Below are positions 1 to 64,000 of a stretch of DNA of 64,000 nucleotides, in pieces. The translations under genes and the position numbers were made by a program. The stretch comes from Bugula neritina (Eukaryota > Animalia > Bryozoa), in the NCBI GenBank assembly GCA_964035545.1, contig OZ037766.1, positions 248,001 to 312,000 of the forward strand, in the 5' to 3' direction. The notes under the pieces were generated by a model. The model did not search any database. It saw only the letters and a list, made by a program, of their open reading frames with translations, and had not been told where the DNA came from. Position 1 is the stretch's first letter. Each line of letters starts with the position of its first letter.

Positions 1-409
1 ACTAACAATATCATAACATAGCCTGTGATATTACTAGAATAAACTATCACAAAATTGCAATAAAGCAGGGGTGTCTAACCATTTCAGAGAGAGGACCACT
101 GAAATGGAATATTCCAGTAGGGGGAGCCATTGTAAACTTTAACTTTATTCCAAATTCCTATGACTCATTACACAATGAAGTCCTAATAGTTACTGCAGGC
201 TGAATGTATGTAGTATGTGTATAAATAAGGCATTTAAAAGGTTGCTTTTTCTACTCTAATTCATATACATGTGTAAAACAATGTTATGTGGGGTATACCT
301 TTGAGGGCCACATAAATGTATACTGGGGGTCACAACCAGCCCTGGGGCCGCCTGTTGAACAGCCCTGTATTAGAGTAACTAAACTTACTATAATAAACAG
401 AGTATTTAC

Positions 410-3400
410 CTTCAAGTGAGAGGATGAGGAGAGGTCCTCTCTCTGTACAGATGTGAATCAGTTCAGATGTTGGATCAAAGGAAATACCAATTGGTTCTGA
501 GATGTGAGGGAATTCCCACATCAGAGAGAGAGTTGTGTTCTCCACTTTATATCTTCTCACTTTACCATCTTCAGTGTAGTCTCCTATGAGGAGAGTTGAA
601 TCTGGGAGGATGCATACAGGACGAGGGAACTTCATCTCAGGAAGTGGGAACTTCTGTGTTTTATTGTCAACTAGATTACAGACTACCAGCTGTTTCTCTC
701 TCCTGTCTACAATATACACTAGAGAGAGGTGCTGAGCTATTCTATAGGCTGTGAGTTTATCTACTGGATGTTTGTAAATAGAGCGAGACTTCTTAAAAGA
801 GTTCGGATCAAGAAGTGCGACTTTAGCTGATTTCTCCTTCTTGTTATAACAGCTGGCAACCATCACCCCTTCAGGTTGGATTATCTCCCCCCACACTGTA
901 GTGTTGGTGTCCTTCACTGAGCTGATAGTATCCAGAGTGTGTCTATTTATTACTTCTACACCTTCTGGTGTCCAACACATGAGATGTCCATCAGCTGAGA
1001 TGTTTACTCTGTAATACCTTCCACGTACAGGAAGTCCATCAGACTGTAGAGAAGCTGGTGGCTGCAGCAGCTTCAGTCCCAGACTGTCTTCACTGTCTGC
1101 AACAACAAAATAACAATTCTATAACTTGAGAATCTCATCACCTGCACAGGTAGAGAGTGTTTTGTTAATACTGACAGCAGGTAGTCAGCATTACACAGTT
1201 TAGCAGCTCACTTATACATCATAAACTCTGAAACACTGCAGAAATGTCTCATAATGTGAGAGTAGAAATAACAAAACTCAATCCTCTAATAAATGTCAAA
1301 ATGAAACGCAGCAACATTTCTAAATATCTGAGACTTTAAAAAAAATTAACGAATGAAATTCAATTGATTTACAAGCAGAAAGTTATTTATAGTTAGTGTT
1401 ACTATTTATAGACTCCACCTACATGTTGGTACCAAGATGCTGTCAGGAAGTACACACTTCTCTATTACACCAATATCTGTAGCCTTTTCCATCTCCTCAC
1501 TCATCTCTTTGTAGTCTCTCACAATCCCTGCATCATTGAACTTATCAACTGCATGTTGTACTCTGTCCACCAGAGACTGTCTGCCTATTGTCTTACTCAA
1601 GGCCAGCTCTATTCTATAATTATCCACTATCTGTGTGCAGCTTTTCAAATATCCATATATTTCTAGCCTCAGGTTTGTAGCTCTCTTTCTAATCTCTTCT
1701 ATCTAATAAATAGTAACACATTATAACCACATCTGCACCTCACAACCTCTACACTTGACATGAGAGTGACAGCTGACAGACCACCCACTGAGTAGACACA
1801 CAGTGACTCAGTCATGTGACACTCTATACACAGTAGACTGCTAGTACATCATGTGACTAGTCTCCTCCTTCTAACAAATCAAGTAGTATACTGAAAGTAT
1901 TGTCTTCAAATAAAAATTAAATAGCCCGAGAGTTTGTGTGGAAAATAGACTGTGCAAAGAAACGTAAATCGTAAACTTCACGTCAGCATACCTGAGCATC
2001 AGCGACAGAGTTTACTCTGGCAACCATCTTCTTCACTTCATCTTCTATTTTACTCAGTTCTTTCCAGGCATCCTTCGAGATGTCATTCAACTCTGCAACT
2101 TTCTCAGACAGAGTCTCTATTCCACCAGTCAGACTTTCTCGTAACTCACAAGACAAATCACTCAATGATGCCATGTCATGGAATGCTGCCTCCCCTTCTG
2201 TATAAATAATATCACAATATTTCATTAAATCACATTCCTTCTAACAGGATGTGCTGATTGACTCACAGTAGAAGAGCAAACTTACAGAGCAGTTGATATT
2301 AGAAACACTGAGTAACACTACATAAAACATATCAAAAGTATAAATAAAGACATGCTGCCTGAACCCTTGACCTAAGGTATATGTTTAAATCAGCTGGCAG
2401 CACTATCATATGATATTTGTATAATACAGTATAATTATTAAACAGTTGTACTCTGTCTCAAGTATTGCTATCAGAGTTGGTCATAACTCAACCTTCACTA
2501 ACATGACTTGTACAGAGGAATATTCTAGAAACATGTCACTAAATATACATCCCTCACTTGAAGTCATTGAGTTACAGAAATTAAATCAACAGAAACTCCT
2601 CATAAAGGGAACAAAGAAAGTTGAAGATTAGAAATTCCTAAGAATTCAATTCAACAACAGAATATGAATTAATGTCTGCACTAACCACTGCTGTCTCACA
2701 CAAAGTTTAATTTTAGAGAATACATCCGGGTGTGGGCTGTGAAACTTATTTGAAAATAAAATCTTTCACAGAATCTACCCAACAACTAGTCCAAATGGAG
2801 TTGCTAAAACTCACTTTAGTCTCTCACATTGCTACTTTGCTACTGTTAGTCTTAATGAATATAACGTTACATTATTTATTTGGTTTCAATTTGATGTAAA
2901 CAGAAACAAGAAAATACCTGTCTTACCATTACAGCCAGTCTTCATATCACATCTCATACAGAATATCTGGTGACACTTGGAACACACTTCTGTCAGCTGT
3001 TCATGTTTGTGATGTTTACATTCAGTTATAGTATATCTTTGGGGAGAAGCTCTGTAGACCTCAATGTCAATCAACTGATGTCTATCTCCCATCAGCTCTC
3101 TGTGATTCTGTATAATAAAGGTCAACAGTTCAGTTGGTAGTATTTTCACTAACAAGTCTGTCATAGTTGACCTTCTGCATTGTAGAATCTGTTTATTTGG
3201 TATACAAAGTCACACATACTCAGTATTTCTATCTAATAACATTCTACACACAAAACAGTCCTGGTTTAGTAACCAAATACTGATACATGTTTTAAAGACT
3301 CACCTTGTGATGCTGTTCACACAACTTCTTCTGAATCTCTACACAGAAGACTACAGCCTCTGTTCCATCCTCACACACATCACAGAGAATGGGGGGAGGT

Positions 3401-3885
3401 TTGGGAGGAGTTTTGTATTCTAGAACATCGCCCAGCTTAGCCACTGGTAGCGTTGTGGGATCAGTGATGTCATAGAATCCCTTTCTAAAATATAGTATTA
3501 GTCAGTGAGTTACAAATAATGAGATAATCAGTGACCTTGAACTTTCATTATGAGAGATTATCCTGATGACTAGACAGCTAGTAACCAGAGTGTGCATGAA
3601 GATACAGAACTGACAGTTTTAAGATAAATACAGTCACTATGAGTGTTAGAGAATAATAATATGCACTCACATAAAACATATCATGTTCATTAGTGCAACT
3701 TACCTGCAGTACACACAGTCGATGTGGGTTTTCTTGTAGCCAATGTCTGTTTTAAGACAATTTATACAATAGACGTGTAAACAGGGCAAAGTTCTGGGAT
3801 CTTCCAGTTTATCAAAATGGTGTAGACAATACCCACATCTATAGGAGTTATTGAGTCTTTTCTTTACTACCCTGGAGTCTGCCAT
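410..3885 (-). CDS. TRIM (RING-Bbox1-Bbox2-coiled coil-NHL-like beta-propeller) E3 ligase, copy 1, N-terminal type A; last exon lies left of the window
   Basis: GT-AG exons in consistent phase: 3885-3704 (RING, CGYC...PRTLPCLHVYCINC...CVYC), 3484-3304 (B-box1, CDVCEDGTEAVVFC), 3107-2918 (B-box2, CKHH...CSKCHQIFCMRC), 2197-1992 and 1702-1423 (coiled coil), 1096-410 (propeller with NHL-like PxPVCI..D..LLIGD and PxGISFD motifs). Confidence 0.9.
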
Positions 3886-4182
3886 TTTGATTTTGAATTC
3901 TAAAAATAAACAGATGATAATCTAATCATTTGATAAGTGAGAAATAAACACCCAACTCCATTACCACAGTGATAGTAATCTAAGTCCAAGACCTAATAGT
4001 CCTTATAATTTTAATTTAATCTAAACCTCTGCTTTTTCACTTCGAGTTAGCTTCATGCTAAATTATTATCAGAAAACTGTAGAGTAACTATATATATATA
4101 TTTCACGGTTGAATTTTCAGACAACTCAAATTAATCTTACAAATCAGAAATATTCAATGTAAACATAAAATAAACTACTAAC

Positions 4183-4370
4183 CTGATAATTTTACCTTCC
4201 GCTCTAACGCGCTACTAACTGTAGAATGTAGAGAGTAGGAACTGAGAAGATGATGTTGAAATACGAGCAGATTCACGTGGCATTCTATATTCATTATTTT
4301 GATTGGGTGAATTGACCAATCATTATCAAAAGGGTAGTTAATCAACTGTCCAATCACAGCGTTCACATGA
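4183..4370 (-). promoter_or_regulatory. Putative non-coding first exon and promoter of TRIM copy 1
   Basis: Donor CAG|GTTAG at 4183/4182, acceptor just upstream of the ATG exon, CACGTG E-box at ~4274 and several CCAAT/ATTGG boxes at 4300-4355. Conserved in copy 2. Confidence 0.55.
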
Positions 4371-4659
4371 ATCCAGCTTCGAGATAATTTGCCAAGTGTA
4401 TGGTTACCTGGTTACCTTCTCCCCAGTCATGAAGCTCTCAGTTACTTTCACCTAGTATCATATAAACAGATTATTTGACAGTATAATGTGCATCTTATTG
4501 AAGTGTAACTTTTAGTGGTATTTAAGTTCAATTCATGCATTAAATTTTGAATCAATAAGCTATTAAAATAAGCTACATTATGGACACGGGGTTATAAGTA
4601 TTGTAGAAATAGTCAATATAACTCTAGACTACATTATATCACATGATAATGTTTATCTC

Positions 4660-4760
4660 AAATATTATATATTTATATTAAAAGTATTATATATTTATAT
4701 GAAAAGTATTATATATTTATATGAAAAGTATTATATATTTATATGAAAAGTATTATATAC
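4660..4760. repeat. 22-bp tandem repeat, ~4 copies
   Basis: AAAGTATTATATATTTATATGA units at 4681, 4703, 4725, 4747. Confidence 0.85.
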
Positions 4761-5064
4761 AAATACATATACAAATAACATCATCTCAGCTATTCTGTAT
4801 AATTCACATTCCTCAGTGAGAAGATCCGACAAGCATAACTCTAATGAATTCTCTACACTATAGAAATACTGTTGTAGTTTTATACACTACTATTTGGGGT
4901 GTTATTGTATGCTCTAGTAATTACTGCATGTCCACTAGCAGGTTATGTGAAGAAATAGTTGATGCTTAAAGAAAGAACTGCATTGAGATTTTAATTACAT
5001 ATAATCTAGGTCATAGAGAAACTCAATGAACTCAAAAATATTCAACTAAACTAAAGCTAAACTA

Positions 5065-5386
5065 TTTGGCCATGCTAAAACGTCCTTGGCCTCTTCGGGT
5101 CTATTCCAGCTCAGTGGAGAAACTAATGAAAGAGAGTACAAGATGGGAACTATTACACAAGGCTAGCCTCTATCCCTGATAGTTATCGTCTGACTGACAC
5201 TAGGCGCCTGAAGGTGCTGTTTATATCCAAGAGGTTGGTCCTGATTGGTTAGTATATGGTATTGCCGATGCGATGCTGCGGCATCGCTAACGGAGTTGTA
5301 GTCCCTTGGAACATTTAATGCCTCATAATATAATACAAGTACTTAGGTAGGGGGTACTGGGAGGTATACTTGCCGCAGCCACTACA
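5065..5386 (-). mobile_element. Possible truncated or solo LTR
   Basis: GC-richer island. The minus strand begins TGTAGTGG, then CCAATCA followed ~20 bp later by GATATAAA. No TSD or matching CA end was found. Confidence 0.3.
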
Positions 5387-7032
5387 ATAATCTTTCACTT
5401 TATTTCATATGAAATTAACATATTATATTACTGAAGGGAGACAATCCCAAAATGAGATTATCTATATGATAGATACTTAGTCAAGTTCTGTTTGATACTG
5501 CATTGTATAGTTTCTAATTAGTCCACTCTACAAAGACACAGAGCCATTTGAGGAGTTGAATATTTATCAAATTGAATATATTATAATGATACTTGTCATG
5601 AACTATCATTGTACCAGTATTCTATTATTAGGAGATATTACTCCAGCATATACATAATATCACTGTATCTTCACAACTTAGCACAGTTTCATATCAGTGT
5701 GTTGTTAGCCTCAGTTCTACAACTTAGTGGAAAGGATTTACTCAGTTACGATGGCTAGAAGTACCTACATGATGTTTATTAATACGAACACATACTACTA
5801 GTATATAATACTACCACGTGACTGTAGAGGAAGTTGGAGAGATGCCAAAATAATGACACAATAACTCTGTTTCCAGTATTTTGTGGAATTTTTTAATCAT
5901 GCATCAGAGGCGTGTCAGGGGGAAGTACGTAAGTCACTGAACTAACTGTAGATACAAACACATACAGTTTACAAATATACCTCTATATTATATACTATGA
6001 GTCATGTAATATAAATAAATACTAATAAATAGTAAATGTATGAAAATATAACATATTAACATCGTATGTTTATACAAACTAAAATGTTTGCTATTAATTT
6101 GCCAATATCCACTAATAGTGTTCAACTTATTGACCTCTTAGTGGTAAATTCTTGTTATATTGTCTATAATCTAGTTGATGTACAGAGATACTTTAGCAAG
6201 GGATGATAACTCCAACATACTCTTTCTCAGTAGGTACATCCCATCTATAATAAACACACAAGTATTATCTACTGACACACTAGTTGAATACAGGTGGGCG
6301 GAGCTTATAGAACCCCTGACAGCCACATTTATATAGTATTAATATCTATAGCAGGTAGTTTCATTTGTTTTCTCATTTAGCAGCATGCGTAGACTGTGTT
6401 CTAAACATTTAAGTCAGCTTAGTGATTATTCTGCAGCAGCAAAGAATAGCGAGCAATAAAAACCAGCAACAGTTACTTCATGCATCTAAACAGATTACAT
6501 AACTATTAGTTTAATTCACTTGATGTCACACTTACCTTGACACAACCACTTTGGAAAAGTAGGAAAACTCTGCGACTGTTGACCACAGACTTCCTTCTTT
6601 GACTGCCCACTAGTGTTGATAATATGCAGTACATTCTACAAGATATAATACATCTGAGTTATTGTAACTTACATGAATACAATATACTTCTGAAATGTGA
6701 AAATACCATCAATACTCACTCATTCCACACAAGGAAATTCACGTGTTAACACAATTAAATACTTTCACTTAAAGCTAAGCTTGATGAACCAATATGAACT
6801 GTTGACAAAGTTTAATCACCTGCGTAGGATTTGCACCTACAATAGTTACATCAAAGCTAAGTGAAAGTCTAACAGTTGATTTATTCTGTTGAAAGTTGAT
6901 GTGTTGAGTATTGATGTTATTACACAACTTCACTCACTTTACTGTAGAGTTTGTTGATGCAAGTTCACTTAATTAAACTCTCCGCACACAGTTCCAAGAG
7001 CACGCAACATGTTTCTTACTAGTTCTATCACA

Positions 7033-7495
7033 TGACAGTAGTGACAGCAGGGAACAGTAGTGACAGCAGGGAACACTAGTGACAGCAGTGAACAGTAGTG
7101 ACAGCAGGGAACAGTAGTGACAGCAGGGAACAGTAGTGACAGCAGGGAACACTAGTGACAGCAGGGAACAGTAGTGACAGCAGGGAACAGTAGTGACAGC
7201 AGGGAACAGTAGTGACAGCAGGGAACAGTAGTGACAGCAGGGAACAGTAGTGACAGCAGGGAACAGTAGTGACAGCAGGGAACAGTAGTGACAGCAGGGA
7301 ACACTAGTGACAGCAGGGAACAGTAGTGACAGCAGGGAACAGTAGTGACAGCAGGGAACAGTAGTGACAGCAGGGAACAGTAGTGACAGCAGGGAACAGT
7401 AGTGACAGCAGGGAACAGTAGTGACAGCAGGGAACAGTAGTGACAGCAGGGAACACTAGTGACAGCAGGGAACAGTAGTGACAGCAGGGAACAGG
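7033..7495. repeat. 19-bp minisatellite, ~24 copies
   Basis: (AGTGACAGCAGGGAACAGT)n. Confidence 0.95.
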
Positions 7496-8386
7496 TAGAT
7501 CGTGAGACACATAATGTGTCAAACAGTGAATACTTGACTTAGTTATTACTCTGCATCTCATACATACCCAGCATGTTTATGAGTAATATGTCAGGAGTTG
7601 TTTACTCAATTTCATCTTATCATGTTATTTCAAGTGTCAGTCAGCTCCGTAGTGTTGGTGAACAAACTCCTTTATACAAAGTTGGAACTTGTTTACAGTG
7701 ACATCCATCTACAAGGACAAAGTCTTTAGAATCGAGTCACTCTAATTATGAGTCCCTCAGGAATTCAGAGTAACTCCAGTTTATACAGAATAACTTCGGT
7801 CAAAGTTTTACCGGTAAAAGGAAGTACAATTATTTAGCTTTGTCAGTCTGTCATTTAGTTCGACTCTCGTGTGGTTTGGAGAGAAGTTAAAACCAGGTCA
7901 ACTTTTCAAATGCCAACAACTCCATGAGCTAAGAAAACTATAACCAAATTATCAAGTTTAGCCCATCAGTTTCTGAACTGACATTAGAAATACTGATTTA
8001 ATAATACATAAAAACACAAAAAAAACCAAGATTTATTTAAATTCAATCCATACTATGATCAATAAATCAATGAATAACATTTAGTCACTGAGTTGAAGTA
8101 GTCATGCTTGCAGGGTGTATGTTCTAGCAACTGGCTAATTACAGGGGAGATAATCTAACTTTCCATATTCCTACTTGTGTTCCACACCAGATGTGGTGAT
8201 TGAGACAATAACTCCAACTAACAGTACGGCAATGAGCTTAGACTAAGTCCATAGTAAAATATGCCACACAAATATGTTAGATTACGTGAATCTCAGTCTA
8301 CAGATTTGCTATGTTGACTATAAGCAAACATAAAATTAATCGAAACTTTTTATAGAGCAACATTAAGTAGAGAGAAAGTGACTTAC

Positions 8387-8847
8387 TGCCCGTCTGCACC
8401 GTTCCCCCACACGTACACTTTATCTACAACATATATTCAACATTTGGGAGATACAAAACTTGAATAATTACACCAATACAAGCACTGCAGCTTCACTTTA
8501 CTAGTTATACTAAGTTGAAAGAGTTGAAAGACAATGAGAATAACATGAAAATATTACCTCCAACTCAACGAGAGTTACTTTGTACTCATTCTGGATGAAT
8601 AATCATATAGACTAAAAATATCAATTAGAAACACAAAGAGAGACATAAGTTTACCTTTGCTGATGCACACGGTATGACTAGAGCCACATGATAGTAAGTA
8701 ATTCTCATTAGTCCCTATAGGGAGGACACTGTCCCTCAGGAGAGTAAGTGAAGAGTCAGCAGGATGTTTACCCTCCCCTTGCCCTTTCTGTCCTCTCTGA
8801 CCGTGATCATTTCCTCCCCAGCAAATCACCGAGCCGTCCTCAATCAT
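8387..8847 (-). pseudogene. RCC1-repeat (RLD) protein gene fragment, two 5' coding exons
   Basis: Exon 8847-8655 (MIEDGSVICWGGNDHGQRG...LLSCGSSHTVCISK) splices in phase to 8423-8387 (DKVYVWGNGADGQ). These are canonical RCC1 repeat motifs. A possible 5' UTR exon has its donor at ~10154. No in-phase continuation was found. Confidence 0.7.
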
Positions 8848-8867
8848 CTAGAATGAGTCAGCATACC

Positions 8868-9105
8868 TCAACAGTTAGCAGATGTCAACAGTTAGCAGAC
8901 GTCAACAGTTAGCAGGTGTCAACAGTTAGCAGATATCAACAGTTAGCAGACGTCAACAGATAGCAGACGTCAACAGTGAATAGATGTCAACAGTTAGCAG
9001 ATATCAACAGTTAGCAGATATCAACAGATAGCAGATGTCAACAGTTAGCAGACATCAACAGATACCAGGTAACAGCAGGTAACAGCGGGTAACTGCAGGT
9101 AACAA
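8868..9105. repeat. 17-bp minisatellite (~11 copies) followed by a 10-bp repeat
   Basis: (GTCAACAGTTAGCAGAT)n then (AGGTAACAGC)x4. Confidence 0.9.
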
Positions 9106-11654
9106 ATTAAGTGAGTGGAACTCCTAACTTATAATTCCCAGCAGCAAATTACAGACAGTTTAACCAATTGCTACTTACTAGAGTGAGTTGAATAGAGTGA
9201 CTTATATTAAATTTCCTAATCAATACCTGCGTGAGCTATTATTAGTAGTTTTGTGTTACGATACCTGATCCTGACATTACACAATACCTAAGAACATAAA
9301 TTCCTCTTAATTACAGATTAAATTTAACAAAATTGATTAATTATTTTTATAATATGCATAATTAGTTTTGGAAACTTCAATATATAGGCCTACTGTAAAT
9401 ATGAGTTTTTACCAACGTTGAAAAATTGGAACTTGATAACTAAGAGATACTAAAGCTCCTGATATCTAAAGAAATTGGTGATGAGCACCCAGGGTGTCCG
9501 GAAAAAATGGCACACTTTCGATATTAGGTTTTGTGGTGGGGATGGGTGTTTAGGATGGGGGTTTGAGTTTGGGGTTAGTTAAGAGTTGAGCGTTTGAGTT
9601 TGAGAAAATTTAACATCAGAGTGCCAGTTTTTCTTATTTTTCCATTTGCACCATTATTACCTGTGCCATTTTTACCTAAAACTGAGCTTGCAGAGCAAAC
9701 TTTTGTGAACATTATATTAAGTATAAAGTTTAACTGTCAATAATTGTATCAGGGGAGTAAGAAATAAACACAAAATCAAAATTTGACAATAGTTATAAAT
9801 ATTAGCTCACAAATAATTATATGGGCTGATGGTAGGTTGAGTGCACGATCAAGTTTTTGACAAATCATAATCACTATGATAATTACTACTATTGCGATCA
9901 TAATTCATTTAATTGTGTTAATGAATCATTGCACTGAACTGTCAAACTATGAATACCATTACTAATAGAGTAGACGAAAAAATACACACTGGAAAGTGAA
10001 TTTTTGTAAAATAGGCACAAGACTAAGGTTTACTTACAAACACCATTTTTTTTAAAGTCATGTATTAATTATTTAATATATCCACTATCCAATGTGACTG
10101 ACATTACAATTACGAAAACTTCAACAATAAACAATAAACTATTTTGTGACTTACATTTACAGTAAGTGGCGGTGGGTAAGCGTCGTCCTCAAACTGAGTT
10201 TAAGTTTCAGCCGCAACAACACACTTTAAACTAGTTCTTATTATTGAGTAGCATTCCAGTATCATTGGCGACCAAAATGAGAATGAAAACGAGCAGTTTT
10301 GTTTAAAAAAACAATGTCGACAGTATGAGTATAACGAAAATTGTTACACTACTGCTGCTATTAGTATTAGTATTAAAATTACTTCTATTTTTTAATTTTA
10401 CCCAGTGACACTCAGATGAAGGACTGGTGGTCTCACAGTGACTGCGAGAAACTAAAATTAAGCTTTAAACTGTTACAGTTCAACTGTAACACTTTACAAT
10501 TTAAACTTTAAACTTAGTCAACTGTCACTGAATCGAAGAAAATATTCTTTTCAAGGAAGCAGTTCGAGTAACAAGAGCACCTCCATTGAGCTGTGATATA
10601 TTACGTGGTTTCAATTTACATACTACAGGCAGCCGTACTAATGACCATGGGAGCATTCACAACAAGTGAATAACTGTATAACAATGTGAACTACATGTAT
10701 AATAATTAGATAGCCATGCTCTCCGAGTTGGGGCGTTAGTTTAAGTCACTACGCAGTAGGTAAAGCTTGGGTCATAGTCTCTAGAAGAGGGTTCGCACAG
10801 AACAAATAGTCCGGGTGTTGCCAATCAATAAAATCGGAGGGACCTAATATTGTCGTTGGGCGGTGCAAACCGCCAAACAGAGCTTACAACTCCGAAATAG
10901 TTCAAGCCTGTGTAATGATTTGGACTACTTTCATTACAGAAAGTCTCTCAACACGTGAAAGGACAACTCCGCCAGTAGCCAACCTTGAAAAAAACTGTTT
11001 GTTTTATTGTATTAAGCTGAACAAGCTGCAAAATGCTTATAATTTTAGGGAACTTGACCAACGTACAGAGTACTACTTCAACTATACAGAGTATTATATA
11101 CAGAGTATTATATACAGAGTACTACCTCAACATCACATACAACGTATATATTATATACAATATACTTAACAATTCACTGTACTCTCATTAACTTAACTTA
11201 TCTAACAGATACTGTTTAGTAACATTATATTCCTCTCCTCTGGTACCAGCTTACTTTCATATAAGAGTTATCTTCTCTAATACCAGTAGGATTACGTAAC
11301 TGGGCAACAGTTTTCTACCATTATATATAATCAATAGAATACTATACATAGTTATATCCGTTATAATCTATGACCATGTAACTCATATAATATTATATAA
11401 TCATGTTTATTGATGTATGACATCATAACACTATTGGAGTTGTCATACACAGCGCAGAGTATAGTGCTGGTTAGTATACTGCAGGTGGAGCTGAATATTT
11501 TATACTATAACATAATTAGAGGGAGTTATCCTTTCCTGGTAAACTAGCAGTAGTCCCAAGAATTATTGGATGGCTCACACACAGCAGTAAAGCTATAGAG
11601 AAGATGGTGAGTTTATTCTACAAAAGGTAACACTGATATTAGCATCTAAGGAAC

Positions 11655-11866
11655 TGTGTGAGGGGGCACTGTGTGAGGGGGGCAGTGTGTGAGGGGGCAG
11701 TGTGTGAGGGGGCAGTGTGTGAGGGGGCAGTGTGTGAGGGGGCAGTGTGTGAGGTGTGAGGGGGCAGTGTGTGAGGGGGCAGTGTGTGAGGTGTGAGGGG
11801 GCAGTGTGTGAGGGAGAACTGTGTGAGGTGTGAGGGGGCATTGTGTGAGGGGGCAGTGTGTGAGGT
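11655..11866. repeat. 15-bp G-rich minisatellite
   Basis: (GTGTGTGAGGGGGCA)n with variants. Confidence 0.9.
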
Positions 11867-12303
11867 GTCAGGGTGTCAGTAGAGAGCAAGTGAAGGGTTT
11901 CACATACACAACTGTTGATAGGATATTAAATGAAAGAGACACTGTTGTGTGTAGGAGACCAATAGTTGCTGTGGTTAATAAAGAAGTGTATGTACAATGT
12001 TTTATTACTGTCTAAAATTACATAATACAGCATCAAAAAAGTTACAAGCTCACATTCATTTAAACTCTGTCATAAGTATAGTTACAGACATTACTCTTAT
12101 AAATGACAAGATACAATCTGATTGGCTACTAAATACACAGGAGTACCACGTGACTATCAAAGCACTTTGTGAGTGGAAGTCGCATGGTTTCAAAGTAGTT
12201 GCACGCTTTATTGATTATCCAGTGACTATGTTATACACAGCAATGTCCTTCACCCTGTAATGACCTCACTGAGCTGATTATTAGTAAACTGTAGCTGATA
12301 AGT

Positions 12304-13645
12304 TTAGTATTTTATTGTGTATCTCCTCAGTCCATCATCCCCACATCCTAGAAACACCTTGTCTCTGTTATACACAGCAATGTCACACACCCTGTCACTC
12401 ACACCAAGACTTTCTCTGGGAATTCTTACCATCAGTTCACCTGTAAATAGAATAACACCAGATTGTATCAGTTTGAGACAAATAGACAGACTACAGTGAC
12501 ATCACAACAGCTGACACAACTACATACAGTTTCTACTTTCTAGTATAATATAGTAACTGAAATATGTTCAATAATATACCTGCAGCTGAACTTCTACCAG
12601 TCAGTATTGAATAATTCACTGAGCTGCTCTACACTTTACTTCATAATAAATGACAACATGGAGAGAAGAAACTCAACATACAAACTTAGTGCTCAGCTAA
12701 TATAATTATAAATAATTACATAATATAAGATGTACTCCAACATTATCACATATTAAATACTTGACAAGAACCAACCACAGCCACCTGAGTCCCACCAGCA
12801 AACACTGCTCTACCAGCCATCATCAAATTACAATAGTCTCAGTAATGGCAGTCAAAAAGTATCAAATTATTTATCTTTAAATTATCTGATGACCAAAACA
12901 ATAGCAGCACTAGACTGAAGTCAAACTACAACTCATAACTCATGTGTAGCTGGCAGTCTGTACAGTTGTTAGACTGAGCACCTCTAAAAGTACTGTAAAA
13001 CACTTCCATGAAATACTAATTATTGCCAGTACTAATTAGACATATAATATAGCCTATGAGTGGAAGTTGTTTACAGATAATAATCATTTATCACAATATT
13101 GTATTAGAGCAGAGGGGGGGGGGCTGTCTAAATATTTCAGAGCAAAGGCCACTGAAATGGAATATTCTGGTAGGGAGGGCCACACTGTAAACTTTAGTGC
13201 AGTGTGGTATATTTAAGACTGTTGCCATTAGCAAATCTTACGGAATCATATGGGCGCCATTATGCCGAGATTGGTACCGCGAGTTTATATAAGTTATAAA
13301 GGAAAAATTTTGCCACTTTTGTTATTTTATTTTTTTTCTATTTTATGTGTACATTTTTTTAATTTTTTTATTGGTAAAGTTTTTAAACACATTTTTAATG
13401 CACATAAAATTAAAAGAAAAATTAAAACTCAATCATGCACATAAATACAAAGCTATAAAGTTAAAGCTTCGCTGTGATTTTAATGTGAATATGAATTGAA
13501 TAATGCTTGCAATAACCATTATACACAAAATACGTTACAGTTGCTATAAATGCAAGACTAGTTAATTGGATGCAAATAGGCACGGTAATACTACTTAATT
13601 TATGCTATTTTTGAATTTTGTAGTAAATATTTGGCATGTATATAT

Positions 13646-13728
<83 letters not shown>

Positions 13729-13967
13729 TATTATATATATATAATATATAATATTATTATATGTATATATATATATATTATATATAATATCATTATATAT
13801 ATAATGTATATAATTTAATATATAATATAATAATATATTATATATGATATTATTATATATATAATATAATATATAATATAATAATATATTATATATATTA
13901 TATATGATATTATTATATAAATATAATATATAATATATATATAATATAACAATATATAATATATTAT

Positions 13968-14041
<74 letters not shown>

Positions 14042-17000
14042 CATGCCGAATATTTACTACAAATTTCAAAAATGGCATAAATTAAATAGTATTACCGTGC
14101 CTATTTGCATCCAATTTACTAGTCTTACATTTATAGCAACTGTAACGTATTTTGTGTAAAATGGTTATTGCAAGCATTATTCAATTCATATTCACATTGT
14201 AATCACAGCGAAGCTTAGACTTTATAGCTTTGTATTTACGTGCACGATTAAGTTTTAATTTTTTTTAAAATTTTTAAATGTATTGAAAATATGTTTAAAA
14301 ACTTTACCAATAAACAAAACTAAAAAAAAATGGACACATAAAAAAAAAAAATAAAATTACAAAATTGGCAAAATTTTTCCTTTATAACTTATATAAACTT
14401 GCGGTACCATTAGCGACATAATGATTTTTTATGGTTTAAAGTCAACACTTTTAAATATACCACACTGCTTTAGTGTAAGCTGCAGGTCACAGTATCAGTA
14501 TTTTTCAAACTGCTTTATGCTAAACTCCAATGACTCATTACACAATGAAGTCCGAACAGTTACTGCAGGCTGCATGTATGTAGTATGTGTATAAATATGG
14601 CATTTAAAATGTTGCTTTTTTTACTCTAATTCATATACATGTGTAAAACAATGTTATGTGGGGTATACCTTTGAGGGCCACATAAATGTATACTGGGGGT
14701 CACAACCAGCCCTGGGGCCGCCTGTTGAACAGCCCTGTATTAGAGTAATTAAATTTACTATAATAAACACAGTATTTACCTTCAAGTGAGAGGATGAGGA
14801 GAGGTCCTTTCCTTGTACAAATGTGAATCAGTTCAGATGTTGGATCAAAGGAAATACCAGTTGGTCGTGAGATGTGAGGGAATTCCCACATCAGAGTGAG
14901 AGTTGTGTTCTCCACTTTATATCTTCTCACTTTACCATCTGCAGTGTAGTCTCCTATGAGGAGAGTTGAGTCTGGGAGGATGCATACAGGATAAGGGTTC
15001 TTCATCTCAGGAAGTGGGAACTTCTGTATTTTATTGTCAACTAGATTATAGACTACCAGCTGTTTCTCTCTCCAGTCTACAATATACACCAGAGAGAGGT
15101 GCTGAGCTATACTATAGTAAGTGAGTTTATCTACTGAATGTTTGTAGAGAGAACGAGACTTCTTAAAGGAGTTCGGATCAAGAAGTGCGACTTCAGCTGA
15201 TTTCTCCTTCTTGTTATACCAGCTGCCAACCATCACCCCTTCAGGTTGGATTATCTCCAACCACAGTGTAGTGTTGGTGTCCTTCACTAAGCTGATAGTA
15301 TCCAGAGTGTGTCTATTTATTACATCTACACCTTCTGGTGTCCGACACATGAGATGTCCATCAGCTGAGATGTTTACTGTCCAACACTTTCCACGTACAG
15401 GAAGTCCATCAGACTGTAGAGAAGCTGGTGGCTGCAGCAGCTTCAGTCCCAGACTGTCTTCACTGTCTGCAACAACAAAAAAACAATTCTATAACTTGAG
15501 AATCTCATCACCTGCACAGGTAGAGAGTGTTTCGTTAATACTGACAGCAGGTAGTCAGCATAACACAGTTTAGCAGCTCACTTATACATCATAAACTCTG
15601 AAACACTGCAGAAATGCCTCATAATGTGAGAGTAGAAATAACAAAACTCAATCCTCTAATAAATGTCAACATGAAACGCAGCAACATTTCTAAATATCTG
15701 AGACTTTAAAATAAAATTCAAATTGATTGCAAGCAGAAAGTTATTTATAATTAGTGTTACTATTTATAGACTCCACCTACATGTGGGTACCAAGATGCTG
15801 TCAGGAAGTACACACTTCTCTATTACACCAATATCTGTAGCCTTTTCCATCTCCTCACTCATCTCTTTGTAGTCTCTCACAATCCCTGCATCATTGAACT
15901 TATCAACTGCATGTTGTACTCTGTCCACCAGAGACTGTCTGCCCATTGTCTTACTCAAGGCCAGCTCTATTCTATAATTATCCACTATCTGTGTGCAGCT
16001 TTTCAAATATCCATATATTTCTAGTCTCAGGTTTGTAGCTCTCTTTCTAATCTCTTCTATCTAATAAATAGTAACACATTATAACCACATCTGCACCTCA
16101 CAACCTCTACACTTGACATGAGAGTGACAGCTGACAGACCACCCACTGAGTAGACACACAGTGACTCAGTCTTGTGACACTCTATACACAGCAGACTGCT
16201 AGTACATCATGTGACTAGTCTCCTCCTTCAAACAAATAAAGTAGTATACTGAAAGTATTGTCTTCAAACACAAATTAAATGGCCCGAGAGTTTGTGTGAA
16301 AAATAGACTGTGCAAAGAAACATAAATCATAAATTTCACGTCAGCATACCTGAGCATCAGCGACAGCGTTTACTCTGGCAACCATCTTCTTCACTTCATC
16401 TTCTATTATACTCAGTTCTTTCCAGGCATCCTTAGAGATGTCATTCAACTCTGCAACTTTCTCAGACAGAGTCTCTATTCCACCAGTCAGACTTTCTCGT
16501 AACTCACAAGACAAATCACTCAATGATGTCATGTCATGGAATGCTGCCTTCCCTTCTGTATAAATAATATCACAATATTTCATTAAACTACATTCCTTTT
16601 AACAGAATGTGCTGATTGACTCACAGTAGAAGAGCAAACTTTCAGGGCAGTTGATATTAGAAAAACACTGAGTAACACTACAGAAAACATATCAAAAGTA
16701 TAAATAAAGACATGCTGCCTGAACCCTTGACCTAAGGTATATGTTTAAATTAGCTGGCAGCACTATCATATGATATTTGTATAATACAGTATAATTATTA
16801 AACAGTTGTACTCTGTCTCAAGTATTGCTATCAGAGTTGGTCATAACTCAACCTTCACTAACATGACTTGTACAGAGGAACATTCTAGAAACATGTCACT
16901 AAATATACATCCCTCACTTGAAGTCATTGAGTTACAGAAATTAAACCAACAGAAACTCCTCATAAAGGAAACAAAGAAAGTTGAAGATTAGAAATTCCTA

Positions 17001-18599
17001 AGAATTCAACTCAACAACAGAATATGAATTAATGTCTGCACTAACCACTGCTGTCTCACACAAAGTTTAATTTTAGAGAATACATCCAGGTGTGGGCTGT
17101 GAAATTTAACTTATTTGGAAAGAAAATCTTTCACAGAATATACCCAACAACTAGTCCAAATGGAGTTGCTATAACTCACTTTAGTCACTCACATTGTTAC
17201 TTTGCTACTGTTAGTGTTAGCCTAGGGCCACACTGTGCGTATTTTCGCATGCGAAAATTGAAACCACAAGTAGCAAAGGTGTCCACTGTAGGGTCAGTGA
17301 TGCGTGATAAATAAAGCTTTCATTTTTAAGTCGAACTCGCTTTCAATAAAACGCAATTTACTGGAATGTAGGGCTAAAATAAAGAAATTGGGCTCGCTTA
17401 ATAACTACCAGCCAATTAGGTGACGACGACAGAGACGATTCGCACTTGCGTTGAAAATGCAGAGCGACAAGTGCGAACATTTTCTCAACGCGCACAGTGG
17501 ACACCTTTGCTACTTGTGATTTCAATTTTCGCATGTGAAAATACGCACCGTGTGGCCCTAGGCTTACTGAATATAAAGTTACATTATTTATTTGGTTTCA
17601 ATTTGATGTAAACAGAAACAAGAAAATACCTGTCTTACCATTACAGCCAGTCTTCATATCACAGCTCATACAGAATATCTGGTGACAATTGGAACACACT
17701 TCTGTTAGCTGTTCATGTTTGTGATGTTTACATTCAGTTATAGTATATCTTTGGGGAGAAGCTCTGTAGACCTCAATGTCAATCAACTGATGTCTATCTC
17801 CCATCAGCTCTCTGTGATTCTGTATAATAAAGGTCAACAGTTCAGTTGGTAGTATTTTCACTAACAAGTCTGTCATAGTTGACCTTCTGCATTGTGAAAT
17901 CTGTTTATTTGGTATACAAAGTCACACATACTCAGTATTTCTATCTAATAACATTCTACACAAAACAGTCCTGGTTTAGTAACCAAATACTGATACACGT
18001 TTTAAAGACTCACTTTGTGATGCTGTTCACACAACTTCTTCTGAATCTCTACACAGAAGACTACAGCCTCTGTTCCATCCTCACACACATCGCAGAGAAT
18101 GGGTGCAGGTTTGGGAGGAGTTTTGTATTCTAGAACATCACCTAACTTAGCCACTGGTAGAGTTGTGGGATCAGTGATGTCATAGAATCCCTTCCTAAAA
18201 TATAGTATTAGTCAGTGAGCTACAAATAATGAGATAATCAGTAACCTTGAACTTTCATTATGAGAGATTATCCTGATGACTAGATAGCTAGTAACCAGAG
18301 TGTGCATGAAGATACAGAACTGGCAGTTTTAAGATAAATACAGTCACTATGAGTGTTACAGAATAATAATAATATGCACTCAGATAAAAAGATATCAAGT
18401 TCAGTAGTGCAACTTACCTGCAGTACGCACAGTCAATGTGGGTTTTCTTGTGGCCAATGTCTGTTTTAAGACAATTTATACAATAGACGTGTAAACAGGG
18501 CAGAGTTCTGGGATCTTCCAGTTTATCAAAATGGTGTAGACAATACCCACATCTATAGGAATTATTGAGTCTTTTCTTTACTACCCTGGAGTCTGCCAT
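12304..18599 (-). CDS. TRIM-NHL-like E3 ligase, copy 2, type A, complete (~620 aa)
   Basis: Exons 18599-18418, 18194-18014, 17819-17630, 16555-16350, 16060-15781, 15466-14780, 12440-12304 sum to 1863 nt in an open frame. The last exon (absent from the ORF track) reads GELMVRIPRESLGVSDRVCDIAVYNRDKVFLGCGDDGLRRYTIKY*. Confidence 0.92.
13200..14467. mobile_element. Non-autonomous hAT-type foldback element/MITE in the last intron of TRIM copy 2
   Basis: Termini CAGTGTGGTATATTTAA...TTAAATATACCACACTG; 8-bp TSD CTTTAGTG at 13192-99 and 14468-75; ~400-bp imperfect inverted arms around a (TA)n-rich core. A single CTTTAGTG is present at the paralogous sites (~29810, ~46390, ~62994). Confidence 0.9.
13637..14040. 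repeat. (TA)n/AT-rich microsatellite forming the core of the foldback element
   Basis: Read directly from the sequence. Confidence 0.95.
17220..17563. mobile_element. MITE, PIF/Harbinger (Tourist)-like, in intron 3 of TRIM copy 2
   Basis: ~70-bp TIR GCCTAGGGCCACAC...GTGTGGCCCTAGGC with a TTA TSD. Absent at the paralogous site ~2852 in copy 1. Confidence 0.85.
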
Positions 18600-18894
18600 T
18601 TTGATTCTGAATTCTAAAAATAAACAGATGATAATCTAATCATTTGATAAGTGAGAAATAAACAATCAACTCCGTTACCATAGTGATAGTAATCTAAGTC
18701 CAAGACCTAATAGTAATTATAATTTTAATTTAATCTAAACCTCTGCTTTTTCACTTCGAGTTAGCTTCATGCTAAATTAATATCAGAAAACTGTAGAGTA
18801 ATTATATATATATTTCACGATTGAATTTTCAGACAACTCAAATTAATCTTACAAATCAGAAATATTCAATATAAACATAAAATAACCTACTAAC

Positions 18895-19090
18895 CTGATA
18901 GTTTTACCTTCAGTTCTCACGCGCTACTAACTGTAGAATGTAGAGAGTAGAAACTTAGAAGGCTATGTTGAAATACGAGTTAGCAGATTCACGTGACATT
19001 CCTTATTCATTATTTTGATTGGGTGAATTGACCAATCATTATCAAGAGGGTAGTTAATCAACTGCCCAATCACAGCGTCCACATGAATCC
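18895..19090 (-). promoter_or_regulatory. Putative non-coding first exon and promoter of TRIM copy 2
   Basis: Paralogous to 4183-4370; TCACGTGA and CCAAT boxes. Confidence 0.55.
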
Positions 19091-20769
19091 AGCTTCGAGA
19101 TAACTTGCAGAGTTTATGGTTACCTGGTTACCTGGTTACCTTCTCCCTAGTTATGAAGCTCTCAGTTGCTTTCACCTAGTATTATATAGACAGATTATTT
19201 GACAGTATATTGTGCATCTTATTAAAGTGTAACTTTTAGTGGTATTTAGGTTCAATTTGTGCATTTAATTTTGAATCAATAAGCTATTAAAATAAGCTAC
19301 ATTATGAACACAGGGTTATAAGTATTATAGAAATAGTCAATATAACTCTAGACTACATTATATCACATGAGAATGTTTATCTCAAGTATTATATATTTAT
19401 ATTTAACAAGTGACAAATATGACGTCAATACATTGATAACAGCACAGAAGTATTCCTCCCCTATTTACTTAATCTAAAACTTAGTAACACAGTATATAAA
19501 ACACACCCCTTCACCTTTGGACTTTAACCTTCATCTAGTACATTTATCAGCTAAATAGTGTTTGTATAATACTTAATACTGCAGCTTTAGATAACAATAT
19601 TTCCCATCAGTTTTGTGTTACAGATAAAAATTTTCCATCACACCCGCTGCCCATGTCTTTGAGCTGACTTACAGTCACAGTAACTATTGCTGACTATTCA
19701 CTATGATTGACTCACTCAATAGTATTTCACAGTCAAGTCCCCACTATATCAATGTTGGTGTAGCTAATGTACACATCTTAGAGTGTCAACTAACTCACTA
19801 CTCTATCAAATGTTACTCCATCTAACAGTTGATGTTGTCTCCCCCTTCAGCATTCTCACTGCGTGTTGAGACCCTGTAGCCTCTGTCCCATCTCTTCTCA
19901 CAACTTCTCACTCATATCTGTTTGTTGACAGTCTGAGTCTACTCATGTTTATATGTTACATTACATAATATAAGACTATGAGATAGTATGAGTCATGGGG
20001 TAATATGGACACTGCTTTACCAGATTGACACAAACACTACATAAATGAGCTTAGAGCTTAGAGCAAGGCAGAAAATACTTTACTGCTGTCTTATTGGTTA
20101 GATTATTCCACTTCCTACCAGCAGCTGGGTAGAATAATAGGCAGCAGGTAAAATAGCTGACTTTAACCTCTAGTCTGGAAGGGATAGTAAAGTGGTACAT
20201 GATTATATACAAGAGTTGGACTGGGTGAGACATCATTAAGTATAGAGTAATACCTGAGTGACCAAACTACTCTGGAATATGTCAAACTGTATTATATTTA
20301 TAGTTAGGCTAATCAAAGTGTGTAAATATTTAAGTTACAAGCAAGTAATGAGATATTTTATCTACAAAACAAGTTCTTTCTCTAAAATATTGTCAACCAG
20401 AAAAGGTTGGCCCTAAAATATGTTGAGTTGTCACTTTAAAGTAATCAACATTATCTTCATAATATTTATAATTATACTAATAAATCTCTTGGAATATTTA
20501 ATCTGCACTCAAGTGTTTGGGATATTTTATCACTAAACCAACAAGTTTCTTTCTCTAAAGTGTTAGCAGCCATTAAAGGGTTGGCACTAAAATATGTTAA
20601 GTAGCAGCTACCCCAGAGTGAATATATTATGTATTATCTTTATTATATTGATATTACTTATTAGACATTGCTCAATAACAAGGAGTCACGTGGTACTACT
20701 ATCAGAGTGAGGTTTAGCTATTTCCTGTCTCTGTTATTAGTTGTCATGGAAACTGGGTTTGAGACAAAC

Positions 20770-21025
20770 TTACTTGGTGGGTGGTCACATGATTACTTAG
20801 TGGGTGGTCACATGATTACTTAGTGGGTGGTCACATGATTACTTAGTGGGTGGTCACATGATTACTTAGTGGGTGGTCACATGATTACTTAGTGGGTGGT
20901 CACATGATTACTTAGTGGGTGGTCACATGATTACCTAGTGGGTGGTCACATGATTACTTAGTGGGTGGTCACATGATTACTTAGTGGGTGGTCACATGAT
21001 TACTTAGTGGGTGGTCACATGATTA
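20770..21025. repeat. 23-bp VNTR, ~11 copies
   Basis: (GATTACTTAGTGGGTGGTCACAT)n. Confidence 0.95.
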
Positions 21026-23419
21026 TTCCTCAGAGAAGCAGTTTCTTGCACTCACTTTAGACACAGTGAATATAGAAGACAACTCCTAGCTCTCAATGTA
21101 CATTGGAAAACTTTTACAGCAGTTAATAGATCTCACATTATAGTTGGTAATAATTAGCAGACCAAGTGTTGGATATTTACACTGTCTGTCACTATCAAGA
21201 CATGAGAAACACCTGCTGTATACATGTCAACAAAGTCAACTGGTGTGACAGGTACAGTAACTGTCACTAATATAGTAATTAAATGACAATAAATTGAAAA
21301 AAGAATAAGTTATACAGTGCAACAAAACTTATTAGTGGTTATCTCCACTTAAAATATCATAACACTGATAATGCTATACAAATATCCAGCCAGTAATTGG
21401 CCAATATCCACTAATAGTGTTTAACTATTGACATCTTAGTGGTCAATTCTTGTTACTGTATTGTCTATAATCTAGTTGATGTACAGAGATACTTTAGCAA
21501 GTGATGATAACTCCAACATACTCTTTCTCGGTAGGTACATCCCATCTAAAATAAACACACAAGTATTATCTACTGACACACTGGTTGAATACAGGTGGGC
21601 GGAGCTTATAGAATCCCTGACAGTCACATTTATATAGTATTAATATCTATAGCAGGTAGTTTACTTGTTTTCTCATTTAGCAGCATGTTTAGCCTGTGTT
21701 CTAAACATTTAAGTCAGCTTAGTGATTATTCTGCAGCAGCAAAGAATAGCGAGCAATAAAAACCAGCAACCATTAACCTTGCCTTCGTAGGGCTAGAAGT
21801 ACACGCCTATAAACATATCCGTTTCCGCTCTTTAATGTTTACGCGAGCATTATCAGTTGGAATTACTTTTTAAAAGTGACTATGAGTATGAAATATTCTT
21901 TTTTAACTTTTTATAGTTATACTTTTTTGTCATCGGATAATAATAAAACTGAAGACTAACTTGTATATTAGGAACTAGCGCTTTCTGATTTTTCAATGTT
22001 ATAATTATAGAGTTATAGTTATACTTTCACTAACTAATAACTTAGTCTTAGTCTTATACTTATACTATAAGTATAAGTATAAGTTATAGTTATACTTGTA
22101 ACTTAATTACTTATAAGTTATACTAATACTTACCGACTTATAGTTATACTAACTTAGACTTACTCTTAATCTTAGAGTTAGTAGTGGTACTTTGGTATTT
22201 AGTGTTACTTTTCAATCCTGCATTCATGACCAGAGGCCTAAATTCAAATTGCCTTATCATTTATGGCTTATGGTTACTGTTGTTGTGATAGAAAAATTCA
22301 AATTCACATTCTTAATTCTATCTCTTTTAAAGTCTTTGATCCCAACTTTCATTCCATTAATGTTTTATTCGGATGCAGACTGAAAATAATTATTATCATA
22401 AGGATATACACTAACTTCTGTTGTCTGTAACAATTACTAGTTTTGCTATAATATTAATTACATTTTGATTTTTGTCTACCAGACACTGTTACAGTTGCCA
22501 TTAATATCAACTTCAAAGCTGAATTGCAGCTACGTGGCTTTATCCTTATATGGAGATGCAGCCATCCTTGTAACTACAGCAACCTACCCTGAGCTAGCTG
22601 ACGTGGACCTAACCGGGAGAAAGTCTTGCTGCATTTAAAAGTTATCCGAAGTCACTCCTCTGTAAGACCCAGCTTCAGGTAGACGTACCAGAACATGAGG
22701 AGTCATCTACAAGGTAATTACCATAAGTTATATGCATATAATACTGTTATAGTAAACCACTAAGTGCTTAGCTATATTATTATACACTATACAGTCAGTT
22801 GTAACAGTGATACCTCAGTTTCACGTTACAGTACTGTCAGTGTCATGGTATCATATTTATGAATATCATAATATTATTATTAATAGGATCATGTTATAAC
22901 TTGGAGGTTTTCTCTAGTAGTTAGCATAAAAAGAAATTATCAACCTTCTATACTGTTTTTAGGTTCTTCATCATCTTTACCAATAGCTAAATTAAATATT
23001 CAAATTAACATAGCAGTCTATATGCATTGACTTTGAGAGTGAGACCGAATGATTACATTCTTTGTCTTCATGAATGTTAAACACTGTACTATTTCAAAAA
23101 CTATATAAGCCCTAAAAGTAAGTGCGAATATTTTGAGGCAAACCTCAGCTTTAAAATAGAAACTAGCAGGCACAGCTACAAATACATAGAGGTACAGCCC
23201 ACCCTTTCTAATCAATAGTAACTGATTAGAGACTTACCTTATTGTTTCTTGTCTAGGGGTGTATATCTACAGTGGTGAGGAGAGGGGAGTTGAGTCATAG
23301 CAGTAAAACTGTGAAGTCAAGTTCTGCAGACAGACACTAAGAGTACCTGCACTATCTAGTCACCATAGACAAGGGGAAGACAACTTGTGACTCATCAGCA
23401 TGCGTCTGTCAAACATGGC

Positions 23420-23540
23420 AATGTAAGTTACTGAATTATATGTACTCTTAGTATGATAATGTAAGTTACTGAATTATATATACTCTTAGTATGATAATGT
23501 AAGTTACTGAATTATATATACTCTTAGTATGATAATGTAA
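23420..23540. repeat. 38-bp VNTR, ~3 copies
   Basis: (AATGTAAGTTACTGAATTATATRTACTCTTAGTATGAT)n. Confidence 0.9.
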
Positions 23541-24339
23541 GACTTTCTAAGGATACAAATAGCAGGGTGGTAGAACAGCTTCTATCAGTACTTGTCAACT
23601 GAGATATCTTTTCCTATACTAACTCAATGTTATTGTTGAGGTATAATAAGACATGAATTTGTAGGTTCTTAGAGATGTTCCGAAAGCACGGCGAGAAATA
23701 CAGCTACACTCGAGGGCGTCTTCCTGCAGACATATTGTGTCTATAATAGACGTGTACGAGAATGTATACGGTGGTAACAGGTGTCTGCTCGTTGTCATGG
23801 AATGGTAGGCTGATGTTTACTCAGTTTCTTGTTTTTATTGGTCAATGAAATGATTTTTATCGATAATATTGATCTATGTGAAGAACGTATGAACTTTGAA
23901 CTTTCAAGCCAGTTCAATGGTTAAGCTGTGTAAGAATAACCTGCAATGAAAGTCATCAATAAATGATATTATGGTAACAGATGTAGTAACTATGGTAACA
24001 GATGTGGTGATGTAATGCTATGTGTAGTTTTACTTTGTATTTCCAGCATGGAAGGTGGGGAGTTGTTCACTTCTATTCAAGCATGAGCAGACAATGCCTT
24101 TACTGAGAGAGGTGAGATTATCTTCCCTTTGTTACTATTAGACTGGCTGTTATAGTAGCAGCAGTAGTGGTACTGGTAGTAGTATTCATTAGAATACACT
24201 GTATCTTCTAGTCATGTATAACACATGTTTTGTGTTGTAGAAGCAGCTGCTATTATGAGGGACATTGTGGAGGCCATAGCATTTCTACACCATCTAGACA
24301 TTGCTCACAGAGACTTGAAGGTCATACTTCTCTCTCTTT

Positions 24340-25035
24340 AGTACTAACTCTATCACTAACTCTAGTGCTAACTCTATCACTAACTCTATTACTAACTCTA
24401 TCACTAACTCTCTCACTAACTCTCTCACTAACTCTATCACTAACTCTCTCACTAACTTTATCACTAACTCTAGTACTAACTCTCTCACTAACTCTATCAC
24501 TAACTCTATCACTAACTCTATCACTAACTCTAGTACTAACTCTCTCACTAACTTCATCACTAACTCTCTCACTAACTCTATCACTAACTCTCTAGTACTA
24601 ATTCTCTCACTAACTCTCTCACTAACTCTAGTACTAACTCTATCACTAACTCTATCACTAACTCTATCACTAACTCTATCAATAACTCTCTCACTAACTT
24701 TCTCACTAACTCTATCACTAACTCTCTCACTAACTTTATCACTAACTCTAGTACTAACTCTCTCACTAACTCTATCACTAACTCTATCACTTATAACTCT
24801 ATCACTAACTCTAGTACTAACTCTCTCACTAACTTTATCACTAACTCTCTCACTAACTCTATCACTAACTCTCTTGTACTAATTCTCTCACTAACTCTCT
24901 CACTAACTCTAGTACTAACTCTATCACTAACTCTATTCACTAACTCCAGTACTAACTCTATCACTAACTCTATCACTAACTCTCTCACTAATTCTCTCAC
25001 TAACTCTATCACTAACTCTAGTACTAACTCTCTCA
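24340..25035. repeat. 12-bp intronic minisatellite in MK2 copy a
   Basis: (ACTAACTCTATC/CTC/AGT)n. Confidence 0.95.
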
Positions 25036-25091
25036 CCCACTCATTCTATTTACTCGTATACATGATAATTAATTTCTACTGTGTCTTGTAG

Positions 25092-25223
<132 letters not shown>

Positions 25224-25345
25224 TAGGGAATAGGGCTATACACGTGTAGTTAGTACTAGTCAAGACTCTATCTGCTGAAGTACTGGACCTTCAAGTCACG
25301 TCTATTTATGCTACACTGGAGAATTATTCACACAAAACTGTCATT

Positions 25346-25509
25346 CACTGCGTTTCCATTATCGCATTATGCGAATGGATTTTTTCATTCGGCTAATGGA
25401 AACAGTTACATCGGATGAAACCGCAACTATAAGGTAATGCAAACCACAAACCACAAATAATCCGTACGAAGCATTCATTCGCATTATGCGCAGTCATGGA
25501 AACGCAGTG
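25346..25509. mobile_element. 164-bp MITE with CACTG termini (CMC/CACTA-like) in an intron of MK2 copy a
   Basis: TIR CACTGCGTTTCCAT...ATGGAAACGCAGTG, flanked by ATT on both sides. Absent at ~42037 and ~58611. Confidence 0.8.
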
Positions 25510-25621
25510 ATTACTGTAGTAAACATAGCGAGTAACCATGGTAACTCTAGTAAACATAGCGAGTAACCACGGTAACTGTAATATAATTTTAGCTCCGGAG
25601 GTTCTGGGACCAGAGAAGTAG

Positions 25622-25723
<102 letters not shown>

Positions 25724-27971
25724 TGAAGAAGAGAATAAGGAATGGCCAGTATGAGTTCCCGGTGGCCGAGTGGGGACAAGTCTCAGACGATGGTCTGTAT
25801 TTAGTGTCTTCTCACGTGGTAACTGGTAACTCTGTGTGACTGAGTATGATTATTGAGTGTTACTTTGAGTGTGTGCTTGTTATCTGAAGGTAGTGTTTGA
25901 AATGTAATACACTCATCAGCTATAGAACTGTTATGATTCTCTTACAGCCAAATCCTTAATAAAGAGTTTGTTGAACACAGACCCTGATAAGAGGTTGACC
26001 ATACAGCAAGTGGTTAGACATCCTTGGATAGCTGTAAGTTCTCTAGACATCAGTGTTACTTTAATGTGACTTGTTATAAGGGTTGTTGGAGCTCGAGTTT
26101 AGCCCTAGAACTATCCCACTACAGCATTGCGGGCCCACAGGGTACACCCTGATTGCTTAGTGACAGTGTTCTAGGGGATAGATCTGTAGCTATATTCTCT
26201 GGCTGTTTTATAAATCAAAATATATTTGTATAATAATAATAATAATAATAATAATAATGTGTGCACCAACTTACAGCTGTGACTGTGTGTTATACTGAAT
26301 AACCTGGCTGTCCCCCAGACACCTCTGGCTACTCAGGATATCCTCAGAGAAGAGAATGATCACTGGATGGAAGTTGAGGTTAGTGTCTGTCTGTGTGTCT
26401 GTATAATATATACTATATATACACTACATATTATACTACTCTGATATATATGCTCTGATAATACTCTGTTTGATAGGATGAGATGGACAGAGCATTGGCA
26501 GAGAGGAGAATAGATGAGGACCAAGTACATCTCAAGAATATCGGGCTTTCAGAGAACCCCCTTCTTGCTCGTAGACGAAACAACAGGAACTGAAGTCTAC
26601 TTTGTTTGAAATATTGTTGCTATGGAAACACTGACATTGCTAGAGAAATAAATTATCAGTATGTGACATTGTGGATGTAGTTCTCAGCTTAGAATGTTTA
26701 CATTGTGGAGTAATCATTAAATATTCTCTCTATTTACAATTAGCATAGTGAGTATCAAGATCTGAAATGTATAATATTCTTATGTCATATTATTTACCTG
26801 TACTTTTAGCAGGTAAATATATTGAAACAGTATCCATGTTTGTATATAGTTAATAGTACATATCTAGTGACTAGCATATCTGGTAACATTTATATTGGCT
26901 ATAGAATATATTTTTATTATTTCTATTTCATGTTGAGCTATGAACAATGTTTTAGGTTTTTATATGTAAAATATTTTATGTAAGTTTTGGTATTATATTT
27001 CTATGCAATAATATGCTACAATTGATTATTTGTATTTGATGTTTTTTAATTTTATTAAAAATGCACTAATTTAGTTATTCACGATATTGGTATTTGATAC
27101 AATGTTCTTGATGCATCTCATGTTCTACCTTTTGAATGGGACTGAAGTTATGCTGGTTATAGCTAGACATGCTTTTCATGTGTCTAAATACAAAGACAGA
27201 TAATAAACAGATACTGGTGAATTATATACAAGGGCACACATTGGAGTTAGTAAAGTCAAGTTGAGGTTACAGTGGTAATTTGCATAATAAAATAAAATTA
27301 TTTGTAAGCCATTTGTGTGGTGCTTTTCCTGACCAGAAAAACTGGAAGCTATTCTGTTTTCCACAGTGAAATAACAACCAGTATTTAGTTGAACCTCCAT
27401 GACAGCTATTTGTATCCTTATGATGGTACAGGAAGTTACTCAAATTAAATCTAACTCCTTCACAATTCTAGCAACAATACAGCAATTTCACTTGTTGCTC
27501 ATCTAACAGATAGTAATACTAGTTTGCTTTATGTAATCAGCTAATGGAAGTACATTATTGGCTGATTGGCTGGTTCTTAGGTAGAGGAACTTAGTGGGGA
27601 GGAACATGTACACCAAGTTTAACAATGCAACCCTACCACCATAATGCAAGTCACGTGACAGGCTTGGACAATATAATATTAGTTGTGAAGCATTGCAGAG
27701 CACACACTGCATGGTGCATATACAAGAATATAATCTTTCTATAAGCAGCTCCGAGTTGGGGGTGATCAAGTGCAGCAAGTTTGTGGTTCTCAAGTGTAGA
27801 GTTAAGGGCTTAGACTGGAAACTTAAACCCCCAACTTCAAACTCAATCTCCCAAACTACTGCACTGGGGTTGCTTATACATGATATAAATACTGAAACAA
27901 GATAAATTTAAATTAAATTACTGGAGTTGTCTTACACTGGTACTGACTTCAGTATGGCGGTTAGACTATCC

Positions 27972-28244
27972 CCCTGGACACACTCTGCCACATCGTAGGC
28001 CGTAACGTAAAATGTCAGCCATTTTAATATGTCCGACTGAAGTTCTCAAAGTGCGCTACTAGGTACGATCTATGAGACTTCATTTATATCCAATGAATTG
28101 ACGCGAATGTCTGCCTGTCCAATAGGAGCCAGCCACAACTTTTTTGAAACAAACAGTGCTCGATCCTAACGTACCACAACGCCGTACAAGAAACTCGAAC
28201 ACTCGCAAAAGTATGGCTGACATTTTATGTTATGTCAAAGTGTG
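27972..28244. mobile_element. Older MITE-like element predating the duplications (copy a)
   Basis: Imperfect IR CACACT..GTAACGTAAAATGTCAGCCAT / ATGGCTGACATTTTATGTTA..AAAGTGTG. Also present at 44613-44894 and 61181-61443. Confidence 0.6.
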
Positions 28245-28916
28245 GTATACCCTAAACATGGATAATTGGTAGGATTGGAGTTGTCTTTTACCAGCAAACA
28301 GCAATTCCCACACACTGGGACATATTCACACACAAACTACATAATATAGTTTCTGAGGCTCTTATTAAACTATTGAAGGAAAACTTGCTAAGAATAGCTG
28401 CAGTTCTATAATTTATTACAGTAACTCTTTTTATATACTATACTTATAAAACACATGATATCTGCAGGAATATTTGTTCTACTCTGTACCAGCCATTTAA
28501 ACTCACAAGTTATATACAGCTACTACTTGATAAGGAAGTAGCTAGACTCATGTTGAGCTGTAACACACTCATTATTTACCTCTCAAATAAAAGAGCTACT
28601 GTTGTAGAGAGAAATATTTATATTATTATGGCTAAGTAGGTAGATGAGTCATAAACCAGTCAGAAACAAGCAAACTTTTATTGAGTAAATATGACTACAG
28701 AGTAGTGACAGCATAGCAGAGTGAATATGTTACATAATAATTACTAATCAACAAAAAAAATACATATAAGCAGTGTAAGTCCTGTGGAATATATAATATT
28801 ATACTGAAGTATTATCACACTGTGAGTAGAACACAATATATTATATTTGACATGTACTATGTGTGTGTATTGATGACCTCACTGAGCTGATTATTAGTAA
28901 ACTGTAGCTGATAAGT

Positions 28917-31900
28917 TTAGTATTTTATTGTGTATCTCCTCAGTCCATCATCTCTACATCCTAGAAACACCTCATCTCTGTTATACACAGCAATGTCCAA
29001 CACCCAGTCACTCACACCAAGACTTTCTCTGGGAATTCTTACCAGCAGTTCACCTGTAAATAGAATAACACCAGATTGTATCAGTTTGAGACAAACAGAC
29101 AGACTACAGTGACATCACAACAGCTGACACAACTACATACGGTTTCTACTTTCTAGTATAATATAGTAACTGAAATATGTTCAATAATATACCTGCAGCT
29201 GCACTTCTACCAGTCAGTATTGAATAATTCACTGAGCTGCTCTACTCTTTACTTCATAATAAATGACAACATGGAGAGAAGAAACTCAACATACAAACTT
29301 AGTGCTCAGCTAATATAATTATAAATAATTACATAATATAAGATGTACTCCAACATTATCACATATTAAATACTTGACAAGAACCAACCACAGCCACCTG
29401 AGTCCCACCAGCAAACACTGCTCTACCAGCCATCATCAAATTACAATAGTCTCAGTAATGGCAGTCAAAAAGTATCAAATTATTTATCTTTAAATTATCT
29501 GATGACCAAAACAATAGCAGCACTAGACTGAAGTCAAACTACAACTCATAACTCATGTGTAGCTGGCAGTCTGTACAGTTGTTAGACTGAGCACCTCTAA
29601 AATTACTGTAAAACACTTCCATGAAATACCAACTATTGCCAGTACTAATTAGACATATAATATAGCCTATGAGTGGAAGTTGTTTACAGATAATAATAAG
29701 TTATCACAATATTGTATTAGAGCAGGGGGAGGGGGGGGGGGGCTGTCTAACTATTTCAGAGCAAAGGCCACTGAAATGGAATAATCTAGTAGGAAGGGCA
29801 TATTGTAAACTTTAGTGTAAGCTGCAGGTCACAGTATCAGTATTTTTCAAACTGCTTTATGCTAAACTCCTATGACTCATACATAATGAAGTCCTAATAG
29901 TTACTGCAGGCTGAATGTATGTAGTATGTGTATAAATATGGCATTTAAAATGTTGCTTCTCTACTCTAATTCATATACATGTGTAAAACAATGTTATGTG
30001 GGGTATACCTTTGAGGGGCACATAAATGTAGGCTGGGGGTCACAACCAGCCCTGGGGCCGCCTGTTGAACAGCACTGTATTAGAGTAACTAAACTTACTA
30101 TAATAGACACAGTATTTACCTTCAAGTGAGAGGATGAGGAGAGGTCCTAACCCTGTACAGATGTGAATCAGTTCCGATGTTGGATCAAAGGAAATACCAG
30201 TTGGTTCTGAGATGTGAGGGAATTCCCACATCAGAGTGAGAGTTGTGTTCTCCACTTTATATCTTCTCACTTTACCATCTTCAGTGAAGTCTCCTATGAG
30301 GAGAGTTGAGTCTGGGAGGATGCATACAGGTATAGGGTACTTCATCTCAGGAAGTGGGAACTTCTGTATTTTATTGTCAACTAGATTATAGACTACCAGC
30401 TGTTTCTCTCTGCAGTCTACAATATACACTAGAGAGAGGTGCTGAGCTAAACAATAGTGAGTCTGTTCATCTACTGAATGTTTGTACAGAGAGCGAGACT
30501 TCTTAAAGGAGTTCGGATCAAGAAGTGCGACTTCAGCTGATTTCTCCTTCTTGTTATAGCAGCTGCCAACCATCACCCCTTCAGGTTGGATTATCTCCAC
30601 CCACCATGTAGTGTTGGTGTCCTTCACTGAGCTGATAGTATCCAGAGTGTGTCTATTTATTACTTCTACACCTTCTGGTGTCCCACACATGAGATGTCCA
30701 TCAGCTGAGATGTTTACTCTCCCACACCTTCCACGTACAGGAAGTCCATCAAACTGTAGAGAAGCTGGTGGCTGCAGCAGCTTCAGTCCCAGACTGTCTT
30801 CACTGTCTGCAACAACAAAATAACAATTCTATAACTTAAGAATCTCATCACCTGCACAGGTAGAGAGTGTTTTGTTAATACTGACAGCAGGTAGTCAGCA
30901 TAACACAGTTTAGCAGCTCACTTATACATCATAAACTCTGAAACACTGCAGAAATGTCTCATAATGTGAGAGTAGAAATAACACAAGTTAATATTCTAAT
31001 CACTAATGAATATCGACATAAAATACACAAACTTAATTTTTTACTTGTCAGCTTCCAAAGCTGAACTATTTGAGAAAAAAAGCTTATCAAAACCTGCAAG
31101 TGGAAAGCTGTGAATAAATTCTGAATTTGTGGTGATGAATTCTGTTTAATAATTCTACATACTTGCAGATGCCAGGAATTTGCGAGGAACAGAACATTTC
31201 TCTATCATGCTGATGTCTAAAGCCTTTTCTATCTTCTCACTCATCTCTTTGTAGTCTCTCACAATGCCTGCATCATTGAACTTATCAACTGCATGTTGTA
31301 CTCTGTCCACCAGAGACAACTTATCAACACCATGTTTCACTGCCAGGTCATATCTATAATTAACCACCATCTCTGTGCTGCTTCTCAGATATTCTGATAA
31401 TTCATCCTTCAGTTCCTCACCTCTCTTTCTAATCTCTTCTATCTAATAAATAGTAACACATTATAACCACATCTGCACCTCACAACCTCTACACTTGACA
31501 TGAGAGTGACAGCTGACAGACCACCCACTGAGTAGACACACAGTGACTCAGTCATGTGACACTCTATACACAGTAGACTGCTAGTACATCACGTGACTAG
31601 TCTCCTCCTCCTTCCTGTCAATCACTCACACAGCCAACCTCCCTGTGTGAGTGATTGACAGTTGCAGAAGGATGAGTGAGTCACCTGTATTGACAGGTTC
31701 ACCTGCACTGAGTGTCACGTGATGAATGACTACTGCTACTTGTACACAGAATGGTGATGGTTTAATGGCTGCCGATTTCTGAGTACATATGAAGTTTTGT
31801 ACTGCAGCATAACATTAGAGAATTAACACATAGTATGAAGTCTTCCTTACAATAGCTATACATATTATAATAAATACATAGTTTCTTGGAATGGGAGAAA

Positions 31901-33390
31901 CATTACGTAATAGTTATCTATATTCTCTACAAACATGTCTGCCAACCTTTGCATTAACTGTAGCATATACTCTGGCAAACATCTTCTTCACATCATCTTC
32001 TATTTCACTCAGCTGTCTCCAGGCATCCTTTGAGATGTCATCCAACTCTGAAATCTTCTCAGACAGAATCTTCATTTCCTCAGTCAGTTTGTCTCTCAGC
32101 TCACGGGATAAATCATTCAACGATGTTACGTTGTGAGAAGCTGCTTTTCTCTCTGAAATAATATTCAAGTATTTACCTCAAGACATTCAGTGTATCGTTA
32201 CCTTAGACTGAGTTCTATTCATGTGGCTACACAGGAACACATGCTATTCTCATTTAAACTAAGATATGCTTTCTCAAACTTGGTGGATGTTATAAACAGC
32301 CAAAGTTAGAAAAGTGAAAGAATGAAATCACCTGCCACTTTTCCACATCCTCTCTTAGAGTCACACCGAATACAGAATCTCTGGTGACACCGAGAACACG
32401 CCTCCATCAGCTGATGGTGTTCATGATGTTCACAGTTAGTAACGGAGTAACGCTGTGGAGATGCTGTGTAGAGGTCAATGGGAACAAACTGGTGTGTAGT
32501 GTTCATGTAAGTCTTCAAGTGTGTTTCATGGTTCTGACAACAGAAAACATGGTTGAATCATGAATCACAGCTAGTAGGTTGGTGCTTGCATATAAGTTAC
32601 TGATAGTCAGGTTGACAGTACTAGATGGTATATAATGTAAGGTGATAACAGCAGCACAGAGGACTGTGTGCTGTACTATACACACCGACAGACACACAGA
32701 CATACAGCCATGACATATCTCTGTCTTTCCTGAGACTAGAAGAGAATTCTACAGTATAACTCATCAGTATGTCCCGTACTAGTAGCTACAGTCAACACAC
32801 AACTCACCTGCTGATGCTGTTCACACAACTTCTTCTCACTCTCTACACAGAAGACTACAGCTTCTGTTCCATCCTCACACACATCACAGAGAATGGGTGG
32901 AGGTTTGGGAGGAGCTTTGTATTCTAGAACATCACCCAGCTTAGCCACTGGTAGAGTTGTGGGATCCGTGATGTCATAGAATTCCTTACTGCAAACAAAA
33001 TTTCATAGAAGTTGTATTCATTAAATGTTTCACCAACAAGTTTTTTTAGCTTCAGCGTACCTTAATTTTGACATAGTTTGTCCAACAATTCAATACAGCA
33101 ATTAGTAATATACAAATCTAATCACTTGTTCAGAGAATTGATTACTGTGTTACATATTGGAAATTATAAACAGTAAGTTATATTGTTTGTGGGCTGACAG
33201 TAACTCACCCACAATATGCACACTTGATGTGATCTTTCCTGTAGCCAATATCTGTCTGCAAACACCTCATACAGTAGACATGTAGACAGGGCAGGGTTCT
33301 GGGATCTCCTAAATTGTTGAACTGCTGGTTGCAGTATCCACATCTGTATGAGTCATTGAGCTTTCTCTTGATTATTCTAGAATCTGCCAT
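28917..33390 (-). CDS. TRIM-NHL-like E3 ligase, copy 3, type B, complete (~624 aa)
   Basis: Exons 33390-33209, 32988-32808, 32533-32332, 32152-31947, 31442-31163, 30806-30120, 29053-28917. Intron phases match type A and the frame is open. Confidence 0.92.
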
Positions 33391-33662
33391 TCTGAGTTGG
33401 AAAAAAAACCTAAAATATTGTATAAAATACTAGCATTCATTTTGATTACTAGAAAATTGTTGGTTATCTACTTTTCAACTCAAGAATTACACTTTGCAAA
33501 TGCAAAAGTTATAAAATATCAATTACAATTTTAATGTATTTTAATATTAATGCATCTGCGTGCTACATAATAATATGAAAATAGCAGTCTATTATGATAT
33601 TATTTGAAATGATAGTAGAATAAAAGTAACTTACAATAATAAAATATAATTTACAAACTTAC

Positions 33663-33930
33663 TAGTTTCGGCTCTGCTATGGAAGATGTCGGTTGAAAGG
33701 TGATCTCTGCGCGAGTGTAGACAGTGCAGCTGTATTGAAACAGACTGCTAAGTCACGTGACAACTTTAACCAAGAATCAACATTTGATTGGATAAACTAA
33801 ATAACGAGTAAGTAAATAAGTAAGTAGTTAAAAGACCACAATTCTCAGTCCCCCATTAACAAACATGGTTAATTTGATTAGTCAATGTGACCACACACTC
33901 TGATTATGACACGGACACGCCCACCATATA
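33663..33930 (-). promoter_or_regulatory. Putative non-coding first exon and promoter of TRIM copy 3 (type B)
   Basis: Donor GTAAGT at 33662, palindromic GTCACGTGAC at ~33752, ATTGG at ~33786, and a CACGCCCAC GC-box at ~33916. Confidence 0.5.
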
Positions 33931-35674
33931 ATTCCATAAGAACACTCATCTTTCAAATAATAATATATCTACTGAACTAAAATATGATATCTATTCAGAT
34001 GTAATGAGGTTTTTAAACTGGAAATTCACAAAAGAAGTTTTGTATTGAAGCTTGCTCTTCAGGCTTTTACAAATGATCACACCTGGTATCTATTATGACA
34101 AGGAAGTCCATTTTCTATGATATTTCATATTCCCTGCAGTATTAGATATAAACTGTTTGATTGAGTGTCGTGACATGGAAAGAATCTGTGGTACTGAGAC
34201 TGAGTTCTAGAGAGAATCTCTGTGGTACTACAGACACGTGACTGTATATATAATGCTAGAATGAAGGCAGCTCATTTCTATACTACATCTTCAACTGAGG
34301 GGAAGTACCTACACGTGTTGTAGTGTGTAGATACATGTGGGCTGTCAGGTGACCCACCCTGAGTATTGTAGAAATAGTCAATATAACTCTAGACTACATT
34401 ATATCACATGAGAATGTTTATCTCAAATATTATATATTTATATTTAACAAGTGACAAACATGAAGATAACAGCACAGAAATATTCCTCCTCTATTTACTT
34501 AATCTAAAACTTAGTAACACAGTATATAAAACACACCCCTTCACCTTGGACTTTAACCTTTATCTGGTACATTTATCAGCTAAATAGTGTTTGTATAATA
34601 CTTCATAATGCAGCTTTAGATAACAATATTTCCCATCAGTTTTGTTTTACAGATAAAAAGTTTCCATCACACCCGCTGCCCATGTCTTTGAGCTGACTTA
34701 CAGTCACAGTAACTATTGCTGACTATTCACTATGATTGACTCACTCAGTAATATTTCACAGTCAAGTCCCCACTATATCAATGTTGGTGTAGCTAATGTA
34801 CACATCTTAGAGTGTCAACTAACTCACTACTCTATCAAATGTTACTCCATCTAACAGTTGATGTTGTCTCCCCCTTCAGCATTCTCACTGTATGAGTCAT
34901 GGGGTAATATGGACACTGCTTTACCAGATTGACACAAACACTACATAAATGAGCTTAGAGCTTAGAGCAAGGCAGAAAATACTTTACTGTTGTCTTATTG
35001 GTTAGAATATTCCACTTCCTAGCAGCAGCTGAGTAGAATAATAGGCAGCAGGTAAGGTAGCTGACTTTAACCTCTAGTCTGGAAGGGAGAGTAAAGTGGT
35101 ACATGATTATATACAAGAGTTGGACTGTGTGAGACATCATTAAGTATAGAGTAATACTTGAGTGACCAAACTACTCTGGAATATGTCAAACTGTATTATA
35201 TTTATAGTTATGCTAATAAAAGAGTGTAAATATTTAAGTTACATGCAAGTAATGAGATATTTTATCTACAAAACAAGTTCTTTCTCTAAGGTGTTGTCAA
35301 CCAGAAAAGGTTGGCACTAAAATATGTTAATTTGTCACTTTAATGTAATTACCATTATCTTTATAATATTTATAATTATACCAATAAATCTCTTGAAATA
35401 TTTAATCTGCACTCAAGTGTTTAGGATATTTTATCACAAAACAAACAAGTTTCTTTCTCTAAAGTGTTAGCAGCCATTAAAAGGTTGACACTAAAATATG
35501 TTAAGTAGCTGCTACCCCAGAGTGAATATATTATGCATTATCTTTATTATATTGATATTACTTATTAGACATTGCTCAATAACAAGGAGTCACGTGGTAC
35601 TACTATCAGAGTGAGGTTTAGTTATTTCCTGTCTCTGTTATTAGTTGTCATGGAAACTGGGTTTGAGACAAACT

Positions 35675-36205
35675 TACTTAGTGGGTGGTCACATGATTAC
35701 TTAGTGGGTGGTCACATGATTACTTAGTGGGTGGTCACTTGATTACTTAGTGGGTGGTCACATGATTACTTAGTGGATGGTCACATGATTACTTAGTGGG
35801 TGGTCACATGATTACTTAGTGGATGGTCACATGATTACTTAGTGGGTGGTCACATGATTACTTAGTGGATGGTCACATGATTACTTAGTGGGTGGTCACA
35901 TGATTACTTAGTGGATGGTCACATGATTACTTAGTGGGTGGTCACATGATTACTTAGTGGGTGGTCACTTGATTACTTAGTGGGTGGTCACATGATTACT
36001 TAGTGGGTGGTCACATGATTACTTAGTGGATGGTCACATGATTACTTAGTGGGTGGTCACATGATTACTTAGTGGGTGGTCACTTGATTACTTAGTGGGT
36101 GGTCACATGATTACTTAGTGGATGGTCACTTGATTACTTAGTGGGTGGTCACATGATTACTTAGTGGGTGGTCACATGATTACTTAGTGGGTGGTCACTT
36201 GATTA
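35675..36205. repeat. 23-bp VNTR, ~23 copies
   Basis: Same unit, with GGAT and CACTT variants. Confidence 0.95.
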
Positions 36206-38575
36206 TTTCTCAGAGTAACAGCTTCTTGCACTCACTTTAGACACAGTGAATATAGGAGACAACTCCTAGCTTTTAATGTACATTGGAAAACTTTTACATC
36301 AGCTAATAGATCCCACATTATAGTTGGTAATAGTTAGCAGACCAAGTGTTAGATATTTACAGTGTCTGTCACTATCAAGCTATGAGAACCACCTGCTGTA
36401 TACATGTCAACAAAGTGACACATGTCAACTGGTGTGACAGGTACAGCAACTGTCATTAATGTAGTAATTAAATAACAATAAACTGAAAAAAGAATAAATT
36501 ATACAGTGCAACAAAACTTATTAGTGGTTATTTCCACTTAGACAATCATAACACTAATAATACTATACAAATATCCAGCCAATAATTGGCCAATAGTGTT
36601 TAACTATTGACCTCTTAGTGGTAAATTCTTGTTACTGTATTGTCTATAATCAAGTTGATGTACAGAGATACTTTAGCAAGTGATGATAACTCCAACATAC
36701 TCTTTCTCAGTAGGTACATCCCATCTAAAATCAACACACAAGTATTATCTACTGACATACTAGTGGAACATAGGTGGGCGGAGCTTATAGAATCCCTGGC
36801 AGTCACATTTATATAGTAATAATATCTACAGCAGATAGTTTCATTTGTTTTCTCATTTAGCAGCATGCATAGCGTGTGTTCTAAACATTTAAGTCAGCTT
36901 AGTGATTATTCTGCAGCAGCAAAGAATAGCAAGCAATAAAAACCAGAAACCGGCAACCTTGCCTTCATAAGAGCTAGAAGTACACGCCCATTACCATATC
37001 CGTTTCCGCTCTTTAATGTTTACCCGTGCATTATCAGTTGGAATTACTTTTTAAAAGGTGACTATGAGTATGAAATATTCTTTTTTAACTTTTTATAGTT
37101 ATACTATTTGTCGCCGGATAATAATAAAACTGAAGATTAACTTGTATATTAGGAACTAGTGCTTTTTGATTTTTCAATGTTATAATTATAGAGTTATAGT
37201 TATACTTTCACTAACTAATAACTTAGTCTTATACTAATACTTATACTTGTAACTTAATTACTTATAAGTTATACTAATACTTACCGTCTTATAGTTATAC
37301 TAACTTAGACTTACTCCTAATCTTAGAGTTAGTAGTGGTACTTTGCTATTTAGTGTTACTTTTCAATCCTGCATTCATGACCAGAGACCTAAATTGCCTA
37401 ATCATTTATGGCTTATGGTTACTGTTGTTGTGATGGAATTATTCAAATTCACATTCTTAATTCTATCTCTTTTGAAGTCTTTGATTCCAACTTTCATTCC
37501 ATTAATATTTTATTCGGATGCAGTCTGAAGATAATTATTATCATAAGGATATACACACTAACTTCTGTTGTCTGTAACAATTACTAGGTTTGCTATAATA
37601 TTAATTACATTTTGATTTTCGTCTACCAGACACCGTTACAGCTGCCATTAATATCAACTTCAAAGCTGACCTACAGCTACGTGGCTTTATCTTTATTTGG
37701 AGATGCAGTGACCCTTGTAACTACAGCAACCTATCCTGAGCTAGCTGACGTGGACCTAACCGGCAGGAAGTCTTGCTACATCCAACAGCTATCCTAAGTC
37801 ACTCCTCTGTAAGACCCAGCTTCAGGTAGACGTACCAGAACAAAAGGAGTCATCTACAAGGTAATTACTATAAGTTATATGCATATAATACTGTTATAGT
37901 AAACCACTCAGTGCTTAGCTATATTATTATACACTATACAGTCAGTTGTACATTGATACCTCAGTTTCACGTTACAGTACTGTCAGTGTCATGGTATCTT
38001 ATTTATGATTATCATAATATTATTATTAATAGGATCATGTTATAACTTAGAGGCTTTCTCTAGTAGTTATCATGAAAAAAAATTATCAACCTTCTATACT
38101 GTTTTTAGGTTCTTCATAATCTTTGCCAATAGCTAAACTGAATATTCAAATTAACATAGCAGTCTATATGCGTTGACTTTGAGATTGAGACCCAATGATT
38201 ACATTTAATGTCTTCATGAATGTTAAACACCCCAGTTCCGTACCTTTTCAACAACTACATAGGCCCTGAAAGTAAGTTTGAATAATTTGAGGCAATTCTC
38301 AGCTTTAAAATAGAAACTATAGCAAGCACAGCTACGAATACACAGAGGTACAACCCACCCTTTCTAATCAATAGTAACTGATTAGAGACTTACCTTATTG
38401 TTTGTTGTCTAGGAGTTTATGTCTACAGTGGTGAGGAGAGGGGAGTTGAGTCATAGCAGTAAAACAGTGAAGTCAAATTCTGTAGACAGACACCAAGAGT
38501 ACCTGCACTTTCTAGTCACCATAGACAAGGAGAAGACAACTTGTGATTCATTGGCATGCGTCTGTCAAACATGAT

Positions 38576-39981
38576 AATGTAAGTTACTGAATTATATGTA
38601 CTCTTAGTATGATACTGTAAGTTACTGAATTATATATACTCGTAGTATGATAATGTAAGTTACTGAATTATATGTACTCTTAGTATGATAATGTAAGTTA
38701 CTGAATTATATGTACTCTTAGTATTATAATGTAAGTTACTGAATTATATGTACTCTTAGTATTATAATGTAAGTTACTGAATTATATGTACTCTTAGTAT
38801 TATAATGTAAGTTACTGAATTATATGTACTCTTAGTATTATAATGTAAGTTACTGAATTATATATACTCTTAGTATTATAATGTAAGTTACTGAATTATA
38901 TGTACTCTTAGTATTATAATGTAAGTTACTGAATTATATGTACTCTTAGTATTATAATGTAAGTTACTGAATTATATATACTCTTAGTATGATAATGTAA
39001 GTTACTGAATTATATGTACTCTTAGTATTATAATGTAAGTTACTGAATTATATATACTCGTAGTATGATAATGTAAGTTACTGAATTATATATACTCTTA
39101 GTATGATAATGTAAGTTACTGAATTATATTAACTCTTAGTATGATAATGTAAGTTACTGAATTATATATACTCTTAGTATTATAATGTAAGTTACTGAAT
39201 TATATGTACTCTCAGTATGATAATGTAAGTTACTGAATTATATATACTCTTAGTATGACAATGTAAGTTACTGCATTATATGTACTCTCAGTATGATAAT
39301 GTAAGTTACTGAATTATATGTACTCTTAGTATGATAATGTAAGTTACTGAATTATATGCACTCTCAGTATGATAATGTAAGTTACTGAATTATATATACT
39401 CTTAGTATGATAATGTAAGTTACTGAATTATATGTACTCTTAGTATGATAATGTAAGTTACTGAATTATATATACTCTTAGTATGATAATGTAAGTTACT
39501 GAATTATATATACTCTTAGTATGATAATGTAAGTTACTGAATTATATGTACTCTTAGTATGATAATGTAAGTTACTGAATTATATGTACTCTTAGTATGG
39601 TAATGTAAGTTACTGAATTATATATACTCTTAGTATGATAATGTAAGTTGCTGAATTATATGTACTCTTAGTATGATAATATAAGTTACTGAATTATATA
39701 TACTCTTAGTATGATAATGTAAGTTACTGAATTATATATACTCTTAGTATGATAATGTAAGTTACTGAATTATATGTACTCTTAGTATGATAATGTAAGT
39801 TACTGAATTATATATACTCTTAGTATGATAATGTAAGTTACTGAATTATATTTACTCTTAGTATGATAATGTAAGTTACTGAATTATATATACTCTTAGT
39901 ATGATAGTGTAAGTTACTGAATTATATATACTCTTAGTATGATAATGTAAGTTACTGAATTATATGTACTCTTAGTATGAT
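38576..39981. repeat. 38-bp VNTR, ~37 copies
   Basis: Same unit. Confidence 0.95.
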
Positions 39982-41486
39982 ATCACAATATAGAAAGTAT
40001 TAGTCTTCCTGCATACATTCACAGTAGACAAGACACAATCATTATATATTTAAATTATTAATTATTATTATTACTTATTATCATTATGATATGACTTAAA
40101 ATATGAGTATCAGTATGAATGTAATATAATTTAATCATTAGTTCATAATATAATAATTCTGAAAGTTTATCAATACTGGTGCCGGTGGAATAGTAGTACA
40201 CTTAGACGTGTTATAACCTGCTCTCTAATGTTAGTGGTAATACCCGCAGACAGTGACTGTATGCACACAACTTGTGGCTCTCACTTAGACTATAGTCCAT
40301 ATTCAAGCTAACTATTTTTATATCGGTCTTAGACTCTACAAAATCCTGTTGGGTGTTGGCAAGTAATGTCAACGAATATATCAAATGATGGTGTCCAAAG
40401 CTTAGCTTAGCAATGTGGGGGGAGTCTCTATTAAATCAGAAAGAAGGTTGAGTAGTAAGCTTGCTGACATATTAAAAAGAGCATATCTAGCATGTATCAG
40501 AAAAATAGATGTCACAATATAGACGGCATCATCTCAGGTTAAGTGGATATTTTATCTTCCTGCATATATTCACAGTAGACAAGACACAACCATGTTGGTC
40601 AGAATCACCACAGTTCAGACTTTCTAAGGATACAAATAGCAGGGTGGTAGAACAGCTTCTATCAGTACTTGTCAACTGAGATATCTTTTCCTATATTAAC
40701 TCAGTGTTATTGTTGAGGTATTATAAGACAAGAATTTGTAGGTTCTTAGAGATGTTCCGAAAGCACGGAGAGAAATACAGCTACACTCGAGAGCGTCTTC
40801 CTGCAGACATATTGTGTCTATAATAGACGTGTACGAGAATGTATACGGTGGTAACAGGTGTCTGCTCGTTGTCATGGAATGGTAGGCTGGTGTTTACTCA
40901 GTTTCTTGTTTCTATTGGTCAATGAAATGATTTTTAACGATAATATTGATCTACATGTATGTGAAGAACGTATGAACTTTGAACTTTCAAGCCAGTTCAA
41001 TGGTTAAGCTGTGTAAGAATAACCTGCAATGAAAGTCATCAATAAATGATATTATGGTAACAGATGTAGTAACTATGGTAACAGATGTGGTAACTAGGGT
41101 AACAAGTGTGGTAACTATAGTAACATTTGTGGTAACTATGGTAACAGATGTGGTGATGTAATGCTATGTGTAGTTTTCCTTTGTATTTCCAGCATGGAAG
41201 GTGGGGAGTTGTTCACTTCTATTCAAGCATGAGCAGACAATGCCTTCACTGAGAGAGGTGAGATTATCTTCCCTTTGTTACTATTAGACTGGCTGTTATA
41301 GTAGCAGCAGTAGTGGTACTGGTAGTAGTATTCATTAGAATACACTGTATCTTCTAGTCATATATAACACATGTTTTGTGTTGTAGAAGCAGCTGCTATT
41401 ATGAGGGACATTGTGGAGGCCATAGCATTTCTACACCATCTAGACATTGCTCACAGAGACTTGAAGGTTATACTTCTCTCTCTCTC

Positions 41487-41740
41487 TCTATCACTAACTC
41501 TATCACTAACTCTCTCACTAACTCTATCACTCACTCTAGTACTAACTCTATCACTAACTCTATCACTAACTCTCTCACTAACTCTATCACTAACTCTAGT
41601 ACTAACTATCACTAACTCTCTTCACTAACTCTCTCACTAACTCTCACTAACTCTCTCACTAACTATATCACTCACTCTACCACTAACTCTATCACTAACT
41701 CTAGTACTAATTCTATTCACTAACTCTAGTACTAATTCTA
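41487..41740. repeat. 12-bp intronic minisatellite in MK2 copy b
   Basis: Same unit, shorter array. Confidence 0.95.
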
Positions 41741-41785
41741 TTTACTCGTATACATGATAATTAATTTCTACTGTGTGTCTTGTAG

Positions 41786-41917
<132 letters not shown>

Positions 41918-42043
41918 TAGGGAATAGGGCTATACATGTGTAGTTAGTACTAGTCAAGACTCTATCTGCTGAAGCACTGGACCTTCAAGTCATGTCAAAT
42001 TATGCTACACTGGAGAATTATTGACACAAAACTGTCATAACTG

Positions 42044-42457
<414 letters not shown>

Positions 42458-44612
42458 TGACTGAGTATGATTATTGAGTGTTACTTTGAGTGTGTGCTTG
42501 TTATCTGAAGGTAGTATTTGAAATGTAATCCACTCATCAGCTATAGAATTGTTATGATTCTCTTACAGCCAAATCCTTAATAAAGAGTCTGTTGAACACA
42601 GACCCTGATAAGAGGTTGACCATACAGCAAGTGGTTAGACATCCTTGGATAGCTGTAAGTTCTCTAGACATCAGTGTTACTTTAATGTGACTTGTTATAA
42701 GAGTCGTTGGAGCTCGGGTTTAGCCCTAGAACTATCCCACTACAGCACTGAGGGACCACAGGGTACACACTGAGTGGTTAGTGACAGTGTTCTAGAGGAT
42801 AGATCTGTGGCTATATTCTCTGGCTGTTTTATAAATCAGCAATATATTTATATCGTATTATAATAATGATAATAATGTGTGCACCAACTCATAGCTGTGA
42901 CTGTGTGTTATACAGAATAACCTGGCTGTCCCCCAGACACCTCTGGCTACTCAGGATATCCTCAGAGAAGAGAATGATCACTGGATGGAAGTTCAGGTTA
43001 GTGTCTGTCTGTGTGTCTGTGTGTCTGTATAATATATACTATATATACACTACATATTATACTACTCTGATATATATGCTCTGATAATACTCTGTTTGAT
43101 AGGATGAGATGGACAGAGCATTGGCAGAGAGGAGAATAGATGAGGACCAAGTACATCTCAAGAATATCGGGCTGTCAGAGAACCCCCTTCTTGCTCGTAG
43201 ACGAAACAACAGGAACTGAAGTCTACTTTGTTTGAAATATTGTTGCTATGGAAACACTGACATTGCTAGAGAAATAAATTATCAGTATGTAACATTGTGG
43301 ATGTAGTTCTCAGCTTAGAATGTTTACATTGTGGAGTAATCATTAAATATTCTCTCTATTTACAATTAGCATAGTGAGTATCAAGATCTGAAATGTATAA
43401 TATTCTCATGTCATATTATTCACCTGTACTTTTAGCAGGTAAATATATTGTAACAGTATCCATGTTTGTATATAGTTAATAGTACATATCTAGTGACTAG
43501 CATATCTCGTAACATTTATATTGGCTATAGAATATATATTTTTATTATTTCTATTTCATGTTGAGCTATGAACAATGTTTTAGGTTTTTATATGTAAAAT
43601 ATTTTATGCAAGTTTTGGTATCATATTTCTATGCAATAATATGCTACAATTGATTATTTGTATTTGATGTTTTTAATTTTATTAAAACTGCACTAATTTA
43701 GTTATTCACGATATTGGTATTTAATACAATGTTCTTAATGCATCTCATGTTCTACCTTTTGAATGGGAAATAAATATAGAAATATTGCTGGTGATGGCTA
43801 GACATGTTCTTCAGTTTTCAAATATAAATATAGATGCTAGTGAATTATATACAGAGTAGAGGAAGGGCACACAGAGGAGTTAGTAAAGTCAAGTTGAGGT
43901 TACACTGGTTATTTACATAATGAAACAAAATTATTTGTAAGCCACTTGTGTGGTGCTTTTCCTAACCAGAAAAACTGGAAGCTATACCTATACTTATTCT
44001 GTTTTCCACAGTGAAATAACAACCAGTATTTAGTTGAACCTCCATGACAGCTATTTATATCCTTATGATGGTACAGGAAGTTATTCAACTTAACTCCTAC
44101 ACAATTCTAGCAACAACACAGCAATTTCACTTGTTGCTCATCTAACAGATAGTAATACTAGTTTGCATTACGTAATCAGCTAATGGAAGTACATTATTGG
44201 CTGATTGGCTGGTTCTTAGTTACAGGAACTTACAGGGGAGGAACATGTACACCAAGTTTAGCAATGCAATCCTACAATCATGATGTAAGTCACGTGACAG
44301 GCTTGTATAATAATATAATATTAGATGTGAAGCATTGCAGAGCACACACTGCATGGTGCAAATACAAGAAAATAATCTTTCTATAAGCAGCTCCGACTTG
44401 GGGGTGATCAAGTGCAGCAAGTTTGTGGTTCTCAAGTGTAGAGTTAAGGACTTAGACTGGAAACTTAAACCCCCAACTTCAAACTCAATATCCCAGACTA
44501 CTGCACTCGGGTTGCTTATACATGATATAAATACTGAAACAAGATAAATTTACACTAATTACTGGAGTTGTCTTGCATTGGTACTGAGTTCAGTATGGCA
44601 GTCAGGCTATCC

Positions 44613-44894
44613 CCCTGGACACACTCTGCCACGTCGTAGGCCGTAACGTAAAATGTCAGCCAGTTTAATGTCCGACTGAATTTCTCAAAGTGCGGTATTG
44701 GGTACCATCGATGACACTTAATTGGACATTTATATCCAATGAATTGACGCGAATGTCTTCCTCTCCAATAGGAGCCCGCCGGAATTTGTTTGAATCAAAC
44801 AGTGCTTGATCCTAACGTACCACAACGCTGTACAAGAAGCTCAGACACTTGTAAAAATGGCTGACATTTTATGCTACAGCAAAGTGTGTCTAGG
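44613..44894. mobile_element. Older MITE-like element (copy b, most complete TIR)
   Basis: CCTGGACACACT...AAAATGTCAGCCA / TGGCTGACATTTT...AGTGTGTCTAGG. Confidence 0.6.
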
Positions 44895-45499
44895 CCCTAG
44901 GGAGTATACCCTAAACATGACTGATTGGTGGGATATGAGTCATCTTTTACCAGCAATTCCTACATACTTGCTAAGAATAGCTGCAGTTCTACAATTTATT
45001 ACAGTCACCCTTTTTATATACAATACTTATAAAACACATGATATATGCAGGAATATTTGTTCTACTCTGTACCAGCCATTTAAATTCACAAGTTATATAC
45101 AGCTACTACTTGATAAGGAAGTAACTAGACTCATGTTGAGCTGAAAAGCATGCATTATTTACCTCTCAAATAAAAGAGCTATTGTTGTGAAGAGAAATAT
45201 TTAAATTATTATGACTAAGTAGGTAGATGAGTCATAAACCAGTCAGAAACAAGCAAACTTTATTGAGTAAATATGACTACAGAGTAGTGACAGCATAGCA
45301 GAGTGAATATGTTACATAATAATTACTAATCAACATCAAATACTACATATAAGTAGTGTAAGTCCTGTGGAATATATAATATTATACTGAAGTATTATTA
45401 CACTGTAAGTAGAACACAATATATTATATTTGACATGTACTAAGTGTATGTATTGATGACCTCACTGAGCTGATTATTAGTAAACTGTAGCTGATAAGT

Positions 45500-48400
45500 T
45501 TAGTATTTTATTGTGTATCTCCTCAGTCCATCATCTCTACATGCTAGAATCACCTTGTCTCTGTTATACACAGCAATGTCACACACCCAGCTACTCACAC
45601 CAAGACTTTCTCTGGGAATTCTTACCAGCAGTTCACCTGTAAATAGAATAACACCAGATTGTATCAGTTTGAGACAAACAGACAGACTACAGTGACATCA
45701 CAACAGCTGACACAACTACATGCAGTTTCTACTTTCTAGTATAATATAGTAACTGAAATATGTTCAATAATATACCTGCAGCTGCACTTCTACCAGTCAG
45801 TATTGAATAATTCACTGAGCTGCTCTACTCCTTACTTCATAATAAATGACAACATGGAGAGAAGAAACTCAACATACAAACTTAGTGCTCAGCTAATATA
45901 ATTATAAATAATTACATAATATAAGATATACTCCAACATTATCACATATTAAATACTTGACAAGAACCAACCACAGCCACCTGAGTCCCACCAGCAAACA
46001 CTGCTCTACCAGCCATCATCAAATTACAATAGTCTCAGTAATGCCAGTCAAAAATTATCAAATTATTTATCTTTAAATTATCTGATGACCAAAACAATAG
46101 CAGCACTAGACTGAAGTCAAACTACAACTCATAACTCATGTGTAGCTGGCAGTCTGTACAGTTGTTAGACTGAGCACCTCTAAAATTACTGTAAAACACT
46201 TCCATGAAATACTAACTATCGCCAGTACTAATTAGACATATAATATAGCCTATGAGTGGAAGTTGTTTACAGATAATAATAAGTTATCACAATATTGTAT
46301 TAGAGCAGGGGGGGAGGGGGGCTGTCTAAATATTTCAGAGCAAAGGTCACTGAAATGGAATATTCTAGTAGGGAGGGCCACATTGTAAACTTTAGTGTAA
46401 GCTGCAGGTCACAGTATCAGTACTTTTCAAATAACTTTATTCCAAATTCCTATGACTCATTACATAATGAAGTCCTAATAGTTACTGCAGGCTGAATGTA
46501 TGTAGTATGTGCATAAATATGGCATTTAAAAAGCGATGTTTTCACTACAATTCACATACATGCGTGAAATGACTTTGTATTGGCCTTTGAGAGGCACATA
46601 AATGTAGGCTGGGGGTCACAACCAGCCCTGGGGTCGCCTGTTGAACAGCCCTGTATTAGAGTAACTAAACTTACTATAATAAACAGAGTATTTACCTTCA
46701 AGTGAGAGGATGAGGAGAGGTCCTTCCAGTGTACAGATGTGAATCAGTTCAGATGTTGGATCAAAGGAAATACCAGTTGGTTCTGAGATGTGAGGGAATT
46801 CCCACATCAGAGTGAGAGTTGTGTTCTCCACTTTATATCTTCTCACTTTACCATCTTCAGTGCAGTCTCCTATAAGGAGAGTTGAGTCTGGGAGGATGCA
46901 TACAGGGTCAGGGTACTTATTCTCAGGAAGTGGAAACTTCTGTATTTTATTGTCAACTAGATTATAGACTACCAGCTGTTTCTCTCTCCTGTCTACAATA
47001 TACACTAGAGAGAGGTGCTGAGCTATTCTATAGGCTATGAGTCCATCTACTGAATGTTTGTAGAGAGAGCGAGACTTCTCAAAGGAGTTCGGATCAAGAA
47101 GTGCGATTTCAGCTGATTTCTCCTTCTTGTTATAACAGCTGCCAACCATCACCCCTTCAGGTTGGATTATCTCCCCCCACACTGTAGTGTTGGTGTCCTT
47201 CACTGAGCTGATAGTATTCAGAGTGTGTCTATTTATTACTTCTACACCTTCTGGTGTCACACACATGAGATGTCCATCAGCTGAGATGTCTACTGTCCCA
47301 CACTTTCCACGTACAGGAAGTCCATCAGACTGTAGAGAAGATGGTGGCTGCAGCAGCTTCAGTCCCAGACTGTCTTCACTGTCTGCAACAACAAAATAAC
47401 AATTCTATAACTTGAGAATCTCATCACCTGCACAGGTAGAGAGTGTTTTGTTAATACTGACAGCAGGTAGTCAGCATAACACAGTTTAGTAGCTCACTTA
47501 TACATCATAAACTCTGAAACACTGCAGAAATGTCTCATAATGTGAGAGTAGAAATAACAAAACTCAATCCTCTAATAAATGTCAACATGAAACGCAGCAA
47601 CATTTCTAAATATCTGAGACTTTAAAAAAATTAACGAATGAAATTCAATTGATTTACAAGCAGAAAGTTATTTATAGTTAGTGTTACTATTTATAGACTC
47701 CACCTACATGTTGGTACCAAGATGCTGTCAGGAAGTACACACTTCTCTATTACACCAATATCTGTAGCCTTTTCCATCTCCTCACTCATCTCTTTGTAGT
47801 CTCTCACAATGCCTGCATCATTGAACTTATCAACTGCATGTTGTACTCTGTCCACCAGAGACTGTCTGCCCATTATCTTACTCAAGGCCAGGTCATATCT
47901 ATAATTAACCACCATCTCTGTGCTGCTTCTCAGATATTCTGATAATTCATCCTTCAGTTCCTCACCTCTCTTTCTAATCTCTTCTATCTAATAAATAGTA
48001 ACACATTATAACCACATCTGCACCTCACAACCTCTACACTTGACATGAGAGTGACAGCTGACAGACCACCCACTGAATAGACACACAGTGACTCAGTCAT
48101 GTGACACTCTATACACAGTAGACTGCTAGTACATCATGTGACTAGTCTCCTCCTCCTTCCTGTCAATCACTCACACAGCCAACCTCCCTGTGTGAGTGAT
48201 TGACAGTTGCAGAAGGATGAGTGAGTCATCTGTATTGACAGGTTCACCTGCACTGAGTGTCACGTGATGAATGACTACTGCTACTTGTACACAGAATGGT
48301 GATGGTTTAATGGCTGCCGATTTCTGAGTACATATGAAGTTTTGTACTGCAGCATAACATTAGAGAATTAGACTACACAGTTTTACTCTAAATAGTAGTT

Positions 48401-49873
48401 ATCTATATTCTCTACAAACATGTCTGCCAACCTTTGCATTAACTGTAGCATATACTCTGGCAAACATCTTCTTCACATCATCTTCTATCTCACTCAGCTG
48501 TCTCCAGGCATTCTTTGATATGTCATTCAACTCTGAAATCTTCTCAGACAGAATCTTCATTTCCTCAGTCAGTTTGTCTCTCAGCTCACGGGATAAATCA
48601 TTCAACGATGTTACGTTGTGAGAAGCTGCTTTTCTCCCTGAAATAATATTCAAGTATTTACCTCAAGACATTCAGTGTATCGTTACCTTAGACTGAGTTC
48701 TATTCATGTGGCTACACAGGAACACATGCTACTCTCATTTAAACTTAGATATGCTTTCTCAAACTCGGTGGATGTTATAAACAGCTAAAGTTAGAGAAGT
48801 GAAAGAAAGAAATCACCTGCCACTTTTCCACATCCACTCTTAGAGTCACACCGAATACAGAATCTCTGGTGACACTGAGAACACGCCTCTATCAGCTGAT
48901 GGTGTTCATGATGTTCACAGTTAGTAACGGAGTAACGCTGTGGAGATGCTGTGTAGAGGTCAATGGGAACAAACTGGTGTGTAGTGTTCATGTAAGTCTT
49001 CAAGTGTGCTTCATGGTTCTAACAACAGAAAACATGGTTGAATCATGAATCACAGCTAGTAGGTTGGTGCTTGCATATAAGGTATTGATAGTCAGGTTGA
49101 CAGTACTAGATGGTATATAATGTAAGGTGATAACAGCAGCACAGAAGACAGTGTGCTGTACTATACACACCGACAGACACACAGACATACAGCCATGACA
49201 TATCTCTGTCTTTCCTGAGACTAGAAGAGAATTCTACAGTATAACTCATCAGTATGTCCTGTACTAGTAGCTACAGTCAACACACAACTCACCTGCTGAT
49301 GCTGTTCACACAACTTCTTCTCACTCTCCACACAGAAGACTACAGCCTCTGTTCCATCCTCACACACATCACAGAGAATGGGTGTAGGTTTGGGAGGAGT
49401 TTTGTATTCTAGAACATCACCCAGCTTAGCCACTGGTAGAGTTGTGGGATCCGTGATGTCATAGAATTGCTTACTGCAAACAAAATTTCATAGAAGTTGT
49501 ATTCAATAAATGACTCACAAAAAGGTTTTTTACTTCAGCGTACCTTAATTTTGACATAGTTTGTCCAACAATTCAATACAGCAATCAGTAATATACAAAT
49601 CTAATCACTTGTTCAGAGAATTGATTACTGTGTTACATATTGGAAATTATAAACAGTAAGTCATATTGTTTGTGGGCTGACAGTAACTCACCCACAATAT
49701 GCACACTTGATGTGATCTTTCCTGTAGCCAATATCTGTCTGCAAACACCTCATACAGTAGACATGTAGACAGGGCAGGGTTCTGGGATCTCCTAAATTGT
49801 TGAAATGCTGGTTGCAGTATCCACATCTGTATGAGTCATTGAGCTTTCTCTTGATTATTCTAGAATCTGCCAT
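45500..49873 (-). CDS. TRIM-NHL-like E3 ligase, copy 4, B/A chimera, complete (~624 aa)
   Basis: Exons 49873-49692, 49473-49293, 49018-48817, 48637-48432, 47987-47708, 47382-46696, 45636-45500. The 5' part matches copy 3; the 3' part of the second coiled-coil exon and the following intron match copy 1. Confidence 0.92.
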
Positions 49874-50147
49874 TCTGAGTTGGAAAAAAAACCTAAAAAT
49901 ATTGTATAAAATACTAGCATTCTTTTTGATTACTAAAAAATTGTTGGCTATCTACTTTTCAACTCAAGAATTACACTTTGCAAATCCAAAAGTTATAAAA
50001 TATCAATTACAATTTTAATGTATTTTAATATTAATGGCATCTGTGTGCTACATAATAATATGGGAATAGCAGTCTATTATGAAATTATTTGAAATGATAG
50101 CAGAATAAAAGTAACTTACAATAATTAAATATATTTTACAAACTTAC

Positions 50148-50415
50148 TAGTTTCGGCTCTGATATAGAAGATGTTGGTTGAAAGATGATCTCTGTGCGAG
50201 TGTAGATAGTGCAGCAGTATTGAACCGGACTGCTAAGTCACGTGACAACTTTAACCAAGAATCAACATTTGATTGGATAAACTAAATAACAACTAAGTAA
50301 ATAAGTAAGTAGTTAAAAGACCACAATTATCAGTCCCCCATTAACAAACATGATTAATTTGATTAGTCAATGTGACCACACACTCTGATTATGACACGGA
50401 CACGCCCGCCAAATA
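50148..50415 (-). promoter_or_regulatory. Putative non-coding first exon and promoter of TRIM copy 4 (type B)
   Basis: Paralogous to 33663-33930, with GTCACGTGAC, ATTGG and a GC-box. Confidence 0.5.
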
Positions 50416-52259
50416 TTTCCATAAGAACGCTCATCTGTCAAATCAAATAATATTCAGATAATGAGGTTTTTAAACTGGAAACTCACAAAAAAAGTTTTAT
50501 ATTGAAGCTTGCTCTTCAGGCTTTTACAAAAGATCACACCTGGTATCTATTATGACAAGGAAGTCCATTTTCTATGATATTTCAAGTTCCCTGCAGTATT
50601 AGATATAAACTGTTTGATTGAGTGTCGTGACATGGAAAGAATCTGTGGTACTGAGACTGAGTTCTAGAGAGAATCTCTGTGGTACTACAGACACGTGACT
50701 GTATATATAATGCTAGAATGAAGGCAGCTCATCTCTATACTACATCTTCAACTGAGGAGAAGTACCTACATGTGTTGTAGTGTAGATACATGTGGGCTGT
50801 CAGGTGACCCACCCTGAGTATTGTAGAAATAGTCAATATAACTCTAGACTACATTGTATCACATGAGAATGTTTATCTCAAGTATTATATATTTATATTT
50901 AACAAGTGACAGACATGACGTCAATACATTGATAACAGCACAGAAATATTCCTCCCCTTTGCTTAATTCAAAACTTAGTAACAGAGTATATAAAACACAC
51001 CCCTTCACCTTGGGACTTTAACCTTCATCTAGTAAATTTATCAGCTAAATAGTGTTTGTATAATACTTAATACTGCAGCTTTAGATAACAATATTTCCCA
51101 TCAGTTTTGTGTTACAGATAAAAATTTTCCATCACACCCGCTGCCCATGTCTTTGAGCTGACTTACAGTCACAGTAACTATTGCTGACTATTCACTATGA
51201 TTGACTCACTCAGTAATATTTCACAGTCAAGTCCCCACTATATCAATGTTGGTGTAGCTAATGTACACATCTTAGAGTGTCAACTAACTCACTACTCTAT
51301 CCAATGTTACTCCATCTAACAGTTGATGTTGTCTCCCCCTTCAGCATTCTCACTGCGTGTTGAGACCCTGTAGCCTCTGTCCCATCTCTTCTCACAACTT
51401 CTCACTCATATCTGTTTGTTGACAGTCTGAGTCTACTCATGTTTATATGTTACATTACATAATATAAGACTATGAGATAGTATGAGTCATAGGGTAATAT
51501 GGACACTGCTTTACCAGATTGACACAAACACTAAATAAATGAGCTTAGAGCTTAGAGCAAGGCAGAAAATACTTTACTGCTGTCTTATTGGTTAGAATAT
51601 TCCACTTCCTACCAGCAGCTGAGTAGAATAATAGGCAGCAGGTAAGATAGCTGACTTTAACCTCTAGTCTGGAAGGGAGAGTAAAGTGGTACATGATTAT
51701 ATACAAGAGTTGGACTGTGTGAGACATCATTAAGTATAGAGTAATACTTGAGTGACCAAACTACTCTGGAATATGTCAAACTGTATTATATTTATTACGT
51801 TTATAGTTAGGCTAACAAAAGTGTGTAAATATTTAAGTTACAAGCAAGTAATGAGATATTTTATCTACAAAACAAGTTCTTTCTCTAAAATGTTGTCAAC
51901 AAGAAAAGGTTGGCACTAAAATATGTCAAGTTGCCACTTTAAAGTAATTAACATTATCTTTATAATATTTATAATTATACCAATAAATCTCTTGGAATAT
52001 TTAAACTGCACTCAAGTGTTTGGGATATTTTATCACCCAACAAACAAGTTTTTTTCTCTAAAGTGTTAGCAGCCATTAAAGGGTTGGCACTAAAATATGT
52101 TAAGTAGCTGCTACCCCAGAGTGAATATATTATGTATTATCTTTATTATATTGATATTACTTATTAGACATTGCCCAATAACAAGGAGTCACGTGGTACT
52201 AGTATCAGAGTGAGGTTTAGCTATTTCCTGTCTCTGTTACTAGTTGTCATGGAGACAAA

Positions 52260-53645
52260 CTTACTTGGTGGGTGGTCACATGATTACTTAGTGGGTGGTC
52301 ACATGATTACTCAGTGGGTGGTCACATGATTACTTAGTGGGTGGTCACATGATTACTTAGTGGGTGGTCACATGATTACTCAGTGGGTGGTCACATGATT
52401 ACTCAGTGGGTGGTCACATGATTACTTAGTGGGTGGTCACATGATTACTTAGTGGGTGGTCACATGATTACTTAGTGGGTGGGTCACATGATTACTTGGT
52501 GGGTGGTCATATGATTACTTAGTGGGTGGTCACATGATTACTTAGTGGGTGGTCACATGATTACTTAGTGGGGGGTCACATGATTACTTAGTGGGTGGTC
52601 ACATGATTACTTAGTGGGTGGTCACATGATTACTTAGTGGGTGGTCACATGAATACTTAGTGGGTGGTCACATGATTACTTAGTGGGTGGTCACATAATT
52701 ACTTAGTGGGTGGTCACATGATTACTTAGTGGGTGGTCACATGATTACTTAGTGGGTGATCACATGATTACTTAGTGGGTGGTCACATGATTACTTAGTG
52801 GGTGGTCACATGATTACTTAGTGGGTGATCCCATGATTACTTAGTGGGTGGTCACATGATTACTTAGTGGGTGGTCACATGATTACTTAGTGGGTGGTCA
52901 CATGATTACTTAGTGGGTGGTCACATGATTACTTAGTGGGTGGTCACATGATTACTTAGTGGGTGGTCACATGATTACTTAGTGGGTGGTCACATGATTA
53001 CTTAGTGGGTGGTCACATGATTACTTAGTGGGTGATCACATGATTACTTAGTGGGTGGTCACATGATTACTTAGTGGGTGGTCACATGATTACTTAGTGG
53101 GTGGTCACATGATTACTTAGTGGGTGGTCACATGATTACTTAGTGGGTGGTCACATGATTACTTGGTGGGTGGTCACATGATTACTTAGTGGGTGGTCAC
53201 ATGATTACTTAGTGGGTGGTCACATGATTACTTAGTGGGTGGTCACATGATTACTTAGTGGGTGGTCACATGATTACTTAGTGGGTGGTCACATGATTAC
53301 TTAGTGGGTGGTCACATGATTACTTAGTGGGTGGTCACATGACTACTTAGTGGGTGGTCACATGATTACTTAGTGGGTGGTCACATGATCACTTAGTGGG
53401 TGGTCACATGATTACTTAGTGGGTGGTCACATGATTACTTAGTGGGTGGTCACATGATTACTTAGTGGGTGGTCACATGATTACTTAGTGGGTGGTCACA
53501 TGATTACTTAGTGGGTGGTCACATGATTACGTAGTGGGTGGTCACATGATTACTTAGTGGGTGGTCACATGATTACTTAGTGGGTGGTCACATGATTACT
53601 TAGTGGGTGGTCACATGATTACTTAGTGGGTGGTCACTTGATTAT
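52260..53645. repeat. 23-bp VNTR, ~60 copies
   Basis: Same unit. Confidence 0.95.
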
Positions 53646-56105
53646 TCCTCAGAGTAACAGCTTCTTGCACTCACTTTAGACACAGTAAATATAGGAGACA
53701 ACTCCTAGCTTTTAATGTACATTGGAAACCTTTTACAGCAGTTAATAGATCCTACATTATAGTTGGTAATAGTTAGCAGACCAAGTGTTATATATTTACA
53801 GTGTCTGTCACTATCAAGACATGAGAACCACCTGCTATATACATGTCAACAAAGTGACATATGTCAACTGGTGTGACAGGTACAGCAACTGTCATTAATA
53901 TAGTAATTAAATAACAATAAAATAAAAAATGAATAAATTATACAGTGCAACAAAGTTTATTAGTGGTTATCTCCACTTAGACAATCATAACACTGATAAT
54001 ACTATACAAATATCCAGCCGATAATTGGCCAATATCAACTAGTAGTGTTTAACTATTGACCTCTAAGTAGTAAATTCTTGTTACTAGATTGTCTATAATC
54101 TAGTTGATGTGAAGAGATACTTTAGCAAGTGATGATAACTCCAACATACTCTTTCTCAGTAGGTACATCCCATCTATAATAAACACACAATTATTATCTA
54201 CTGACACACTGGTGGAACACAGGTGGGCGGAGCTTATAAAATTCCTGGCTGTCACATTTATATAGTATTATTATATACAACAAGTAGTTTCATTTGTTTT
54301 CTCATTTAGCAGCATGTATAGCCTGTGTTCTAAACGTTTAAGCCAGCTTAGTGATTATTCTGCAGCAGCAAAGAATAGCAAGCAATAAAAACCAGCAAAC
54401 AGCAACTTTACCTTCATAAGGGCTAGAAGGGCTCGAAGTACACGCCTATCATCATATCCGTTTCCGCTCTTTAATGTTTACCCGTGCATTATCAGTCGGA
54501 ATTACTTTTTAAAAAGGTGACTATTTAAGTGACTATGAGTATGAAATATTCTTTATTAACTTTTTATAGTTATACTTTTTGTCGTCGAATAATATTAAAA
54601 CCGAGAATTAACTTGTATATTAGGAACTAGCGCTTTCTGAATTTTAAATGATATAATTATAGAGTTATACTTATGCTTTCACTAACTTAGTCTTATACTT
54701 GCAACTTATAACTATAAGTATAAGTTATAACTTATAATATATCAGTTATATGAGTTATACTGATACTAATAGTAATAGTAATACTTATCGTTATCGACTT
54801 ATAGTTATACTAACTTAGACTTACTCTTAATCTTAGAGTATGTAGTGGTACTTTGCTATTTAGTTTTACTTTTTAATCATGCATTCATGACCAGAGACCT
54901 GAATTACTATTACTATTAGTATTAGTGTCCACACGTTATGCTTATGGTTACTGTTGTTGTGATGGAATTATTCAAATTTACATTCTTATTCTCATCTCTT
55001 TGAAAGTCTTTGATCCCAACTTTTATTTCATTAATGTTCTCTTTGGATGCATACTGAAGATAATTAATGTCATGGGGATATACACACTAACTTCTGTTGT
55101 CTATAACAATTACTAGTTTTGCCATAATATTAATTACATTTTGATTTTCGTCTACCAGACGCTGTTACAGTTCCCAATAATATCAACTTCAAAGCTGACC
55201 TGCAGCTACGTGGCTTTATCCTTATATGGAGATGCAGCGACCCTTGTAACTACAGCAACCTATCCTGAGCTAGCTGATGTGGACCTCACCAGCAGGAAGT
55301 CTTGCTGCATCCAAAAGCTATCTGAAGTCACTCCTCTGTAAGATCCAGCTTCATGTAGACGTACCAGAACGAGAGGAGTCATCTACAAGGTAATTACCAT
55401 AAGTTATATGCATATAATACTGTTATAGTAAACCACTCAGTGCTTAGCTATATTATTATATACTATACAGTCAGTTGTAACAGTGATACCTCAGTTTCAC
55501 GTTACAGTACTCTCAGTGTCATGGTATCATATTTATGATTATCATAATATTAATATTAATAGGATCATGTTATAACTTAGAGGCTTTCTCTAGTAGTTAG
55601 TATAAAAAGAAATTATCAACATTCTATACTGTTTTTAGGTTCTTCATAATCTTTACCAATAGCTAAATTATATATTCAAATTAACATAGCAGGCTATATG
55701 CATTGACTTTGAAAGTGAGACCAAATGATTACATTTAATGTCTTCACGAATGTTAAACACCCCAGTCACTGTACCATTTCAACAACTACTTAGGCCCTAA
55801 AAGTAAGTGTGAATAATTTGAGATAATTCTTAGCTTTAAAATAGAAACTAACAGGCACAGCTACAAATACATAGCGGTACAACCCACCCTTTCTATTCAA
55901 TAGTAACTGATTAGAGACTTACCTTATTGTTTCTTGTCTAGGAGTGTATATCTACAGTGGTGAGGAGAGGGGAGTTGAGTCATAGCAGTAAAACAGTGGA
56001 GTCAAGTTCTGCAGACAGACACCAAGAGTACCTGAACTATCTAGTCACCATAGACAAGGAGAAGACATCTTGTGATTAGTTGGCATGCGTCTGTCAAACA
56101 TGGCA

Positions 56106-57099
56106 ATGTAAGTTACTGAATTATATTTACTCTTAGTATGATAATGTAAGTTACTGAATTATATATACTCGTAGTATGATAATGTAAGTTACTGAATTAT
56201 ACTTACTCTTAGTATGATAGTGTAAGTTACTGAATTATATTTACTATTAGTATGATAATGTAAGTTACTGAATTATATATACTCTTAGTATTATAATGTA
56301 AGTTACTGAATTATATATACTCTTAGTATGATAATGTAACTTACTGAATTATATGTACTCTTAGTATGATAATGTAACTTACTGAATTATATGTACTCTT
56401 AGTATGATAATGTAAGTTACTGAATTATATATACTCTTAGTATGATAATGTAAGTTACTGAATTATATATACTCGTAGTATGATACTGTAAGTTACTGAA
56501 TTATATGTACTCTTAGTATGATAATGTAAGTTACTGAATTATATGTACTCTTAGTATGATAATGTACGTTACTGAATTATATATACTCTTAGTATGATAA
56601 TGTAAGTTACTGAATTATATGTACTCTTAGTATGATAATGTAAGTTACTGAATTATATATACTCTTAGTATGATAGTGTAAGTTACTGAATTATATATAC
56701 TCTTAGTATGATAATGTAAGTTACTGAATTATATATACTCTTAGTATGATAATGTAAGTTACTGAATTATATATACTCTTAGTATGATAATGTAAGTTAC
56801 TGAATTATATGTACTCTTAGTATGATAATGTAAGTTACTGAATTATATGTACTCTTAGTATGATAATGTAAGTTACTGAATTATATATACTCTTAGTATG
56901 ATAATGTAAGTTACCGAATTATAAATACTCTTAGTATGATAATGTAAGTTACTGAATTATATGTACTCTTAGTATGATAATGTAAGTTACTGAATTATAT
57001 GTACTCTTAGTATGATAATGTAAGTTACTGAATTATATGTACTCTTAGTATGATAATGTAAGTTACTGAATTATATATACTCTTAGTATGATACTGTAA
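56106..57099. repeat. 38-bp VNTR, ~26 copies
   Basis: Same unit. Confidence 0.95.
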
Positions 57100-57223
57100 G
57101 ACTTTCTAAGGATACAAATAGCAGGGTGGTAGAACAGCTTCTGCCAGTACTTGTCAACTGAAATATCTTTTCCTATACTAACTCAGTGTTATTGTTGAGG
57201 TATAATAAGACATGAGTTTGTAG

Positions 57224-59786
<2,563 letters not shown>

Positions 59787-61180
59787 AGTCTACTTTATTT
59801 GAAATATTGTTGCTATGGAAACACTGACATTGCTAGAGAAATAAATTATCAGTATGTGACAATGTGGATGTAGTTCTCAGCTTAGAATGTTTACATTGTG
59901 GAGTAATCATTAAATATTCTCTCTATTTACAATTAGCATAGTGAGTATCAAGATCTGAAATGTATAATATTCTTATGTCATATTATTTACCTGTACTTTT
60001 AGCAGGTAAATATATTGAAACAGTATCCATGTTTGTATATAGTTAATAGTACATATCTAGTGACTAGCATATCTCGTAACATTTATATTGGCTATAGAAT
60101 ATATATTTTTATTATTTCTATTTCATGTTGAGCTATGAACAATGTTTTAGGTTTTTATATGTAAAATATTTTATGTAAGTTTTGGTATCATATTTCTATG
60201 CAATAATATGCTACAATTGATTATTTGTATTTGATGTTTTAATTTTATTAAAAATGCACTAATTTAGTTATTCACAATATTGGTATTTGATACAATGTTC
60301 TTAATGCACCTTATGTTCTAACTTTTGAATGGGAATGAAGATATAGAAATATTGTTGGTTATAGCTAGACATACCCTTCATGCTTTCATAAATACAAAGA
60401 CAGATACTAAACAGATACTGGTGAATTAGATACAAGGTGGAAGAAGGGCACACATTGGAGTTAGTAAAGTCAAGTTGAGGTTACAGTGGAAATTTGCATA
60501 ATAAAAAAAATGATTTGTTAGCCACTTGTGTGGTACTTTTCCTGACCAGAAAAATTGGAAGCTATTCTGTTTTTCACAGTGAAATAACAACCAGTATTTA
60601 GTTGAACCTCCATGACAGCTATTTATAACCTTCTGATGGTACAGGAAGTTACTCAACTTAACTTCTTCACAATTCTAGTAACAGCACAGCAATTTCACTT
60701 GTTGCTCAACTAACAGATAGTAACACTAGTTTGCATTATGTAATCAGCTAATGGAAGTACATTATTGGCTGATTAGCTGGTTCTTAGTTGGAGGAACTTA
60801 CAGGGGAGGAACATATACACCAAGTTTAGCAATGCGATCCTACAGCCATAATGCAAGTCACGTGACAGGCTTGTATAATAATATAATATTAGTTGTGAAG
60901 CATTGCAGAGCACACACTGCATGGTGCATATACAAGAAAATAATCTTTCTATAAGCAGCTCCGAGTTGGGGGTGATCAGGTGCAAGAAGTTTGTGGTTCT
61001 CAAGTGTAGAGTTAAGGGAATAGACTGGAAACTTAAACCCCCAACTTCAAACTCAATCTCCCAGACTACTGCACTCGGGTTGCTTATACATGATATAAAT
61101 ACTGAAACAAGATAAATTTACACTAATTACTGGAGTTGTCTTGCATTGGTACTGAGTTCAGTATGGCAGTTAGGCTATCC

Positions 61181-61443
61181 CCCTGGACACACTCTGCCAC
61201 GTCGTAGGCCGTAAAGTAAAATGTCAGCCATTTTAATGCGTCCGACTAAATTTCTCAAAGTGCGGTATTGGGTACCACTGATGACACTTCAATGAAGTGA
61301 CGTGAATGTCTTCCTCTCCAATAGGAGCCCGCCGCAATTTGTTTGAATCAAACAGTGCTTGATCCTAACGTACCACAACGCTGTACAAGAAACTCGAACA
61401 CTTGTAAAAATATGGCTGACATTTTATGTTACGGCAAAGTGTG
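61181..61443. mobile_element. Older MITE-like element (copy c)
   Basis: Same imperfect inverted repeats as 27972-28244. Confidence 0.6.
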
Positions 61444-62103
61444 GTATACCCTAAACATGGATAATTGGTGAGATTGGAGTTGTCTTTTACCAGCAACTCA
61501 CGCATACTGGGACAATTTCACACACAATCTACATAATATAGTTTCTGAGGCTATTATTAAACTATTGAAGGAAAAACTTGCTAAGAATAGCCGCAGCTCT
61601 ACAATTTATTACAGTAACTCTTTTTATATACAATACTTATAAAACACATGATATCTGCAGGAATATTTGTTCTACTCTGTACCAGCCATTTAAACTCACA
61701 AGTTATATACAGCTACTACTTGATAAGGAAGTAACTAGACTCATGTTGAGATGAAACACACTCATTATTTACCTCTCAAATAAAAGAGCTACTGTTGTGA
61801 AGAGAAATATTTAAATTCTTATAACTAAGTAGGTAGATGAGTCATAAACCAGTCAGAAACAAGCAAACTTTATTGAGTGACTACAGAGTAGTGACAGCAT
61901 AGCAGAGTAAATATGTTACATAATAATTACTAATCAACGTCAAATACTACATATAAGCAGTGTAAGTCCTGTAGAATATATAATATTATACTGAAGTATT
62001 ATTACACTGTAAGTAGAACACAATATATTATATTTGACATGTACTATGTGTGTGTATTGATGACCTCACTGAGCTGATTATTAGTAAACTGTAGCTGATA
62101 AGT

Positions 62104-63985
62104 TTAGTATTTTATTGTGTATCTCCTCAGTCCATCATCTCTACATGCTAGAAACACCTTGTCTCTGTACACAGCAATGTCCCACACCCAGCTACTCACA
62201 CCAAGACTTTCTCTGGGAATTCTTACCATCAGTTCACCTGTAAATAGAATAACACCAGATTGTATCAGTTTGAGACAAATAGACAGACTACAGTGACATC
62301 ACAACAGCTGACACAACTACATACAGTTTCTACTTTCTAGTATAATATAGTAACTGAAATATGTTCAATAATATACCTGCAGCTGCACTTCTACCAGTCA
62401 GTATTGAATAATTCACTGAGCTGCTCTACTCCTTACTTCATAATAAATGACAACATGGAGAGAAGAAACTCAACATACAAGCTTAGTGCTCAGCTAATAT
62501 AATTATAAATAATTACATAATATAAGATGTACTCCAACATTATCACATATTAAATACTTGACAAGAAACAACCACAGCCACCTGAGTCCCACCAGCAAAC
62601 ACTGCTCTACCAGCCATCATCAAATTACAATAGTCTCAGTAATGGCAGTCAAAAAGTATCAAATTATTTATCTTTAAATTATCTGATGACCAAAACAATA
62701 GCAGCACTAGACTGAAGTCAAACTACAACTCATAACTCATGTGTAGCTGGCAGTCTGTACAGTTGTTAGACTGAGCACCTCTGAAATTACTGTAAAACAC
62801 TTCCATGAAATACTAACTATTGCCAGTACTAATTAGACATATAATATAGCCTATGAGTGGAAGTTGTTTACAGATAATAATCATTTATCACAATATTGTA
62901 TTAGAGCGGGGGGGGGGGGGGGGGGGGTGTCTAACCATTTCAGAGCAAAGGCCACTGAAATGGAATATTCCAGTAGGAAGGGCCACACTGTAAACTTTAG
63001 TGTAAGCTGCAGGTCACAGTATCAGTACTTCTCAAATAACTTTATTCCAAATTCCTATGACTCATTACATAATGAAGTCCTAATAGTTACTGCAGGCTGA
63101 ATGTATGTAGTATGTGTATAAATATGGCATTTAAAAAGTTGCTTCTCTACTCTAATTCATATACATGTGTAAAATAATTTTGCGTTATATCTTTGAGGGT
63201 CACATAAATGTAGGCTGGGGGTCACAACCAGCCCTGGGGCCGCCTATTGAACAGCCCTGTATTAGAGTAACTAAACTTACTATAATAAACAGAGTATTTA
63301 CCTTCAAGTGAGAGGATGAGGAGAGGTCCTTCCCTTGTACAGATGTGAATCAGTTCAGATGTTGGATCAAAGGAAATACCAGTTGGTAGTGAGATGTGAG
63401 GGAATTCCCACATCAGAGTGAGAGTTGTGTTCTCCACTTTATATCTTCTCACTTTACCATCTTCAGTGAAGTCTCCTATGAGGAGAGTTGAGTCTGGGAG
63501 GATGCATACAGGGTCAGGGTACTTCATCTCAGGAAGTGGGAACTTCTGTATTTTATTGTCAACTAGATTACACACTACCAGCTGTTTCTCTCTCCTGTCT
63601 ACAATGTACACTAGAGAGAGGTACTGAGCTATTCTATAGTAAGAGGGTTCATCTACTGAATGTTTGTAGAGAGAGCGAGTCTTTTTAAAGGAGTTCGGAT
63701 CAAGAAGTGCGACTTCAGCTGATTTCCCCTTTCTGTTATACCGGCTGCCAACCACCACGCCTTCAGGTTGGATTATCTCCCCCCACTCTGTAGTGTTGGT
63801 GTCCTCCACTGAGAACATAGTAACCAGAGTGTGTCTATTTATTACTTCTACACCTTGTGTCCAACACATGAGATGTCCATCAGCTGAGATTTTTACTCTC
63901 CAACACTTTCCATGTACAGGAAGTCCATCAGACTGTAGAGAAGCTGGTGGCTGCAGCAGCTTCATTCCCAGACTGTCTTCACTGT
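62104..63985 (-). CDS. TRIM-NHL-like E3 ligase, copy 5; only the two propeller exons are in the window
   Basis: Exons 63985-63302 (684 nt, one-codon deletion) and 62237-62104 (134 nt, one-codon deletion). Both are in frame with intact splice sites. Confidence 0.88.
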
Positions 63986-64000
63986 CTGCAACAACAAAAT

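Follow-up and report, generated by a model that had tools for sequence, protein, structure and literature searches.

Tandem TRIM genes with a positively selected NHL-like propeller face in the bryozoan Bugula neritina: a candidate recognition repertoire

The TRIM-NHL proteins known to date regulate RNA in development and are conserved; Mei-P26 and TRIM32 lack the filamin domain, as does the family described here. Nematode and plant F-box and MATH-BTB expansions, the subject of work by Thomas in 2006, reportedly combine a conserved ligase-side domain with a positively selected substrate-binding domain, and these expansions of ubiquitin-ligase adaptors have been proposed as anti-pathogen repertoires. 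Among TRIM proteins, the fast-evolving, expanded antiviral members are described as vertebrate PRY-SPRY proteins, and the groups found in invertebrates as conserved (PMC2533329). The teleost finTRIMs (PMC2657112) and the TRIM5-like group 2 (PMC2533329) are clustered, lineage-specific expansions. The top surface of NHL propellers is a ligand face (PMC5908797, PMC9070667).

The Bugula neritina family is likewise a clustered, lineage-specific expansion and resembles finTRIM and TRIM5 in its near-constant RING/B-box region, in positive selection confined to the C-terminal domain and in module shuffling. A genome-wide count, as had been proposed in a preliminary description of this locus, gave ~95 full-length propeller exons and ~100 RING exons, compared with 84 finTRIM genes in zebrafish (PMC2657112). 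In contrast to finTRIM and TRIM5, the C-terminal domain is a beta-propeller and not B30.2/PRY-SPRY, and the host is an invertebrate; the family would thus work like finTRIM/TRIM5 but, having no B30.2 domain, is not a member. The predicted RBCC followed by an NHL-like propeller is the arrangement of TRIM2, TRIM3, TRIM32, TRIM71, Brat, Mei-P26 and LIN-41, yet identity to these proteins is 8-13%, there is no Pfam NHL match or constant basic top face, and ~95 fast-evolving copies stand in place of a few conserved ones. F-box and MATH-BTB proteins are cullin adaptors with different folds, whereas the Bugula proteins would be single-chain RING ligases. The same RING-B-box-coiled-coil-propeller architecture and length (619 aa) are found in Watersipora subatra XP_067933727.1 ("TRIM25-like") and XP_067941719.1, whose propellers are remote homologs by profile (E 7e-6 and 4e-5; ~25% identity). 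The Watersipora relative has a zf-B_box match at E 0.0013, and a model of its C-terminal domain shows 24 strands, making six blades; in the Watersipora genome XP_067933727.1 has no introns, unlike the seven-exon Bugula genes. A literature search covering few subscription papers found no paper describing the present family.

The window, the whole 64,000-nucleotide stretch of B. neritina contig OZ037766.1 that was analysed, contains five tandem TRIM genes, all on the minus strand and with seven exons each, encoding in order a RING, two putative B-boxes, a predicted coiled coil and an NHL-like propeller (products of 620-624 aa), which upholds the domain order first proposed. Copies 2-4 are complete and intact, with no internal stop and canonical splice sites. 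Scaffold here means the RING/B-box/coiled-coil half.

410..3885, minus strand: TRIM copy 1, exons 1-6, open frame with GT-AG sites, scaffold type A (3704-3885 RING; 3304-3484; 2918-3107; 1992-2197; 1423-1702; 410-1096 propeller)
12304..18599, minus strand: complete TRIM copy 2 of 620 aa with scaffold type A; uninterrupted frame and canonical splice sites (18418-18599, 18014-18194, 17630-17819, 16350-16555, 15781-16060, 14780-15466, 12304-12440)
28917..33390, minus strand: complete TRIM copy 3 of 624 aa with scaffold type B, from frame and splice sites (33209-33390, 32808-32988, 32332-32533, 31947-32152, 31163-31442, 30120-30806, 28917-29053)
45500..49873, minus strand: complete TRIM copy 4 of 624 aa, type B in exons 1-4 and with a B-to-A chimera as exon 5 (49692-49873, 49293-49473, 48817-49018, 48432-48637, 47708-47987, 46696-47382, 45500-45636)
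47886..47892, minus strand: recombination breakpoint in copy 4 exon 5, from diagnostic sites
62104..63985, minus strand: TRIM copy 5, exons 6-7 in the window, one-codon deletion in each
410-1096, 14780-15466, 30120-30806, 46696-47382, 63302-63985: exon 6 (propeller) of copies 1-5
30120..30806, minus strand: reference propeller exon (copy 3 exon 6), ~4.75 blades
28917..29053, minus strand: reference last exon, blade 5 last strand and blade 6 strands a-c by repeat register

Exon 7 of copy 1 is intact ~0.6-0.75 kb before the window start, and the copy 5 exons upstream of exon 6 lie beyond the window. Copy 3 has a probable 5′ UTR exon from 33666 upward, and the splice joints of its gene model, with exon-limited depth, are seen in RNA-type contigs of the family. 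Across the family, splice joints occur in contigs from four studies, which indicates that it is transcribed and spliced; this evidence is family-level, and the runs, unchallenged or of unspecified stage, are only guessed to be RNA. The 216-aa ORFs reported by the ORF finder are exon 6 read on into intron 6 and not proteins. Assembly or haplotype duplication was rejected since the units are 3-8% apart with differing minisatellite lengths and scaffold type, and related exons occur in other samples. The RING matches Pfam zf-RING_UBOX (32.2 bits, cut-off 25.2) and its C3HC4 ligands are present in 11/11 exons read. B-box 1 is degenerate, with a weak PF22586 match (E 0.009) and one cysteine ligand replaced; B-box 2 has no Pfam B-box match and was read directly as C-x2-H-x7-C-x2-C-x4-C-x2-C. 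Exon 4 gives weak matches to many coiled-coil families in Pfam.

The propeller fold is nearest to NHL domains, as had been suggested. The exon-6 model (pLDDT 86), which covers ~4.75 blades only, has as its top four structural matches the NHL domains of TRIM71, TRIM2, Lin41 and Mei-P26 (Z 18.3-18.9, rmsd 2.7-2.9 Å, 8-13% identity), with nidogen YWTD and PAL tying within 1 Z. NHL-repeat proteins are reached by profile search (E 5e-8), and in the Atlas the closest clusters are NHL ones (0.94). Neither exon 6 nor exon 7 matches Pfam NHL (PF01436) at E up to 1. For the propeller, nothing useful came from Pfam or from a PDB sequence search, and Foldseek returned generic propellers only. The "NHL" label comes from the predicted fold and remote profiles, without a Pfam NHL match. 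We infer a sixth blade from exon 7 and the 24-strand Watersipora model.

Exon 6 is 92-95% identical in nucleotides and 86-90% in amino acids among the five copies. The ten variable patches reported for these propeller exons and the one in the last exon of copies 2-5 agree exactly with the translations, the quoted codon sets agree with the sequence, and the variable residues do precede strand a and follow strand b of each blade. Site models on 29 propeller exons, from the best-scoring 30 of ~95, gave 2dL of 683 (M1a/M2a), 707 (M7/M8) and 674 (M8a/M8), with a positively selected class of omega ~12 at 9% of sites, and leaving the variable columns out of the tree building did not change the result. 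With only the five window copies 2dL was 101, and their whole-exon pN exceeded pS in 10/10 pairs (ratio 1.17-1.58). The selected codons of the reference propeller exon, counted from 30804 downward, are 25, 26, 28, 29, 41, 43, 67, 69, 82, 85, 113, 114, 131, 156, 158, 173, 175, 200, 218 and 219; those of the reference last exon are 15, 16, 18 and 33. With the top face assigned by strand topology from DSSP and not by atomic coordinates, 20/20 selected exon-6 sites fall on the top half of the propeller (p 9e-7), as do the four last-exon sites. Comparison of 12 genes gave omega 0.25 and 2dL 1.5 for exons 2-5 and 2dL 269 for exon 6. The propeller frame and scaffold are under purifying selection and ~24 top-face residues are under strong positive selection.

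It is important to ask whether such hypervariability could arise with no selection, through targeted mutagenesis of the DGR or AID kind, recombination artefacts, relaxed constraint or assembly error. Many codon changes involve two bases, the family does recombine, and simulation confirms that recombination inflates site tests. However, neutral simulations with recombination reached at most 2dL 80 and omega 3.6, and the observed 2dL is >8x this null, so an artefact of recombination is too weak a source. At the 20 selected codons, differences between the five copies number 76/92/32 at positions 1/2/3, versus 84/60/83 elsewhere; third positions of variable codons are fixed in 28-29/29 copies, including a fixed A (29/29 at codons 29 and 175), and since they are fixed the variability reflects selection and not DGR-like mutagenesis. 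No DGR template copy or reverse transcriptase frame was found in the window, and 30 propeller exons contain zero stops despite common Trp codons. The same sites also vary elsewhere: on other contigs, 21 independent paralogues vary at the 19 positions where the five copies show at least three residues (mean entropy 1.84 vs. 0.21 bits, p 9e-12), and 11 database proteins, derived from different samples, vary at the 20 selected sites (1.90 vs. 0.38). A no-selection origin is thus already largely refuted and we consider it very improbable. The preliminary description had called for an M7 vs. M8 test; sites with dN/dS>1 are present, their signal outlasts the recombination controls, and they sit on one face in a transcribed family that is no assembly artefact.

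The scaffold halves are not uniform, which the preliminary description did not mention: they form two types (72-79% nucleotide identity) plus mosaics, all joined to one propeller type. In copy 4 exon 5, 25/25 diagnostic sites are type B before the breakpoint and 41/44 are type A after it. Copy 5 is another mosaic, with a type A RING (98% amino acid identity to copy 1) and type B exons 3-5. The scaffold tree rejects a C2 clade (p-AU 1.5e-5), whereas the propeller tree keeps the C2 copies together. Within exon 6, four-gamete incompatibility of 0.37 vs. 0.28 in clonal simulations (3/100 reach it) hints weakly at fine-scale conversion, and incompatibility shows no trend with distance (PHI-like p 0.38). 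Segmental duplication enlarges the array, and unequal crossing-over or conversion recombines its scaffold and propeller modules.

Since the frame is constant, ~24 residues are driven to change and propellers are swapped between ligase halves, the propeller face can be read as a recognition repertoire. By analogy with finTRIM and TRIM5, we favor as the likelier reading a germline-encoded, lineage-expanded repertoire of predicted intracellular TRIM E3 ligases, a propeller-based counterpart of those families; the repertoire is inherited and its role is probably immune. From TRIM and NHL biology, the coiled coil would dimerise the protein, each paralogue's propeller face would bind a different fast-evolving ligand, most likely a protein (or nucleic acid) from a virus or other intracellular parasite, and the RING would ubiquitinate the bound ligand or signal. 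All 29 paralogues carry distinct site combinations (29/29), with W/R/G/Y enriched at selected sites. Brat/LIN-41-type RNA binding as a conserved property, raised in the preliminary description, is not favored because the 29 paralogues differ in net charge across the 20 selected sites, from -3 to +7, with no conserved basic patch. More tentatively, the family may amount to an "intracellular antibody" germline repertoire in a colonial invertebrate, in which ~95 RING ligases recognise and destroy viral, parasite or symbiont proteins through an NHL-derived face with six CDR-like patches and scaffold swapping, an independent version of the TRIM5/finTRIM strategy on a different fold.

Positive selection signifies an arms race, and the selection data do not name the opponent. 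Intragenomic conflict, in which ligases of the germ line recognise proteins or RNAs made by transposons, meiotic drivers or other selfish elements, would leave the same signature on an intracellular protein, and some TRIM-NHL proteins act in germline RNA pathways, Mei-P26 being a germline RNA regulator (PMC9070667). The variable face, however, has no conserved basic patch given its charge range, and family transcripts occur in runs of four studies, of unspecified stage; we regard this reading as unlikely. Less likely still is a repertoire that discriminates fused neighbour colonies, or bacterial symbionts and what they secrete. Bryozoans live in colonies, a bacterial symbiont is present in B. 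neritina, diversity is high, and several runs with the family are labelled symbiont metagenome, but the translated exons show no evident signal peptide or membrane segment, RING/B-box domains reside in the cytosol or nucleus, and the observed diversity is between paralogues. Propeller top faces are general protein-binding surfaces and the scaffolds are conserved, as might be expected if receptors for host substrates had diversified in development or proteostasis, through sub- or neofunctionalisation and without any external opponent. Yet the same sites reach omega ~12 in ~30 recent paralogues whose pS is near 0.05; this implies that turnover is ongoing, and stable host substrates seldom drive such turnover. 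To this explanation we assign little probability.

The family carries the evolutionary signature of vertebrate antiviral TRIMs on an NHL-like propeller in a lophotrochozoan. On the favored reading, a recognition repertoire of propeller-bearing ligases, the ~24 residues per protein are named as a candidate specificity code. With natural paralogues at hand, a standing question becomes directly testable: by what means do invertebrates, which have no adaptive immunity, recognise a diversity of intracellular pathogens?

New in the window, in addition to the two-type scaffold mosaics and the type switch in copy 4, are passenger MAPKAPK2 (MK2) kinase genes without exon 1, carried by three array units. 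Neighboring genes are:

8650..8847, minus strand: RCC1-like exon, ~3.5 kb downstream of copy 2
23665..26593, plus strand: MK2-like passenger, from exon 2 through the stop codon, exon 1 missing
40742..43219, plus strand: MK2-like passenger, from exon 2 through the stop codon, glycine-loop exon 1 missing, tail-to-tail with TRIM copy 4
57225..59786, plus strand: MK2-like passenger, from exon 2 through the stop codon, exon 1 missing, tail-to-tail with TRIM copy 5

The passenger at 23665..26593 has a nonsense codon and a frameshift (exon 25595-25785). The RCC1-like exon has a twin (98%) at an equal distance downstream of copy 1, outside the window.

The five minus-strand TRIM-like genes lie in tandem units of ~14-17 kb each, delimited by self-comparison of the window. 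Each gene has seven coding exons with GT-AG boundaries, and the open frames of copies 2, 3 and 4 are complete (620, 624 and 624 aa); the final exon of copy 1 is intact directly outside the window start, and exons 1-5 of copy 5 are located past the window end. The C3HC4 RING, whose Pfam score is over the cut-off, is encoded by exon 1, and a degenerate B-box 1 by exon 2. The cysteine/histidine pattern of a B-box 2 follows in exon 3, and exons 4-5 probably form a coiled coil. A 380-nt block (90-95% identical) occupies all four spacers, even that between copies 1 and 2, which otherwise differs from the others. Three minisatellites recur unit by unit with highly unequal copy number, the 12-bp array beginning immediately past the donor site of an exon of MK2 (MAPKAPK2-like).

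Repeated features of the array (window positions; C2 is the contig holding the window)
410-1096, 14780-15466, 30120-30806, 46696-47382, 63302-63985, minus: propeller exon 6 (687 nt), five copies, one per unit
6095-6470, 21394-21770, 36592-36950, 54022-54408: 380-nt spacer block
20770-21025, 35674-36205, 52261-53644: 23-bp minisatellite (11, 23, 60 copies)
23420-23541, 38571-39982, 56105-57100: 38-bp minisatellite (3, 37, 26 copies)
24343-25036, 41486-41741, 57940-58308: 12-bp minisatellite (57, 21, 31 copies)
23665-26593, 40742-43219, 57225-59786, plus: MK2 from exon 2 to stop, without exon 1, tail-to-tail with a TRIM gene
8650-8847, minus: RCC1-like exon ~3.5 kb downstream of copy 2; another at C2:243534-243731, ~3.5 kb downstream of copy 1

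Folded with 44 natural homologues, exon 6 is modelled as a propeller (pLDDT 86, pTM 0.82) whose top four structural matches among 48,161 PDB representatives are the NHL domains of TRIM71, TRIM2, Lin41 and Mei-P26 (Z 18.3-18.9, rmsd 2.7-2.9 A, identity 8-13%); nidogen and PAL rank next, at most 1 Z behind. Its Atlas neighbours are NHL clusters, and a propeller profile search reaches Pfam-NHL proteins. By repeat register, exon 7 would complete blade 5 and add most of blade 6, and a remote Watersipora subatra relative of the same architecture was modelled with 24 strands, that is, six blades. The coding region of W. subatra XP_067933727.1, possibly a retrocopy, is intronless (10001-11860 of its locus, L054), in contrast to the seven-exon genes of the window. 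The TRIM-NHL-like identity given in the preliminary description thus stands in part: the genes are built like TRIM-NHL genes and NHL domains are the best structural matches, but a Pfam search found no NHL repeats in exon 6 itself, and the charge range over the selected sites gives no sign of a conserved basic surface. They are most safely called "TRIM with a divergent NHL-like propeller".

All the variable patches and codon sets that this description lists occur in the window as stated. DNA identity between window copies of exon 6 is 92-95%, and pN exceeds pS in all 10 pairs (~7-10 silent against 28-43 replacement differences). Site models were run on 29 exons with custom code, whose M0 likelihood matches that of IQ-TREE; the sample, the 30 best-scoring of ~95 propeller exons read, is biased towards close paralogues. 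The proposed M7 versus M8 comparison favoured M8, with sites at omega >1 (2dL 707), as did M8 over M8a (2dL 674) and M2a over M1a (2dL 683, omega 12.2, 9% of sites), and the result held when the variable columns were left out of tree building, when a star tree was used and when only the five window copies were analysed. Twenty exon 6 sites exceed 0.95, as do four exon 7 sites (2dL 77); exons 2-5 of the same 12 genes gave omega 0.25 and 2dL 1.5. Recombination cannot explain this signal, since neutral simulations with 12-228 independent trees reached only 2dL 14-80 and omega <=3.6. Diversity at selected codons is 0.44 at position 1 and 0.56 at position 2, against 0.05 at four-fold sites; intron 6 divergence is 3-5.5%. 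Third positions of these codons are often invariant across all copies, and invariant A is among them. DGR-like or local hypermutation is thereby ruled out.

Rather than being scattered, all 20 exon 6 sites lie in the propeller half of the d-a and b-c connections (p 9e-7), in equivalent register blade after blade. Loops d-a and b-c make up the NHL top face. In published descriptions, NHL domains bind RNA through their top surface (PMC5908797, PMC9070667). Selected-site combinations are distinct in 29/29 exons, with a mean difference of 15/20 sites; Trp, Arg, Gly and Tyr are over-represented there, and the net charge spans -3 to +7.

Scaffold (exons 1-5) and propeller modules have been shuffled, a feature that the preliminary description does not mention. 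The two sequence classes of the scaffold, types A and B, are 72-82% alike in exons 1, 3, 4 and 5 (pS 0.3-0.8) and ~95% in exon 2, yet the propeller exons attached to them differ by pS ~0.05. Copies 1 and 2 have exons 3-5 ~96-97% like the cluster on contig C8, with exon 2 and propeller of C2 type; type B is the scaffold of copy 3 and of the next gene copy beyond the window; copy 4 changes from type B to A at 47886-47892; and copy 5 joins a type A RING to type B exons 3-5. In the exons 3-4 tree a C2 clade is rejected (p-AU 1.5e-5), but in the tree of the propeller frame every C2 copy falls into one group together with a single C1 copy (support 98/91). Six neighbouring genes thus hold four scaffold combinations and one propeller type. 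There are weak indications of finer reshuffling inside exon 6.

The family is transcribed, on family-level evidence that singles out none of the window copies. Contigs from four runs guessed to be RNA (four studies) map chiefly to exons and contain the splice joints 33209/32988, 32808/32533, 32332/32152, 31947/31442 and 31163/30806 as well as the exon 6-7 joint. Loose ends with type A exon 5 among them indicate that both scaffold types are transcribed.

With architecture, expansion, family expression, face-restricted positive selection and module exchange established, the window genes are well supported as a real, diversifying recognition-ligase family. The propeller of each TRIM would bind a fast-changing ligand, which the RING would ubiquitinate. 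On balance this ligand is probably pathogen-derived; genomic conflict or host-substrate diversification could instead drive the propeller diversity, or the repertoire could serve colony or symbiont discrimination. A mode of working similar to that of finTRIM and TRIM5 may be inferred (PMC2657112), although the family, having no B30.2, is not a member of either. In a published classification, fast-evolving TRIM sets are confined to vertebrates (PMC2533329).

Across the genome (216 Mb, 321 contigs) there are ~95 full-length exon 6 matches at >=53% identity, the majority on C8 (0-4.7 Mb), ~10 on C3 (15.6-16.3 Mb) and eight on C2; just three of those at >75% identity contain a stop codon. Roughly half of the ~100 matching RING exons tie in score, which suggests near-identical RINGs. 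The closest database protein to the propeller is at 87%, and the named remote relatives come from the bryozoan W. subatra. A second, remote tandem family of at least 20 propeller exons (24-27% identical to exon 6) at C8 6.63-7.16 Mb, with a RING match at 6999946, may represent a separate TRIM-propeller array. A further RING and propeller pair, also remote, lies directly before the window (C2:229103-232756).

The three window MK2 copies are nearly identical as protein; the first carries both a nonsense codon and a frameshift. Seven MK2 exon sets adjoin C2 TRIM genes; copies 1 and 2 have downstream, in place of MK2, the RCC1-like exon, whose two occurrences are the only ones in the genome. The MK2 exon 1 glycine-loop motif was found at C2:848545 and C1:2376333 only, the former within what looks like a complete MK2 gene, which faces a type B TRIM at C2:841.6 kb. 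The duplicated unit is likely to derive from this MK2/type B TRIM locus, the truncated MK2 pieces being probable passengers.

Short fragments matching exon 6 residues 30-91 only (65-71%) are scattered in the C8 cluster (263239, 456614, 739519, 2726007, 3732591, 3858901) and may be pseudo-exons or conversion donors. Two near-identical paralogues 139 kb apart, C3:16085497 (L016) and C3:16224658 (L017), share the same residues at 20/20 selected sites and either stem from a very recent duplication event or were duplicated in the assembly.
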